NCBI GenBank assembly: GCA_965219455.1
Contig: OZ244744.1
Span: 1,472,001-1,536,000, forward strand
Origin: Candidatus Latescibacterota bacterium
Lineage (GTDB): Bacteria > Latescibacterota > UBA2968 > GCA-2709665
Direction: 5' to 3'
Length of the DNA: 64,000 nt
Each line of letters opens with the position of its first letter. Position 1 is the stretch's first letter. Positions 1 through 64,000 of this stretch are shown one piece after another. The notes beneath the pieces were generated by a model that did no database searches, was not told where the DNA came from, and worked only from the letters and a program-made list of their open reading frames with translations. The position numbers and the translations under genes were made by a program.

Positions 1-82
1 GATTTACCGCCGTGGCTGTCTTTCCCACCCCGCCTTTGATGTTGTACAGAGCGACTGTTGCCATAGAATACGCTCTAAATGG

Positions 83-1612
83 TCAGACGAACAGACGTCG
101 GAACGTGGCGGCGACGTCCGCCTGGTTGAATTGCACAAAAGACTCTGAAAAAGCCGCCCGGACGGTCTGCTGCTCGCGGTAAAGGCAGCCGATCAGACCG
201 CCGATAGCGGCGAAGGTTTCCGGGTGAGTCCCCTCCGCCGGAAACGCTTCCAGGTACGTCTTGAGGTCGGCATGTTGAACGCAGAGGTCGTTGAAGTCGC
301 CCAGGTTGTCCTGCAGGCTTTTCAGGTGCCCGACGATCAGCAGGATCTCTTCCGCGGGGAAAAGCGACGAAAAAAACTCCAGGAGGTAGCGCAGTTTCTT
401 GCACTCAATCCGAAGGCGGTGCAGGCCGGCGTCGGGCGTGGACTCATCGATTGCGGTTCCCAATTCGATCACGCGACCGTATCTCTTTCCGATGAACCTT
501 TTCGCAAGCCCAGCCGCCGGCACATCGGCGTTGTCGGGCGATTCGGACTCCGGCGGGCATGCCAGAAACGCCTCCCAGTCGGCGGCTATTTTCAGGTACA
601 TGCCGCCATCCAGGGCGGCGGATAGACGCCGGTGTTCACCCGTACGTTCGTCCCGCAGGGATTCGAAGAGAGAGTCCAGTCGTGGCCGTAGATATCCCGG
701 CAGGAGAAGGCGGTACGCGTCCTGCTTGAGCAAGGCGACGTCCAGGTCGCGCAGGCGGTTGGTGCGTTTGCCCAGAAAGGAAAAGTCCTTCCGGAAGCGG
801 GCGACACGGGCTTCCGGAAAAACGGATTTGATCTGGCCGAGCGCCGACCGTGTACGCCGGATTCCCACCCTGAAATCGTGCAGAAACTCGGTATCGATGT
901 CCTCCTTTATCCCCGCTTCATTGCGTCTTATGGTTCGGAACAGATGCCCCAGAATGCGCCTCGCGGCCTCTGCGCCGGTCAGGTCGGGTTCCAGCGCGAT
1001 ATTGAGTTTGGAGGTATAGTCTCCCGGTTTCCTGCCGGTCGTCCGTATAGCGGCGTGGAACAGGTCTTCTGTTTGGGGTTCGGCGCCCGCTTCGCGCAGG
1101 GACCGGTTCAGTCTGCGCAGATGTTTCTCATACCCTCGGACGGGCCGCAGAATGAGCGTGTTGAAAGGTTGATCGGAATCCGCCACCCTGGCCTGTTCGA
1201 GCGTTGCGATCAGGACGGTCTTTTCATTCCTGTTGAGGACGCGCATGGTCTGCCGGCGGGTCCTGGCGCGCGCGCGCGGTAACAGCGCCCGTACGCTCAA
1301 ATGTGCTTGCAGGGTCTTCTTCAACGGACCCTCGGGAAAATCCGCGCCGAATACCGGTTCGGTTCCGCGCGGCAGGCTGAGCGATGCGACGGTTTCACGG
1401 TTTGGCAGGCTGTAGAGAAGGTAGCGATCCTGTTCTTTCAACAGTACCAGGTTCCTGTTGAAGAGGCGCCAGTCGAAGGTGTCGAGAAAGGTCTGGACAT
1501 GCTCTGTATCGCCTATCAGTTTGCAGGTATGGGAACTGGCGGCCTCCTCCCATACGCTGTGTGAATCGACCGATGCCGGCAGGCGCAGTGCACGTACTTT
1601 GTTTTTCATCAT
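83..1612 (-). CDS. CHAD-domain protein with N-terminal CYTH-like region (polyphosphate-associated)
   Basis: 509 aa ORF with CHAD motifs LHDFRVGIRRTRS, RLRDLDV, LHRLRIECKKLRY and LQDNLGDFND; divergent from the pst operon. Confidence 0.85.
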   Translation of the reverse strand: MMKNKVRALRLPASVDSHSVWEEAASSHTCKLIGDTEHVQTFLDTFDWRLFNRNLVLLKEQDRYLLYSLPNRETVASLSLPRGTEPVFGADFPEGPLKKTLQAHLSVRALLPRARARTRRQTMRVLNRNEKTVLIATLEQARVADSDQPFNTLILRPVRGYEKHLRRLNRSLREAGAEPQTEDLFHAAIRTTGRKPGDYTSKLNIALEPDLTGAEAARRILGHLFRTIRRNEAGIKEDIDTEFLHDFRVGIRRTRSALGQIKSVFPEARVARFRKDFSFLGKRTNRLRDLDVALLKQDAYRLLLPGYLRPRLDSLFESLRDERTGEHRRLSAALDGGMYLKIAADWEAFLACPPESESPDNADVPAAGLAKRFIGKRYGRVIELGTAIDESTPDAGLHRLRIECKKLRYLLEFFSSLFPAEEILLIVGHLKSLQDNLGDFNDLCVQHADLKTYLEAFPAEGTHPETFAAIGGLIGCLYREQQTVRAAFSESFVQFNQADVAATFRRLFV

Positions 1613-2027
1613 ATGACTTCCGTCAGAGTCCGCCGGGGATATGCGCCGCGGACCTCCTCGTCTGCCCGGACGGACGCGATGTCCGCAGCCTGAAGCTGGA
1701 GTACAGGCCCTATAAAAAGAAGGCCGATGCCCAGAGACATCAGCCTGTTTCGAGCTTCGCTGCGAGCATTTGGGTCAGTCGTCATAGCTCAGGAACTTGT
1801 ACCGGCCGACTCTCCGGATGACCGATCCGAGGATTCGCAGATCCACGTGCCTGCCTTTTTTGGTTTACACTTGCAACAGAGATTAAGATACTTTGCACGG
1901 ATTTTCTGGAGGCTGGTAAGTGCTTTGCGCCCACCTCGTAATGATACGTCGAATCGGTACAAAAAACAAGAAAGACCGAACAGGCGCTGAAGCATTGACG
2001 CTCCGGGCGAGCCTGTCCGGCCTCTGC

Positions 2028-2091
2028 GAAGCTGTTTTAAAATTTCTGTTGCGTTCCCGAGCGCGAGCGAAAGGGTGTCGGTTATGTGGCG
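2028..2091. mobile_element. Partial inverted copy of the MITE at 12440-12650
   Basis: gaagctgttttaaaatttctgttgcgttcccgagcgcgagcgaaagggtgtcggttatgtggcg aligns with the reverse complement of ~12587-12649. Confidence 0.7.
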
Positions 2092-2195
2092 AGACGGGAT
2101 GAACCGGCGCCTGTCTGCCTGCCTGCGTCCGCCGGACAGGCAGGCAGGCGGAAGAATGGCGCCATATTTCCGGGACAGGACACCATGCCAGGTAT

Positions 2196-2250
2196 CGTAA
2201 CCTATTCGTCACACAATAGTGACCTGTTCGTCACAGATGCCGAACATATT
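2196..2250 (+). promoter_or_regulatory. Pho-box-like tandem 11-bp repeats
   Basis: cgtaacctatt/cgtcacacaat/agtgacctgtt/cgtcacagatg/ccgaacatatt in exact 11-bp phase upstream of the porin remnant and pstS; resembles PhoB GTCA(T/C) half-sites. Confidence 0.65.
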
Positions 2251-2315
2251 GTAGCAGTCTTATAGATACAGGAGGTGCCAGGCAGGTGAATTAACCGCCA
2301 CTATGGGGAGGAGCA

Positions 2316-2666
2316 ATGCTGTTTAAGTGGGCGATCCGGGGAAGCGTCGCGGTGTTGAGTTTTGGGGTTTTCGGCCCCGCCGAAGGCGCCGAAGGCAAGA
2401 TTGGAGGGCTGGCTTTCGGCGACTGCTATTTCGTCGCCACCGGAGCGAACAAGCATGAAAACGGTTTCAAATTCCGGCGGATATATATGACGTACGACCT
2501 GGAATGGAATGACCGCTGGTCCGGACGGGTGCGGTACGAAGCCAACGACTCGGGATTTGGCGTCGAGGACAAGATGCGGCGCCTGGAGCCCTCGCGCCAA
2601 AGTCGATCCCGGGATCGCCCGACCGGCGAAATTTCGACTCCCTCTCCTGCTGGCACACAAACGTAA
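2316..2666 (+). pseudogene. Truncated outer-membrane porin-like gene (possibly phosphate-selective)
   Basis: Good RBS (gggaggag), signal peptide and beta-strand-like GKIGGLAFGDCYF...NGFKFRRIYMTYD...RVRYEAN, then drifts into low-complexity sequence and stops at 116 aa. Confidence 0.55.
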
Positions 2667-2735
2667 CGTTGGCGGTTTACATTGACCTCTGAATTTCTTC
2701 AGACAATCACCCTGAAAATCGAGAGGTGTAGACGG

Positions 2736-3713
2736 ATGATTCGAACAGTTGCCGGATTGATATTACTGATACTGGCCGCGGTTCCCGTTCGGTCGCAGAC
2801 GTTTGAGGTCGACCCGCGGATTCCGGCCTATAATAAGGCGCGGGGGATTTCAGGAAGCGCCAGCAGCATCGGATCGGATACGATGAATAACCTGATGGCG
2901 CTGTGGCTGGAGGGTTTTCGCAGATACTACCCGAACGTAAACGTGCAGATCGAAGGAAAGGGGTCCAGCACGGCGCCTCCGGCGCTGATCGAAGGCACGG
3001 CCCGGTTCGGTCCGATGTCCCGTTCAATGAAGGCAACGGAGGTTGACAAGTTCGAGAACGCGTTCGGGTACCCGCCCACGCCGCTGAGAACCGCTTTCGA
3101 TGCGCTGGCGGTTTTTGTGAATAAAGACAATCCTGCTAGAGGCTTGACGCTGGAACAGGTGGATGCGATTTTTTCCAAAACCCGCCGTGGTGGATTTCCT
3201 GAAAATATCGTCCGGTGGAGCCAGGTGGGATGGACGGGCGAGGCGGCAAGGGCGTTAATTAGTTTGTACGGTCGAAACTCGGCCTCAGGGACCTATGGCT
3301 TTTTCAAAAAAAACGCGCTGTTTAAGGGCGATTTCAAAGATGAAGTGAAGGAACAGCCGGGGTCGGCTTCGGTTGTACAGGGTGTAGCGGAAGACCGGTA
3401 CGGAATCGGATACAGTGGAATCGGATATAAGACGTCTGACGTGCGCGTGGTGCCGCTTGCGGAGAATCCGGAGGAAGGGTTCAGAGACGCCAGCATGGAT
3501 AATGTACTTGACGGCTCCTATCCGCTGGGCCGTTTTTTGTTCATCTACATCAACAAAACCCCGGGTAAGCCCCTTGACCCGATGGTGCGCGAATTCTGCA
3601 GGTATATTTTCTCGAAAGAGGGTCAGGAAATCGTAATCAAGGATGGATATATGCCTGTGCCCTACGAAGTCGTTGAAGAAGAACTGGCGAAGCTGGCAGC
3701 AGCGGGAATTTAG
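2736..3713 (+). CDS. pstS: Phosphate ABC transporter substrate-binding protein
   Basis: GSDTM, GKGSSTA, YGRNSASGTY and YPLGRFLFIY motifs; ATG 2736 with RBS gagagg and signal peptide. Confidence 0.95.
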   Translation: MIRTVAGLILLILAAVPVRSQTFEVDPRIPAYNKARGISGSASSIGSDTMNNLMALWLEGFRRYYPNVNVQIEGKGSSTAPPALIEGTARFGPMSRSMKATEVDKFENAFGYPPTPLRTAFDALAVFVNKDNPARGLTLEQVDAIFSKTRRGGFPENIVRWSQVGWTGEAARALISLYGRNSASGTYGFFKKNALFKGDFKDEVKEQPGSASVVQGVAEDRYGIGYSGIGYKTSDVRVVPLAENPEEGFRDASMDNVLDGSYPLGRFLFIYINKTPGKPLDPMVREFCRYIFSKEGQEIVIKDGYMPVPYEVVEEELAKLAAAGI

Positions 3714-3766
3714 TCTGCTGGCGAACCCCTCCTCATGTCCGGCGGGAGAAACTGCAAGGTTTGGCT

Positions 3767-6019
3767 ATGGCGCAACCGAAGAATACCGATCCAGGAAAAC
3801 CCCGGTCGCTTCCCGGCATCACGCCCGCGGCACGCACTATGGACCGTCTGGGCCGTTGGGTAATCGCCGTGGGCGGTGTGGGGGTGATCCTGGTGGTACT
3901 GGGCATTCTGGCTTTTGTGCTTCGCGAATCCTTTCCCCTTTTCCTGTCTCCCGCGCCGGCGGCGATTGTAAATAGCCACACGCTGCAAGGTAGCGACGGC
4001 CAGCGGGCGCTTGCGGCGGGCACCGATCGGTACCGCGATGTCGGATACGTCGTGCGACCGGAGGGAATCGATTTTATCCGATTGATCAATGGAGAAACGA
4101 TTCGCCGGGAACGTGGCGACGAATTTCGGGGCCGGCACGTGGTATCGGTCCATCCTTCGCTTACGGACGGGCACCTGAGTCTGGGAATGTCGGATGGCCG
4201 CATTGCTCTGGCGAAGGTGAATTTTCGGGTGGATTATCCGGACGGCAAGCGCAGGGTCACACCCGAGTTTCAGGTTCTGGATAACATGGCGCTGGACCGG
4301 GGAGGCGAACCCATCGCTCAGGTCGCATATGGTTCGGACGGGGCACGGCGCTCCACTGTGGCGGGGATCACTGCGTCCGGCCGGCTACTGGTGGCGGGCA
4401 GACAGAAAAAGAGGGGGCTGCTGGGCGCGGGTAAGCAGGAATCATTCGTTTACGAATTGACCGATGCGTTTGACTGCAGGCCAACGGCCGTGCTGGTTAA
4501 CGGGAACAGTCGTCAACTTCTGGCGGGGACGGACCGTGGAGAGGTGTATTTCTGGGACATATCCGACATCAAGACGCCTCCGACCCTCGTTCAGCGTTTT
4601 CGTGCTTCGGACCACGCGATTACAGCCCTTGCGTTTCTGCTTGGCGACGTATCGGTGGTCGTGGGTGACGCCCGTGGACACGTAAGTACGTGGTTTCCCG
4701 TGCGCGGACCACGCGGCAATGTCCGCGGGACGTTTCAAAAAATCCACGATTTTCGGCCACATCGCACGGCGGTGAACGCGATTTCCCCGTCTGCGCGTGA
4801 CAAACAGTTTTTGACCGGCAGCGTCGGTGGACACCTGATGTTGCACCACATGACGTCCGGCCAGACGTTTTTCGAACTGGCGGATGGATCGGAGGTGACC
4901 GATCTGACGTTCGCGCCCAAAGCAGACGGGTTCCTGAGCCTTCACGCCGACGGTCGTTTGAACCACTATGAGCTATCCAATCCGCATCCTGAAGTGACAC
5001 TGAAAACGCTGTTTGGCAAGGTGTGGTACGAAGGATACACCGAACCTGAGTTCGTCTGGCAGTCCACCGGCGGAACCGACGAATTCGAGCCCAAGATGAG
5101 CATCATTCCTCTAGCGTATGGCACCGCGAAAGGGACGTTTTATGCAATGTTTTTCGCTCTGCCGCTGGCGGTTCTCGCCGCCATCTACACGTCCGAGTTC
5201 GCTCACCCGCGCGTGCGCAACGTGGTGAAACCGACGGTGGAGTTGATGGCATCGCTGCCAAGCGTGATTCTAGGCTTTCTGGGCGGTCTATGGCTGGCGC
5301 CGTTGCTGGAACGCCAGGTGGTAGGCGTCTTGCTGCTGCTGCCAACGGTGGCTCTGACCGTTATCACGGCGTCCTGGGTCTGGTCCCGCCTGCCGGGGCG
5401 CGTGAAGAACCGGTTGCCGGGACCGGAAGCGTTCTACGTGGCGGTGTCCCTTCTGGGTATCTGGTTGGCGCTGGCGCTCGGGCCGTTGCTGGAGGGCGCA
5501 TTCTGGGGCGGTAATTTTCCGCGCTGGCTGGCGGATGCCGCCGGCACCCGCTACGACCAGAGGAATTGCCTGGTTGTGGGTTTCGCAATGGGTTTTGCGG
5601 TAATCCCGATCATCTATACGATTTGCGAAGACGCGCTCACAAGCGTACCGTCACACCTGAGGGCCGGATCCCTGGCGCTGGGCGCCACGCCGTGGCAGAC
5701 GGCCGTTCGCGTGGTGCTCCCCACCGCAAGCCCGGGCATTTTTTCGGCGACAATGATCGGATTCGGACGGGCGGTCGGCGAAACGATGATTGTCCTGATG
5801 GCCACCGGAAATACGCCCATTATGGACTGGAGTATCTTCAACGGGATGCGCACCCTGTCGGCCAATATTGCCGTGGAAATCCCCGAGGCGCCGCACGAGG
5901 GAACGCTCTACCGGGTCCTCTTTCTGACCGGTCTGCTACTTGCAGGAGTGACGTTCATCGTCAACACCCTGGCGGAAATCGTACGGCAGCGGCTTCGGGA
6001 GCGGTACAGCCGAATATAG
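3767..6019 (+). CDS. pstS-operon pstC: Phosphate ABC permease PstC with large WD40-like periplasmic domain
   Basis: KPTVELMASLPSV, GSLALGATPWQT and GRAVGETMIVLMATGN; beta-propeller-like N-terminal half. Confidence 0.9.
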   Translation: MAQPKNTDPGKPRSLPGITPAARTMDRLGRWVIAVGGVGVILVVLGILAFVLRESFPLFLSPAPAAIVNSHTLQGSDGQRALAAGTDRYRDVGYVVRPEGIDFIRLINGETIRRERGDEFRGRHVVSVHPSLTDGHLSLGMSDGRIALAKVNFRVDYPDGKRRVTPEFQVLDNMALDRGGEPIAQVAYGSDGARRSTVAGITASGRLLVAGRQKKRGLLGAGKQESFVYELTDAFDCRPTAVLVNGNSRQLLAGTDRGEVYFWDISDIKTPPTLVQRFRASDHAITALAFLLGDVSVVVGDARGHVSTWFPVRGPRGNVRGTFQKIHDFRPHRTAVNAISPSARDKQFLTGSVGGHLMLHHMTSGQTFFELADGSEVTDLTFAPKADGFLSLHADGRLNHYELSNPHPEVTLKTLFGKVWYEGYTEPEFVWQSTGGTDEFEPKMSIIPLAYGTAKGTFYAMFFALPLAVLAAIYTSEFAHPRVRNVVKPTVELMASLPSVILGFLGGLWLAPLLERQVVGVLLLLPTVALTVITASWVWSRLPGRVKNRLPGPEAFYVAVSLLGIWLALALGPLLEGAFWGGNFPRWLADAAGTRYDQRNCLVVGFAMGFAVIPIIYTICEDALTSVPSHLRAGSLALGATPWQTAVRVVLPTASPGIFSATMIGFGRAVGETMIVLMATGNTPIMDWSIFNGMRTLSANIAVEIPEAPHEGTLYRVLFLTGLLLAGVTFIVNTLAEIVRQRLRERYSRI

Positions 6020-6041
6020 GCCGCTGAGTCGACCGGCTGGC

Positions 6042-6168
6042 ATCCTTCGACAGGCTCAGGAACCAGCGGTTGCGAACTGAGCCGCTCCCTGAGCTTGTCG
6101 AAGGGTCGGCGAAGGTCGTTGAAGATTGCTAAAGAGGTTAGGAAACGCGGGCATTTCGACAAGCTCAA
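6042..6168. repeat. REP-like palindromic cluster (ccctgagcttgtcgaaggg family); another copy at ~18947-18990
   Basis: cttcgacaggctcagg ... cctgagcttgtcgaaggg inverted pair plus ttcgacaagctca; cctgagcttgtcgaagggtcggcgaagg recurs at ~18962. Confidence 0.7.
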
Positions 6169-6289
6169 TGACCACGTTTCATCACGCTAGCCGTCTCGAA
6201 TCCCGTGGCAAGGAATGCAACGGAGACGACACGATGGATTCTTGTTTTAGTGCCCGGATTGCCCGCATCGTACGTCTGGAGCCAATCGA

Positions 6290-7894
6290 ATGAACGGGTT
6301 CTGGAAGTCAGGCCAGGCGTATATCTGGCTCACAGGCGGCGCGCTCGCTTTCTGCGTCCTGATGATCGTAGGGTTGATCGGCCTGGTGATCTACAACGGC
6401 CTGGGCTTTTTCTGGCCCGCAAACCTGACCGTGTTTCGTCTCCATGGTCACGGGGTTGCGATGGGTCAGGTCTGGAATCGGCAGGAGATTCCGAACCGGC
6501 AAGGGGAATACCGGGTTCAAGTGAAAGTGGCGAACCGGGACGCTTACGGCGCTGACTTCCAATGGATTGACGAGTCACGGATTCTGGATCGAACTTTGCC
6601 GGACAGCGCGGTGGTGTTTGAGCGGCGGGAATGGGGACATCTGTACGGTTTCCTGGATGCCGTGTTCGAAGGTGAAGGCAAAGTGGCCGGAAGTGGCCCG
6701 GCCGGCTGGACCGCGTTTCAAAAGCAAATGCGGCGAACCGGCGCGGTCCTGGAGAAGGTCCGCGACATTGAGCACAACGCCATTTCCGATCTGAACCGGC
6801 GGATCGAGCAGCTACGCCTGAAAAAACGAAAACTTGAACTGGCGGCTGACGCACGGCAGGCGGAGATTTTTCAACTGGACGAGACAAACCGCCAATATTG
6901 GACACGTTTTGAATCTCTGGCCGCCGAACTGAAACGCCTCAGGGAAGAGAGCGAAGTACCGCAACTCGAGGTCCGTCTGATCGGCGGGGAGGTGCGGCGG
7001 CTCGCGGTGGCGGACGTTGTGCGCGCGTATCGGCCCAACCGGCTGGGCGTCTTCGGCAAGACAGGCGTATACCTGGATCGGGCCTGGGAGTTCCTGTCTG
7101 CGGAACCCCGCGAGTCCAACACCGAAGGCGGTGTGTTTCCGGCGATCTTCGGTACGGTAATGATGGTTATTCTGATGAGTCTGGCGGCGGTGCCGTTCGG
7201 AATTCTGGCGGCGCTGTATCTGCGTGAATATGCCAGGCAGGGTCCGCTTGTGGGAGCGATCCGGATCGCGGTGAACAATCTCGCTGGAGTGCCCTCAATC
7301 GTCTTTGGCATGTTCGGACTCGGATTTTTCGTCTACGGCGTGGGCGGCAGCCTGGACCTTCTCTTTTTCCCGGAGGCGTTACCGGCGCCCACGTTTGGCA
7401 CCGGCGGCATTCTCTGGGCGTCGTTGACACTTGCGCTGTTGACGGTGCCCGTAATGATCGTGGCCTCGGAGGAGGCCCTGGCGTCTGTGCCCGGCGAGGT
7501 ACGCGAGGGGTCGCTAGCGCTGGGGGCCACACAGTTTCAGACCATCTGGCGAGTCGTTCTTCCCGCGGCGCTCCCTGGAATTCTCACGGGGATCGTGCTT
7601 GTGGTGGCCAGAGGCGCGGGCGAAGTGGCGCCGCTGATGATAACCGGTGTGGTCAAGCTTGCGCCCACGTTGCCCGTGGACGGCGCCTGGCCGTTTTTTC
7701 ACCTGGAGCGCAAGTTCATGCATCTGGGATTTCATATTTATGACGTGGGTTTCCAGTCTCCCAACGTGGAGGCGGCCCGCCCGATGGTATATACGACAAC
7801 TCTGTTGCTGATGTTCATCGTACTCGCATTGAACCTGACGGCGATACAGGTCCGGTCCCGTTTGCGGAAGCGTTACCAGAAAATCGGATTCTAG
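6290..7894 (+). CDS. pstA: Phosphate ABC permease PstA (long form with coiled-coil insertion)
   Basis: PRESNTEGGVFPAIFGT, NNLAGVPSIVFG and ARGAGEVAPL motifs. Confidence 0.93.
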   Translation: MNGFWKSGQAYIWLTGGALAFCVLMIVGLIGLVIYNGLGFFWPANLTVFRLHGHGVAMGQVWNRQEIPNRQGEYRVQVKVANRDAYGADFQWIDESRILDRTLPDSAVVFERREWGHLYGFLDAVFEGEGKVAGSGPAGWTAFQKQMRRTGAVLEKVRDIEHNAISDLNRRIEQLRLKKRKLELAADARQAEIFQLDETNRQYWTRFESLAAELKRLREESEVPQLEVRLIGGEVRRLAVADVVRAYRPNRLGVFGKTGVYLDRAWEFLSAEPRESNTEGGVFPAIFGTVMMVILMSLAAVPFGILAALYLREYARQGPLVGAIRIAVNNLAGVPSIVFGMFGLGFFVYGVGGSLDLLFFPEALPAPTFGTGGILWASLTLALLTVPVMIVASEEALASVPGEVREGSLALGATQFQTIWRVVLPAALPGILTGIVLVVARGAGEVAPLMITGVVKLAPTLPVDGAWPFFHLERKFMHLGFHIYDVGFQSPNVEAARPMVYTTTLLLMFIVLALNLTAIQVRSRLRKRYQKIGF

Positions 7895-7978
7895 CGCCTT
7901 TTCGGCCGATAACAGGATCGCTGAAATACGACAATTCAATCGTCTTTGAGCGGCTTTTCCACTGAGGAGTCATACAGG

Positions 7979-8758
7979 ATGGGCGCGGAAACCGCGACGC
8001 CGGAACGTCCCGTAGTCGAAGTTGAAGCGTTGAGCCTGCATTACGGCGAAGCGCAGGCCCTGTACGATATCAGTCTGAACATACCTCGACACAACGTCAC
8101 CGCGTTTATCGGGCCGTCGGGTTGCGGGAAGTCGACACTGCTCCGATGTATGAACCGATTGAACGATTTGATCGACTCGGTGAGGATTCAAGGCGGGGTC
8201 CGGATCGAAGGCGAGGACATTTATGCCCACGGATATGATGTAATTTCACTCAGGCGGCTGGTGGGGATGGTGTTTCAGAATTCGAATCCCTTTCCCAAAT
8301 CGATCTTCGAAAACGTGGTGTACGGGTTACGGATTGCCGGGGAGAACCGGCGTGCCGTTCTGGATGGGGTGGCCGAGCGAAGCCTTCGGGCGGCGGCGCT
8401 TTGGGACGAGGTCAAGGATCGTCTTGAAGCGTCCGCGCTGGGACTCTCCGGTGGGCAGCAGCAGCGGCTCTGTATCGCACGGGCGATTGCGGTGGAACCT
8501 TCGGTGATTCTGATGGATGAGCCCTGTTCCGCTCTTGATCCGATTGCCACGGGTCATATTGAGGAGACGATCAATGAGTTGAAGAACCGGTATACCATTG
8601 CAATTGTTACCCACAATCTGCAGCAGGCTTCCCGAATATCGGACTGGACGGCTTTCTTTTATCTGGGAAAGCTGGTGGAGCATTCACGAACCGAGGAGAT
8701 GTTCACAAACCCGAGGTTGAAACAGACTGAGGATTACGTAACGGGCAGGTTTGGATAG
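7979..8758 (+). CDS. pstB: Phosphate ABC transporter ATP-binding protein
   Basis: [26 protein letters not shown] and C-terminal [10 protein letters not shown]. Confidence 0.97.
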
Positions 8759-8807
8759 GCGGAACACCGCGCCGCCGATGTGCGGATTTTATCGAATGGG
8801 ATAAAGA

Positions 8808-9485
8808 ATGGAACGGACATTGGATCAACGGTTGGAACATCTGAAAAGCGAGTTGCTGAAGATGGGTGGGGCGGTGGAGGAATCCATCGCCCAGGCCGTG
8901 AAGTGTCTGGTGGACCGGGACAACGATCTGGCAGGAACCGTGATTTCCGGCGGGAAAACAATCGACGAGTGGGAAGTAAATATCGAGGACGAGTGTCTGA
9001 AGCTGCTGGCGGTGAGCCAACCGGTGGCCGGCGATTTGCGCTTGATCGCAACCGTGTTGAAGATCAACTACGACCTGGAACGGATCAACGATCAGGCGGT
9101 GAATATCGCGGAGCGGGCGCTTGTTTTGAACCGGGCCTCCCTGTTGAAGCCGCTTATCGATATCCCCAGAATGGCGGAACTCGCCCGGGGCATGGTCAAG
9201 GACGCGCTGGACGCGATTGTAAACCGAAACGTGGACCTGGCAAACGACGTTCGCCGTCGCGATGACGTCGTGGATGCATTGAGGGATCAGATTTTCAGGG
9301 AGTTGCTCACGTACCTGCACTATCGGGCCGAGGCGGATGCGGTTGATCGTGCGATTCACCTGATTCTGGTCTCCCGTCATCTGGAACGGATGGGCGACCA
9401 TGCCTCCAATATCGCCGAGAATGTGGTGTACCTCGTGCAGGGACGGATCGTGCGCCACCAGAAGGAGAATATCGGGGAAGAGTAG
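8808..9485 (+). CDS. phoU: Phosphate signalling protein PhoU
   Basis: QPVAGDLR, DLERINDQA and HLERMGDHASNIAE repeats. Confidence 0.96.
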   Translation: MERTLDQRLEHLKSELLKMGGAVEESIAQAVKCLVDRDNDLAGTVISGGKTIDEWEVNIEDECLKLLAVSQPVAGDLRLIATVLKINYDLERINDQAVNIAERALVLNRASLLKPLIDIPRMAELARGMVKDALDAIVNRNVDLANDVRRRDDVVDALRDQIFRELLTYLHYRAEADAVDRAIHLILVSRHLERMGDHASNIAENVVYLVQGRIVRHQKENIGEE

Positions 9486-9703
9486 AAGAATACGGATGGA
9501 TCCGAGAGCAGGAATAACCTCGGTTCCCTGACGGTGCCCGTGAATGTCCGCGACATCCGGATTGATGACCGCATGCCTGGGAAAAGGGTGCGGTTTTCTA
9601 TGTATGGCACAGGCCCGCATGGGCGCGAAAAAGGGCTTGTTATGCGGTTCCAAACCCGTATATTTAGACGATCGGGCTCATTTTTCGGGAGGGTTTCTTC
9701 TCG

Positions 9704-10258
9704 GTGGCGAGCGATCATACCGCGCATCACGTCGACGGCGCCCGCTTCTGCGAACGATGCAGCGCGGCGCTGGTACAAAAAAGGGTCGAAGGCCATAACC
9801 GCCCCGTTTGCCCGGCATGTGAGTTCGTGGTCTACCTGGATCCGAAAGTGGCGGCCGGCGTGATCGTTACGCTGAACGAACAGGTCGTGCTCCTGAAGCG
9901 GGGCATCGAACCCGGGATGGGAAAGTGGGTCTTTCCGGGCGGATACGTCGACCGTGGCGAACAGGTGGAAGCCGCGGCGTCGCGTGAAGCGAGGGAAGAG
10001 GTGGGGTTGGAGGTCGAGATTGAAGATCTGCTGGGCGTCTATTCATACCCGAACGTACCGACGGTCCTGGTCGTGTACACGGGCACGGTGGTCGGAGGCA
10101 ATCTGACGGGGAACTTCGAGGCGCTGGAGGTTCGGACCTACCCTCCAGGCCGGATTCCCTGGTCTGAACTGGCATTTCGCAGTACGGTCGAGGCGCTTCG
10201 CGCGTGGGTTGAGAGGTATGCCCGCCCCGACCGTTCAACGGGTCGGTCCCTCGGCTGA
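9704..10258 (+). CDS. NUDIX hydrolase with N-terminal zinc ribbon
   Basis: FCERC...CPAC and Nudix box GGYVDRGEQVEAAASREAREEVG. Confidence 0.9.
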   Translation: MASDHTAHHVDGARFCERCSAALVQKRVEGHNRPVCPACEFVVYLDPKVAAGVIVTLNEQVVLLKRGIEPGMGKWVFPGGYVDRGEQVEAAASREAREEVGLEVEIEDLLGVYSYPNVPTVLVVYTGTVVGGNLTGNFEALEVRTYPPGRIPWSELAFRSTVEALRAWVERYARPDRSTGRSLG

Positions 10259-10279
10259 GAAAGGGGAGATACGGGTCGG

Positions 10280-11194
10280 ATGTTAAAGTCAATCGAGGAA
10301 GTCGAGGAGCGTTTTGGTGGTGAGGGGTATATCGCGGATCGGACCCTGGCGACAACGGTCTACCTGGCCGTGGCGCTGGACAAACCGATATTTCTGGAGG
10401 GCGAGCCGGGCGTAGGCAAGACAGAGGTTGCCAAGGTGATGGCGCAGATCCTGGAAACGGATCTGATCCGGCTGCAGTGTTACGAAGGCCTGGACGCCAA
10501 TACGGCGTTGTACGAGTGGAACTATCCCAGGCAGATGCTGGAGATGCGGTTGGAAGAGGCCAGGGGCATAGAAAAGCAGGAGATCGGCCGCAATATATTC
10601 AGCGAGGAATTTCTGCTGAAACGGCCGCTTCTGAAGGCCATTCAGGGCAGTGGCAACAACCCGCCGGTGCTGTTGATCGACGAGGTGGACCGGTCCGACG
10701 AAGAGTTCGAGGCCTTTCTTCTGGAAGTCCTTTCGGATTTCCAGATTACCATCCCCGAAATTGGAACGATTTCCGCTCAGAAGGTTCCTTTTGTGGTGCT
10801 CACGTCGAACCGCACGCGGGAGTTGCACGATGCCCTCAAACGACGCTGCCTTTACCTGTGGATCGACTATCCTACGTTCATGAAAGAAATGGACATCGTC
10901 GCGTCGCGGGTTCCAAATATTCAGGCGGGGCTGGCGCAGCAGGTGTGCGGGTTCATGCAACTGATGCGCACACGCGATTTTTACAAGCGGCCGGGCGTCG
11001 CTGAAACCATCGATTGGGCGCTGGCATTGATGCATATGGAAATTGATGAACTCGATTCCGACACCGTGAACGCCACACTGGGCTGCGTGCTGAAGTACAA
11101 GGAGGATATCGAGAAACTCCAGGAGGATGGCCTGCCTCAGATCATCGAAAAGGCACGGGCGCTGAAGGATCGGGCGGTGCGGCTGAAGAATTGA
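10280..11194 (+). CDS. coxD: MoxR-family AAA+ ATPase (CoxD-like)
   Basis: GEPGVGKT, RLQCYEGLD, LLIDEVD and HDALKRRC; followed by VWA and XdhC genes. Confidence 0.85.
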   Translation: MLKSIEEVEERFGGEGYIADRTLATTVYLAVALDKPIFLEGEPGVGKTEVAKVMAQILETDLIRLQCYEGLDANTALYEWNYPRQMLEMRLEEARGIEKQEIGRNIFSEEFLLKRPLLKAIQGSGNNPPVLLIDEVDRSDEEFEAFLLEVLSDFQITIPEIGTISAQKVPFVVLTSNRTRELHDALKRRCLYLWIDYPTFMKEMDIVASRVPNIQAGLAQQVCGFMQLMRTRDFYKRPGVAETIDWALALMHMEIDELDSDTVNATLGCVLKYKEDIEKLQEDGLPQIIEKARALKDRAVRLKN

Positions 11195-12390
11195 CGACAA
11201 GACAGAACCACAGACGTTCCTACGGGTTGGATCGCATGAATAGAGCAAGGGTTGAAGACAGGAGCTTGATGGGCCGGGTGGTGGCGTTTTCACGGGCATT
11301 GCACAGGGCCGGCGTGGAAGTGAATTCCGGCAATCTGATTGACTTCTGCCAGAGTTTCGGGTTCATCGATATCGGCAGACGCGGGGATTTCTATGCGGCC
11401 GCGCGTGCCACACTGGTTTCCCGTTTCGACGATCTGGAGACGTTCGACCGGGTATTTCATGCGTTCTGGAGTTCCCCGGTTCAGACCATGGATATGGAGG
11501 TCACCGACGAAGACGCCGACGATCAGAACCTCGAAGTGTCGGACCAGCTCGACGAGCCCGTCGATACGGTGACAGAGGAAGAAGACGACGCGGACGGTGA
11601 AGGGGATTCGGACGAGGTGGGGTACAGCCCCGAGGAAGCGTTGATGCGCAAGGATCTGGCCGCCATGAGCGATAAGGAGATTGAGCGTGCCCGGCAGGTC
11701 ATCGCGCAGATCGTGGACATCATCGCCAACAGGCGCAGCCGGCGGAGGGAGCCGCAGAAGCGGGGCGCGGAGATCGACTTCCGCAGAACCTGGCGGCGAA
11801 ACGCGCTCTACGGGCGTGACGGCGTGGCCCTGGCCAGGCGCCGGCGCCGGATCAAGAAAACGAAGCTGATGCTGCTGTGCGACGTGAGCGGATCGATGGA
11901 CTGCTACAGCCAGTTTCTGATTCAGTTCATCTACGCGCTGAAACGGGAAATTCGCGACGTGGAGGTAGGGGTGTTCTCCACGCGGATGACCCCGATCTCC
12001 AGGCTGCTGAAGAACAAGAGCGTGGAGGAATCGCTCCAGGAAGTGGCGGATACGGTGCACGACTGGGCCGGGGGAACGGATATCGGCGGCTGCCTGAGAG
12101 AGTTCAACGACCGGTTTGCCAGGGAGATGCTGAAGTCAAAAACAGTGATGATTATTGTAAGCGACGGGTGGGACCGCGGCGACGCGGAACTCATGCGGCG
12201 GGAGATGGAGCGGTTGCGCAGGCGGGTACACAAACTGATGTGGCTGAACCCCCTGCTGGGAAGCCCGGGGTATCAGCCGCTTTGTCTGGGGATGAAAACG
12301 GCCTTGCCCTACCTGGATCATTTCATGGCGGCGCACAACCTCGAAAGTCTCGTGCAACTGGCGAAAACGTTGCGTTCGGTCTGGAGATGA
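11191..12390 (+). CDS. coxE: VWA-domain CoxE-like protein (start uncertain)
   Basis: DVSGSM MIDAS, WAGGTDIG, SDGWDRGD and WLNPL motifs. Confidence 0.85.
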   Translation: MTTRQNHRRSYGLDRMNRARVEDRSLMGRVVAFSRALHRAGVEVNSGNLIDFCQSFGFIDIGRRGDFYAAARATLVSRFDDLETFDRVFHAFWSSPVQTMDMEVTDEDADDQNLEVSDQLDEPVDTVTEEEDDADGEGDSDEVGYSPEEALMRKDLAAMSDKEIERARQVIAQIVDIIANRRSRRREPQKRGAEIDFRRTWRRNALYGRDGVALARRRRRIKKTKLMLLCDVSGSMDCYSQFLIQFIYALKREIRDVEVGVFSTRMTPISRLLKNKSVEESLQEVADTVHDWAGGTDIGGCLREFNDRFAREMLKSKTVMIIVSDGWDRGDAELMRREMERLRRRVHKLMWLNPLLGSPGYQPLCLGMKTALPYLDHFMAAHNLESLVQLAKTLRSVWR

Positions 12391-12439
12391 GACCGCCGCG
12401 GATAGAGAACACGGGATCTTTTTCCGTCATCCGAAATTG

Positions 12440-12650
12440 AGAAGCTGTCTTAAAATCCCCAGCGGTCTTCGCGCGGCTGCAAAAGCGCCGGTCGGCGTTG
12501 GTCAAATCCACCCGTATCTTTAGTCGAGGCTGCGCGCCCCTCGCCTCTCATAGGCGGATTCTCCCGTCGGCGCTGCGCGCCCCTCGCGCCTCATAACCGA
12601 ACTTTTTCGCTCGCGCTCGGGAACTCACCGGGAATTTTAAAACACCTTCT
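12440..12650. mobile_element. 211-bp MITE-like element with terminal inverted repeats and candidate 3-bp TSD (TTG)
   Basis: Left agaagctgtcttaaaat versus reverse complement of right end agaaggtgttttaaaat (15/17); ttg flanks both sides; internal repeat gctgcgcgcccctcgc twice; partial second copy at 2028. Confidence 0.7.
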
Positions 12651-12668
12651 TTGAAGGGGGTGGTTCTG

Positions 12669-13784
12669 ATGAAAGACATATTCTCAGAAGCCCTGGACCT
12701 GATTTCTTCGGGACAGAATGCGGCGATGTCGACCATCGTGTCCAGCAAGGGGTCGTTGCCGATGAGCAAGAAGGCAAAGATGCTGGTGCGACCCGACGGG
12801 CAGATTGTGGGGACGGTGGGTGGCGGCTGCCTCGAGGCGGATGTGTGGGCCGAAGCCCGGGAGGTGATGGAATCGGGTTTACCGACGCTTCAGCGTTTTA
12901 TTTTGACCGAAGAACACGCGGGCGAGAACGGATTGAACTGCGGTGGTAACGTGGAAATCTTCACGGAGCCCTTATACAAGGGGCGGTCCGAAGACGTGCT
13001 GGAAAACGTCGCGGAGGTCCGGAAGGCGAGGGACTCGGGGGTGCTGGCCACTCTCGTGTCCGGAGGGGACCCCGCGAAATGGAGCGCCAAGCTGCTGGTG
13101 CGGGCAGACGGAACCACCGTGGGGTCGCTGGGCTGGGCAGAGGCCGACGCGGCGATCCTTAGCGAAGTGGCTGAAATGGAAACGATTCCGGAGAATTTGC
13201 TGGAGGTGATGTCGCTGGACGTGAGCGATTCTGAGGGCCCGCTGAAGATCTTTATGGAGTCGATTTGTCCGGAGCCGACGCTCTATCTGTTCGGCGGCGG
13301 GCACGTTTCGTTCGCCATTGCGCGGGTCGCGGCCACGGTGGGCTTTCGTATTGTGGTGATCGACGACCGGCCGATGTTCGCCAACAAAGAGCGGTTTCCG
13401 ATGGCGGACGAGACGCTCACGCTGGAGATGGAAACGGCGCTCGAACACCTTGAGATCGACGACCTGTCCTATATTGTGGCGGTTACCCGAGGGCATCAGC
13501 ACGATAAGCCGGTGGTGGAACAGGCGGTATGGACAAACGCGGCCTATATCGGCATGATCGGAAGCAGGCGCAAGATTGCGTTGATGTGGAAGGAACTGGA
13601 GGCAAAGGGAATAAGCCGGCATCGCCTGGAAGAAATACATGCGCCCATCGGACTGGACATTGGCGCGGATTCCCCGGAGGAGATCGCCATAAGCGTGGTC
13701 TCCGAACTGATCCAGGCGCGCCGTTCCGGGGGCAAACCCTCGCACGGGGCCAGGTCACTGGCCGGAGCCCGCGCGGCATCCTGA
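12669..13784 (+). CDS. xdhC: XdhC/CoxF-family molybdoenzyme maturation factor
   Basis: GTVGGGCLE, GLNCGG, FGGGHV, YIGMIGS and APIGLDIGADSPEEIAIS. Confidence 0.92.
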   Translation: MKDIFSEALDLISSGQNAAMSTIVSSKGSLPMSKKAKMLVRPDGQIVGTVGGGCLEADVWAEAREVMESGLPTLQRFILTEEHAGENGLNCGGNVEIFTEPLYKGRSEDVLENVAEVRKARDSGVLATLVSGGDPAKWSAKLLVRADGTTVGSLGWAEADAAILSEVAEMETIPENLLEVMSLDVSDSEGPLKIFMESICPEPTLYLFGGGHVSFAIARVAATVGFRIVVIDDRPMFANKERFPMADETLTLEMETALEHLEIDDLSYIVAVTRGHQHDKPVVEQAVWTNAAYIGMIGSRRKIALMWKELEAKGISRHRLEEIHAPIGLDIGADSPEEIAISVVSELIQARRSGGKPSHGARSLAGARAAS

Positions 13785-13884
13785 TCGGGCGACGTAAGTA
13801 GTGGTTGGTGGTCAGCGAAAGCTTTTTTTAGCGACAGGGCCTTCGCGATTCCATTCGCCGATGTCCGCGCACACGTTTGTATCT

Positions 13885-13910
13885 GTAGGGGCAACCCTTG
13901 TGGTTGCCCG
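13885..13910 (+). repeat. GTAG-family REP palindrome; inverted copies at 14831-14855 and 24077-24101
   Basis: gtaggggcaacccttgtggttgcccg; cgggcgacccatgggtcgcccctac; gggcgaccacaagggtcgcccctac. Confidence 0.75.
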
Positions 13911-13941
13911 TTCTCTCCAAGAGGTGAATTCGGCCGCCCGG

Positions 13942-14050
13942 GTTGGCGCATCACGCCAACATTCCGGGTGGTCTGTTTTTTTGTGTTTGCCATATATTAT
14001 TATAAAACAATAATTTAATTTCATATATAACTGTTGGCGCGGCGTTTGCT
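13942..14050 (+). promoter_or_regulatory. Sigma54 promoter of pspA with upstream activator palindrome and AT-rich (IHF-like) spacer
   Basis: TGGCGC-ggcgt-TTGCT at 14035-14050 (GG-N10-GC); palindrome GTTGGCG-N5-CGCCAAC at 13942-13960; very AT-rich 13990-14030. Confidence 0.8.
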
Positions 14051-14123
14051 TACTCCATGTGCAGGATGTAGAACGCACATCTGCGGAAAGAAACATCTCA
14101 CCCGTTTGTGAAAGGAGACCCAA

Positions 14124-14816
14124 ATGGCCGCGGGCACATTGTCGCGGGTTGCGAATATCATTCGGGCGGACATGGACGATCTGCTGTGCCGGATGGAAGA
14201 TCCGGACAAAATGGCGCGTCTGATGATGACGGAAATGGAGAACGCCGTGAACGATGCCGTTGCCGCTGTGGCGGACGCCATGGCCGGCCAGCGGCTGCTG
14301 GAACGCCGGGTGAAGGCGCGGCGGGCGGATGCGGCGGCCTGGGACGGGACGGCCGAGCGGGCCGTCTCACGGGGCGACGACGACCTCGCCCGCCTGGCGC
14401 TGGAGCGGAAGGCCGCGATAGAAGCGGAAGCCGAGGGGCTTGAGAAGGCGCTGGACGAAGCGGGGAAGGTGACCGCGCAACTCGAGCGGCAATGCGCGCG
14501 CCTGAAGGACCGGTTCCAGGAGGCGCGGGCGCGGCAGAGAACCCTTGTCGCCAGAAGCCGCGCGGCCGGGAGTTGCGTTTCAGCCGCAGGTTCTCCCGCT
14601 CGGATTCGCGAAGAGGCGTTCGAGCGGTTCGACGCGTTCTGCCAGCGGGTTGACCACGAGGAAGCCGTTGCCGAGGTTTACGAGGAAATCGCCGGCAACA
14701 CCCCGGACGTGGACGATCGCCTGGAGAAAATGGCGCGGAAGGAGCGGATTGACACGCAGTTGCGAGAGCTGAAACAGAAGCTGGCCGATGCGAAATCGGA
14801 ACAGGATCAAAAATAG
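14124..14816 (+). CDS. pspA: Phage shock protein A / IM30 family
   Basis: LSRVANIIRA...EDPDKM, GDDDLARLAL, long coiled coil; sigma54 promoter. Confidence 0.9.
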   Translation: MAAGTLSRVANIIRADMDDLLCRMEDPDKMARLMMTEMENAVNDAVAAVADAMAGQRLLERRVKARRADAAAWDGTAERAVSRGDDDLARLALERKAAIEAEAEGLEKALDEAGKVTAQLERQCARLKDRFQEARARQRTLVARSRAAGSCVSAAGSPARIREEAFERFDAFCQRVDHEEAVAEVYEEIAGNTPDVDDRLEKMARKERIDTQLRELKQKLADAKSEQDQK

Positions 14817-14953
14817 GCTTAGCGGACAGGCGGGCGACCCATGGGTCGCCCCTACGAAAATCAGGCATCCGCGAATTGATATCACAAGGCCGTATCACAG
14901 ACCGCTTTTTGTTGTAAGCTGATAGCTGACAGCTTTCTTACCTGGAGGGAGAA

Positions 14954-15142
14954 ATGCTGGTAAAATTCCTTGGACTTTGCCTTTTGGCTGCCGGCGGACT
15001 CGCTGCATTAATTATGCTGGGTGGACTCATCGGATTCACGCTGGGGCTGATCTGGCTCGTCATCAAGTTCGCCGTACCGCTGTTGTTGATCTACGCAGGA
15101 TACCGGTTGCTGGTTCGCGACAAGCATCGAATCGCCTATTGA
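14954..15142 (+). CDS. Small two-TM membrane protein, probably co-transcribed with pspA
   Basis: 62 aa, highly hydrophobic, strong RBS ggagggag. Confidence 0.7.
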   Translation: MLVKFLGLCLLAAGGLAALIMLGGLIGFTLGLIWLVIKFAVPLLLIYAGYRLLVRDKHRIAY

Positions 15143-15184
15143 GACCGGGATAAATTCGGCCGGTCCTGAGCCTTTTCCCTCGTG

Positions 15185-15293
15185 CGACCTCTCCCCCCGG
15201 CCCCTCTCCTAAAGGAAAGGGGGAGCAGAAGGAAACCCCCTCAGTAGGCGACAGTTCCCCCCTTCCTTCAGGAAGGGGGATAGGGGGTAGGTC
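15185..15293. repeat. C/G-rich REP-like double hairpin
   Basis: cccctctcctaaaggaaaggggg and ccccttccttcaggaaggggg within an inverted frame cgacct...aggtcg. Confidence 0.55.
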
Positions 15294-15692
15294 GCGCCGA
15301 ATCGCACGTTTTTCCCTTCGAGCGCACGGTCCGGGCGGAACGCAGTTCCAGAGGGTGATTTTCCGCAGACAATCGACCCGGTAAGACCCTTCGGGTAATC
15401 CGTGAGAGGACATGCCCACGGAAAATTTCCCTACGGAGCTGTGCCCTTCCTTACCATACACGGCATCGGAGGAAATTTCTCAGGTCGATTCTTCCTTTTG
15501 GATATCCCAAAAAACCGTTGGTACCGATGCTGAAGTTACGTATTTTAATGCATCGAGTTCCGGCGGTTTTTTTTATTGGAATTCGGCACAATGGCAAACG
15601 CACGTTGGTTCTCTTGTTGCGTATATTCGGTGCAGGTCTGTCAGAAAATTGGCGGATTTGCACAACTTGGCGCAATAAAAAAACGGACCTTC

Positions 15693-16037
15693 TCAGGTCC
15701 GGTTCCTGATTCGATACTTGATTTCACCAGCTATTTTGGATTCCGCTTTATTCTTCAAATATTCATACACGTCGTTTCGTTTGCCGGCAGCAAGCAATTC
15801 AATGGTGTTGTCATCGTGTTCTCGAAATGCCAAACGATACGATCTGTCAATCCGCACCGTGGAACAACGACAATCCTTGATATTTCTTCTCTTTCTGCCT
15901 CTGCCCAATGAGTTATCTTCCAGCTCGAAAACAACCCTTTCGAATTTCCTCTTTATTCGCTCCGGTAGACGATTGTACGTCTTCTTGAAATAATTACTAT
16001 AATCTCTAAATGCCTTCTTTTTCTGCTCATTCTCCAT
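15693..16037 (-). CDS. RelE/ParE-superfamily toxin
   Basis: YSNYFKKTYNRLP...TVRIDRSYRLAF...ELLAAGKRNDVY matches the RelE fold pattern; RBS ggag upstream of ATG 16037. Confidence 0.75.
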   Translation of the reverse strand: MENEQKKKAFRDYSNYFKKTYNRLPERIKRKFERVVFELEDNSLGRGRKRRNIKDCRCSTVRIDRSYRLAFREHDDNTIELLAAGKRNDVYEYLKNKAESKIAGEIKYRIRNRT

Positions 16038-16044
16038 ACACGAT

Positions 16045-16590
16045 TTAACTCCGCAGCGCTGCGAGAAGATCCTCTGCCGATTCGTAAACCTTTCCTGACG
16101 TCGGCTGTCTCTCACTGTGGAGAATCATGAATTTCCAACGAATTTCTTGTAGCATGGCAATAATGTCATATAGATGATCAACCACTATGTTAATCTTCAA
16201 GTATGTAGCAGGAATATCCTGGTGTCGCTCCGCAATCGAGGAATATCGTTCCCATAGAGCCTTAGTCTTATCTTCGAAATTTTCAATTTGCTCTATTGTT
16301 GCCTCCGCCCCTTCTTTCATGCATAATTTCAGGTAATCATCCGGATTCTTTTCGAGTCTCTCCAGGACGTTATTCAACTTTGCGATCTCTGCAATCGCAA
16401 ACTCGTTGGTCTCGTCAGCGACGCGATTCAACAGAACAAGGCGGTCTTTTATTGCTATCTCATCCTTCTTCTCGGCATCGCTTGTTTCCAGGGGATCGGA
16501 CCGAGATATATTCAATGAGGTAGCGTAATGTTTTTCAATGCGTTTCTGAATGTCTCTAACCGGCATATCCAGAAGCAACTCGCCCATCAC
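16045..16590 (-). CDS. Helical/coiled-coil protein, putative antitoxin of the adjacent RelE-like toxin
   Basis: Directly upstream of the toxin; C-terminal GKVYESAEDLLAAL is typical of RelE-partner tails; AT-rich. Confidence 0.55.
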   Translation of the reverse strand: MMGELLLDMPVRDIQKRIEKHYATSLNISRSDPLETSDAEKKDEIAIKDRLVLLNRVADETNEFAIAEIAKLNNVLERLEKNPDDYLKLCMKEGAEATIEQIENFEDKTKALWERYSSIAERHQDIPATYLKINIVVDHLYDIIAMLQEIRWKFMILHSERQPTSGKVYESAEDLLAALRS

Positions 16591-16806
16591 ATGTCTCCTT
16601 CCGCGAGTAAAGAAGCGCGCTTCGGTACGCTGTGCATACTCATATACCGTACCTGTCGTACCATGTCAAGCAGAAATACAGATTGCCATGTAACTGATTT
16701 GTGCGTTGGCGTTGAGTACCGGCTCCTGGTTGTTGTTGAATAGTGCATGCTGTACTGAACAAAAGCCCGACGCTATCACCCGAAAAAAACATTCAATATG
16801 TAGCAC

Positions 16807-17089
16807 CACACCTGTCCAAAATCGGCTGCGTTCTTGGACAGCAGTGACATAAGGTTTAAAAGCTTTTTCCGTGAACGGCTGAATAGCTACGAAAAACGCC
16901 AATATTTCATACGGACTGCAGGCGTTTCTTCACCCACCGGTTGGCTTCCAGTCCTTCTGTGCTTTCTGTGCTTTTTGTGGCTATTGTCCCGCTCTACCGG
17001 TTTGGCGCGAAAAAACAGTTGCCACAAAAGGCACAAAAACACAAAAGGTCACACCTGTCCAAAATCGGCTGCGTTCTTGGACAGCGGTG
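16807..17089. repeat. Two identical 36-bp palindromic direct repeats (16807-16842, 17050-17085) enclosing a REP-like inverted pair
   Basis: cacacctgtccaaaatcggctgcgttcttggacagc twice; degenerate third copy ~17153-17194; ctgtgctttttgtggc / gccacaaaaggcacaaa between. Confidence 0.8.
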
Positions 17090-17280
17090 GCCTAAAGAAG
17101 GTGACCTGTATTGGCGCTACGTAACGACTTTCAAGAAAACCAGGTACTTACGCGTCCAAAATCGTCTTTTCCAAATTATCTTTGACAGCAGTGAGGTAGC
17201 ACAAAATAAGAGGTGTATAACGTGGTATGCATTGTCCTTTTCAAAACGACGGAACGGCTTTTCCATTCGAGGAGACAGGA

Positions 17281-18093
17281 ATGTCGGTGGAGGCAAAACA
17301 AAGCCCGGCGACTCCGGACGACGTGGCATTTTACCAGGAAAACGGATTTATCAGGTATCCCGAGTTTTTTTCCGGAGAAGAGGTGTCAGCGCTGAGGGAG
17401 GCCATCGACCGGGCCATCGAAGCCAACAGGGAGCGGATTATTGGCGCCCCCGGCGGCGGCAGGACTTCCGAGGCGTACGAGATGGTCTTTAACCAGATGG
17501 TAAACCTCTGGACGGATTTCCCGGACGTGAAAACATTTTCGTTCAACCACGCCCTGGCCGAAACCGCGCGGCGACTCACGGGCTGCCGCCACGTGCGGAT
17601 CTATCACGATCACGCCATGGTCAAACCGGGCGGGGCCGGCAGCCGCGCGACCAACTGGCATCAGGATTTGCCCTACTGGCCCATGGAGCCGGACGGGGCG
17701 CTCTCGGCCTGGGTGGCGGTGGACGACGTGACGGTCGAGAATGGCTGCCTCCACTTCGTGCCGGGCTCGCACAAGCTGGGTCCGCAGGAACCGATCGCGC
17801 TCGGGGTGGCGGGCGAAAGCATCGTCGACAAGATGGCGCAAGAGGGGCACGACGTGGCGGAACCCGTTGCAATGGAGATGGCCGCTGGCGGGGTGACCTT
17901 TCATCACGGCTGCAATTTTCATCACGCGGGCCCCAATCTGACCGATCGGCCGCGCCGGGCATTCGCTATAATTTATATTCCGGACACCGTCCGTTTCACG
18001 GGCGGAAAGGAAGCCGCCGGGGCCGGCGACGAGATGTCGGCCGGCGGGCCGTGGGAACACCCGCTGCATCCGGTCCTCGCGGGTTCCCCGTAG
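17281..18093 (+). CDS. Phytanoyl-CoA dioxygenase (PhyH) family protein
   Basis: WHQDLPYW, ENGCLHFVPGSH and HHAGPN..RPRR. Confidence 0.9.
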   Translation: MSVEAKQSPATPDDVAFYQENGFIRYPEFFSGEEVSALREAIDRAIEANRERIIGAPGGGRTSEAYEMVFNQMVNLWTDFPDVKTFSFNHALAETARRLTGCRHVRIYHDHAMVKPGGAGSRATNWHQDLPYWPMEPDGALSAWVAVDDVTVENGCLHFVPGSHKLGPQEPIALGVAGESIVDKMAQEGHDVAEPVAMEMAAGGVTFHHGCNFHHAGPNLTDRPRRAFAIIYIPDTVRFTGGKEAAGAGDEMSAGGPWEHPLHPVLAGSP

Positions 18094-18134
18094 CCGGACT
18101 CATCTGATTTCTGACCCTGAAGGGACACAGACCG

Positions 18135-18917
18135 ATGTTGACCGACGCACAGATCTCCGATTTTCACGGGCGGGGGTTCCTCAACGGCGGACGCCTGCTG
18201 GACGACGGACAGGTGGAAACGCTTCGACGTGAACTGGATCGGGTGATTGCCGAACGGGACCGGCCGGACGTGCCGCAGCCGGTCCACCTGCGGAACCTGA
18301 ACCGGAACCCGGATACGCCGGTGTGGCAAATTGTCAATATCTGGGCCGCGAGCGCCCCGTTTCTCGAGCTGACGGGTATGCGCAAGGTCGTGGAGGAAGT
18401 GGCGCAACTGACCCGGGCGAAACGGTTACGCGTGTGGCACGATCAGATCCAGTACAAGCCCGCTGAACGGGGCGGTGTCACCATGTGGCATCAGGATGCG
18501 CCGCTATGGCCAATAATCGAACCGATGACGGAGGTGAGCGCGTGGGTGGCGCTGGACGACGTGGACGAGGCGAACGGATGTATGAGTATGGTACCGGGAT
18601 CCCACCTGTGGGGAAATCAGATCGACTTCATACGGTCGGTCAAGAACTACGAGGACATGCCCCCGGAGTGGAACGGGCGTTGCGTGGAAATCGTCCGGTG
18701 TCCGGTAGAGAAGGGCGAGGTGCACTACCACCACGCGCTGACCTGGCACGGGTCGCACGCCAACACGAGCAACCGCCCGCGGCGGGCTATTGCCATCCAC
18801 TATATGACCCACGAGACGCGGTACGTGGCCGCCGGACAACACGTCATGAAACCGTTCGTGGAGGTGCCGGACGGGGCGCTGATGGAGGGGGAACACTTCC
18901 CGGAGGTCTGGCCGTAG
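18135..18917 (+). CDS. Phytanoyl-CoA dioxygenase (PhyH) family protein
   Basis: WHQDAPLW, NGCMSMVPGSH and WHGSHANTSNRPRR. Confidence 0.9.
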   Translation: MLTDAQISDFHGRGFLNGGRLLDDGQVETLRRELDRVIAERDRPDVPQPVHLRNLNRNPDTPVWQIVNIWAASAPFLELTGMRKVVEEVAQLTRAKRLRVWHDQIQYKPAERGGVTMWHQDAPLWPIIEPMTEVSAWVALDDVDEANGCMSMVPGSHLWGNQIDFIRSVKNYEDMPPEWNGRCVEIVRCPVEKGEVHYHHALTWHGSHANTSNRPRRAIAIHYMTHETRYVAAGQHVMKPFVEVPDGALMEGEHFPEVWP

Positions 18918-19025
18918 TTCGGCGGCGTCGGATTTAATTAGCCGGTGCCCTGAGCTTTTACCCTGAGCTTGTCGAAGGGTCGGCGAAGGGATCGAAATAC
19001 GTCGCATTAACGATAGGTTTTGACA

Positions 19026-19430
19026 ATGCACCTCGACGACCGCCTCGTCGAAGCGGCTGTTTCACAAGCAGAACGCCGGTTTCCAAATGGCCGCCGTGGA
19101 GCAGCCGCGCTCTATTTGTCCGACGGACGCATCCTCACCAGCGTCGCTTTCGACAGTCCAAACGATAAAGTGAATCTATGTCACGAAACAGGCGCAATCT
19201 GTGAAGCAAATCGTCTGAACCTGTCGGTAACCGCTTCGGTCTGCGTCGACAGACAATCGGAGAGCGATCCGTTCTACATCCTCACGCCGTGCGGCGTCTG
19301 CCAGGAACGCCTGGCGTTGTGGGGGCTCGACGTCGAAGTCGCCGTTCCAATGCCCGGCGCGCCTCACAAATGGCAGGCCATGAAACATCGGGACGTCCAG
19401 CCGTACTATTGGAGGAATGGGTTTGGTTAA
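19026..19430 (+). CDS. Cytidine-deaminase-like protein
   Basis: LCHETGAI and TPCGVCQE zinc-binding motifs. Confidence 0.85.
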   Translation: MHLDDRLVEAAVSQAERRFPNGRRGAAALYLSDGRILTSVAFDSPNDKVNLCHETGAICEANRLNLSVTASVCVDRQSESDPFYILTPCGVCQERLALWGLDVEVAVPMPGAPHKWQAMKHRDVQPYYWRNGFG

Positions 19431-19671
19431 GCCACGTGGCAGGTTTTACAGATCCGAAGCTCCAATCGAAAAAGCCCAACGGTATGGTGGCGGCCGTTGG
19501 GCTTCTTTGTATATGTCGATTTGCGAACCGTTTGGGTTTGCCGGGAATTCCAATTGTCGTCGGACCGGAATTTCAAAATGTCGCTAATCGGATTGACGAG
19601 AAGAGAAGGCGAACCGTCAGGTGCCTACAGATTTGGGGTCGATTATCCGATGATCGAACAGCCTTGAACGA

Positions 19672-20049
19672 TCATGGCCGGAAGGTTTTCAAGTCGAGTT
19701 CACTGATTGCGCGGTAGTGTTTGCGGTTGGCGGTGCAAAGTGTCAGATGACGTTCAACGGCAGTTGCCGTAATCAGGGCATCCGCCAGAGACAGTGCCGT
19801 CTTGAGCGTATATTCCTCCATATATACGGATGCTCTGTGACCGATGACTTCCGTGAGAGGCAAGGTCTGAAAGGCGTGATCTTTGAGGAAATACTTGATT
19901 TCCCTTAATTCCTGTCGGCTTCTCGCACCCTGAATCAGTTCCGCATACGTAACGAGCGATATCTGTCGGTCATCGTGCCTTTCTACAAGTTGAGCAGCCC
20001 CTTCATGGCCCCTGAAAACCCAGATCAAGACATCGGTATCAAAGATCAT
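19672..20049 (-). CDS. vapC: PIN-domain toxin
   Basis: MIFDTDVLI, ELIQG, DALITATA and TANRKHY. Confidence 0.92.
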   Translation of the reverse strand: MIFDTDVLIWVFRGHEGAAQLVERHDDRQISLVTYAELIQGARSRQELREIKYFLKDHAFQTLPLTEVIGHRASVYMEEYTLKTALSLADALITATAVERHLTLCTANRKHYRAISELDLKTFRP

Positions 20050-20284
20050 CCAGGCGGCCTTTTCTCAGATTGCGAACGAACGCGTCCACGTCCGCCATAT
20101 CTTTCCTGTCACGCCACATCCCGAACGCGGTATGGTCCGTTACTGATTTTTCCGTTCGCTGAAGGCTGGGTAACAGGATAGCCTTTTCCTTGCCTCGATA
20201 ATAGATGGTAACCGATTCGTTTCGGTCGAGCGCGAGCAATACGTCTTTCATGCGTCGTCTCAAGTCGAGAATGGTTGCTTTCAT
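20039..20284 (-). CDS. Phd/YefM-like antitoxin of vapC
   Basis: MKATILDLRR...ESVTIYYRGK...FGMWRDR; overlaps the toxin start; RBS ggagga. Confidence 0.85.
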   Translation of the reverse strand: MKATILDLRRRMKDVLLALDRNESVTIYYRGKEKAILLPSLQRTEKSVTDHTAFGMWRDRKDMADVDAFVRNLRKGRLDDL

Positions 20285-20380
20285 AATTCCTCCTTGAAGT
20301 GCACACTTAATATGTGCAATTAAGGGAAGGATGTCAAGCTGCAAATTGGTTCAGGCACCGATATTGGGGTTTCTCCGTGC

Positions 20381-20571
20381 CAGACCCCATGGCCGCGCTG
20401 TGGAACGTACTCGTTGGACCTCACGACACTTCACCACCTATCGGAGTTCCAGTATCCACTTCACCGTGTATGTTGTCCTCGGTCACACGGGCCAAAAGGT
20501 CATCGAGATTCAAGTCGGACGGCCTCACAGGTTCAATGACCGGTTTCTTTCCTCGCAGCGATAATTCCACC
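20381..20571 (-). pseudogene. Degenerate mazE 3' / mazF 5' fragment (paralogous to 22503-22693)
   Basis: Colinear nucleotide similarity, e.g. gtatccacttcaccgtgtatgttgtcc and attcaagtcggacgg. Confidence 0.85.
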
Positions 20572-20595
20572 GGAAAACTTGGTTTCATGCGGGTC

Positions 20596-20763
20596 AATTG
20601 ATGTGGTTCAGGCGCCGCAGCAGGATTCGTCGGGGGTGCCGTGCAGGGTTTGGCGCGTGGTTCGGGCGATGCGGTCGACTTCGGCGTCGCTCAGCGCGGT
20701 CACGTACGTTTCCGTTGGCTTGCGCACGACGGTATAGATCCGGTTATTCTTGAGTTGTCCATC
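20596..20763 (-). pseudogene. Displaced 3' end of the radical SAM gene (paralogous to ~22958-23125)
   Basis: Encodes LKNNRIYTVVRKPTETYVTALSDAEVDRIARTTRQ..CGA* versus LKNIQIYTVARDPAESYVTALSDAEVDHIARTTRQ..YGA*. Confidence 0.88.
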
Positions 20764-20826
20764 ATCGTTCGGATTGCCGGTAATAAAGCAAATGGGCGAG
20801 GATAACGTCGATTAACAGGTTTTTCG

Positions 20827-21807
20827 TCAATTCCAATGACTTAGTTCGTGCAGTGCGGGCATCAGATAGGCGATGACGATGCTGACCACCAGGCCGAAAG
20901 TAATCTTTCCAAAGTCAGAAAACACCAGCCGCAACACTTCCTGACGGCTGCGGTGCCTCTCATTCCAAACGACGGCAATCTCGCGTCCGGCCAGCAGACC
21001 AACGAAAACCCAGGTCGTGCTCATCGGGAGATGGCTGACCTCCTTGAACAGGTAAAGCACGATCCCGTAAATCAGATCTACGAACGTCGCCGAACGGATA
21101 TCAGTGGTATTTGTCTTCGTCAGCACCACCTTCTGGATCGCACCGCCATGGTTGTAAAAGATAACGGCTTGCATAGCCAGCATCATCGCGATGGACGCGA
21201 TAAACCAGCCCATGGATACGTCTGGCGTGCGACTGATCGGATTGCGCGGCAGGAAGACATAGATATTGGCCAGATCCTGTATCAGCCACTGGCTCCAGAG
21301 AAAACCGGTCGAGCACCACTGCGCAACCACCCACCACGAGTTTGTTGGGCCCTCAGTTTTCCTGAAGCGTGACTCCAGTACCCTCGTGACCCACCTGTAA
21401 ATGAGAACGGCAGCCACGAAGGCCGTCGCATACCCCATCAACGACTTGATGAGCATGCTCGGCAGTGCCTTCGGTGCAAACACCGTCAGAGTCAGGAATG
21501 TGGTACTGACTGGAATACCCCCGCGGGTCAGCAAGAGCAGTACGAAAGGCGGGACACAGTAAACCCAGCTGAAGTGATCTGGCACTTGAATCGACTGAAG
21601 TCTGCCATAGGAGACATCGCCGTCATAGACCACCCACCCATATACGAGGACGACAGTCAGTATGCCGCCGGTAAAGAGCCATAGCACCCACCATGGGCGG
21701 CGAGAGTTGGAACTGAGAAATGTCCCCAAAGTCTGGATTGCGTCGTTACCGACAATGGAATACGCCCCGAGCGAGAAGCCGATAACCATTAAAACTTCCA
21801 GACTCAT
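20827..21807 (-). CDS. Polytopic membrane protein, PiT/PHO4-like anion transporter
   Basis: Two repeats with GNDAIQT / QDLAN and PVSTT / PMSTT signatures resembling PHO4; multiple TM segments. Confidence 0.6.
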   Translation of the reverse strand: MSLEVLMVIGFSLGAYSIVGNDAIQTLGTFLSSNSRRPWWVLWLFTGGILTVVLVYGWVVYDGDVSYGRLQSIQVPDHFSWVYCVPPFVLLLLTRGGIPVSTTFLTLTVFAPKALPSMLIKSLMGYATAFVAAVLIYRWVTRVLESRFRKTEGPTNSWWVVAQWCSTGFLWSQWLIQDLANIYVFLPRNPISRTPDVSMGWFIASIAMMLAMQAVIFYNHGGAIQKVVLTKTNTTDIRSATFVDLIYGIVLYLFKEVSHLPMSTTWVFVGLLAGREIAVVWNERHRSRQEVLRLVFSDFGKITFGLVVSIVIAYLMPALHELSHWN

Positions 21808-22189
21808 AGAGAATCCTCTCCAGGCAAAGTTGTGTTATGGCGATGGTCTGTGGCGATGCCGTTTCGCCGGAAGGTAGAAAAACCTGATCACAGAACAGTC
21901 GATTGGACGCTGGGAAACCGAGGGCCGGGCGTTGCGTCGCCGGGTAGGACAACAGGCAAAAAAAAACCCCGACGCGGTTCCGGAGTAACGTTCCTGTTCT
22001 TCGGTTATTCGTGTCCTGTTTCAAATGACGTTTTCCGAATCGTCAACTCACGCTTTCCTCTCCCCCCAATTATACTACATAAAACCCGATGTCAAACTTT
22101 AAATTGGATTCAGGCCCGATCCGGATGGTGAGAAATCCGGGAATGGGAAGGGTTGATCTGCGGTACCTTATGACTCTGTTGGTTTTCCA

Positions 22190-22549
22190 TCACGACCCAT
22201 ATTCCCGTGCCAGGAGCGTACCAACTCTCTGTAAAACCGCATCCACTATCTCTGTAGGCAATGGACGAATCAAACCTGCGTTTCTCGCCCGCCAGTCCAG
22301 GCTCTTGACCTGATCTGACAGAATAACACCCGTCACATCCAAACCCGGTGGGATGGCGACCTCAAAGGGATACCCCTTCACCTGATTGGTAATTGGACAG
22401 AGTATTGCCAGACGGGTCTTGCTATTGTAAGCCCCGTTTGAGAGTACAACAGCGGGGCGACGTCCTCCTTGCTCATGTCCTGCCTGTGGATGGAAGTCAA
22501 TCCAGACCGCATCGCCGCATTGTGGTACGTACTCGCTCGACCTTACCAT
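22190..22549 (-). CDS. mazF: MazF/PemK endoribonuclease toxin
   Basis: PQAGHEQGGRRPAVVLS, CPITNQVKGYPFEV and DQVKSLDW. Confidence 0.95.
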   Translation of the reverse strand: MVRSSEYVPQCGDAVWIDFHPQAGHEQGGRRPAVVLSNGAYNSKTRLAILCPITNQVKGYPFEVAIPPGLDVTGVILSDQVKSLDWRARNAGLIRPLPTEIVDAVLQRVGTLLAREYGS

Positions 22550-22785
22550 ACTTCGCGGCCAATCGGAGGTCCGGTATCCACTTCACCGTGTATGTTGTCC
22601 CTGGTAACAAGGGCCAAAAGGTCGTCCAAATTCAAGTCGGACGGACTTACAGGTTCGATGACCAGTTCCTTACCACGCAGCGACAATTCGACCTGAGAAT
22701 TGGGTTGAAGTCCAATTTGAGCAGCGAGTGGCTTGGGAATACGCAGGGCTAGACTATTGCCCCATTTATGCACACGGGTTTCCAT
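22543..22785 (-). CDS. mazE: MazE/AbrB antitoxin
   Basis: KWGNSLALRIPK...NIHGEVDTG..GREVW; RBS ggagga. Confidence 0.95.
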   Translation of the reverse strand: METRVHKWGNSLALRIPKPLAAQIGLQPNSQVELSLRGKELVIEPVSPSDLNLDDLLALVTRDNIHGEVDTGPPIGREVW

Positions 22786-22969
22786 ATCGTTCCTCCATGA
22801 TTTGGTAGATACAATGAAGATACATCGACAAACAGATAGATCAAGAAAAATCTCGAACAATAGCTGTCATACAGGCTGGGAATATGATTGCGGAACTGCG
22901 TGAAATATGGCTAGACTGAATTGAGACCACGCCGCATCAATCCTGTTCATCCATGTAAATTGACGTGGT

Positions 22970-23854
22970 TCAGGCGCCGTAGTAGGACTCGACGGGGATG
23001 CCGGGCAGCATCTGGCGCGTGGTTCGGGCGATGTGGTCCACTTCGGCGTCGCTCAGGGCGGTCACGTACGATTCCGCGGGATCCCGGGCGACCGTGTAGA
23101 TCTGGATATTTTTGAGGCTTCCACCCTGTTCCAGGACGTCGGAGAGGATGTTGCAGAAGGCGACGATTTCTTCGTCGGGCGGCGGTTGGCCGTGAACGCG
23201 CATGAACAGGCTCTGGATGACCAGGGGCCATCTTCGTGCAGCCAGTTTCAGATTGTCCACGATCCGTTCGAATGAGATGCGGGTGCGTTCCACCAGGTGG
23301 TAATACTCGGCGGTGCCGGCTTCCAGTTTCGCCCAGATCTCCCCGTTGTTCCCGTGCATGACGTCAAAAGCATCCAGAACCGCCGGGACGTGGAACCGGG
23401 TGCAGTTGGTGATGGCGGTGATTTTAACTTCGGGCAGGTCGAACGACCGCTTGACGTCCGCGGTTTTTTCGACGATCTCCCTGAAACGGGGATAGGTTGT
23501 AGGCTCGCCGTCGCCGGAAAAAGCGATGTCGTTGATCCGCTTGAGCCGATCGGGGATCTCCCGGAATGCCGGGTGCTGAAACAGGCGGCCTCCAATCGTG
23601 TCTCCAAGCAGGCCGTTGAGTTCGTCGATCAGTCGGTCTTCGTCCACGTCGCGCAGCACGGGTGCGACCGTGCGATCCACCTGGCAGTAAATGCAGTCGA
23701 AATTGCAGATCTTGTCCGGGTTCAGATTGATACCGACGGAGATGCCTCCGGAGCGCCGCGAGAGCACCGGATAGACGTACCGGTTGTTTTCGAAGAGCCT
23801 GGAGTGCGAGGTCACGGCCCGCCGTACGGCCGCCTCGGCGGATGGATTCGCCAT
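22970..23854 (-). CDS. Radical SAM Fe-S protein (start uncertain)
   Basis: CNFDCIYC motif, YVYPVLSRRSGG and AFSGDGEPT. Confidence 0.9.
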   Translation of the reverse strand: MANPSAEAAVRRAVTSHSRLFENNRYVYPVLSRRSGGISVGINLNPDKICNFDCIYCQVDRTVAPVLRDVDEDRLIDELNGLLGDTIGGRLFQHPAFREIPDRLKRINDIAFSGDGEPTTYPRFREIVEKTADVKRSFDLPEVKITAITNCTRFHVPAVLDAFDVMHGNNGEIWAKLEAGTAEYYHLVERTRISFERIVDNLKLAARRWPLVIQSLFMRVHGQPPPDEEIVAFCNILSDVLEQGGSLKNIQIYTVARDPAESYVTALSDAEVDHIARTTRQMLPGIPVESYYGA

Positions 23855-24201
23855 ATATTCGCTTTCGTCAATCGGGATGGCGCCTGTCTGCCCTGCTTCG
23901 TTCCGCAGCGATCTGCCCGGATGGGGTTGACGCTCATTTCTATTGCAATATACCAAAGTTATCCATCTCGCGCACCGATTTCAAACCGTCTTTTTTTTGA
24001 ATCGCGTCAGGGCCGTTTTCCGCTTGTGTTCAGGGCAGAAAATCGATACCTTGTAGTCGGCAGGAAGTCGACACCTGGGCGACCACAAGGGTCGCCCCTA
24101 CGAAGCCAAACCTTCGCAATTGGACTTCGCCGGTCCGTAACGATAACCGGTGTTGGCTGACGGCTGATAGCTGTACGCTGACAGCTTTTTTAGAGGTTTT
24201 C

Positions 24202-24714
24202 ATGTCCACTTTTGTTGGCAGCCTGCCGGAACGCAAGAAGGTTTGCAAGGTTTCGTTCACGAACTGGGACAAAACGGTCGAGTGCAAACCGCACACCAAC
24301 CTTCGGCAACTGGCCATTGAAAACGATATCGGTCTCTACAACGGGATCTCCCGGTTCGCGAATTGCGAAGGCAACGGGTTGTGCGGAACCTGCACGGTCG
24401 AAGTTGTCCCGCAGGACGGCCTCACCGGAAAAGGCGCCAGGGAGAATCTACGCTTTCTGCTGCTGAAGGGAAATCTGCGCTTCGCCTGCCAGGTGGAGGT
24501 TACCGGAGACATACAGGTCACCAAACACGCGGGGTTGAAGGGGAACAAAAGGTACATACCCGGCATCGACCAGGCGGATGTGGTGCGCCTCTACCGGGAC
24601 GAGGGCAGGACAATAGCGGCGATCGCCGAGCAGAAGCAGTGTTCGGAGGCCAGGGTGGTTACCCTGCTCGAACGCGGTCGCGTCGAGTTACGCCGTCCGG
24701 GCTCGGCAGCATAG
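24202..24714 (+). CDS. 2Fe-2S ferredoxin with C-terminal HTH-like extension
   Basis: CEGNGLCGTC...RFACQ; tail VVRLYRDEGRTIAAIAEQKQCSEARVVTLLER. Confidence 0.8.
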   Translation: MSTFVGSLPERKKVCKVSFTNWDKTVECKPHTNLRQLAIENDIGLYNGISRFANCEGNGLCGTCTVEVVPQDGLTGKGARENLRFLLLKGNLRFACQVEVTGDIQVTKHAGLKGNKRYIPGIDQADVVRLYRDEGRTIAAIAEQKQCSEARVVTLLERGRVELRRPGSAA

Positions 24715-25006
24715 GCGCGGGACACCAGACGGAGCGGTGTATACAAGGGCGACTATAGGTCGCTTTTTTTGTTAGCTGATGGGACGCGCGATCAGGGCCG
24801 AACGACACCATACCGGAGGTATCCATTCCGGTTGTCGCGATGCGGCCAAGCCCTGCGGGGGTTCCCGTCCGGCGTTCCAGTCCACCTTCATTTGATCAAA
24901 TACGGACATATTCCAGTTCAGTGCCTGCATCGAATGGTTTTACAAAATATAAAGTGATGCTTCAGTTCAGGTTCAACCCGCCACACCTGCCACGCCAGTA
25001 TACGCC

Positions 25007-28000
25007 ATGACCTGCCGCCATATCCAATCCCCGTTACGCACGCTGTCCCTTCTGCTACTGTCGATCGCCCTGATGTACCGCCCGGCGAGTGCGCAATCCC
25101 AGGCGACCACGGGTGTGATCCGGGGCTTTGTATGCGATCAGTTCAACAATCCCGTTGGAGGCGCCACCGTCATTCTCAGGGAGGCCGGTACCAATTACCG
25201 AAGAATCCTTGCGTCGTCCGAACTGGGTCTTTTCACCGCAACCCTGTTGCCTCTCGGTTTCTACGATGTGACGGTACGGGCGGAGGGATGGTCCGAAGCC
25301 CGTCAGACCGGGGTGCAGGTCCGGGTTGGCGAGACGGTCGAACTGATCATCAAGATGATTATTGAAATGGAGGAGTTCGTCGTTGTGGCCAGAAGGCCCG
25401 CCGTCGACGTGACCCGGACCGAGACGGCCACCCGCCTGCCCGAGGACGCGGTACAGGATCTGCCCAACAACGGGCGCAATTTTCTGAACCTTACGCTCCT
25501 GACTCCCGGCGTGAGCATCGTGCAGGGACCGGACGGAGACGAATTGACCATTGCCGGACAGCGCGGCATCCACAACAATATCTCGGTAGACGGCGCCGAT
25601 TTCAACAACCCGTTCTTCGGCGAGCAACGCGGGGGTCAGCGCCCGGCCTTTACCTTCAATCTGGACGCCGTCGCGGAAATCGTTGTGGTTCCCCAGGGAG
25701 CCAACGCGGAATTCGGGCGCTCCAGCGGCGGATTCGTCAACGTCATCACCAAGTCGGGCACCAACACACTGAGCGGATCGGCGCATTTCTTCGGCAAGCA
25801 CGATGCCCTGTCCGAAATCGCGAGGCACAGTGACACGGAACGCAGGCCCAGCTTCAGACAGGGTCAGTTCGGGTTCACGTTCGGCGGCCCGCTGATCCGG
25901 GACAAGGCATTCTTCTTCGCGGCGTACGACCAGCAGGTGCTGAGAGACACCCGGCAAAGCGACATCGAGCGGATGGACGACCGCTTGCGACGCTTTATGG
26001 ACACCGGGTTCAACGGGGCGTTGAGGGAAGACTACGGCCCCATCGACCGCACCAACGACGCCCGTGCGTTTCTGGCCAAGGCTGATCTTCACCTCTCGAA
26101 GAACCACTCCGCCACCTTCAAGTACAACTACACGTGGTCCGAGCAGGAAAACGGCACCTTCGACGTGGACTCATGGGGGCGAAGCGCCAATGCGATTGAA
26201 AGAGACTGGTCGCACGCCTTCAACGGCAGCCTGGTATCGCTTCTATCCCCCAACACCATCAATGAATTCCGATTCCAGGTCTCCCGCGAGGACCGGCCGC
26301 GCCGCTACGAGGGTCCGGGCAACCCCGATACCGGGCGCCCCTTCCCCGACACGGGCATGGACTATACACACGGCTATCGTTTCGGCATGCCATTCTTCAT
26401 ACCGGTGGAATACTACGACACCCGCGTCCAATTGCTCAACAATATCTCCCTGGCCAGGGGCGGCCACCTTTTCAAGGCCGGCGTCGAGTGGAACCGCGTC
26501 GAATCCGCGCAGACCTTTATCGGATTCGCCAACGGACGGTACATCTTCGACTCGGTGGACGGGTTTCTCAACTTTGTAGAAAAGGGCAACCGGTACGTCG
26601 AATGTTCCGACGGAAGTTTCAGCACTGACGGTGTATGCGCCGAGGGTGCGCGAATCACCGGACCGGTCCTGTTCTACCTGGAACAGGCCGGCGTGGGCGG
26701 GCTGACCGTGGAGGAATCGGGCACCCAGAAAATCCTCCAGCACGAATTGGCCCTGTTCGTGCAGGACAGTTGGCAGGTCTCCAACAGGTTGACGCTCAAC
26801 TACGGCTTGCGCTGGGAGGCGCAGATTCAGCCCGACCCCATCACCGATCCTTCCAGGGTCTTCTTCGCCGATTTCATCGGCAAGACCGTGACCAACGATG
26901 CGGGCGCCCACAGGTTCCCGTCCAACGGCAGAATCCCCTCCGACCCGGATATGTTCCAGCCGCGGATAGGCCTGGCCTACGACGCGTACGGCGACAACAA
27001 GACCCTCTTGCGCGCCAGCGCCGGGATCTACTACGCCCGCATACCCGGGTTGAACCTGGCCAGCACCCGCTCGACTAACGGCTCGCGCGGGCAATCCCTC
27101 TTCCGGTCCAGCGAGTTGACGCCGGTTTTGGGCCCGCCCCCGGCGTACGGCGAGCTGCTGCCCTCGCCCAAGGGCGACCCCTTCCGCCCCAACATCCATG
27201 TCTTCGATGAGAACTTCGAGAACCCGCGAACCCTCAGCCTGAACGCGGGTATCGAGCACGAGTTGCAAGCGTCGGGGCTTGTGGGCACGTTCGATTATAC
27301 CTACTCCCGTACCGAAAATCTCACGCGTTTCGTCAACCGAAACGACGCCGTGTTCGGTTCTCCATGGTCAACCGGCCTGGGTCCGGACGGCGACAACGGC
27401 GTGGGCAACCTGATCGTCACCGAAAGCACGGCGAGATCCCGCTACCACGGCCTCAGCCTGGGGCTTCGGCGTGTGGTGCGCGACGACCTGCAGTTCCAGA
27501 TCAACTACACGATGTCCTGGGACCGGTCCGATGACGACAACGAGCGCGACCCCTTCACCTTCCGCTACGTCGATCCCACCCGGCTGGATCGGGAATGGAG
27601 CTTTTCGGACCGCGACCAGCGCCACCGCTTCAACGCCTGGGCGCTGGCCGTACTGCCCGGCGACGTCTTGATGAACAATCGCGTGAGCTTCTATTCCCCG
27701 CAGCCGACCTCCGCCGCCTGCGGCGGCAACAACCGGGCGTCTACCCGGCCCACGACCAATCCCTGGGGGCCCACGTCCGACCGGATCTGCGCCGACGGCG
27801 CCATCGTCCAGCGCAACATCCTGCGCAAGGATCACGGGTTCTTCTCGTGGGACGTGCGCCTGACCCGACCCATTCCGATGGGAACGGGACGGCTGGAGGC
27901 CATTGTCGAGATCTTCAACCTGCTCAACACGGACAACTACCGAGACCCCTCCACCTCGGGCCTGCTGTTCAATTTCGACGGTACCGTCCAGTCCGGCCTC

Positions 28001-28045
28001 GGCGACCCGCGCGAAGTGCAGATCGGCATGCGGTACGTGTTTTGA
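25007..28045 (+). CDS. TonB-dependent receptor (Oar-like, carboxypeptidase-regulatory-like N-terminal domain)
   Basis: Signal peptide, LPNNGRNF..L..LTPGV, AEFGRSSGG..NVITKSGTN, LTLNYGLRWE and C-terminal F. Confidence 0.92.
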   Translation: MTCRHIQSPLRTLSLLLLSIALMYRPASAQSQATTGVIRGFVCDQFNNPVGGATVILREAGTNYRRILASSELGLFTATLLPLGFYDVTVRAEGWSEARQTGVQVRVGETVELIIKMIIEMEEFVVVARRPAVDVTRTETATRLPEDAVQDLPNNGRNFLNLTLLTPGVSIVQGPDGDELTIAGQRGIHNNISVDGADFNNPFFGEQRGGQRPAFTFNLDAVAEIVVVPQGANAEFGRSSGGFVNVITKSGTNTLSGSAHFFGKHDALSEIARHSDTERRPSFRQGQFGFTFGGPLIRDKAFFFAAYDQQVLRDTRQSDIERMDDRLRRFMDTGFNGALREDYGPIDRTNDARAFLAKADLHLSKNHSATFKYNYTWSEQENGTFDVDSWGRSANAIERDWSHAFNGSLVSLLSPNTINEFRFQVSREDRPRRYEGPGNPDTGRPFPDTGMDYTHGYRFGMPFFIPVEYYDTRVQLLNNISLARGGHLFKAGVEWNRVESAQTFIGFANGRYIFDSVDGFLNFVEKGNRYVECSDGSFSTDGVCAEGARITGPVLFYLEQAGVGGLTVEESGTQKILQHELALFVQDSWQVSNRLTLNYGLRWEAQIQPDPITDPSRVFFADFIGKTVTNDAGAHRFPSNGRIPSDPDMFQPRIGLAYDAYGDNKTLLRASAGIYYARIPGLNLASTRSTNGSRGQSLFRSSELTPVLGPPPAYGELLPSPKGDPFRPNIHVFDENFENPRTLSLNAGIEHELQASGLVGTFDYTYSRTENLTRFVNRNDAVFGSPWSTGLGPDGDNGVGNLIVTESTARSRYHGLSLGLRRVVRDDLQFQINYTMSWDRSDDDNERDPFTFRYVDPTRLDREWSFSDRDQRHRFNAWALAVLPGDVLMNNRVSFYSPQPTSAACGGNNRASTRPTTNPWGPTSDRICADGAIVQRNILRKDHGFFSWDVRLTRPIPMGTGRLEAIVEIFNLLNTDNYRDPSTSGLLFNFDGTVQSGLGDPREVQIGMRYVF

Positions 28046-28176
28046 GGGTGGAGAAAAGGTTTGAGGCGGGAAATCCGGTTTGAGAGAAAGGGAAATGTTC
28101 GACCTCGGCCAAACTTCCTGACTGCCGACACATCCATAGCCAGAGCCACTACTTCTGTTCCGTCACCAGGTAGGGT

Positions 28177-28205
28177 TTGACATCAATAACGCCATGCGTT
28201 ATTAT
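28177..28205 (+). promoter_or_regulatory. Sigma70 promoter with operator palindrome for higBA
   Basis: TTGACA-17-TATTAT; spacer holds aataacgc-cat-gcgttatt inverted repeat. Confidence 0.75.
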
Positions 28206-28218
28206 TCTTAATGCTAAA

Positions 28219-28500
28219 ATGATAGAATCGTTCCGCGACAGAGAGGCCGAAAAAGTTTTCCGTCGCAGGTGGTCGCGGAAATTCTCGGGGACGTTGGGGC
28301 GTCCAGCTCTGAAAAAGCTCCTTCTGTTGGACGCAGCTGTTTCGGTACAGGACTTGCGGTCGCCGCCAGGCAACAAAATGGAGAGACTCAAGGGTGATCG
28401 CCGCGGCCAATACAGTATTCGCATTAACGAGCAATAGCGAATTTGCTTCAATTGGAAGGCGGGGCGCGCAGTAAACGTAGAGATAGTTGATTACCATTAG
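28219..28500 (+). pseudogene. higB: HigB toxin with in-frame amber stop at 28435-28437
   Basis: [34 protein letters not shown]...VEIVDYH*; the conserved W codon reads TAG. Confidence 0.88.
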
Positions 28501-28509
28501 GAGGTGTTT

Positions 28510-28815
28510 ATGCGTACCACCACGATGCCCCCGATTCACCCGGGAGAGATCCTGCTGGAGGAGTTCCTTAATCCCCTGGGTATCAGCCAATATCGTCTGG
28601 CGAAAGACATCTCAGTTCCTCCTCGCCGAATTAACGAGATTGTTCATGGCAAACGGGCTGTCACGGCGGACACCGCGCTTCGGCTGGCTCGTTACTTTGG
28701 AACAACAGACCAATTCTGGCTCAATCTCCAATCACGGTACGAACTGGAGTTGGAGAGAGACCGGCTCGGCGAGCGATTACAGGCTGAGGTGAGAGTCCGG
28801 GAGCGAGTTGAATAG
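28510..28815 (+). CDS. higA: HigA antitoxin
   Basis: PIHPGEILLEEFL, RINEIVHGKRAVTADTALRLARYF and FWLNLQ. Confidence 0.95.
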   Translation: MRTTTMPPIHPGEILLEEFLNPLGISQYRLAKDISVPPRRINEIVHGKRAVTADTALRLARYFGTTDQFWLNLQSRYELELERDRLGERLQAEVRVRERVE

Positions 28816-29077
28816 AATCTCAGCGGCAACAGACATGTCGGGCAGCCATAATGGATTTTAGTGAAGGCCCGATGCGCAGGAATGTATCTGGCAAGAGACA
28901 TCACAGCGTCCGATCCGGACAGCCGCATTCGCGGCACCACTCTCGTCGCCGTCGAAAAGCTGTCGCGCTAACCTGGCGTGAGGTTTCGCTGGACCGATAT
29001 CGAGCTTGGATTCAATGTCGACGGTGAACGGATATAATTCGCTGTGCGAATTGTTACAAAAACACTGGGAAACCTCT

Positions 29078-30178
29078 ATGACAACGCTGAAGAATGTCGA
29101 GATTAAGGGATTTCGGTCCATCAAAGAGATGAAATTGGAACTCAGACCGCTCAACGTCCTCATCGGCGCCAACGGAGTCGGCAAGAGCAATCTCATTGCC
29201 TTCTTCAAGCTGGTGAATGAATTGATGGGCGGACGCCTCCAGCAACACATCGGCGCGACCGGTCGGGCCACGGGAAATTTGCACTTCGGCCCGAGAGTGA
29301 CGCCTCAACTGGAAGCGAGAATGGTGTTTGAGGTGGCGAACGGAACGGACACCTACAATATGAGACTCTTCCACGCCGCCGGAGATTCCCTGATTTTTGC
29401 TGAAGAAACGCTTGCGTTCCATCAGCAAGGTTATCCCAGTCCGAAAACGGTACAACTGGGAGTCGGCCATCAGGAAACGAAAATTGGAGAAGTGGCAGAA
29501 ACAGGAGAGCCCACGGCGAAGACGCTGAGGGTTTTGCTGAATCGTTGTCGCGTCTATCATTTCCACGATACATCGCCGACTTCGAGAGTCCGGCAATATG
29601 GTTACATCGGAGACAACCGCTGGCTTAAGCCCGACGCGGGCAACCTGGCAGCTATACTTTGCGCGCTCAAGTCCAATAGTGAAACCGACTACCGGCGTAT
29701 TGTGACCGCCATCAGGCAGGTGGCGCCGTTCTTCGATGACTTCGATCTGGAGCCCGCCGATTCACGGGACGTCATTCTCAATTGGCGGCATCGCGAATCC
29801 GATCTTGTTTTCGGCCCTCATCAGCTTTCGGACGGTACATTGCGAGCTATCTGTCTGATTTCGCTACTGTTACAGCCTGTTGAGAAATTGCCGTCTCTGA
29901 TTGTGGTGGATGAACCGGAACTCGGACTGGACCCCTGTGCGGTTGATGTGATTGCCTCGCTGTTTCGTTCCGTAAGCCAGCACGCGCAGGTGCTCGTCAG
30001 CACGCAGTCCAGCGCATTCGTCGACAGCTTCGAGCCGGGCGATATCGTGGTCGTGGAACGAAACAAAGAAGCCACGGAGTTCGAGAGGCCCCAGGCCGAA
30101 GCGCTCGACTCATGGGTGGAGGAATACGCGCTCGGGGAAATCCGGGAAAAGAACACCGTCGGCGACGGGCCGGAATGA
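29078..30178 (+). CDS. AAA_21/ABC-type ATPase of the family normally paired with DUF4276
   Basis: IKGFRSI, GANGVGKSN, LSDGTLR, DEPELGL and STQS. Confidence 0.88.
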   Translation: MTTLKNVEIKGFRSIKEMKLELRPLNVLIGANGVGKSNLIAFFKLVNELMGGRLQQHIGATGRATGNLHFGPRVTPQLEARMVFEVANGTDTYNMRLFHAAGDSLIFAEETLAFHQQGYPSPKTVQLGVGHQETKIGEVAETGEPTAKTLRVLLNRCRVYHFHDTSPTSRVRQYGYIGDNRWLKPDAGNLAAILCALKSNSETDYRRIVTAIRQVAPFFDDFDLEPADSRDVILNWRHRESDLVFGPHQLSDGTLRAICLISLLLQPVEKLPSLIVVDEPELGLDPCAVDVIASLFRSVSQHAQVLVSTQSSAFVDSFEPGDIVVVERNKEATEFERPQAEALDSWVEEYALGEIREKNTVGDGPE

Positions 30179-30194
30179 GGGCTGGCAGTTCCTT

Positions 30195-30452
30195 GTGCCT
30201 GACGCCACGATGCTCCCGATTCATCCGGGAGGGTTACTGCTGCAGGAGCTTCTCAATCCCCTGGGTATCGGCCAATATCGTATGGCGAAAGAGGTCTCTA
30301 TTCCTCCTCGCCGAATTAACGAAATTGTTCCTGGCAAACGGGCCATTTCGGTGGACACTGCGCTTCGGCTGGCTCGTTACTTTGGAACAACGGACGATTT
30401 CATGCAGAAGATAAAATCCAAGTACAACCTTGATAAAAAGCCAACACAATAA
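30195..30452 (+). pseudogene. higA: Degenerate second higA copy
   Basis: PIHPGGLLLQELLNPLGIGQYRM...DTALRLARYFGTTD, colinear with 28510-28715 then diverges; no clear start. Confidence 0.7.
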
Positions 30453-30465
30453 TATACTTGTGTTG

Positions 30466-30903
30466 ATGCTGCCACAAATTAACCACACTACCGGTTATCT
30501 GCCGCCGGGCGTGCACAAAGCGCCATGGACGGAAGTTGCAGCCCGATTCGGCCTGATCGACCATCGTCGTCGGTTACTTGCGGGTTTATGTAATGCACTA
30601 ATAAACCTCGCTCTAGCCGGCTGTGGGGTTGTACTGCTCGACGGGAGCTTTGTTACCCTGAAGCCATTTCCCAATGATTATGACGTGGCATGGGAGCCGC
30701 ATGGTGTTGATCCCAATCTGGTCGACCCCGTCCCGTTCGATTTCGCCAATGACCGCGCAGCGATGAAGGCTAAGTTTGGAGGCGAGTTCTTCCCGGCGGT
30801 TTTCGACGCTGGAGGAGGGATTCTATACCGTGACTTCTTTCTAACGGATCGCAACGGCGTGCAGAAAGGGGTCGTTGAGATCGACCTTTGGAGCCTGCCA
30901 TGA
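30466..30903 (+). CDS. DUF6932-like pol-beta nucleotidyltransferase
   Basis: GYLPPGVH, LLDGSFVT.K..PNDYDV (GS + DxD) and KGVVEIDL. Confidence 0.7.
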   Translation: MLPQINHTTGYLPPGVHKAPWTEVAARFGLIDHRRRLLAGLCNALINLALAGCGVVLLDGSFVTLKPFPNDYDVAWEPHGVDPNLVDPVPFDFANDRAAMKAKFGGEFFPAVFDAGGGILYRDFFLTDRNGVQKGVVEIDLWSLP

Positions 30904-32360
30904 TTGCAAATGAACGGCAGTATCGAATTACTCGATCGTGGGCCAGCCGGTTTCAGCAAGCGCTCGCTACATTCGATAGTGATTCACGCGACGGTGTTCA
31001 CCCAACTCTTATCAAGGCTGAGCGTGACGCACTTCTGAGTCAGCTAGAGAGTTTACATGCCGAAATTAAAGAATACGAACAATTAAAGTCGACTTCCATA
31101 TCGGTCATTTCAGTGTCATCATTCGACAAGTTAGCAGAGGGATTAATCAAAACGCGAATCGCCGCAGGGCTTAGCCAAAAGGAACTGGCGGAGAGACTGC
31201 GTCTAAAAGAACAGCAGATTCAGCGATACGAAGCGGATCGTTACAGGTCGGCTAGCTATCGGCGCTTGGTGGAAGTTGCGGACGCACTTGGTGTCCGCAT
31301 CCGCAACGAAATTCTTCTGCCAGTCGTGCCGACCAATTTACACGAACTGCTGAGTAAACTTAGCCAAGTCGGAATTGATCGAGACTTTCTCCTTACGCGT
31401 TTGCTGACGTCGGCCGACGCGGCACGAATTTCGGGAGATTCCCAAACCGAAGACGAAGAAGCTCTTTCCTTCACTATCGGAACAACCCTTAATCGTGTTT
31501 TCGGTTGGACAGCCGATAGTCTCTTCGGTGCTCATCCGCTAAGCCCTCCAACGATCGCAGCTGCTGAGGCTCGCTTCAAGCTGCCTGCACGACGTCGCCA
31601 ATCGACGACGACCATTTACGCCTCTTATGCTCGCTATCTAGCCCTGGTAGTCGTGAGTGGTTCGGAGAGCTTGCCCCGAGAAACCATTGCTTTGGATCCG
31701 CGTAAAATTCGTGACGACATTGTTGGACGATACGGCGACGTCACACTAGCAGCTACCCTTCGGTACGCCTGGGATCTCGGGATGCCAATTCTCCCATTGA
31801 GAGATCCGGGTTCATTCCACGGGGCCTGCTGGCGGTACTGGGGACGAAACGTCGTCGTCCTGAAGCAGACCTCCAGGCTCGAAGCCCGGTGGTTATTCGA
31901 CCTATTTCACGAAATATACCATGCGGGGCGGAAGCCAGAGACCGAGACGATGGAAGTCATTCTATCAGACCCTACAACTGCCGACAGACGGGGTTCAGAT
32001 GAAGAAATAGCGGCTAGTCGGTTTGCAGGCAATGTCTTGTTGAACGGCCGCGCCGAAGAACTAGCTCAAGCATGCATAACTTCCGCAGGGGGTCACGTAG
32101 CGCGGCTGAAGAGCGTCGTGCCAGAGGTCGCCAAGCATGAAAACGTAGGAGTTGGTGCGCTTTCCAATTACCTTGCATTTCGACTTTCGCTGAAGGACAT
32201 CAACTGGTGGGGCGCAGCTGCAAATCTTCAGCTGCAAGCCGCCGACCCATGGACCACTGCCCGAGACGTATTCGTGGAACGGTTCCCGTTCGAATTCAAA
32301 GATGACATTGACCGTGATCTTCTAACCCAAGCACTAAGTAGTGAGGCAACCTACGAATAA
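30900..32360 (+). CDS. XRE-HTH plus ImmA/IrrE-like zinc metallopeptidase
   Basis: MIANERQYRIT helical N-terminus, HTH GLSQKELAERL..EQQIQRYE, HEIYH (HExxH) and EEIAASRFAG; ATGA overlap with the upstream gene. Confidence 0.8.
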   Translation: MIANERQYRITRSWASRFQQALATFDSDSRDGVHPTLIKAERDALLSQLESLHAEIKEYEQLKSTSISVISVSSFDKLAEGLIKTRIAAGLSQKELAERLRLKEQQIQRYEADRYRSASYRRLVEVADALGVRIRNEILLPVVPTNLHELLSKLSQVGIDRDFLLTRLLTSADAARISGDSQTEDEEALSFTIGTTLNRVFGWTADSLFGAHPLSPPTIAAAEARFKLPARRRQSTTTIYASYARYLALVVVSGSESLPRETIALDPRKIRDDIVGRYGDVTLAATLRYAWDLGMPILPLRDPGSFHGACWRYWGRNVVVLKQTSRLEARWLFDLFHEIYHAGRKPETETMEVILSDPTTADRRGSDEEIAASRFAGNVLLNGRAEELAQACITSAGGHVARLKSVVPEVAKHENVGVGALSNYLAFRLSLKDINWWGAAANLQLQAADPWTTARDVFVERFPFEFKDDIDRDLLTQALSSEATYE

Positions 32361-32491
32361 GGAACTCGCTGCAGAACGTGGTATGACGTGATACCGCCGG
32401 ATAAAGCGGCCAGAGAAACCGGCTGTGCAAACGAAGTGGGCATACGGTTGGGAAGCCAGACACGGAACCATGAGACAGGGCAGAACGAACT

Positions 32492-32898
32492 ATGACCATA
32501 TCAACTACCAAACTGACGTCAGCAGTTGAGAGCTACTTCACAAACCTTCACCAAATCCGCGCTACGGGCGGCGGAACCGGCGAGCGGTCAAGTTATGTAC
32601 CGCTGGCCAATCTCCTTAACGCCATTGGAAAGACGCTCAAGCCGAAGGTGTTTTGCGTAAGCGAATTGGCAGACCAGGGCGCCGGGCATCCCGATTTCGG
32701 GCTTTACACGGCTAACCAAGTACAGAAGGGGCGTCCGCGCCAGGGACAAACGCCGGAACGGGGCGTAGTGGAGGTGAAGCCCCCTGCCGAGGAACTAGGC
32801 GCTGACGGCGTCCGCGATCAGGTCGGGCGCTATCTGAAGAGGTACCACCTTGTGCTGGCAACAAATTTGCGTGAGTTCACTCTCGTCGGCTTGGACGC
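32492..32898 (+). pseudogene. 5' fragment of the Type IIG/ISP-like RM gene (paralogous to 43053-43459)
   Basis: TTKLTSAV...KTLKPKVFCVSELADQGAGHPDFGLY...ERGVVEVK; truncated at a gacgc junction. Confidence 0.92.
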
Positions 32899-33556
32899 TG
32901 AGGGTTTTGCTGAATCGATGCCGCGTGTATCATTTCCACGATACATCGCCGACTTCGAGAGTCCGGCAATATGGTTACATTGGAGACAACCGCTGGCTTA
33001 AGCCCGACGCGGGCAACCTGGCAGCTATACTTTGCGCGCTCAAGTCCAATAGTGAAACCGACTACCGGCGTATTGTGACCGCCATCAGGCAGGTGGCGCC
33101 GTTCTTCGATGACTTCGATCTGGAGCCCGCCGATTCACGGGACGTCATTCTCAATTGGCGGCATCGCGAATCCGATCTTGTTTTCGGCCCTCATCAGCTT
33201 TCGGACGGTACATTGCGAGCTATCTGTCTGATTTCGCTACTGTTACAGCCTGCTGAGAAATTGCCGTCTCTGATTGTGGTGGATGAACCGGAACTCGGAC
33301 TGGACCCCTGTGCTGTTGATGTGATTGCCTCGCTGTTTCGTTCCGTAAGCCAGCACGCGCAGGTGCTCGTCAGCACGCAGTCCAGCGCATTCGTCGACAG
33401 CTTCGAGCCGGGCGATATCGTGGTCGTGGAACGAAACAAAGAAGCCACGGAGTTCGAGAGGCCCCAGGCCGAAGCGCTCGACTCATGGGTGGAGGAATAC
33501 GCGCTGGGGGAAATCCGGGAAAAGAACACCGTCGGCGAAGGGCCGGATTGAGGGCT
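32894..33556 (+). pseudogene. 663-bp near-identical copy of the ATPase 3' half (29521-30183)
   Basis: Constant offset 3373 at both ends; only ~9 substitutions seen by eye; lacks Walker A. Confidence 0.95.
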
Positions 33557-33565
33557 CGACACCTG

Positions 33566-34018
33566 TCAATGCGCAGTTCTTCGCTCGCCAGGTCTGGCAA
33601 GCCATCGTTCGACGTGGCGAGCAAACGTCTCGAAGTCATCCAGTTGCCGGACGAGGAGTTGCCCGATCAGATCGAGGTCGACGTCAAGGTAGCCGTGGAC
33701 GAGCACGTTGCGGAAACCCGCCACAGCCCGAAAGTGCGCTGCGAAATCATCGGGTAACACGTTCATCTCTGCAAGTCGGTCAATGGCGGTTGCGTAATCC
33801 GGCGCATCAAGGCCGGCGGATAATGCCAGATGGGTTGCTACGTCGAGCGCGTTCTGGGCACAGAGATGAAGGCCGCGTTCGACTAACCAGCGAAGATCGG
33901 AATTGTCGCGGAGCTGAGCGGCCGTCGTATCCGAATGCCGACGCAAGTTGCCAACCGCGAAACTCAATGCGGTGAGGTGCCGCCGCACGACAGAGGGATT
34001 CGGTAGTCCGGGAGTCAC
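33566..34018 (-). CDS. hepT: HEPN (DUF86) RNase toxin
   Basis: ERGLHLCAQNALDV and GFRNVLVHGY (RX4HXY). Confidence 0.9.
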   Translation of the reverse strand: MTPGLPNPSVVRRHLTALSFAVGNLRRHSDTTAAQLRDNSDLRWLVERGLHLCAQNALDVATHLALSAGLDAPDYATAIDRLAEMNVLPDDFAAHFRAVAGFRNVLVHGYLDVDLDLIGQLLVRQLDDFETFARHVERWLARPGERRTAH

Positions 34019-34443
34019 CGTTCACCACCGAAGCGAAAACGCCACACCGCATCCATTTTTGCAAGCTGGGGAACAAAGTCGCAGTATCGGGAAACCGCAC
34101 GGCCTTCCCGCGTCGTTGTCGCCGCCAAATCACGGGACAAGACACGTATGCCGTCGCGCAGCACATGGTAGTACAGAGTTGGAGGGGCCTGGTTGAGAAT
34201 CAGGAGATCGATGTCGTTGCTGTGGAGGCCGGCCATGATCTCTGTGATGAGTTGTGCCCGATACCCGAATGTGCTCTTTTCAACGACAGTTTCATCGATG
34301 TAAACGGCGACGTCGATGTCGCTGTGGGACTGTGCCCGGCCGTGCGCGCGCGAGCCGAATAGATAAGCCTCAAGAACCTCCGGGCGAGGTTCGAGCAGGC
34401 TCGCGATTCGCTGGTTCAGGATCTGGCAGGATTTCATTTGCAT
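34015..34443 (-). CDS. mntA: MNT nucleotidyltransferase antitoxin (start uncertain)
   Basis: YLFGSRAHG...SDIDVAV and DIDLLILN; upstream of and overlapping the HEPN gene. Confidence 0.9.
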   Translation of the reverse strand: MQMKSCQILNQRIASLLEPRPEVLEAYLFGSRAHGRAQSHSDIDVAVYIDETVVEKSTFGYRAQLITEIMAGLHSNDIDLLILNQAPPTLYYHVLRDGIRVLSRDLAATTTREGRAVSRYCDFVPQLAKMDAVWRFRFGGER

Positions 34444-34569
34444 GTCGGCGGTCTGTGTCGGCAAGGGAAACTTTCGCCGGCAGGTGACAGGTTTCATGCC
34501 GGCCATATCCGAAACATATAGGAATTAGGGGCAAAGTTCAAGTGTCGCAGACACCCGGAGCCTTGAAAG

Positions 34570-34674
34570 ATGCGTATCACGACCAACCCAGCGACCCGAT
34601 TGACGACTGCAGTTGAGAGCTATTTCACTGACCTTCGACGAATACGTGCGACCGGCGGAGCAACCGGCGAGCGA
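34570..34674 (+). pseudogene. Second, shorter 5' fragment of the RM gene
   Basis: Translates MRITTNPATRLTTAVESYFTDLRRIRATGGATGER versus KLTSAVGVYFTELRRIHASGGGTGER. Confidence 0.85.
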
Positions 34675-34864
34675 TTGCAGACCGAGGCGCGGGCCCTGGA
34701 GCGAGTTGAATCGAATCGTTGGAGCAGATAGCCACTGGCCCTTCCACGGACAACAAGCGGGATGCGTCCAATGCGGGTCTTTTGCTGAATTTTTCCGGGC
34801 CATCCAGTCGGCCAGGGGCGTGCCACGCAGAGCGCAATGCGTCTTTCGACGTTATAGTACGGGA

Positions 34865-35008
34865 GGACATCGCGGTCGTCGAACGAAATAACGAAGCCAC
34901 GGAGTTCGAAAGGCCCCAGGCCGAAGCGCTCGACTCATGGGTGGAGGACTACGCGCTCGGGGAAATCCGGGAAAAGAACGCCGTCGGCGAAGGGCCGGAA
35001 TGAGGGCT
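34865..35008 (+). pseudogene. Third copy of the ATPase 3' end
   Basis: DIAVVERNNEATEFERPQAEALDSWVEDYALGEIREKNAVGEGPE*, ending at tgagggct like the other copies. Confidence 0.9.
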
Positions 35009-35265
35009 CAATGCACGAATCCTGGAGCGAGTTTAATGGAATGGTTGGGGGAGATAATCTCTCGCGCCGGATCGGCATTGCTTTTTTTCCATTCTCCTGA
35101 ATGTCTGAACGAACAGACACTTGCCGAAACAGTCTTGAAGCCGTACATGGTGAAAATTGGCGTCTATATGCAGAAACCCACCCTCATCATACCCTACCCC
35201 CTTTCCAAAGTGTCCAATTCTAAACCGGTTGTTCTGTCAAGAATTAAATCGTTCTTGACATTTCT

Positions 35266-38200
35266 ATGAGTTCTACTATGGCGCAGCCGAAATACTTGAA
35301 TCAAGGCGTCAATTATCTTGGCTTCCTGTCCAAACAGCTTGGCGACCTTCGTGGTATAACAACGCTGGCACATGAGCTTATCCAGAACGCGGACGATGCG
35401 AAGGATGATGCAGGCGTCTTCTCCGCCACGCGAATCACCTTCGATATCAGAGACGACGCTCTGATTGTCAGCAACGATGCAGCCTTCAGAGAGATTGACT
35501 TTGATCGGATGCGTGACGTTGCCGGTGGTTCGAAGCGCAGTGAAGAAGGTGGCCGCACGACTGGCGCATTCGGGGTAGGCTTCGTCTCCGTGTACCAGGT
35601 GACCGACAGGCCGGAGATTCATTCATCAGGCCGCCGGTGGACCATGCGCCCCGATGAGCCGGAAGACCAACGGATAGAACAGCATAGCGATTCCTCAATC
35701 ACTAAAGATAAAGGTGCTGTCTTCAAACTCCCGTGGGCCTTTGAGGAATCAGTTGTACGCCGCGAGTTAAAAGTCTCGCCGGTTAATCGAGACAGGATAG
35801 ATTCGTTTGTCAATGAGCTCAAGGATTCATTACCGAAGGCAATCCTGTTCCTGAAGAATCTCAACACAATCGAGTTGCGTCGCAGCGGCAAGTCTGTTAG
35901 ATGTGTAACAAGGGTCGTTGATGGGAACCAGATCATTGTCTACCATGACGGTGTACGCTTGACTTGGCGAATCGTAGAAGGTGAATTCATGGAAAATGCT
36001 TGGAACCTAAAGTCCCAGTTCCCCTCAGATGTTGAGAAAAATCGTGAAGACCGTGTACGGATCGCGATTCCTAATGCACTCCTTAACGATGGATTGTTAT
36101 ATGCGACTCTGCCAACTGAACAGTCAACGGGACTGCCGTTTCACATTGATGCAGACTTTTTTCCTGCCTCAGATAGAAAAGAAATCATGTTTGAAGACAC
36201 CCGAGACCACAGGTCGGAGTGGAACCGCGCGGCAATACACGCAGCCGCCACCGTGTTTAGAGACAACCTGGACCCGCTACGAGGCATATTTAGACAGGAT
36301 GCCTTAACCTTTTGGGCTGTCCTGAATTGCCTGCAGAATGTATACCAGGAGCACAGAGACAACATCCGGAAGCCGTTGGGAGCCTTCTGGAAGACGCTGC
36401 TTCCTTCCCTGCAAACTTCCCCAATTGTATATACAGAATCGGGAAAATGGCTCGAGCCGACCCAGGTCCGTATCCCGACAGGTTCCGAAGAAGAAGAGGC
36501 TGTCTCGGTGTTTGGCACTCTGGGTATAGAGATAGTCCATCAAGACCTATGGAAGTACCGCAATATCCTTACACGCAAGGACTTGGGCGTGGAAAAGGTA
36601 GCGATCAGAGATGTCTACGAAGCACTTGATATGAGAGAACTGACTGAACACCCTCAGCCTGTCCCTTGCGATTTTCAAAATCATGATAGCCTGGAACTGT
36701 TGTGTAAGGGAATTCACGGGATACTGAAAAATACTCCGGGTCAACCCGCGAGACAGGAGGCTGAACGGATGTTGAAGCAGTGCTCGTTAGCACCAGGATT
36801 AGATGCACGACTCTGGCCGTGTGGTTCAGTTTACCTAGCCGACAATCGTACTCGCGAAATCTTCGCCAATCTGATGCCACCTGACAGATCGTTCTTGGCC
36901 AAAAATCAGATCCCTTTGATGGATACGCTCTGCCCTCAATTCGGGATCAGTAGCGCTATTAAAGAGTTGGAACGTCTGGATACTGAAAGATTCAAGATAG
37001 CTTGGAAAGGCGGCAGTTTCGATCCGGTAGCCCTGCTCAGGTGGTTTGACGACAACAAGAAGGAGTTGTCAGAAGACAACAAGCTGCGTGAAAGACTCGC
37101 AAGAATCCCAGTTTTCCCATCTGCGGAAGATCTGCATCCACTGGACGCGTTGCGGCTGCCAGGTGGTTTTGATGACCCGTTGAAAGAGACTGACCTCGTG
37201 GATATGATAAGGCTTGGAGGTTTTAGAGATTTCTTGCGCTTTCTGAGTGCCAAAGAACTCACATTCACAGACTATGTAGAAAACTACGTTTCGCAAGCGT
37301 TTGCTCCCAACAGTGTTGTAAGCATGAAGGTCAAACACAAGCTCCTGGACATTCTGTCAACCCGCATCGGTGAGATTGGGCAGGATGAATGGCTAAAGAC
37401 CAAGCTCGCTGAAACAAACATCGTTGAATGTACAGATGGTGAATTCAGGCAGCCGAACGAAGTTTACTTCTCCTGTAAGGAGGTTCAAGAGGTCCTCAGA
37501 AACTCTGTCCACTATGCACGTCTTCCTAAAAAATCGGAGGGTAGAACAGAGTTCTATCGCTGGCTGGGCGTCGAGAGTCGTCCTCGCCCCTATGACGTAT
37601 CGCAATTCATAGACGAATTAACGGCCGTAACACCCAATCAAAACTCCACACACGTAACGAAGAGAATCCTGGAGATCATAGGAAAGACCTTCCCAAATCT
37701 TCCAGATAATGTGAAGAATTGCTATCGAGTCCTTCAAAGCAAAGCGTGGCTGCTATCCGAAAGTGACTCAAGTAAATGGTACAAACCTGGCCAACTCTAT
37801 GCTGCTTACAATAAGAACCTCTTCGAGTCCCAGGCACAGTTCATAGATTTGCCCGTCGGGATCCAGCGACGAATCAACGATTTCCTCAGATATTTGGGAG
37901 TCAATCTCAGCCCTCAGCCATTCCATGTCGTTCGCCATCTGCTTGAATGTTCTAAGGGTGACGATGTGCCCCCCAAAGGTATCTATCAGTGGTTGAACGA
38001 CAATACACAACCTGGCGACCTCAAGGAGTTGCGGGATCCCGCATGTTTTCGGGTTGGAGATAAGTACCTCCGGCCAGACCAAGTTTTCTGGGGTCAGCAT
38101 CATTTTGGCAGATTCCGCATCCAACTGGGGCCTGACCTTCTATTGTATCAGGATCTTCTCCGAGCACTCAACGTCAGAGAAATGCCTGATTACAGCGATG

Positions 38201-39813
38201 CATTCGAGGTATTGAAAGAGATATCTGAGGACATAGGAAACAATCCGCTGAGGGCCGATGACAGAAACGTTGTTTTTCAATGCTGGGTTATGTTGGCCGA
38301 ATCGCTTGAGCACGACAAGATCAATAGTGAAGACCTTAAAACTGAATTAAAAGACATCAAGTGTGTGCTAAATCCCGATGATATATTGTACCCGCCTTCT
38401 TGGGTGTTCTTCGAAGATCGTCCAGGACTTTTGGATAAGTTCTCCAACTTGCTCAGCAAGAATTCGATTAAGCGTACAGAACGTGTCTGGCCAGCGATGG
38501 AAGCTGCCGGGGTGAGGCCAATCTCGGCTGTAGTAAAGGGATTGATAGATGAAGATGATGTAAACCCAAGGGAAGATGAGAAACTGAAGAAACGAGTCAT
38601 AGAACGCACAGATCTCATTAAGACCATATTAGAGGGAGTGGCTGCTCACAGAATGGCCGATGATGCAGAGATCCAGCTTGACAATATCCGCTTCCTTGGT
38701 GTTGAAGAACTCAGGGTGACGTGGAAGCTACATGCCTTTGACCGGACCGAGTCTACCCAACCCGAACCATCCTCGGCGCATCTGGAAAGATCTAAGGAGG
38801 CCATTTACTTCGTTTTGCAAAGAGGCAGCTATCCATGGTCGGCCATTGCTCGCGAATTGACTCAAGCACTCGCTCCTGGGGATGAGATCAGTTCCATTTC
38901 CCCTGGGCTCAAGATCATCTTGGAAGCTGACTCTCGTAGAAATGCTGTAGCACAACTCGATGAGTTGGGCATAGCCCATATCCGAGAACTAAATAGCCCG
39001 GCAAGTCCCGGAATCATAGCAGGCTCCTTTGACGAGGCTCCTCCATCCCCTCAACAGCAGGAGGTGCCAACTTCTTCTCAAGACGGGATAGATCAAGACA
39101 CTCCACCGCCTGTTTCTGAGCCTACGCCTGCCGGGACAGGCGAACCTGCTGAGGAGGATCCCTTCGCAAAGAAAATCTTGGAAGTCCAAACACCCACCCC
39201 ACCCGACGCCCCTCACACTCCGGTGGTGATTCCTGAAGGAGGCGCCCAAACTGAGGAATCCGCTATAACAGACACACAAAAATCCGGGCAGTTTGGGAGG
39301 GCCGGAGGCCATGTTCGCAAAAAAGTTACGCAATGGGAACCGAAAGAGGTATCCAGAGAACTCGCCGATAAATTCAAAAAAATGGTGCATGGCGATTATG
39401 GGAAGCGGTGCCAAATTTGTAGCAAGTCGTTCAAAATGGACAACGACAAATCCCAAGTGTTCGTTATTCACGTCGTACAGCCAAGTGCGGATCACCGAAC
39501 GAATCACTTCGGGAATCTCTTGGGACTGTGCGGATGGCACTACGCGCTCGTGCGATATGGTGCCTGGGCTTTTTGGGACCCTGAAACCGATAAACCTTTC
39601 AAAGACGACGAAGGAGAAGGATGGAAGCGTATGCGGGATTTCGTGCGCGACGCATCCAAGGAAATAGACAGCGAAGGAAATACTTATGTCGGCCTGCGAG
39701 TCCGGTTTTCAAATGTGTATCAGGGGTGGAACTCCTTGCCAGATACAGTAACCGAAGAAATCCGCTATAGTATTCCGCACTGGAAGTACCTCTGCAAACT
39801 CCTCGCCACGTGA
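35266..39813 (+). CDS. Sacsin/NOV-like GHKL ATPase with internal repeats and C-terminal HNH-like nuclease domain
   Basis: ELIQNADDA, GAFGVGFVSVY and LPFHIDADF (sacsin-type HATPase); C-terminal CQIC...H...NLLGLCGWH. Confidence 0.75.
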   Translation: MSSTMAQPKYLNQGVNYLGFLSKQLGDLRGITTLAHELIQNADDAKDDAGVFSATRITFDIRDDALIVSNDAAFREIDFDRMRDVAGGSKRSEEGGRTTGAFGVGFVSVYQVTDRPEIHSSGRRWTMRPDEPEDQRIEQHSDSSITKDKGAVFKLPWAFEESVVRRELKVSPVNRDRIDSFVNELKDSLPKAILFLKNLNTIELRRSGKSVRCVTRVVDGNQIIVYHDGVRLTWRIVEGEFMENAWNLKSQFPSDVEKNREDRVRIAIPNALLNDGLLYATLPTEQSTGLPFHIDADFFPASDRKEIMFEDTRDHRSEWNRAAIHAAATVFRDNLDPLRGIFRQDALTFWAVLNCLQNVYQEHRDNIRKPLGAFWKTLLPSLQTSPIVYTESGKWLEPTQVRIPTGSEEEEAVSVFGTLGIEIVHQDLWKYRNILTRKDLGVEKVAIRDVYEALDMRELTEHPQPVPCDFQNHDSLELLCKGIHGILKNTPGQPARQEAERMLKQCSLAPGLDARLWPCGSVYLADNRTREIFANLMPPDRSFLAKNQIPLMDTLCPQFGISSAIKELERLDTERFKIAWKGGSFDPVALLRWFDDNKKELSEDNKLRERLARIPVFPSAEDLHPLDALRLPGGFDDPLKETDLVDMIRLGGFRDFLRFLSAKELTFTDYVENYVSQAFAPNSVVSMKVKHKLLDILSTRIGEIGQDEWLKTKLAETNIVECTDGEFRQPNEVYFSCKEVQEVLRNSVHYARLPKKSEGRTEFYRWLGVESRPRPYDVSQFIDELTAVTPNQNSTHVTKRILEIIGKTFPNLPDNVKNCYRVLQSKAWLLSESDSSKWYKPGQLYAAYNKNLFESQAQFIDLPVGIQRRINDFLRYLGVNLSPQPFHVVRHLLECSKGDDVPPKGIYQWLNDNTQPGDLKELRDPACFRVGDKYLRPDQVFWGQHHFGRFRIQLGPDLLLYQDLLRALNVREMPDYSDAFEVLKEISEDIGNNPLRADDRNVVFQCWVMLAESLEHDKINSEDLKTELKDIKCVLNPDDILYPPSWVFFEDRPGLLDKFSNLLSKNSIKRTERVWPAMEAAGVRPISAVVKGLIDEDDVNPREDEKLKKRVIERTDLIKTILEGVAAHRMADDAEIQLDNIRFLGVEELRVTWKLHAFDRTESTQPEPSSAHLERSKEAIYFVLQRGSYPWSAIARELTQALAPGDEISSISPGLKIILEADSRRNAVAQLDELGIAHIRELNSPASPGIIAGSFDEAPPSPQQQEVPTSSQDGIDQDTPPPVSEPTPAGTGEPAEEDPFAKKILEVQTPTPPDAPHTPVVIPEGGAQTEESAITDTQKSGQFGRAGGHVRKKVTQWEPKEVSRELADKFKKMVHGDYGKRCQICSKSFKMDNDKSQVFVIHVVQPSADHRTNHFGNLLGLCGWHYALVRYGAWAFWDPETDKPFKDDEGEGWKRMRDFVRDASKEIDSEGNTYVGLRVRFSNVYQGWNSLPDTVTEEIRYSIPHWKYLCKLLAT

Positions 39814-42803
39814 AGGATCTCCAAATGACCAAACTGCAAGCCAACAAAAAGGTCAGATACAAGACCGACCCGTCCATCGCCGGCTGGCTCGTCAGCATCT
39901 CTGGAGAAGGCGCCAGAGTCTTCATTGACGGGTCTGAGAAGCTCGTGCCTCTCACCGAGCTTGAGCCGGCCCCCGGCCTAACGGAGATGGGTCCCGATGC
40001 GTTCAGGACTGCCCTGACCCGGCGCAGGCTGGAGCATCCCTTGACGGACCAGTTTCTCTCATACAAGGCTTCCAGAACCGACCTTTACTACCATCAATTC
40101 CTGCCGGTCAAGAAGATGCTGGAATCGTCCGACCAGCGCCTCCTAATTGCGGACGAAGTAGGTACGGGAAAGACCATCGAGGCAGGCCTAATCTGGGCGG
40201 AACTGGAATCCAGAGCAATACACGGCCTTGAAAACGTATGGATAATCTGCCCCAAGTCCCTCGTGGGAAAATGGCAAGACGAGATGCTTCAACGATTTGA
40301 CTTCCGGCTCGAAACCCTGTCATCCGAAGGTCTTCGCCAAGCATTGGTGTCCCTAGAACGGGATGGTGTTCTACCTCCCAGGTTTGCCAAGTCCATAGTC
40401 AACCTGGAGCTCATCCGGGCAGAAGAGCATTTGGCAAGGTTAAGCGAAACGTCCATCGCATGGGACTTTGTCATATTCGATGAAGCCCACCATCTACGCA
40501 ATCCTGAAACCCTGTCGTATACCCTGGCTGCCTTCATTTGTGAGCGATCGAAGGCTGCGGTCTTCCTTACTGCTACTCCATTGCAGACCAGTCTGGACGA
40601 CATTGTTCACCTTATGGGAGCACTGGGCGTCGACGTAGCAACAGACCCCGGCCTGCTCGAAGATCAGATACGCTGGGATATGGAATTGAACGACTGGATT
40701 CGCTTAGTTAGGCATCAGCCGCCGGGGTGGAGGCAAGAGCAGGATCGCGTGATGCGTCGTCTGGAATCGGATGGAGGACGCGACCGGCCCGGCTGGGGCA
40801 AATTCCGGCAGCTTGTGGCCAAGTCAGACCTAGAAGACAGAGGGCAACGGACCGTCGCGGTCGAGGCGGCTCATGACCTGCAAGTGTTAAGCCCCTATAT
40901 GACGCGAACGATTCGTTCAGATGTGGACGAGGACAGGCCGACGCGAGAGGCCATTACAAGGGTTGTGAAATTTAGTCCCGAAGAAGAGACATTTTACAGG
41001 GAAGTCTATCGTATCTGTCTGGAACGTGCCTTGGAAAAAGGTGTACCCCCAGGATTTGCAACCCAAATGCCGGAACGCCGAACAGCAAGCTGCGTTCCAG
41101 CCGTAGCTTCGGAGATCCTCAGATACGCAACAGAACATGAAGACGAAGAGCATAGAGCGCGATTTACACCTGGTGAAATCGACGCCTTGGAACCGCTCGC
41201 GCGAGTTGCGCTGGGTTCGCAAGATCAGAAACTGGAAGCGCTTTACGAGATACTGGAGTACTTATTCGGTGAGCTGAAGACTGACAGGGTGATGATCTTC
41301 TCCACTTTCAGGGGGACCCTTCATTACCTCAAGGAGAAGCTCAGCGAAAAAAGCTATTCGCTGGAGCTAATGTATGGCCCTGTACCAGCCAGAGACGAAG
41401 ATTGCCGCCGCGGTGAAAAGAGCAGAGAACGGATTGGGGTAGAGTTTCGACGAGGCGACTTCCAGATCCTCCTCGCCAGCGAAGTCGCCGGTGAAGGCCT
41501 GGACTTCGAGCACTGCCATGTCGTCATAAACTACGATCTTCCCTGGAACCCTATGCGGGTCGAGCAGAGGATTGGCCGATGTGACCGGCTTGGTCAGCGC
41601 TCCGACAAGGTCTATGTCGGGAGTCTCGCCAGCACAGGAACGATCGAACAACGGATTCTGTCGCGGCTGTACGAAAGACTGGACATCTTCGAGCGTGCCC
41701 TTGGTGACATGGAGGTCATTTTGGGCGAGGAGGTCGCCTCGTTCGAGAGAGACGTGTTCACGCGTGGCTTGTCCACGCAGCAACAGGAAGAGCGTCTGGA
41801 GAGGATCAGCCAGGCAATAGAAAACAGAGAACAGCAACGGGAATCCATCACTCAGTCGAGCGTTATTTCCTTACAAGGTCGCCAGTTGATTGAGTCCGAC
41901 CAGCAAGAGATAAAAGAAGCTGAGGCGAGGTTCCTGTCCCCGGAAGAGGTGTCAGAGTTCGTCTATGCTTCTCTTGAGAGCCATCTTCCCAACAGCGTGA
42001 AGAGAGCCTCAACCAAGGGTGAATTCGAGGTCAACGGAACCAGGGATCTGAGGGATGCGCTCCAGGAATTACTGAGAAGTTATCCGGCTACTCACTATGC
42101 TCGGACCGAGATTGTTCGCTTTCGCACTCGCATAAACGAACAGAAAAAGACTAAGATTTCGTTCTTGGGAGATGGAGATGATATGGAATTCGCTCACATC
42201 CGGCACCCCTTGGTGCTTCTGGCGCGGCATCTGGCGCAAGAGCCGCTCTCCGAAATCCCGTATTGCCTGGGTGTGACCCCAACGATGGTGGTAGATAGTC
42301 CTACGATGCTGGTTTGGGCCGTGGGTTCACTTGAAGGCTACACGAACCGTGCCGAGCTTCTTTGTGCAACTATCGATTTCGCCACGGGCTCAGCCAGCCC
42401 TATCTCCGTCAATCAAGCACAAGAGTGGATGTGCGCGTTATCACCGCCTCAGGGTGAACAGGGCAACGTCGATGCCGACATAGAAACGCTAATGCTACAA
42501 GCCGAGCAGACTCTATTATCTCAATTTGACCGCCTTGCCACGACCTTCAAGTCGAGGAACGACCTGCTAATGGATAAAGCAAAACAGGCAGTGCGCTCTC
42601 ACGCCGAACGCACGCTCAGTCGGAACAAGCGTCAGCTATCACGGAACGACCTCAAAGACAACATAAGAAATCTCTATCGCGGCTGGAACCGGCGGATCGA
42701 GGCTGAGACGCAATCCAAGATGGATGAGATAGAGCAGAAGAGCCAGACCCGTTCATCTCTCGAGATAATTGGAGTGGCGATCATTCATCAAGAAAATAAC
42801 TGA
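39810..42803 (+). CDS. SNF2/RapA-like helicase
   Basis: LIADEVGTGKT, DEAH, LTATP, GEGLD and YDLPWNPMRVEQRIGRCDR; GTGA overlap with the upstream gene. Confidence 0.92.
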   Translation: MKDLQMTKLQANKKVRYKTDPSIAGWLVSISGEGARVFIDGSEKLVPLTELEPAPGLTEMGPDAFRTALTRRRLEHPLTDQFLSYKASRTDLYYHQFLPVKKMLESSDQRLLIADEVGTGKTIEAGLIWAELESRAIHGLENVWIICPKSLVGKWQDEMLQRFDFRLETLSSEGLRQALVSLERDGVLPPRFAKSIVNLELIRAEEHLARLSETSIAWDFVIFDEAHHLRNPETLSYTLAAFICERSKAAVFLTATPLQTSLDDIVHLMGALGVDVATDPGLLEDQIRWDMELNDWIRLVRHQPPGWRQEQDRVMRRLESDGGRDRPGWGKFRQLVAKSDLEDRGQRTVAVEAAHDLQVLSPYMTRTIRSDVDEDRPTREAITRVVKFSPEEETFYREVYRICLERALEKGVPPGFATQMPERRTASCVPAVASEILRYATEHEDEEHRARFTPGEIDALEPLARVALGSQDQKLEALYEILEYLFGELKTDRVMIFSTFRGTLHYLKEKLSEKSYSLELMYGPVPARDEDCRRGEKSRERIGVEFRRGDFQILLASEVAGEGLDFEHCHVVINYDLPWNPMRVEQRIGRCDRLGQRSDKVYVGSLASTGTIEQRILSRLYERLDIFERALGDMEVILGEEVASFERDVFTRGLSTQQQEERLERISQAIENREQQRESITQSSVISLQGRQLIESDQQEIKEAEARFLSPEEVSEFVYASLESHLPNSVKRASTKGEFEVNGTRDLRDALQELLRSYPATHYARTEIVRFRTRINEQKKTKISFLGDGDDMEFAHIRHPLVLLARHLAQEPLSEIPYCLGVTPTMVVDSPTMLVWAVGSLEGYTNRAELLCATIDFATGSASPISVNQAQEWMCALSPPQGEQGNVDADIETLMLQAEQTLLSQFDRLATTFKSRNDLLMDKAKQAVRSHAERTLSRNKRQLSRNDLKDNIRNLYRGWNRRIEAETQSKMDEIEQKSQTRSSLEIIGVAIIHQENN

Positions 42804-42854
42804 CGTTCAAGTTACGCGAATGTATACATCGTATGATGCCAATCGCAGGAGTAG

Positions 42855-43046
42855 ATTGAAAGTGATCAACATTCGGCTCCCTCGAAGTGGATCATTGACC
42901 AATTTTCCGAATACTCCAAATTGGAAGCGGACCCGCAGATGGCCGAACCCATAGATATGGATACCATTCGGTTCAAATGTCCTCACTTCAACGCGTGTAT
43001 TGAGCGACTTGAGATACTCGAACGGGAACCAACAAACGGGCCATAA
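42855..43046 (+). pseudogene. 3' remnant of a DUF4276-like (RloB-like) nuclease gene
   Basis: Reads HSAPSKWII..EYSKL..PQMAEPIDMDTIRFKCPHFNACIERLE*, matching the APSKR...IR..CPHF..W...LE C-terminus typical of DUF4276. Confidence 0.7.
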
Positions 43047-43052
43047 CGAACA

Positions 43053-46000
43053 ATGAACAAGACAACGACAAAACTCACGTCAGCGGTTGGGGTGTACTTC
43101 ACCGAACTTCGAAGGATCCACGCCTCTGGCGGCGGAACCGGCGAGCGGTCCAGCTATGGACCGCTCGCCAATCTGCTGAACGCTGTTGGAAAGACGCTCA
43201 AGCCGAAGGTGTTCTGCGTAAGTGAGTTGGCCGACCAAGGTGCGGGACATCCCGATTTTGGCCTTTACGAGGCGAAGCAGGTCCAGAAGGGTCGTCCACG
43301 CCAGGGACAAACGCCGGAACGGGGCGTAGTGGAAGTTAAAACCCCTGCCGAAAATATGGGCGCATCGCAGGTTCGGGGCCAAGTCGTGCGCTATCTGAAC
43401 CGGTACAGCCTCGTGCTGACCACCAATTTGCGAGAGTTCGCTCTCGTCGGCCCGGACGCGACGGGTGGAGAGACGTTGCTCGAGCGCTATCGTCTCGCCA
43501 ACACCGAAGAAGAGTTTTGGCACAAATTGGACAAGCCGCGCGCCTTTGCAAATGAGGTCGGCGCAGGTCTGGGCGAATACCTGGTCCGTGCGCTATCCCA
43601 CCACGCGGCGATCTCCGAGCCAAAAGACCTTGCCTGGTTGCTCGCCTCATACGCCCGCGATGCCTTGGCGCGGGTGGAGGCCGCTGACGATCCAAAGTCG
43701 CTGGAGGCAATACGGTCGGCGCTGGAAGAGTCGCTCGGAGTCCGCTTCAAGGAGGAGCGAGGCGCGCGTTTTTTCCACTCCACCCTGGTGCAGACCCTCT
43801 TCTACGGCATTTTCTCCGCGTGGGTGCTATGGGCGCGACAAAAACCGGCGACCGGGAGCGGGTTTAATTGGCATGAAGCCGTCTGGCATTTGCGCACGCC
43901 GGTAATGCAGGCTCTGTTTCAGCAGATATCGCAGCCAGATCGCCTGCAGCCACTCGGTCTCGTGGAGGTGCTGGACTGGACGTCCGTCGCGCTCGATCGG
44001 GTGGACCGAGACACCTTCTTTTCCCGTTTTGACGAGGGGAAAACCGTAACCTATTTCTACGAACCGTTCCTGGAAGCCTTCGATCCCGATTTACGAAAGC
44101 AGTTGGGCGTCTGGTACACCCCGTCTCAAGTGGTGCGCTACATGGTTGCCCGTGTTGATAAGGCGCTCAAGGACGACCTCGGGATCGCGGATGGGCTTGC
44201 CGCGGAGAACGTCTACGTGCTGGACCCGTGCTGCGGAACCGGAGCGTATATCGCAGAAGTCCTGCGCCGCATTGCCGCCAATCTCGAAGGACGCGGCCTC
44301 GGAGCGCTTGCCGGTGCGCGGGTCAAGCAAGCGGCCACCGAGCGCGTGTTCGGCTTCGAGATCATGCCGGCGCCCTTCGTCGTTGCCCATTTGCAGGTCG
44401 ACCTCGTCCTGAACGATCTCGACGCGGCGCTGGCAGATAATGGATCGGAACGTGCAGGCATCCTTCTCACCAATGCGCTGACCGATTGGGAGGGCACGGG
44501 CGAGGGATCGCAGACGGTTGCCTTTCCCGAACTTCAGGAGGAACGCGACCGGGCCGGGAAGGTGAAGCAGGACACACCGATCCTCGTAATTCTCGGCAAT
44601 CCGCCCTACAACGGCTTCGCCGGCATGGCGGTGGACGAGGAACGCGAGTTGTCGGATGCCTACCGCTCGACCAATCTCGCACCTCCACCCGTGGGGCAGG
44701 GGCTGAACGACCTATATGTTCGCTTCTTCCGCATGGCCGAACGGCGCATCGAAAAAACTGGCAAAGGCGTGGTGTGCCTTATCTCCAACTATTCCTGGCT
44801 TGATGGCTTGTCATTTACCGGGATGCGAGAGCGCTATCTGGAGACTTTTGACGCGGTCCGGATTGATTGCCTGAACGGGGACAGATACAAGAGCGGGAAA
44901 GTCGCACCGGACGGTTCGCCGGACCCGAGCATCTTTTCAACCCAGGGTGCCCCGGTTGGTATCCAGGTCGGCACCGCGATTGCGACACTCGTGCGCAAAT
45001 CTGACCACGCCCCTTCTGAGTCAGTCGGATTTCGCCATCTTTGGGGAAAAACCAAACCCGCGGAATTGATTGAGACGGCGGAGGCCGAACCAAGTGCGCT
45101 CTACGACCGTGTTGAGCCAGTCTTGCCGCTCGGCTTGGCTTTCTTCCCGGTGGCAGTGAGCAAGGGCTGGTTCGACTGGCCGCCGCTCCCGGAACTGTTT
45201 CCGACCTCCTTTCCGGGCGTAACCACAAACCGCGACTCATTTCTTGTCGACATCGACCTTGATCGCCTCAAGGTTCGTGTAGGCGACTACTTCGACTCCC
45301 GCCTAAGCCATGAGGAAATTAGCCAACGCTATCCGGTGGCCATGAAGGCTACGACTTCAATCCCGAAAAGTCCAACTTCAGTGCGCGACGCAAGACTCCT
45401 CTTAGGCGGACCTGCTAAAGCTGGGTTCATTCGTTATAGCCACCGGCCGTTTGACACCAGATGGCTTTATTGGGAAGCGGAATCTGGTCTGTTGGCTCGC
45501 CCATGCCCCGACTTTCGGGAGCACGTATTTGGTAGAAATATGTGGATTGAAGCTCGCCAACGAGAGTCACGGGACTTCTTCTCACGAGGAACATTCGTAC
45601 GCCATCTGGCTGGCGATCTTGGTAACGGGCGATCACACTACTTCCCGGCATGGCTTCGCGACCAGGTCTTTGGGAAAGAAATCGATGGAGTAAAATGTAG
45701 CCCAAATTTGTCGGAGATTGCGCAACGCTATCTCAACGTTTTGGGATTGAACGTAGAAGACCTGTTCTATCGTGCCCTTGCCGTACTACACGATCCCGTC
45801 TACCGAGATACAAATGCTGGCGCCCTTAAGATGGAATGGCCGCGCATTCCTCTACCCGGCTGGCCTGATGGCAAAGCTGAAGGCGCAGCGCAGGCCCTCG
45901 CCGAATCGGCGGCCCGAGGACATGAACTGGCCAGCCACCTCGACCCCGACGCAGCCGTACCGGGTGTAACCGAGAGCCCTCTGCGACCGGAAATCGCGGC

Positions 46001-46409
46001 CATTGCCGTACCCTCAAGAATCGACTGGCGAAATATGTCAGGCGACGATTTCGCGCTTACGGCAGGATGGGGACACTTCGGGGCGGGCGAAGCGGTGATG
46101 CCGGGGCAGGGCCGCGTCGAACAGCGAAAATACACGGAGTGCGAACGGGCCACGCTGGGTTTGGCTAAATCTGTGCTGGGTGACAATACGTACGACATAT
46201 ATTTGAACGAAAAAGCCTTCTGGCGCAACGTTCCGGCGAGGGTCTGGGACTACAAACTTGGCGGCTACCAGGTACTCAAGAAATGGCTGTCCTATCGTGA
46301 GCGGAAGGTGCTCGGACGGGTGCTCAATCCCGACGAGGTGGCGTACTTTGCGGAGGTGGCAAGGAGGATTGCGGGGATATTGACGTTGACAGGAAGAAGC
46401 GAGGAATGA
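43053..46409 (+). CDS. Type IIG / Type ISP-like restriction-modification fusion (nuclease, N6-adenine MTase, specificity domain)
   Basis: PDFG..VVEVK nuclease motif, GVWYTP, LDPCCGTG, GNPPY and C-terminal GGYQVLKKWLSYR. Confidence 0.9.
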   Translation: MNKTTTKLTSAVGVYFTELRRIHASGGGTGERSSYGPLANLLNAVGKTLKPKVFCVSELADQGAGHPDFGLYEAKQVQKGRPRQGQTPERGVVEVKTPAENMGASQVRGQVVRYLNRYSLVLTTNLREFALVGPDATGGETLLERYRLANTEEEFWHKLDKPRAFANEVGAGLGEYLVRALSHHAAISEPKDLAWLLASYARDALARVEAADDPKSLEAIRSALEESLGVRFKEERGARFFHSTLVQTLFYGIFSAWVLWARQKPATGSGFNWHEAVWHLRTPVMQALFQQISQPDRLQPLGLVEVLDWTSVALDRVDRDTFFSRFDEGKTVTYFYEPFLEAFDPDLRKQLGVWYTPSQVVRYMVARVDKALKDDLGIADGLAAENVYVLDPCCGTGAYIAEVLRRIAANLEGRGLGALAGARVKQAATERVFGFEIMPAPFVVAHLQVDLVLNDLDAALADNGSERAGILLTNALTDWEGTGEGSQTVAFPELQEERDRAGKVKQDTPILVILGNPPYNGFAGMAVDEERELSDAYRSTNLAPPPVGQGLNDLYVRFFRMAERRIEKTGKGVVCLISNYSWLDGLSFTGMRERYLETFDAVRIDCLNGDRYKSGKVAPDGSPDPSIFSTQGAPVGIQVGTAIATLVRKSDHAPSESVGFRHLWGKTKPAELIETAEAEPSALYDRVEPVLPLGLAFFPVAVSKGWFDWPPLPELFPTSFPGVTTNRDSFLVDIDLDRLKVRVGDYFDSRLSHEEISQRYPVAMKATTSIPKSPTSVRDARLLLGGPAKAGFIRYSHRPFDTRWLYWEAESGLLARPCPDFREHVFGRNMWIEARQRESRDFFSRGTFVRHLAGDLGNGRSHYFPAWLRDQVFGKEIDGVKCSPNLSEIAQRYLNVLGLNVEDLFYRALAVLHDPVYRDTNAGALKMEWPRIPLPGWPDGKAEGAAQALAESAARGHELASHLDPDAAVPGVTESPLRPEIAAIAVPSRIDWRNMSGDDFALTAGWGHFGAGEAVMPGQGRVEQRKYTECERATLGLAKSVLGDNTYDIYLNEKAFWRNVPARVWDYKLGGYQVLKKWLSYRERKVLGRVLNPDEVAYFAEVARRIAGILTLTGRSEE

Positions 46410-46517
46410 CCGGATGGACAGAAAGCAGTTTGTGCGGCCCGAGAAAGGACACTCTATATTAAATGTCCGTTTACCGCCGTGAACGTGGCATTGCAGCACA
46501 ATAAGTGTGAGGACGGG

Positions 46518-47381
46518 ATGAATTGGCAATCTTACGAAGAATTGGTAAAGGATATCTACGAGCAAATCGGAAAATCGGCTGGCGTCAAAATCGAATGTTG
46601 GGGGCCAACTTGCAAAGTCAAAGGAAAATCCGGCAACTACCATCAGGTCGACGTACTGACATCCCATAGTGATGGGATTCACATATACAAAACGGCGATT
46701 GAATGTAAGCACTGGAACGAGAAAGTTGACAAAGATCCAATTGCCAAGCTTGCAGTGATTCTCGAAGACGCAAGAATTGAAAAGGGCATCGTGGTTTCAC
46801 AATTCGGATTTACGGCTGGCGCGAGGAAATTGGCGGAATACAAGAACATAGGTCTTGTCGAACTGCGAGAGCCTGTGAATGACGATTGGGATGGTTTGAT
46901 AAAGGACATTCATATAGATGTTCACGTGGAAGTTCCTGAACTATATGATTTCGAATTCGTCCAGAGCGACACAACGGATGAAAGCAAGAAAGAAAACATT
47001 CGTGTATTGAATACTGACGTCCGTATCCATTTACTAAACGGAGATACATTATCTCTTCACGAAATCACGAATCGAGTCCTTAGCAATCCTAAGGCTGACG
47101 AAAAAGCCACTGATGCAGAGGGTTTCTGCTGGTCTGAATTGCATTCACAGGAAAATGGCGAACAAGCCTTTGATGTGAGGTTTCCTGATGGTACCTCTTT
47201 ATCGGTCCCTGTACGAGAGGGTAGTGCGAAAATCAGAGAAATCCGCTTTAAGGTGCGGCACAGACAATACACCGAAAATATCCACATACGTGGCGAAGAC
47301 TACGTTTCTTGGATAATGCTTGCCATTTTCGAAAACAAGCGATTCGCAATTGGCCCAGATGGCACCGTTCGATCGTTTTAG
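46518..47381 (+). CDS. Mrr-cat-like restriction endonuclease with C-terminal domain of unknown function
   Basis: YEELVKDIY, GKSG..HQVDV and AIECKHW; AT-rich. Confidence 0.8.
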   Translation: MNWQSYEELVKDIYEQIGKSAGVKIECWGPTCKVKGKSGNYHQVDVLTSHSDGIHIYKTAIECKHWNEKVDKDPIAKLAVILEDARIEKGIVVSQFGFTAGARKLAEYKNIGLVELREPVNDDWDGLIKDIHIDVHVEVPELYDFEFVQSDTTDESKKENIRVLNTDVRIHLLNGDTLSLHEITNRVLSNPKADEKATDAEGFCWSELHSQENGEQAFDVRFPDGTSLSVPVREGSAKIREIRFKVRHRQYTENIHIRGEDYVSWIMLAIFENKRFAIGPDGTVRSF

Positions 47382-47529
47382 CGGTGATTTTTACGACGAC
47401 TTTCTCGGGCGCCACGATCAAGCGTCCTCTGGTAACGCGCTTCTCGGTTGCCGCAGTAAGGTGCGGCAGATGCCCGAACAGCCAATCGGCGCACCTGCCG
47501 TGAATGTAATGTCAGACAGGTACAGTCAG

Positions 47530-47704
47530 GCGCAACGTTCCCGTTGCGATCTGGAACTACAAACTCGGCGGCTATCAGGTGCTCAAGAAATGGCTGTCCT
47601 ATCGTGAACGGAAAGTGCTCGGACGGGCGCTCAAGGCCGACGAGGTGGGGTACTTTGCGGAGGTAGCGAGGAGAATAGCGGGGATATTGATGTTGACTGG
47701 TAGA
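47530..47704 (+). pseudogene. Displaced 3' end of the RM gene (paralogous to ~46223-46397)
   Basis: RNVPVAIWNYKLGGYQVLKKWLSYRERKVLGRAL..DEV.YFAEVARRIAGIL. Confidence 0.92.
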
Positions 47705-47881
47705 AACGACCTTCACCGATCGCAACGATCAACATGATTGTACTCTCAACCTCGGAGGCTGCAATTGTCGAGGCTTGGCCCGGTGATCGTTTCTCAGTTG
47801 AGTAGTGAATCATCATTAACAGGAAACGTCTCAGGCGAGAACCGCAGCGAATTGAATAACTCTGGGGAAAATGCACTCTTC

Positions 47882-48298
47882 ATGAGAATTGGTGATACGA
47901 TTAAGACACGCACGGGTGTCCGATATTTTGTCCATCCGAAGCACCGCGGGTCTCCAACAAGCAATACATGCACGTGGACAATTCCGATAGTCGACGAAGT
48001 GGCCCTATTTGAGGCTGCGTTACCATCGGTGCGCAGTCCAGGTCAGGCTTGTTGGGCGGCTGAGCCCGGGGTTCGTCGCCTCCGGACAGTCGGTGTCAAT
48101 GTTCATGTGGAATCACTATTCTTCGGAAAGTTCGTTGACGGTAGTTCCATGTCCAGATGGCACGGTTACCCTGCGGACTATAGGAGACGCACCCAGGATC
48201 GACCACCTCCCGCAGTGCTCCAAGTCTGGGTCACTCAAGGGCTCATAGAAAAGCACCACTTAGCAAAGATATCCGGGGGTATGAAATGCAACCTTTGA
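47882..48298 (+). CDS. Small hypothetical protein with WHGYP motif (possible RNase toxin/effector)
   Basis: 138 aa; HPKHR...KFV...WHGYPADY; overlaps the next gene start. Confidence 0.6.
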   Translation: MRIGDTIKTRTGVRYFVHPKHRGSPTSNTCTWTIPIVDEVALFEAALPSVRSPGQACWAAEPGVRRLRTVGVNVHVESLFFGKFVDGSSMSRWHGYPADYRRRTQDRPPPAVLQVWVTQGLIEKHHLAKISGGMKCNL

Positions 48299-49617
48299 CT
48301 CTTTCGATACCGGGAGATTTCTGGGATGTGCAAATCTACAAGGGCCGCCTCTACCTCTGGCATTATGATGGCCGGCTATCCGTGTACGACTGGGAGAGAC
48401 TGATCGAGTTGGCATATCCAAAAGCGAGTCGGTCGCATGCAGTCAAGGCGGCCTGGTTGCGAGGAAACTCTCTGTACCATCCTGACGTACTCGCTGTGTT
48501 TGATGACCCCGGATTTCGCGAGGTTCTTGACGCGAATTTCGCCGAACTCAGGGCGGAAGCTCCGGTCATCACTCCAAAATTGCTGAAAGGAGCCTTGTAT
48601 GGTGAACAGGACAATCCAGTCAAGGAGCTTCCGACAGATACCGAGATCTTCAAGAATGTCCTTTATCTCGTTACCTATGACGGATTTTGGTCTGCCACCG
48701 CCCACAGAAACAACCAACGCTATCCTGTCAGTTCCAGACCAATGAAACGTTGGGACGCACAAGCCTATTCCGCTTCGGCGTCACAAGGGCGAATAGCCCT
48801 TTCAGCTGGCGATGACGGACTCTTCGAACTTGATCTTCGGTCCCCCGATGATGATACGAATAGCGGAAACGTCTACTTTCCAGGATCAAATGACGAAAAT
48901 GGCAGCGTCAGCCAATTGACGGGCCGACATTCTTCATATGCGGACTGGGCATTTGCGAGCGTCTACAGCACGTCACTGGTTGGAGAATCCTGTCTGCTGG
49001 CTTTCGGCTGGCTACCGGATCCTGCCAGGTCGGGACGTCTCCGGCGGGAATTTGTTCGTGAAATCGCTGAATCCGAGATACTTCAGACAGGGCTCGTTCC
49101 AGGATTGAGCTGGGGCGCCGGAGACAAGATTTGTGGTATCTGCGGTACCGAATTAACTGTGATGCGTTATGTACAGAAAAACGTCACAAAGCCAGAAACC
49201 GAGACCCATAAGGCTCTCCTGGTTTCTGACAGAACATCGATTCCCTCGAGCGCCGAGGCGATGACCGAGGACGGCCCTCAGCGCCGTGAATCTCCCTTCG
49301 ATTCTGTTGGTTCAGTTCCCCTCAAAGAAGAAGCCGACGTTATTAAGGCCGGTCTGGCATACTTTGGGATTCTCCTTGAAACGCCAGACCAACTCCAAGT
49401 ATTCCGCAGTGACAAAGAGTTGTGGTCAATGGCGGGGCCGATCGTCAGGTGGCGCACGTACCCCCGCGCGAAGTATTACGAAAATCATCTGCACGTAATC
49501 GTCCAGGACGCCGTCCATATTGTCGCTTTCGTGCACGATTATTGGCAACATCAAGACGAAAAGATCGCGGGTATCCAATACCGGCATCAAAACCATCAAA
49601 GGCGGTCGACATTCTGA
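48286..49617 (+). CDS. Hypothetical protein, probable beta-propeller
   Basis: 443 aa of short beta-strand motifs (DFWDVQIYKGRLYLW, LYLVTYDGFW, IALSAGDDGLF). Confidence 0.65.
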   Translation: MQPLTLSIPGDFWDVQIYKGRLYLWHYDGRLSVYDWERLIELAYPKASRSHAVKAAWLRGNSLYHPDVLAVFDDPGFREVLDANFAELRAEAPVITPKLLKGALYGEQDNPVKELPTDTEIFKNVLYLVTYDGFWSATAHRNNQRYPVSSRPMKRWDAQAYSASASQGRIALSAGDDGLFELDLRSPDDDTNSGNVYFPGSNDENGSVSQLTGRHSSYADWAFASVYSTSLVGESCLLAFGWLPDPARSGRLRREFVREIAESEILQTGLVPGLSWGAGDKICGICGTELTVMRYVQKNVTKPETETHKALLVSDRTSIPSSAEAMTEDGPQRRESPFDSVGSVPLKEEADVIKAGLAYFGILLETPDQLQVFRSDKELWSMAGPIVRWRTYPRAKYYENHLHVIVQDAVHIVAFVHDYWQHQDEKIAGIQYRHQNHQRRSTF

Positions 49618-49871
49618 CCCCTTGTGCCAAAATACCACGAGACACCTCTTCGGCCGAATTTAGTGCAAATATATCGGACGGATTGGAGATAATGGCAAAA
49701 ATGCAATCTTTGGTTGTGGCGATCCGGCACGGGACCTCCAGGACCAGAAGGCCCCTTCCCGGCAAACCGGCTTATCTTCTTGCATCCAGATGAAAGAATC
49801 TACGTCGTCGCGTAACGTGCCCGGGGCAATCTGAGCCCAAATCTCTTGACTAACGGATACTTAATAGAAGG

Positions 49872-50066
49872 ATGAAGACACTTCAGGTTGACCCGATTAT
49901 CGCCGAAGTCCGGGCTATCCGGGAGGAACACGCAGCTCGGTTTGGCTACGACGTAAATGCGATATTCAAATATATTCGAGCCAGACAAGAGGCTTCCGGT
50001 CGCAAGTACGTTCGTTATTCTGCTCGCCGCATTTCCATTGAGTCGGAGAATCAGGGGTCCCGCTGA
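49872..50066 (+). CDS. Small helical protein of a family often adjacent to PIN toxins (orphan here)
   Basis: DPIIAEVRAIREEHAARFGYDV.AIF; RBS gaagg. Confidence 0.6.
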   Translation: MKTLQVDPIIAEVRAIREEHAARFGYDVNAIFKYIRARQEASGRKYVRYSARRISIESENQGSR

Positions 50067-50200
50067 GAGTAGGCATATATTTTGCTTATAATGAGACAAA
50101 ACAACGAGGGTTCGGACTTGCTATAACTGAGCGCGTAGCAGTGACAATACTGTGACGAGAGTTTTACTATTGCCCGTTGGCCAAAAAACAAAATCCGGAC

Positions 50201-50236
50201 TTGCGCTTTGGCTGCGGCTGCTGTTATAATATCTTA
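50201..50236 (+). promoter_or_regulatory. Extended -10 sigma70 promoter, probably giving a leaderless TIR transcript
   Basis: TTGCGC-18-TATAAT with TGn extension; ATG 6 nt after the -10 box. Confidence 0.55.
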
Positions 50237-51480
50237 TGGGGGTTGATGTGGCTGACTTAGCCCGTGCAATTTTGGCCGTACATGTGGTCTGGCATCCGAA
50301 TTACTCCGAAGGATCCGATATAGCCGAGTTGATTTTCGAGCACTTCCGCAGCAAGAGGTACAAAAACGTCTTGGGAAATGTAGATCTGAACGTTGCTTTC
50401 CATAGTGCCCCCGAGCCAAATACTGAAACACCTGCTGAAATCGATTTAAGCGAGGCGAAGGCGTCGGCGGTTGTCTTGTTGGCGGAGTCCGCGCTTGCAG
50501 CAGAATCTGCGTGGCGGAAATACGTGGACGGTTTGATCAATGACGCGAATGCAAGAGGATTTGGGGCACGCGTGTTCCCGGTGGCGGTGGAAGAAGCGGG
50601 TCTCGATGTTGGGTTCGACGTCCAGGCACTACGCTGGGATCGCTGGAAAGGAAATGATACGGAGCGAGCACAACGCCTCATCAGGGAACTCTCATACGAG
50701 TTCAGCCGGATGCTCAGACACTATATCGAGCATCTCAAACATCCGACAGAGGATGACGGGGATCTTGAGCGTTACCTGGAAAAGGTGCAGGTTTTCCTCA
50801 GCCATTCAAAACACGATGGTGATGGTGAGCGTATTGCCCGGGATATTCGCGATTGGTTGCATCAAAGCAGCGGTCTGTCGAGTTTTTTCGATATGGTTGA
50901 CATTCCCGCGGGGACACCGTTTCAAGAGGTCCTGGACCTGCATGTCAAACGGAGCGCACTTGTGGCCTTGCATACTGACTCCTACTCGTCCCGCGAGTGG
51001 TGTCGGCGAGAGATCATTGTAGCCAAACGGTGCAATGTTCCGATGATTGTGGTCAATTGCGTAAGAGACGTTGACGAGCGTGGCTTTCCGTACATGGGCA
51101 ACGTTCCCAATGTGCGTATGGATCCTGGTAAGACAGTACCGGATAAGACATCTCGGATTGAAAGAGTAATAGGCTGTTTACTCGACGAGGTGTTCAAAGA
51201 CTTTCTTTGGCGTTGCCGCATCGAACTCGCAAGTGGAGAGAACCCGGATGTCTTGTTCATGGCCAGACCTCCTGAGCTGGTCTCTCTAGCGAGCGAGTTG
51301 ATCTCTCTTGGGAGTGCGGAGTTGCGCTCTCTTGCGAAGTTGCCGACTCGTACGGATGTAATGGATCCCATGATCGTATATCCCGACCCTCCTCTGGGGG
51401 CTGAGGAGGAACAGCTATTTGAAAAAATCGCGCCGCACGTGCGGTTGCGAAATCTGACCCGGTGGCTTACGGAGGCATAA
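50236..51480 (+). CDS. TIR-domain protein with an additional N-terminal alpha/beta domain
   Basis: VFLSHSKHDG, FFDMVDI and YSSREWCRREI (catalytic Glu); C-terminal VYPDPPLG. Confidence 0.85.
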   Translation: MGVDVADLARAILAVHVVWHPNYSEGSDIAELIFEHFRSKRYKNVLGNVDLNVAFHSAPEPNTETPAEIDLSEAKASAVVLLAESALAAESAWRKYVDGLINDANARGFGARVFPVAVEEAGLDVGFDVQALRWDRWKGNDTERAQRLIRELSYEFSRMLRHYIEHLKHPTEDDGDLERYLEKVQVFLSHSKHDGDGERIARDIRDWLHQSSGLSSFFDMVDIPAGTPFQEVLDLHVKRSALVALHTDSYSSREWCRREIIVAKRCNVPMIVVNCVRDVDERGFPYMGNVPNVRMDPGKTVPDKTSRIERVIGCLLDEVFKDFLWRCRIELASGENPDVLFMARPPELVSLASELISLGSAELRSLAKLPTRTDVMDPMIVYPDPPLGAEEEQLFEKIAPHVRLRNLTRWLTEA

Positions 51481-51482
51481 CG

Positions 51483-52862
51483 ATGGCCTACATGCCAACG
51501 ATCGCCGGCAGCAAAGTGGCGATATCGATATCGGAAAGCCCGGACATGTCAGTGTTGGGGCTGAGCAACGCGCATCTGCGCGACGCCATGGACAGGCTTG
51601 CCCTTCACTTGCTCTCGTCCGGTGCTCGTCTCGCTTCCGGGGGCGATCTCCGGGCGTATGGCTTTACGGAATGGTTGTTTGAACTGGTAAGTCGCTACCG
51701 GCGCGAAACGAGCGAGGTTCAGATTGGCGTGACCAACTACCTTGCATGGCCGGTCCATATACGGATGGCAACAGACGAACTTGAAGCGATTTCCGCCGGC
51801 CTTGCCGACACCGGGGAGTTGGTCTGCCTCACGCAGGATGGCCACCACTTGGATCCCTCCGTGTGGAGCAAACGTCCGCTACATCAACCCACCAACGAGG
51901 AATGGGCCGCGGGGTTGACCGCCATGCGTCGCGTCGTGCGCAGAGCGACGCACGCCAGAGTCGTGCTGGGCGGCCGCGTCACCGGTTACAAGGGCGTCAT
52001 GCCAGGTATTGCGGAAGAGGCCCTGCTATCACTCCGGAAAAGACAGCCCCTGTTCCTGCTGGGCGGTTTCGGCGGCTGTACACGGGATATTGCGGAAACC
52101 CTTGGCCTGGTTGACCGTTGGGCAGGCTCCCGCCCAGTATGGCCGGGCCGTGAGAAATTCGAGGAGTTCTCTTCCGACTTGAGCAATGGGCTTTCAGAAG
52201 AAGAGAACGCCACCCTCGCCCGTACACCACATATCGACCAGGCGAACGTTCTGGTCCTTCGGGGGCTACATCGCCTTGGACTGCGAAAGGAAAGGGAGAT
52301 AAATCAGGCTAATAGACACAAAGCCTTCATCAGCTTTTGCCACGACGATCAGGAGTACAAAGACCTGTTTGTCCACATGATGGGAGATGACATTGTCGAT
52401 AAATCGGTCGAAGACGGCGACATAGACGACGACAACATCAAGACAGAAACCATTCGCCAGAAAATCCGCGACGATTTCATTGCAGATGCAACCGTGACAG
52501 TCGCGCTGATAGGCCCTCGCACCTGGCAACGGAAGCACGTGGATTGGGAGATCGGTTCCAGTCTGAGAGACACCAAAAAGAACCCCAGGTGCGGTCTGTT
52601 GGGCATCCTTCTCCCCAATCACCCGGATTTCGGGACAAAAACGTACAATCCGCGGCTGATACCGCCGAGGCTGGCGGATAACTGCGAGGGAGACGATTCC
52701 TACGCATGCATTTATGATTGGCCCGGCCAGCGGGCAACGGAACGCATTCGCCAATGGATCCATAGGGCATTTGAGAGAAGGAAGGGAACGCCGTCCGACA
52801 ACAGCCGGGTTCAATTCAAGCGCAATAGAACAGGTAGCTGTTCAGACGGATGGAGCGAATAG
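51483..52862 (+). CDS. SLOG (cluster-2-like) domain fused to ThsB/DUF1863-like TIR domain
   Basis: VAISISES, GGDLR..GFT, LTAMRR, ARVVLGG..GYKG.MPGIAEE and LLGGFGG; then HKAFISF..VTVALIG..VDWEI. Confidence 0.8.
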   Translation: MAYMPTIAGSKVAISISESPDMSVLGLSNAHLRDAMDRLALHLLSSGARLASGGDLRAYGFTEWLFELVSRYRRETSEVQIGVTNYLAWPVHIRMATDELEAISAGLADTGELVCLTQDGHHLDPSVWSKRPLHQPTNEEWAAGLTAMRRVVRRATHARVVLGGRVTGYKGVMPGIAEEALLSLRKRQPLFLLGGFGGCTRDIAETLGLVDRWAGSRPVWPGREKFEEFSSDLSNGLSEEENATLARTPHIDQANVLVLRGLHRLGLRKEREINQANRHKAFISFCHDDQEYKDLFVHMMGDDIVDKSVEDGDIDDDNIKTETIRQKIRDDFIADATVTVALIGPRTWQRKHVDWEIGSSLRDTKKNPRCGLLGILLPNHPDFGTKTYNPRLIPPRLADNCEGDDSYACIYDWPGQRATERIRQWIHRAFERRKGTPSDNSRVQFKRNRTGSCSDGWSE

Positions 52863-52993
52863 ACCGGTTCCAAAGAAGCTGGTTACAGGTTTAACATCAG
52901 CCTGCGATCAATTCATTTCAATCCTGCGACGTTTTGCGTTGCACTCGAACTGCGGCGCAATTGCAATGCATCGCCAGAAAGACGACGGCAACC

Positions 52994-53542
52994 ATAGCTA
53001 CTCCCAATCCTATCGTCAAGTTTACATACGAAGACTTCCGAAATACGCCGGAAGACAAGCGATACGAGCTTTTGGACGGAGAGTTGGTTACGGTCCCTAC
53101 GCCTGGAGAACTTCACCAGAGTGTTTCCGCCCAGTTTGGGTGGAGATTGGTTCAATTCGCATCCGAAAACAATTTGGGGCGGGTCTATCACGCTCCCTTT
53201 GACGTGGTGCTGTCGGATACGGACGTGGTGCAGCCCGACCTGCTCTTCGTCTCCAATGAGCGTACCCACATTATCACTCCAGAGAACATACAGGGTACAC
53301 CGGACCTGGTCGTCGAAGTCCTGTCGCCCTCCACGGCTACACGTGACAGGACATTCAAGCGCACCCTCTATGCCAGGCATGGCGTGAAAGAGTACTGGAT
53401 GGTGGACACCACCGCAATAGACGTAACGGTCCTGCTGCTTGGTAATCGAGGATTCGAGGTTGCGGACGTCTACGGCGAAGGGGAGGCGTTGACTTCGCCG
53501 ACGTTGCGAGGCTTCAGACTCAAGATCGACGATATATTCTAA
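52994..53542 (+). CDS. Uma2/DUF820 PD-(D/E)XK nuclease, likely start codon reads ATA (possible pseudogene)
   Basis: FTYEDF...RYELLDGEL, VQPDLLFV, PDLVVEVLSPST and GVKEYWMVD. Confidence 0.85.
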   Translation: MATPNPIVKFTYEDFRNTPEDKRYELLDGELVTVPTPGELHQSVSAQFGWRLVQFASENNLGRVYHAPFDVVLSDTDVVQPDLLFVSNERTHIITPENIQGTPDLVVEVLSPSTATRDRTFKRTLYARHGVKEYWMVDTTAIDVTVLLLGNRGFEVADVYGEGEALTSPTLRGFRLKIDDIF

Positions 53543-53727
53543 ACAGTCTGAGGTAATGTATCGGGGATTGAGCGACAAAAGGCTCAAGGGATGGTGAACG
53601 ACAAGGCGTAGGTGAATAGTCGCGCGTCTCTCGTCGATCCATTCAAAAAAGCTATTCGGTTGCAACTTCAACAGGAAAACCGAGGCGACGATGGCCTCGG
53701 TATCTTTTTGACTTCCAAGCAAGAACA

Positions 53728-53925
53728 TCAGATTACAAAAAAGCTCGCCTTTGGCCTGGGTTGGCTGACAGGCGTATCGTCAACCGGACGTCGAGACCCA
53801 TAAGTGTCTCCAAGTCGGTATTTCGCTTTTTTTGCCGGTGGGCATTGCGAAAACAACGCCTGGTTTTTCTCGAAAACCTCTCTTGCCTTGGGATTTTTCT
53901 CAATAAGCTCATTAATGTCTAACAT
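53728..53925 (-). CDS. Small basic hypothetical protein downstream of tcmP
   Basis: 65 aa with RBS ggggag; MLDINELIEKNPKAREVFEKN. Confidence 0.5.
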   Translation of the reverse strand: MLDINELIEKNPKAREVFEKNQALFSQCPPAKKAKYRLGDTYGSRRPVDDTPVSQPRPKASFFVI

Positions 53926-54021
53926 GTTTTGTTCTCCCCATCGTCTTCGATTGATTGTTTTTCGCATATGCACCAGTCGTCAAACCGCGAGATTTCGTCA
54001 AATGTTTTGGGAGCCTTGATT

Positions 54022-55284
54022 TTAAGTCGGACCTCTACGTGAATCTCCGAAAGTAAAGCGCATCTGGCTGGACATCACAATTCGGTCGACAGTTCTGAGT
54101 CTTTGCAACGTCGGCGAACGGACTTTACCGTTGGCGCCCAGAATCTCAATCTCGCCTTCGCGAAAAAGCTGCAGTACGATCGAATCGAGATCCGAATAAC
54201 GGGCAGCCGTTCTGTTTGCGAACCTGTGCCGCATCGCGTCAATCGTGACAGGTTCTTCGGATGCCAAACTGAAGAGCTCCCGGGGCATGTCATTCAGAAG
54301 CTGCGTGTGCATTTTATTTTGGTCCATTTCAGTAAAGCTAAAGAGCGGCATCGTTCCAGGATCCCTTAATGTGTCCCAACCCAGCATCCCGAAATCGCCA
54401 GAACCATAGTGTTCAAACGTATTCTGTATTTCCCAATGACGTTGAATCATAACGTCGCGTGCCGTCGGATGTTTTGACAGATGTAGAAACCACAAAGCGC
54501 GACGCGATTCTCTTGGACGTATGAAAAAGGGCGTATCGTAAGTCGCGCCCGTTACTAGACGAATGTGCTCGCGCAGCGTCCTTTGAGCGAGCGCTCTTCC
54601 TGTGTTGCCATTCTTGAGTTGAATCAAGTCGTATATCTGTGATTCAGTCAATTCAAGTGGCGCGACCATCTTGATCATTTCGGGCGTTAGTGAAAGATGA
54701 TTATAGAGGGCATCTGCGGCAAATGTCAAAATGACCTCAGCCGCCGGCAGTTCGCGCAGTATTTTGGCTACATTCATGAGTTGCACTTGCGAGAATCCGG
54801 TCTGGTCCAGAAGAAAGATCGCGCGACCGGCGCGAGGTTGGCGGTGCTTGATTGCGGTCAGGATGTTTTCGACCTCGTCTTCAAATGGGCTGTTAAGGAC
54901 AACGATTCTGGCATCATCCAACGCGTATTCTCGCTCCCTTAAGACCTTTCGAAGATGATCTGCGTGGGTCGCTTCTTTGTCGATGAAATAGCACTTACAA
55001 TCGAAACGCAGGGGCTTGGTGCGATTTTCGTTCAGCCTCTCCAGCGCCGCTTTGCTCTCTTCCAGCATAATCAGAGGCGTCCCTGAGACGATTTTTTCGC
55101 CATCCCGAAAGGTGCCACCCCCCGCAAAGCCATCGACAAGATCGATTTTGAATTCTGCGCGACTTGGATTGACATTCAGCCTGTCGAAATAGGCGCGAAG
55201 GTAGCTACGCAAAACATCCAGCTTCGCTTTGCTGTGTTCTTCAATAGAAGGTGGAGGTTCCTCAGGGTGCCAGTTGAAATTCAC
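54022..55284 (-). CDS. tcmP: Three-Cys-motif partner protein (SAM-binding fold plus wHTH)
   Basis: HSKAKLDVLRSYL, VDGFAGGG and FLLDQTG; overlaps the DUF5131 gene. Confidence 0.85.
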   Translation of the reverse strand: MNFNWHPEEPPPSIEEHSKAKLDVLRSYLRAYFDRLNVNPSRAEFKIDLVDGFAGGGTFRDGEKIVSGTPLIMLEESKAALERLNENRTKPLRFDCKCYFIDKEATHADHLRKVLREREYALDDARIVVLNSPFEDEVENILTAIKHRQPRAGRAIFLLDQTGFSQVQLMNVAKILRELPAAEVILTFAADALYNHLSLTPEMIKMVAPLELTESQIYDLIQLKNGNTGRALAQRTLREHIRLVTGATYDTPFFIRPRESRRALWFLHLSKHPTARDVMIQRHWEIQNTFEHYGSGDFGMLGWDTLRDPGTMPLFSFTEMDQNKMHTQLLNDMPRELFSLASEEPVTIDAMRHRFANRTAARYSDLDSIVLQLFREGEIEILGANGKVRSPTLQRLRTVDRIVMSSQMRFTFGDSRRGPT

Positions 55285-56023
55285 AGTTCGTCTCCGCTGT
55301 AGAGTAGACAGGCATGGCGTTGTACTCGATCCCTTTGAGGCGTCGCCCACCGGATTTTGAGGTCAGTCCGCCCCATTGCTTGAAGAAGAAATCGACCCCA
55401 TTCCGTTCGCAGATTTCCTTGACTTCGATTACCCAACATTCTTTCATGGGCCGAGCGTTTGGACCGCTCTCGCCGCCAACGATAACCCAGGATATCCCTT
55501 CCAGGTCGATTTCTCCCACAGGACCCAAAAGTGGTTCTATTGAAAGGAATCGAATCGGTACCGGTGCCTTCTGGAGGTGCCGGATTCTCGCGGTTGCGGT
55601 GTGGTCTTCGACGGAGACTCCGCACCAGATGTGTCGCGGTGCTGTTCCGTGCCCATATCTTCCCTGCAGATAATTCTGCATTAGTGAACTTCGTTTTGTC
55701 AGGACCTGAAAAATGTGACGGTCGGCATCCTCCATCGTTTCGAAGACGCGATCTATAAAATGTCTCGGAATCCTATTGTGAAACAGGTCACTCATCGAAT
55801 TCACAAATACTCTTCGCGGGCGTTTCCATGAAAGCGGTTGGGAAAGCCGCTCTGGTCGGAGCGTGAGCTCGAACCCGTTTTCGAATGGATGGCCCTTTAC
55901 GCCGCGAAACCTTTCGGCAATTCGCTCGGCGTAACAGTTGTCGCAGCCACGCGTGACTTTGGTGCAGCCGGTGACTGGATTCCACGTTGCGTCGGTCCAT
56001 TCAATCGCAGACTTGTCGGCCAT
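55262..56023 (-). CDS. DUF5131 / phage Gp37-Gp68 radical-SAM-like protein
   Basis: IEWTDATWNPVTGCTKVTRGCDNCYA, FVNSMSDLFH, WVIVGGESG and FFFKQWGG. Confidence 0.93.
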   Translation of the reverse strand: MADKSAIEWTDATWNPVTGCTKVTRGCDNCYAERIAERFRGVKGHPFENGFELTLRPERLSQPLSWKRPRRVFVNSMSDLFHNRIPRHFIDRVFETMEDADRHIFQVLTKRSSLMQNYLQGRYGHGTAPRHIWCGVSVEDHTATARIRHLQKAPVPIRFLSIEPLLGPVGEIDLEGISWVIVGGESGPNARPMKECWVIEVKEICERNGVDFFFKQWGGLTSKSGGRRLKGIEYNAMPVYSTAETNCEFQLAP

Positions 56024-56252
56024 CTGAACAATCCTCTATGGAGTGAAGTTTGTCAATTTGACCTTGCTGTTCCGTTTTGATCGTTCCGTACGCGCCGATA
56101 TTTCGTCAGACAATTCATACTCTGACTTGAGTGCGGAAATTTTGGGTAAGAGAAAGATCTGAAATTACATTAAAGACGATTGATTGTGATAGTTGCGAAC
56201 GCCAATCTCTGATGGATGTTTTCCTATTGGCTCGTTAATCGCATCGTGCAAT

Positions 56253-57395
56253 CTAACTGACGATTTCCTCCCGATGTGTCTTGTAGGATTCCTCGTAAAA
56301 GGTCAATATATCCACGTCCGGAACTTCGTCCGGCGCAAAGTGCCACCTTACAACGATCTTGTCGCCATCGACGGCGATCACTTTAAGGTCAAAGAAGACT
56401 TCCTGTTTTTCGAATGTATGGGATAGCACATCCCGCACAAGCTTCAGATCCGCCGGGAAAGCGGGCCCTTTTCTGGGCGCGGTGAGTTCCACATGCACAA
56501 ATTGCGGCGTCCGTTGCATCAATGAATCCGAACCGATTACGGGCGCCAGTATGCCGAGATTGTACTGAATTGTCCTGTCCTTGTGATCGTCGACAACAAT
56601 CTCCCCCGCCAGCGCACGGACGAGCACGCGTACGAAACGCACCAAACAGTCAATCTGGTTGCTGGTCAGCGCGAGGGTGGCGCCCGTCCTGACATTTGAA
56701 AGCGTCAATGTATCTCCGGATACGCAAAAGCTATTTCTGTGTACGACTTCGTCCCGGTAGGGCAGCAGTTCGCAATAAAGCGACCTCGCACAGGCGAAGA
56801 GACGGGCATGGCAATCGAAAAACGTCGGTAATTGGAGATCGTCTTCTTTTTTAAACAACTCCATCTTCGCCTCGGAATGACAAGGGATCTTTCGGATTTT
56901 GCCCAGCTCGCAATTCTCTTCAAATATCAACTCGAAGATCATCTCGAGCGCCTTGAAGGAAGCGACAAGAGTGAGGGGCATTACGGCATGCATTGGCGAT
57001 AAGTCACGAAAGACCTTCTCTTCGAGTTTCTTCTCCGATCGTGCCGGTAAATTCCAGGACTCCTCACCGCTCGTGACCCTGAGCACTGGAAATGTGTCGT
57101 TATTCCGGGCCATCTCGTAACGCTTTTCCAGAAAGCCAAGAAACCATCCCTCGTAATCCAGCTTGGCCCTAAACGGCGTGATCTGGGCGTCTGCCGTGTC
57201 CCTGGCTTTTAGTCCTGATCCTGTATTCTCGAGACGTTGTGCCGCCTCCGGCGTGTAAAGACGTTCCCCACATTTCAGGCACACGTCGGTCCGCATTCTT
57301 ACGGTCTCCCTTACAACGCCTCCTCGCAATCCCTTCTCGACTTCTCTTTCAACAATCTGGCCGCCACACACCGGACATCTGCCAAAGGACGCCAT
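56253..57395 (-). CDS. YgiT-type zinc finger fused to a large domain with an RX4H (HEPN-like) motif
   Basis: CPVCGG...VCLKCGERLYTPE; later YRDEVVH. Confidence 0.65.
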   Translation of the reverse strand: MASFGRCPVCGGQIVEREVEKGLRGGVVRETVRMRTDVCLKCGERLYTPEAAQRLENTGSGLKARDTADAQITPFRAKLDYEGWFLGFLEKRYEMARNNDTFPVLRVTSGEESWNLPARSEKKLEEKVFRDLSPMHAVMPLTLVASFKALEMIFELIFEENCELGKIRKIPCHSEAKMELFKKEDDLQLPTFFDCHARLFACARSLYCELLPYRDEVVHRNSFCVSGDTLTLSNVRTGATLALTSNQIDCLVRFVRVLVRALAGEIVVDDHKDRTIQYNLGILAPVIGSDSLMQRTPQFVHVELTAPRKGPAFPADLKLVRDVLSHTFEKQEVFFDLKVIAVDGDKIVVRWHFAPDEVPDVDILTFYEESYKTHREEIVS

Positions 57396-57510
57396 CAAAG
57401 GGTCCTCCTCGTTCGCCAATTGATCCAACGGATCGGATTCGGGCGATAAACGGTAATCAGTATTGCTCTTTGATTCTTCTCATTGTAAGTCCATCCATGT
57501 GGATATTTCT
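57394..57510 (-). pseudogene. 3' remnant of a DUF4258 toxin-like gene
   Basis: Minus strand reads WTYNEKNQRAILITVYRPNPIRWINWRTRRTL*; its stop overlaps the zinc-finger ATG. Confidence 0.7.
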
Positions 57511-57912
57511 TGGCAATCCCCGATGATACTGAACATAAGTATAGTATTTTCATCTTCCGGTGTCAAGGCGAGGTTGGACGAATTCGTTAGGTCTCGAAGC
57601 CTGGATCGACTGGGTGTTCGGTTCTTGCGCCTTTATCCTGTCCATCCTGCCTGCCTGTGCGTGTGGGACGCACGCAGACAGGTCCATCCATGTAAGTTTC
57701 TTCGGTCTTCGCGAAATCACCTCAATCACGATCTGATGTTTCGGGTTGACAGGGTCTATTTCCCGCCGTACTTTGCCAACTGCTCGCCTATTTTGGTCTA
57801 AATTACGGGCCCCCGTGTTGCGTCAGCCGTCCGGGACATGCCACGCCTGTAGAACGCATTTTGATTGCCTGGCAGGCGCTTAATACCGATGCCAGCTTAT
57901 AATGGAGAAGCC

Positions 57913-59199
57913 ATGATCCAACTCGCCACTTTCCAATCCGACGTGACGCCGCCGCTGGGCCATCCGCTTTGTGCGGGGTGGTATCCTCCGGCCAAAGGCA
58001 TCCTGGACCCGCTGGCTGCTCTGGGGTTGATTCTGGTGCCGGACGATCAATCGCCTCTGGTCCTGTGCGCCCTGGACTGGGCCGAATTGAGCAACGGCGA
58101 TTACGACCGCTGGCGCGAAGCACTGGCCGTGGCCGTGGGCACCGGGGCCGATCGGGTGGCCGTGCACTGCACCCACGCCCACGATACCCCCTGGCCCGAC
58201 CGCGATGCCCAGAACATTCTCGACGCCCACGGGCATCCCGACGTCATTATGGCTGGCGACTGGGCCGAAAAGGTGCGGACCCGGGCGGCGCAGGCAGCCG
58301 GCGAAGCCATGTCCAGACTGCAGCCCTGCACGCATCTTTCCGTGGGCGAGGCAAGGGTCGACCGGATTGCCTCCAATCGGCGGGTGATGGGGGCTGACGG
58401 CAAGGTGGCCGCCGTGCGCTGGACCAGGACTCCGAATCCAGACGTGCGCGCCGCGCCCGAGGGCGTGATCGACCCCATGCTCAAGACGATCGGCTATTAC
58501 CATCAGGATACGCCACTGGCCCTCGTACATTACTATGCCACACATCCAACCAGCATGGACGGCACGGGGCTGGTGACGCCCGAATTCGTCGGCCTGGCCC
58601 GCAACCGCCGCACGGAGGAAAGCGGGGTGCCGCACATCTACTTCACCGGCTGCGCGGGTAACGTCACCGCTGGAAAGTACAACGACGGCGTGGCCGACAA
58701 CCGTGAATTGTTCGCCGGGCGAATCCACAGGGCTATGTTGGAAGCGGAGCAGGGCAGTACGCGGCAACCCCTGGAGCGCGTGCGCTGGACGGTCGAGCCG
58801 GTTCGGCTGCCGCCGAGGGAGGATCTGGTCGAGGAAGACCTGCTGGCGGAAATCGCGTCGTCGGCCCCCGGGGCCAAAGGACACAGCAAAGCCGCCCTCA
58901 TGGTGACGTATCTGCGACGCCGCGAGCGGCCCATTCCCGTCACCTGCATCCATCTCAACGACCGGGTGGCGGTGGTGAATTTACCGGGCGAGATCTTTAT
59001 CGAATACCAGCTGCACGCCCATGCGAGCCGTCCGGACGCCTTTGTCGCCGTGGCGGGGTACGGAGATCTGGGCACCGGTTACATCACTATGGAGACATCC
59101 TTTGCCGAGGGTGGCTACGAGCCGGTGGACGCCTTCGTGTCCGGGCAGTCGGAAAAAATCGTTCGCGCCGCCATCGACACGGTCCTGCGGGCGGGTTGA
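57913..59199 (+). CDS. Neutral/alkaline ceramidase-like hydrolase
   Basis: DVTPPLG, CTHAHD, YATHP, GCAGNV, LPGEIF and EGGYE. Confidence 0.75.
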   Translation: MIQLATFQSDVTPPLGHPLCAGWYPPAKGILDPLAALGLILVPDDQSPLVLCALDWAELSNGDYDRWREALAVAVGTGADRVAVHCTHAHDTPWPDRDAQNILDAHGHPDVIMAGDWAEKVRTRAAQAAGEAMSRLQPCTHLSVGEARVDRIASNRRVMGADGKVAAVRWTRTPNPDVRAAPEGVIDPMLKTIGYYHQDTPLALVHYYATHPTSMDGTGLVTPEFVGLARNRRTEESGVPHIYFTGCAGNVTAGKYNDGVADNRELFAGRIHRAMLEAEQGSTRQPLERVRWTVEPVRLPPREDLVEEDLLAEIASSAPGAKGHSKAALMVTYLRRRERPIPVTCIHLNDRVAVVNLPGEIFIEYQLHAHASRPDAFVAVAGYGDLGTGYITMETSFAEGGYEPVDAFVSGQSEKIVRAAIDTVLRAG

Positions 59200-59215
59200 T
59201 GCAGAGGTCTGTCCG

Positions 59216-59626
59216 ATGAACGAAGAACACGTGCAAATCATAGCGAAGGACGGTGAGCCCGAATATGCGGTTATCCCGATTGTGGCGTACCGCCGCATGA
59301 CAGCGGCGCTCGAAGACGCGGACGATACTGCGGCCATCGACAGGGCATGGGCCGATGACGCCGCGGGCGAGACGGTCCCGGGTGAGGTCGTGAAGGGTAT
59401 ACTCGATGGTGGATCGCCGTTGCGGGTATGGCGAAAGCACCGGGGGTTCACGCTGGCCGCGCTTGCCCGGTTGGTTGGCGTTTCGAAGGGGTATTTGTCA
59501 CAGATTGAGAACGGGCGCAAATCCGGTACACTCGACCTGTTCCGCAGACTCGCCGGCGCGCTCGACGTGTCGATGGACCAGTTGGTCGAACCGGCGCCAC
59601 CCCCAGTTCGACGAGGGGAGGGATGA
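59216..59626 (+). CDS. XRE-HTH antitoxin-like regulator (no adjacent toxin)
   Basis: VQII.KDGEPEYAVIP N-terminus plus LRVWRKHRG.T..LA..VGVSKGYLSQIE. Confidence 0.8.
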   Translation: MNEEHVQIIAKDGEPEYAVIPIVAYRRMTAALEDADDTAAIDRAWADDAAGETVPGEVVKGILDGGSPLRVWRKHRGFTLAALARLVGVSKGYLSQIENGRKSGTLDLFRRLAGALDVSMDQLVEPAPPPVRRGEG

Positions 59627-59833
59627 TCGCAGCCCGAGGAGGGAGCGGACGTTCTGCCTGCCAGGTCGGGTCCGGTGACACACGCTCAGGTATCGTCCGG
59701 CGCCGCAGGCTTTTCTTCTGTCTCTTTGCCAACAGTGAGTCAATGATGTGGGCAGACAGGAATGTCTACCCCACCTTCAAACCGACTTCCTCAACAGGAC
59801 AGTATTGGCCATAGAAACAAGACAGGAGCAGCG

Positions 59834-60307
59834 GTGTTGCGACGAGTCATCCACGGGGCATTCGTGTTCGTAATGGCATTTGTCCTGATGGGACCGTTTT
59901 CGCACTTCATGGTCGCGCAGTCCGGCTGGCTCCACGCGATGGGGTTGGGGTTGGGATGGGGTCTGGCGCTGGGATTGATCGTGGGTCTGGGCAGCGACAT
60001 CAGCACAGGCATTGGGATGGTGCTGGGTCTGGGAGTCGGCGCCGGGGTTTACTGGGGCCCGTTCGACGGGGTGATCGTCGGGTTTGTCGCGGCCATACCG
60101 GCCGCCATGGGCGTGGGCTTTGTATCGGTGCTGCTGGACTGGAGCCTTGGAGCGGGGCTCTTCTGGGGTCTGTCGCTCGGCATCAGCGCCGTCTTGCTGG
60201 TATTGTTGGAGGGCGGATGGGTCGTTTTCGCGGCCGCCGCCACAGGGTGCGTAGCCGGGCTTGGCGTGCGGGTTCTGCTGAGGCTTTGGTCGACGCGAAG
60301 CGGGTGA
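59834..60307 (+). CDS. Glycine-rich multi-pass membrane protein
   Basis: Repeated GxxxG hydrophobic segments; the longer ORF start lies inside a REP-like hairpin, so GTG 59834 is preferred. Confidence 0.5.
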   Translation: MLRRVIHGAFVFVMAFVLMGPFSHFMVAQSGWLHAMGLGLGWGLALGLIVGLGSDISTGIGMVLGLGVGAGVYWGPFDGVIVGFVAAIPAAMGVGFVSVLLDWSLGAGLFWGLSLGISAVLLVLLEGGWVVFAAAATGCVAGLGVRVLLRLWSTRSG

Positions 60308-60450
60308 CGCGCGCGAACCGGCGGGTTCCCGGCAACGCGCCTGCCACGTTGAGGAAACACTGGTAAGCGCGAACGCCTCCAATCCGATAGCAGCCGCTCA
60401 ATCGCTCCACTTTTTGAAGACGAGGATCCATATAAACCTGCCGGGAGGGC

Positions 60451-63138
60451 ATGATGCGCCGTTTCATTCTCGTTGTTTCACACCTCCTCTTCGCGTCCAT
60501 GTTGGTCCCGGTCGTGAGTGCCGAAGAGGCCAGCCCCGACACCACCGCGCCCGACACCGCGAAAGTGGACGCCAAAAAGGCCGTGGCGGACTCGAGCGGG
60601 AAAAAAGAAAAGAAAAAGAAGAAGAAAACCTTTGAGGAGGTCACGAAGGACTTCGAAGTGGTCAGGGGTCTCTTTACCGTGTACCGAAAGGACGACGAAG
60701 GCAAAGTATACCTGGAGATCAAGCCCAGGCAGTTCGACAGGCTCTACCTCTGCGCCGTCACCCGCGAGGCGGCCGACGGTTATTTCTTCGACGCCACGGC
60801 CCTGATCCCCAGCTTTATGAACTACGGCTTTCCCTTTATCCTCAAACGCATCGGAAAAAACGTGCAGTTCCTGCACAAAAACGTCTACTTCCGGGCGGAC
60901 GAGGACGCCCCGATCGCCGATGCGGTCCGTCGAAGCGTCACCAATTCCATCCTGAGCGTCGCGAAAATCGTGGAGAGCGAGCCCCATCCGGAAAGGAAGA
61001 GCATCCTCGTGGACGCTGGCGGTTTTTTCCTCAAGGACCTCACCATGGTTGCGGCCGCGTTCAAAGACCGCAAGGTAAAGTACAAGTTCGATGGCAAGAA
61101 CAGCTACTTCGGAAAGGTGAAATCCTTCCCGCTGAACACGGAAATCGAAGTCGTCCTTCACTTCAACACGGCCAACCCCGAATTCGAGGCGTACACCTTC
61201 CCCGACCCACGCAGTTTTCAGCACGTTTACCATTACAGCCTTTCGACGTTGCCCCGGACGAGCTATCGACCCAGGCTGGGAGACGACCGGGTCGGCCACT
61301 TCCATACCATATACCAGGATTACAACACGGTTCAGAAGGAGACTCCGTACACCCGGTACGTGGAACGTTGGAACCTGCAGAAGGAGAATCCCCGGGCAAA
61401 ACTATCGAAACCCAGACAGCCGATCGTCTTCTGGCTGGAAAAGACGGTTCCCGTGAAATACAGGGAAGCCCTGAAGAAAGGCCTCCTGATGTGGAATGAG
61501 GCCTTCAAACGCATCGGCTTCAAGGAAGCCGTCGTGGTCAGGCAGCAGCCGCACGACGCGGATTGGGATGCCGCGGACGCGCGCTACAACATGGTCCGCT
61601 GGTTCGTGAACCCGCGCAGGGTATATGCCCAGGGGCCCTCGCGCGCCAACCCGCTCACGGGTGAACTCTTCAACGCGAGCATCCGTTTCAGCGCCGATTT
61701 TCCACGGTCGATGTTCCGAGAATACGAGGAATTCGTGGACCCCGTAACCGACGCCGGCGGCCCTGTGCCGGCGCAGGATCGAACGAGGGACTATTGGCGG
61801 GGATTCTGCGACTACGCGGAAGGCGTTGCGCACCAGGCCGCCTTTTCCGGAAACCTGCTGGCCGTCCGGGGAGAAATCGACCTTGCGGGGAAGGGCGGCC
61901 AGAAATTCATCAACGACTATCTGACCATGATCGCCGCCCACGAAATGGGGCACACACTGGGCCTTCGGCATAACTTCAGGGCCAGCACCCTGCATCCCAC
62001 GGACCGCCTGCAGGACAAAGAGGCTGTAAAGGACCTGTCCAGTTCGGTAATGGACTACCTGCCCCCCAATATCGCGCCTGAGGGAGAAAAGCAGGGGCAC
62101 TACTTTCCCACGACACTGGGTCCCTACGACAAATGGGCGATCGAATACGCGTACAAGCCCATCGACGCCGAAAGCCCCGAAGCGGAACGGGCGGAATTGG
62201 ACAAAATCGCCGCCAAAGTCGCCGACCCCAGGGTCGCCTACGGCACGGATGAAGACGCCTTCGGGGCGCCCCGCGGCATCGATCCAACGGTCAATCGTTG
62301 GGACCTGGGCGCCGATCCACTGGCTTTCCACGGGAATCGTATCGCCCTTGCGAAAGAACTCTGGCGAAAAATGGAGGGCGCGTTCGAGGTTCCGGGAAGG
62401 CGGTACCAGAAACTGCGGAGGGTGTTCGGACAGGGCCTGACGGAGTACTTACTCGCCGGACGCAATATCACGAAGTACATCGGCGGTATCTATCACCGGC
62501 GCGACCACGTGGGCGACCCCGGCAACCGGCTTCCGTTCAAACCGGTCCAGGCAGCCAGACAACGGGAGGCGTTCGACTTTCTCAAAGCGCACATCTTCGG
62601 TCCGAACGCCTTCACTTTTTCCCCGGAATTGATGCGTAAACTCGCCCCCGAACGCCTCTGGGGCTTCACGGGCGCGGTCTGGCGCATGCAACGTCTCGAC
62701 TATCCGATCCACAGCCGGATTCTGGGCATCCAGCGCGGCCCCCTGAGCGCGCTGTATCATCCGCTGCTGCTGGGCAGGCTGCAGGACATGGAACTCTGGG
62801 CAGGCGGCGACGCATTCGGCATGCCCGAACTCTTCGACGGCCTCCGGGAGGCCATCTGGACGGAACTGGAATCCGGCGGCAACATCAACAGCTTCCGTCG
62901 AAACCTCCAGCGCATGCACCTTGACCACGTCGTTGCCCTCGTCGTGAAACCGCCCCGCGACGCTCCGGCCGACGCCTCCTCGCTGGCGCGCGCCGACCTC
63001 GTGTCCCTGACAACCGCCATCCGGAACGTCCTCTCCAACACCGGGCTGGACCGCCAGACCCGCGCCCACCTGGAGGAGAGCGTCGCGCGCATCGATGCGG
63101 CCCTGGAGGCGGGCGTGCAACGTCACCTGGGAGGGTAG
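60451..63138 (+). CDS. Secreted zinc-dependent metalloprotease (DUF5117/DUF4953, EcxA-like)
   Basis: Signal peptide, PRLGDDRVG, HEMGHTLGLRHNF, SSVMDY and GPYDKWAIEYAY. Confidence 0.9.
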   Translation: MMRRFILVVSHLLFASMLVPVVSAEEASPDTTAPDTAKVDAKKAVADSSGKKEKKKKKKTFEEVTKDFEVVRGLFTVYRKDDEGKVYLEIKPRQFDRLYLCAVTREAADGYFFDATALIPSFMNYGFPFILKRIGKNVQFLHKNVYFRADEDAPIADAVRRSVTNSILSVAKIVESEPHPERKSILVDAGGFFLKDLTMVAAAFKDRKVKYKFDGKNSYFGKVKSFPLNTEIEVVLHFNTANPEFEAYTFPDPRSFQHVYHYSLSTLPRTSYRPRLGDDRVGHFHTIYQDYNTVQKETPYTRYVERWNLQKENPRAKLSKPRQPIVFWLEKTVPVKYREALKKGLLMWNEAFKRIGFKEAVVVRQQPHDADWDAADARYNMVRWFVNPRRVYAQGPSRANPLTGELFNASIRFSADFPRSMFREYEEFVDPVTDAGGPVPAQDRTRDYWRGFCDYAEGVAHQAAFSGNLLAVRGEIDLAGKGGQKFINDYLTMIAAHEMGHTLGLRHNFRASTLHPTDRLQDKEAVKDLSSSVMDYLPPNIAPEGEKQGHYFPTTLGPYDKWAIEYAYKPIDAESPEAERAELDKIAAKVADPRVAYGTDEDAFGAPRGIDPTVNRWDLGADPLAFHGNRIALAKELWRKMEGAFEVPGRRYQKLRRVFGQGLTEYLLAGRNITKYIGGIYHRRDHVGDPGNRLPFKPVQAARQREAFDFLKAHIFGPNAFTFSPELMRKLAPERLWGFTGAVWRMQRLDYPIHSRILGIQRGPLSALYHPLLLGRLQDMELWAGGDAFGMPELFDGLREAIWTELESGGNINSFRRNLQRMHLDHVVALVVKPPRDAPADASSLARADLVSLTTAIRNVLSNTGLDRQTRAHLEESVARIDAALEAGVQRHLGG

Positions 63139-63197
63139 GAATCCCCAAAGCTGGTATCGCACGGCAACTTCACCGCGTGCCGATCAACGGAGCGACT

Positions 63198-64000
63198 ATG
63201 CCAAAATCCTCTGATATCCGTATCCGCAACGTCGAACTCGACTTTGAAGCATACCCCTACCGTACCCCGCTCAAATTCGGGGGCGTGGTCACAACCCACT
63301 GCAAGTTGATGAACGTTTCCATCGACGTCGAAAACGGAGCGGGCGCCGTGGCTTCCGGTTTCGGATCCATGCCCCTGGGCAATGCCTGGTCCTTTCCCTC
63401 TCAGACCGTCGGATTCGAGGACTCGATGCAGGCGATGGTCCGGCTCGGCGAACGTATGGTTGCTGACACACGCACCCACCGCGACAGCGGGCATCCCATC
63501 GACACCATGGCGGATCTGGAATCTCGGTTTCTCGACCTCGCCGTGGAAACCGGCGGGGAATTGAACCTGGCGGAGCCCATTCCCAGGCTCTGTACCCTGG
63601 TTACCGCCAGCCCCATCGACGCCGCGCTGCACGACGCCTACGGAAAGGTCAACCGAATCAACGCCTACGACGGTCTCTCCGCCGAATGGATGAACCACGA
63701 CCTGGCCCGATATCTCAACGAGGACTTCAGCGGCGAATATCCGGACCGGTACACCCTGCGGAACCCCAAGCCGCGGATGCCGATCTACCACCTCGTCGGC
63801 GCCCTCGATCCACTCACCGACGCGGACGTCGAGCAGCGCCTGGGCGACGGCCTGCCCGAGACCCTTCCCGAATGGATCCGCGCGGACGGCCTGACCCACC
63901 TGAAAGTCAAACTCAATGGCGACGACCTGGCCTGGGACGTGGACCGCGTGTGCGATATCGACGCCGTCACCGCCCGGACACAGGCCGATCGCGGCGTTTC
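63198..64000 (+). CDS. Mandelate racemase / enolase-superfamily protein (runs off the window end)
   Basis: Manual translation MPKSSDIRI...RTPLKFGG...SPIDAALHDAYGK...HLKVKL; absent from the ORF track because no stop lies in the window. Confidence 0.75.
   Translation, partial: MPKSSDIRIRNVELDFEAYPYRTPLKFGGVVTTHCKLMNVSIDVENGAGAVASGFGSMPLGNAWSFPSQTVGFEDSMQAMVRLGERMVADTRTHRDSGHPIDTMADLESRFLDLAVETGGELNLAEPIPRLCTLVTASPIDAALHDAYGKVNRINAYDGLSAEWMNHDLARYLNEDFSGEYPDRYTLRNPKPRMPIYHLVGALDPLTDADVEQRLGDGLPETLPEWIRADGLTHLKVKLNGDDLAWDVDRVCDIDAVTARTQADRGV

Follow-up and report, generated by a model that had tools for sequence, protein, structure and literature searches.

A tandem array of truncated ATPase and restriction–modification genes in a Latescibacterota defence island and its probable growth by recombination

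In a 64-kb stretch of the chromosome of a Candidatus Latescibacterota bacterium, here called the window, the 3' end of an ABC-type ATPase gene and the 5' end of a type IIG restriction–modification (RM) gene recur in a tandem array with differing cargo between the repeats. Serial additive recombination, with a homologous anchor at the left and a microhomology join at the right, is on balance the probable way in which the array was built, and the locus would then be a defence-island hotspot of the chromosome, free of recombinases, that lies behind a conserved outer-membrane gene and a HEC-01A-type ATPase gene. The truncated gene ends would be the scars of three alternative versions of a variable anti-phage slot joined head to tail without an integrase, and the array, very legible as it is, would be a fairly ordinary record of defence-island growth by recombination. 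A sequence-only reading had proposed a defence slot between two conserved anchor genes, whose alternative alleles were stacked in tandem by recombination; this was largely right but is only partly supported, as the pair of anchors did not stand and the junction between units 2 and 3 may be older.

The tandem repeats are real. Self-BLAST aligns the ATPase 3' end at 29521-30183 with 32894-33556 (98.6% identity over 663 nt, E=0) and with a third copy at 34866-35008 (93.7% over 143 nt, 2e-57), which with gaps extends to 34824-35008 (85% over 188 nt). The RM 5' region at 43025-43459 recurs at 32464-32898 (79.6%, 436 nt, 1e-105), and 32514-32586 resembles 34601-34673 (80.8%, 8e-13). As had been claimed, the three copies of the ATPase 3' part terminate at 30183, 33556 and 35008 (ORF list and self-BLAST), all at the same base 5 nt beyond the stop codon, the RM copies begin as ATG open reading frames at 32492, 34570 and 43053, and only the leftmost ATPase gene (copy A, 29006-30178) and the rightmost RM gene (R3, 43053-46409) are intact, the former being followed by two 5'-truncated 3' ends and the latter preceded by two 5' stubs. 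The complete ATPase adjoins the conserved flank and the stubs shorten and decay rightward, from 663 nt at 98.6% in stub B to 143-188 nt at 85-94% in stub C, a polarity that counts for the additive model.

All features are on the plus strand unless otherwise stated. The conserved left flank of the island is a gene for a TonB-dependent-receptor-like outer-membrane protein (25007-28045, Pfam OMP_b-brl_4 1.7e-83). It is followed by higB (28177-28437, HigB-like_toxin 1.5e-11) and its toxin–antitoxin partner higA1 (28504-28815, TIGR02607 115.5 bits, cut-off 47.7). What would be the newest unit, unit 1, comprises ATPase copy A (PADLOC HEC-01A 2.1e-132, Pfam AAA_21 3.9e-26), a second, 3'-truncated higA (higA2, 30195-30452, HigA TIGR02607 77.6 bits), a DUF6932 gene (30430-30903, Pfam DUF6932 8.3e-29), an HTH/M78-like gene (30888-32360, HTH_3 1.1e-10, weak Peptidase_M78) and the RM stub R1 (32464-32905, CDS start 32492 with 28 nt of upstream sequence). 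Unit 2 would run from ATPase stub B (32887-33556, amino acids ~170-390, PADLOC HEC-01A 7.5e-89 on the fragment) through hepT (33566-34018, minus strand, NCBIfam HepT 85.8 bits, cut-off 60) and mntA (34015-34506, minus strand, NCBIfam MntA 78 bits, cut-off 60), a type VII toxin–antitoxin pair, to R2, the short 5' stub that is left of a second RM allele (34548-34673, CDS start 34570), and a higA 3'-end remnant (34665-34739). Unit 3 would hold ATPase stub C (34824-35008), a degenerate 5' remnant of HEC-01B (DUF4276; 35078-35195), a sacsin-like TmtA gene (35266-39813, PADLOC TmtA E=0, 1060.9 bits), a DrmD-like SNF2 helicase gene (39810-42803, PADLOC DrmD 7e-103) and R3 (PADLOC REase_MTase_IIG 1.3e-83, Type_ISP_C 1.3e-35, N6_Mtase 1.9e-8). 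The sequence-only reading needs correction in three details: the supposed nucleotidyltransferase is the DUF6932 protein, HMM searches found no HNH domain in the sacsin-like protein, and the length of the third ATPase copy is only 143-185 nt.

At the same chromosomal site, the ATPase is found in all 14 other species of the genus (84-95% amino-acid identity, omega 0.09-0.17) with varying cargo, so that the expected variation of the slot was found. In 13 of the 14, tblastn places the outer-membrane gene (86-93% amino-acid identity) immediately before the ATPase locus; it gave no match for this gene in G007 (locus L033). Extra ATPase 3' stubs with several junction types occur in nine of the 14, and G057 additionally has a stack of RM 3' stubs, a recurrence that again counts for the additive model. 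Outside the genus, both in other genera and in metagenomic sequences, the gene that normally comes after the ATPase is HEC-01B, its TOPRIM partner. Copy A lacks this partner, of which only the degenerate remnant is left here: the translation of ORF 34937-35269, within which it lies, aligns with the N-termini of outgroup DUF4276 genes, and 35111-35182 is 75-79% identical to these DUF4276/HEC-01B genes, whereas the remnant itself gave no HMM match in Pfam and PADLOC searches. Because HEC-01B is the usual neighbour of the ATPase and the RM gene was found in only seven of the 14 genus loci, ATPase and RM are neither one system nor a fixed pair of anchors. In addition, higA and the RM 3' end likewise act as break or anchor points. 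Among repeats that the sequence-only reading did not mention, the higA region at 28508-28748 is repeated at 30193-30433 (81%), and its 3' end at 28767-28819 is repeated at 34665-34717 (83%); a 45-nt element resembling the higA 3' end, at 28797, 34695 and 35021, the last (35021-35065) being 80% identical to 34695-34739, has no occurrences elsewhere in the genome. higA2 begins 12 nt past the end of ATPase homology, and its higA homology stops at the start of DUF6932.

The junctions were compared with proxies of both parents, and their microhomologies are short and GC-rich. At J1 (32894-32905), a three-way alignment shows RM homology running to 32905 and ATPase homology, at gene position ~516, starting from 32894, which leaves about 12 nt of microhomology, GACGCTGAGGGT. 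At J2, R2 is joined to the higA remnant across the 9-nt microhomology CGGCGAGCG (34665-34673). The corresponding sequence is CAACCG in G011 and, as read by eye, ATGG in G001 and G009. By our own arithmetic, a random join would share at least 9 nt with P ~4e-5 and at least 6 nt with P ~2e-3. J1 and J2 sit on microhomology as homology-facilitated illegitimate recombination (HFIR), invoked in the sequence-only reading, would leave it, and the junctions count for the additive model. In HFIR one end is anchored by homology and the other is joined where a few GC-rich bases match; it was reportedly established by experiment in transformable bacteria by de Vries and Wackernagel in 2002, Prudhomme and co-workers in 2002 and Meier and Wackernagel in 2003. 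The present locus agrees with it in both anchor and matching bases but, unlike HFIR as defined by experiment, has to be interpreted from scars.

J2 was also read in G007, a more distant species whose ATPase is ~87% identical. As it is common to both, J2 cannot represent recent stacking in the present genome and would be either older than this genome or recurrent. Of the three units only the first looks recent, and some of the array may have been inherited and not be new.

The RM stubs differ from the ATPase stubs in their divergence. R1 and R3 share 108 of 134 amino acids (dS 0.72, omega 0.19), R1 and R2 are only 70% alike, and the RM stubs overall are 70-80% alike with dS 0.7-0.9; in the genus RM tree R1 forms its own branch of 0.21 and is not sister to R3. 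Judged from these values, the stubs have the divergence of functional alleles and do not appear to be fresh copies, which counts for the additive model and agrees with the earlier claim that they resemble alleles from related strains. R2 is identical to the G011 stub as far as CAACCG, and G011 has the arrangement of the window minus unit 1. Identity to G011 is 98.6% over 33557-34666 (hepT-mntA-R2), and identity to G013 is 97.9% over 33557-34673, compared with ~91% for the flanking outer-membrane gene. G013 has the simple form ATPase-hepT-mntA-complete RM, and the occurrence of simpler forms in relatives likewise counts for the additive model.

Under serial additive recombination, incoming DNA from related strains would bring the conserved left part (ATPase) with different cargo and pair homologously at the left, and its non-homologous right end would join the resident copy by microhomology inside the resident ATPase or higA. 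Each event would add a new complete ATPase and new cargo, push the older unit rightward with only a 5'-truncated ATPase stub, and cut the incoming unit's own RM gene down to a 5' stub. We infer the direction and order of the events and the use of incoming DNA, and the stubs would be inert relics. The 663-nt repeat of copies A and B could delete unit 1 by homologous recombination, and toxin–antitoxin cargo may select against its loss. Pop-out and amplification of individual systems, as raised in the sequence-only reading, would be conceivable outcomes of the repeats. Several points count against the additive model. Copies A and B are very close (9 differences in 663 nt, dS 0.039) compared with the RM divergence, although a donor so distant in RM would not be expected to be so near in the ATPase; the gap calls for either a conspecific donor or gene conversion or in-situ duplication. 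A simple donor allele for unit 1 (ATPase-higA'-DUF6932-HTH-complete RM1) was not found in the genomes searched. The sharing of J2 with G007 and the restriction of J1 to the present assembly also count against it.

In-situ tandem duplication followed by cargo replacement is the strongest rival, although we consider it a rather unlikely one. A single illegitimate (sister-chromatid) exchange linking RM nt ~414 to ATPase nt ~516 might have duplicated [ATPase 3' - cargo - RM 5'] within one genome, after which ordinary homologous recombination with foreign alleles might have swapped the cargo of one copy, the stub serving as left arm. Besides their 98.6% identity, copies A and B share derived states relative to G011, to which each is ~94-95% identical, a pattern expected of copies made recently in one genome, and the J1 microhomology would serve this course equally well. 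It requires, however, two or more events for each unit, against one in the additive model; R1 and R2 are dissimilar, no trace of duplicated cargo is seen, and duplication alone does not explain why nine relatives and the RM 3' end show the same polarity.

For the junction between units 2 and 3, but not for J1, it is also conceivable, if improbable, that a single old tandem of two whole island versions in the ancestor of the genus, [ATPase-hepT-mntA-RM...] followed by [higBA-ATPase-...-RM], was trimmed by independent microhomology deletions, the junction types being different deletions from the first RM 5' region to the second higBA-ATPase. The RM-stub ends of three junction types lie within ~25 nt of one another, which could mean one ancestral structure with deletions trimming it later and counts against separate additions. 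The left ends of the junctions fall close together, within the initial ~100 nt of RM or slightly before it, and the right ends lie anywhere from higB as far as ATPase nt ~1108. Thirteen of the 14 relatives have mntA, at species-level divergence, and J2 is shared with G007. On the other hand, a complete RM gene stands directly after mntA, in the place of R2, in G013 and in G057 of another family. Furthermore, the window, G011 and G013, which are the closest relatives, have three different junction types, yet their hepT-mntA is 98-99% identical, so exchange between lineages is needed anyway, and the ancestral tandem would itself require an additive event.

Integron cassette arrays and CIME-type accretion at tRNA genes give head-to-tail stacks with the newest unit by the conserved end, and the present array is a similar stack. 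Accretion of integrative elements at the ATPase 3' end by a recombinase encoded elsewhere would give the classical picture of a complete target at the left and displaced 3' fragments at the right, and would suit the common end of the three ATPase copies. It is nevertheless very unlikely, since the 5' breakpoints of the stubs vary (nt 516 and ~1000-1036 in the window; nt 603, 908, 1021, 1066 and ~1108 in relatives), the RM 5' stubs differ in length, and there is no fixed core site beyond gene homology. As the sequence-only reading had noticed, the array is free of integrase, transposase and attC: no integrase or transposase Pfam matches, tRNA or Rfam families were found in the 64 kb, no attC was found at the array, and self-comparison gave no inverted repeats at a length of 40 nt or above. 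The island has no second copy in the genome. This lack of machinery was counted for the additive model.

Concatenation of strain variants of a hypervariable locus by mis-assembly is scarcely credible: although J1 was seen in the present assembly only (its exact 36-nt sequence matched none of the JGI metagenome contigs searched, and no contig among those listed bridges it) and co-existing strains could differ as related species do, the genome is one closed contig of 5.84 Mb, joins between non-homologous genes on 9-12 nt are not made by an overlap assembler and would rarely arise from a random chimeric read, J2 is spanned by contigs from two further studies (X10 record 14, 34637-34948; X11 record 22, 34568-34903), run X1 contains the G011-type joint 34660->29614, and equivalent junctions occur in the separately assembled G011, G007, G001 and G009.

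Serial additive recombination resembles the sequential displacement proposed for T6SS, Rhs and CDI loci. For Vibrio cholerae T6SS effector–immunity modules, Kirchberger et al. (2017, PMC5361080) describe a conserved upstream region as homologous anchor, an older module shifted downstream as an orphan and module insertion without a specific integration site, and propose HFIR. The present locus shares the upstream anchor, the added module, the older one kept downstream and the lack of an integration site; it differs in that its cargo consists of anti-phage and toxin–antitoxin modules, in that both the upstream gene (ATPase) and the downstream gene (RM) leave stubs, and in that junction microhomologies are directly readable. 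Rhs and CDI orphan arrays, reportedly explained by "C-terminal displacement" in Poole et al. 2011 (PMC3150448) and summarised also in PMC5361080, likewise have, behind a complete gene, a series of 3' fragments that lack their 5' ends and carry individual cargo, but what is displaced there is the variable toxin tip that belongs to the gene itself, whereas here the ATPase is constant and the cargo consists of separate genes. The core defence hotspots of Johnson et al. (2023, PMC10250203), which lack mobile-element genes, also combine a fixed chromosomal site, conserved bounding genes, variable defence content and no integrase; transfer via flanking homology is suggested and hotspot construction called an open question, and the available text describes no internal stubs of anchor genes such as those found here in a different phylum. 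Finally, Payne et al. (2024 preprint, 10.1101/2024.01.29.577857) reported defence genes, HEC-01 included, that lie embedded within Hma and further multi-gene systems, where the HEC-01A-like family was first noted as embedded cargo. A HEC-01A-like ATPase and defence genes between other defence genes are common to both, but here ATPase and RM do not form one system and HEC-01B has been lost; the available text of the preprint does not deal with the origin of embedding and does not contain the words "recombination", "fragment" or "truncated".

The cargo genes have different distributions. The DUF6932 and HTH/M78-like genes are neighbours in 78 of 80 loci from many phyla, a widespread two-gene module, but the pair is absent from the 14 genus genomes searched, and the other 52 genomes of the order have only paralogues of the cargo 1 gene with at most 50% identity. 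TmtA-like genes occur in three of 168 phylum genomes, and TmtA has a GC content of 0.497 compared with 0.583 for the genome. To the right of R3, an Mrr-type restriction endonuclease cassette (46479-47381, Pfam Mrr_cat 3.2e-14) has a GC content of 0.446 and no tblastn match in the loci of relatives. The low GC of Mrr and TmtA and the lack of cargo 1 in relatives suggest foreign cargo and were counted for the additive model. The Mrr cassette would have been added by the same process at the RM 3' end, since 46219-46402 is repeated at 47526-47709 (86%) as what seems a displaced 3' stub of an older RM allele, 90.5% identical to the RM 3' end of G006. A minus-strand ORF at 47378-47725 is merely the antisense of this stub. 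Further island genes follow: a function-unassigned pair (47738-48298 and 48286-49617), which recurs in six of the 14 relatives, and genes for a TIR protein (50236-51480, Pfam TIR_2 1.1e-12) and a SLOG-TIR protein (51462-52862, LD_cluster2 4.3e-71 and ThsB_TIR).

The array is real and well resolved. When positions 24-52 kb were compared with themselves, the repeated ATPase 3' ends and RM 5' ends of the sequence-only reading were borne out. Their BLAST E-values, 0 to 8e-13 for a search space of 28 kb, exclude chance. The layout is that of an orphan array, in which a complete ATPase gene, copy A (29006-30178), stands upstream of two truncated copies and three unlike cargos are present. Copy B (32894-33556) has 98.6% identity to copy A over 663 nt, and copy C (34866-35008) has 93.7% over 143 nt, or 85% over 188 nt when counted from 34824. 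The RM gene is complete at 43053-46409 (R3), and its 5' end is found again as R1 (32464-32898, including 28 nt of upstream sequence, 79.6% identity to R3 over 436 nt) and as the shorter R2 (34548-34673, about 70%); the RM-gene starts proposed at 32492, 34570 and 43053 are all ATG-initiated ORF starts. The earlier list of repeats holds for those it names, but four others had escaped it: a second higA copy (30193-30433), a higA 3'-end remnant (34665-34739), a 45-nt element from the higA 3' end in three copies (28797-28841, 34695-34739 and 35021-35065), and a displaced RM 3' end (47526-47709) that follows the Mrr cassette. Self-comparison gave no inverted repeats of at least 40 nt. Two copies of the 45-nt element, direct repeats 326 nt apart, flank stub C; the element was considered as a recombination site and dropped, its sole occurrences in the genome being these three places inside the locus.

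The genes of the array belong to several families. Upstream lie higB/higA (28177-28815), followed by the ABC-type ATPase of copy A, which matches the PADLOC profile HEC-01A (PDLC04175, 2.1e-132, profile positions 4-362 of 363). Cargo 1 consists of the second higA copy, a DUF6932 gene and a gene for a 490-aa HTH/M78-like protein. The latter two (30430-32360) are adjacent in 78 of 80 loci spread over many phyla (L048-L127; best identity 63%), with hosts including Alphaproteobacteria, Cyanobacteria, Chloroflexota and Vibrio, and none was found in the 14 genus genomes; the pair, its homologues being about 480 aa in the larger protein, probably represents a mobile module of toxin-antitoxin-like or defence type. 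Cargo 2, on the minus strand, is hepT/mntA of the type VII toxin-antitoxin class, as both products exceed the NCBIfam equivalog cut-off of 60 bits (85.8 and 78 bits) and the two adjacent ORFs overlap at 34015-34018. Cargo 3 encodes a 1515-aa sacsin-like protein and a DrmD-like SNF2 helicase. The former matches the Tiamat profile TmtA (PDLC03969, E=0, 1060.9 bits, residues 6-1294) and is assigned to this profile with a predicted defence role; the HNH domain once read in it found no match even at E up to 1 in two sub-regions. TmtA-like genes occur in three of 168 genomes of the phylum, and the arrangement of unit 3 (copy C, cargo 3 and R3) was not met elsewhere, the copies in genomes G027 and G105 having no ATPase, SNF2 or RM gene nearby. 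R3 itself encodes a predicted single-polypeptide enzyme that matches the type IIG RM profile (REase_MTase_IIG, 1.3e-83; N6_Mtase and Type_ISP_C). The G + C content is 0.446 for the Mrr gene and 0.497 for the TmtA gene, with 0.583 for the genome.

The contig is closed (5.84 Mb), and the ATPase recurs at 84-95% amino acid identity in all 14 other species of the genus and, outside the genus, in several genera of the order. Twenty relatives' loci were fetched, 14 of them from the genus (G-numbers denote the genomes and L-numbers the loci taken from them). In 13 of the 14 the ATPase lies 3' of the same outer-membrane gene, which gave no match in the G007 locus (L033). A variable cargo slot had been proposed, and the relatives' cargo does differ at the same site: of the 14 genus loci, 13 have mntA, five hepT, six a Dsr1-like SIR2-DUF4020 protein and seven the RM gene, a type I RM system takes the place of the RM gene in G014, and HNH, Schlafen, CBASS, ApeA and TIR genes follow farther downstream. 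In G012 (L031) the type IIG RM gene is interrupted by an opposite-strand gene for a 361-aa DDE_3/IS630-like transposase (oriented coordinates 9799-14324). Eight of the 13 mntA-bearing relatives have no tblastn-detectable hepT (L030, L032, L033, L036-L039 and L041), and mntA genes of this kind next to the ATPase would be antitoxin genes without a toxin. Between the ATPase end and hepT there are about 150 nt in G011 (L028, 5111-5260) and G013 (L029, 5156-5305; both oriented coordinates); this spacer is missing from the window, where hepT comes directly after stub B.

Extra ATPase 3' stubs are found in nine of the 14 genus relatives, and their joints can be compared with those of the window. At the R1/B junction, J1 (32894-32905), RM nt ~414 passes to ATPase nt ~516 across GACGCTGAGGGT, a microhomology of about 12 nt, and at the junction of R2 with the higA remnant, J2 (34665-34673), RM nt ~95 passes to the higA 3' end across CGGCGAGCG, a microhomology of 9 nt. 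In G011 the R2-type RM stub is identical up to CAACCG (6 nt) and is joined there to ATPase nt 603, a joint also contained in run X1, one of the metagenome runs (X1 and X6-X11) with near-identical sequence. The sequence after mntA was read in 12 genomes, partly by eye. The RM stub is joined to ATPase nt ~1108 across ATGG in G001 and G009, the mntA upstream region to ATPase nt 1066 in G002 and G008 and to nt 1021 in G010, and higA or higBA is followed by the ATPase from nt 908 in G003, G006 and G014; G007 has J2 as in the window, G013 and G057 (another family) have an intact RM gene after mntA, and the stub is wholly absent from G012 and G004. Stub breakpoints thus vary between genomes, as is expected of microhomology joins without a common recombination site. 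Since J2 is common to the window and G007, it may be old, or it may recur at the best available microhomology. In outgroup G057 (L043, oriented coordinates 12496-18500) it is RM 3' ends that are stacked, a complete RM gene being followed, at intervals filled by other genes, by two 3' stubs of which the second is the shorter (aa 963-1100 and 1077-1115).

The array is most economically explained by one-sided recombination that took place repeatedly. In each event an incoming allele would pair, through its conserved left part, with the resident copy, and its non-homologous right end would then join at a few matching bases within the resident ATPase or higA. This accounts for the polarity of the array, the gradient of stub decay, the variable breakpoints and the like pattern at the RM 3' end. 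An origin of the stacked copies from different lineages fits the RM stubs (dS 0.7-0.9). R1 and R3 differ by a dS of 0.72 (omega 0.19, 108 of 134 residues identical), and R1 and the RM alleles of G011 and G013 by 0.89-0.98; in the tree of RM 5' ends, R1 stands within the genus clade on its own branch of 0.21 and R3 beside G013 and G011. The hepT-mntA-R2 segment has 98.6% identity to G011 and 97.9% to G013, compared with 93-95% for the ATPase and about 91% for the outer-membrane gene of the same genomes. ATPase copies A and B, at 98.6%, differ at nine of 663 sites (dS 0.039), and four of these lie no more than 90 nt from J1. One-sided recombination by itself leaves this likeness unaccounted for; any of three things would suffice, namely a donor of the same species, gene conversion, or a duplication in situ with later replacement of the cargo. 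No simple donor allele for unit 1 (copy A to R1 with cargo 1) came up in the 20 relatives' loci, 80 other contig loci and 53 genomes of the order. On this account, truncation of incoming RM genes may be under selection, the toxin-antitoxin cargo may stabilise the stack, and unit 1 may be open to excision through the A/B repeat.

A bolder reading, and an improbable one, is that the stubs are functional, serving as standing homology arms (ATPase 3', RM 5' and RM 3' ends) of an integron without integrase that works by recombination only, adding cassettes from kin and keeping the old ones. Incoming RM genes would then be under selection for truncation and persist only in that state, so that self-restriction is avoided; the stack would be stabilised by its toxin-antitoxin cargo, with higBA, hepT/mntA and perhaps DUF6932/HTH-M78 penalising loss by recombination between repeats, and the ATPase would persist either because it is the docking arm or because the downstream effector, whichever it is, uses it as a shared sensor.

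Repeated one-sided recombination has known parallels. It is exactly the process proposed by Kirchberger et al. 2017 (PMC5361080) for T6SS effector-immunity arrays, and it is tied there to Rhs orphan strings. Core defence hotspots without integrase are described by Johnson et al. 2023 (PMC10250203), and how they are built is left there as an open question. A limited literature search found no report of anchor-gene stubs in anti-phage islands. The array adds a fresh case of a known recombination process, in a context for which there is little documentation, and new machinery or new biochemistry is not indicated. The joints of the locus are legible base by base, relatives across the genus supply a series of intermediates, and outgroup genera show a starting state that can be recognised (ATPase-HEC-01B-RM). 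For these reasons the locus could become a worked example of islands growing by one-sided homologous recombination and microhomology joins, the mode of growth put forward for the arrays of T6SS, Rhs and CDI loci. For annotation it is also a caution: a short ORF labelled "ATPase" or "methylase" in a defence island can be a gene end that has been displaced.

Against mis-assembly of strain variants, equivalent junctions are present in separately assembled genomes, and J2 is bridged by contigs of two other studies; for J1 the support in assemblies is confined to this one. Among the contigs listed none crosses J1 (record 26 of run X6 ends at 32767), and JGI metagenome contigs, searched for an exact 36-nt match, yielded none; both results are neutral for this joint. 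J1 is unlike the product of an overlap assembler, because non-homologous genes meet there on microhomology. Runs X10, X11 and X1 have almost no cover over 35304-42607 (TmtA-SNF2), yet cover 28000-35300, which is not evidence of absence. A joint from 46137 to 47546 in X10/X11 (depth 2-4, with 26-35 at its side) was set aside: it skips 1408 nt, compared with an RM 3' repeat spacing of 1307, and may come from other organisms.

The ATPase and the RM gene were also considered as parts of one Hma- or MADS-like system with embedded cargo. MAD2 and MAD3 matches were far under the cut-off, and of the Hma operon (hmaA helicase, methylase, ATPase) HmaA comes up only as a lower-ranking match to the SNF2 protein (8e-50 vs DrmD 7e-103); furthermore, the relatives' RM genes have no adjoining SNF2 gene and the ATPase is usually unlinked to RM. 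The reading was rejected on the metagenome neighbourhoods. In 80 metagenome loci HEC-01B lies directly 3' of the ATPase in most that leave room for it, and RM follows in one (L188), so the ATPase and RM gene of this order are best regarded, from gene neighbourhoods, as mere neighbours. Five outgroup loci likewise have, after the ATPase, a gene of 247-255 aa that overlaps its end, and the three of these genes that were profile-scanned are DUF4276/HEC-01B; the order is ATPase-HEC-01B-RM in G046 and ATPase-RM in G052. HEC-01 is, as defined by Payne et al. 2024 (10.1101/2024.01.29.577857), a pair of ABC ATPase and TOPRIM that gave no protection in the assays reported there. In the window the adjacent HEC-01B (DUF4276/TOPRIM) is lacking, except for a degenerate remnant after stub C (~35078-35195) to which no HMM match was obtained, and the 14 genus loci gave no comparable tblastn match after the ATPase with the remnant ORF orf110 as the query. 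Despite this absence the ATPase is intact in all 14 genus species (L028-L041) and is under purifying selection (omega 0.09-0.17); such an orphan HEC-01A-type ATPase may act alone or with a different partner.

CIME-like tandem elements at a gene 3' end are opposed by the spread of stub 5' ends from nt 516 to about 1108 and by the absence of a recombinase from the window. An integron cassette array, which would have attC sites and an IntI integrase, is not supported, as Rfam gave 0 matches at gathering score and Pfam no integrase in the 64 kb. The absence of integrase and transposase, already noted from the sequence, was confirmed by a Pfam scan of 57 window ORFs; no tRNA is present in the 64-kb window, and the genome has no second copy of the island.

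The region 3' of the RM gene carries, in order, a gene for an Mrr-type nuclease, a pair of overlapping genes (47738-49617; 186 and 443 aa) to which no Pfam, PADLOC or NCBIfam entry corresponds, and genes for two TIR proteins. The overlapping pair co-occurs in the same island of six of the 14 relatives, and because of this recurrence it is a candidate two-gene defence module. The TIR_2 and SLOG-TIR proteins (50236-52862) are next to each other, a pair which is found again in G004 (L035) at 79-84% amino acid identity.
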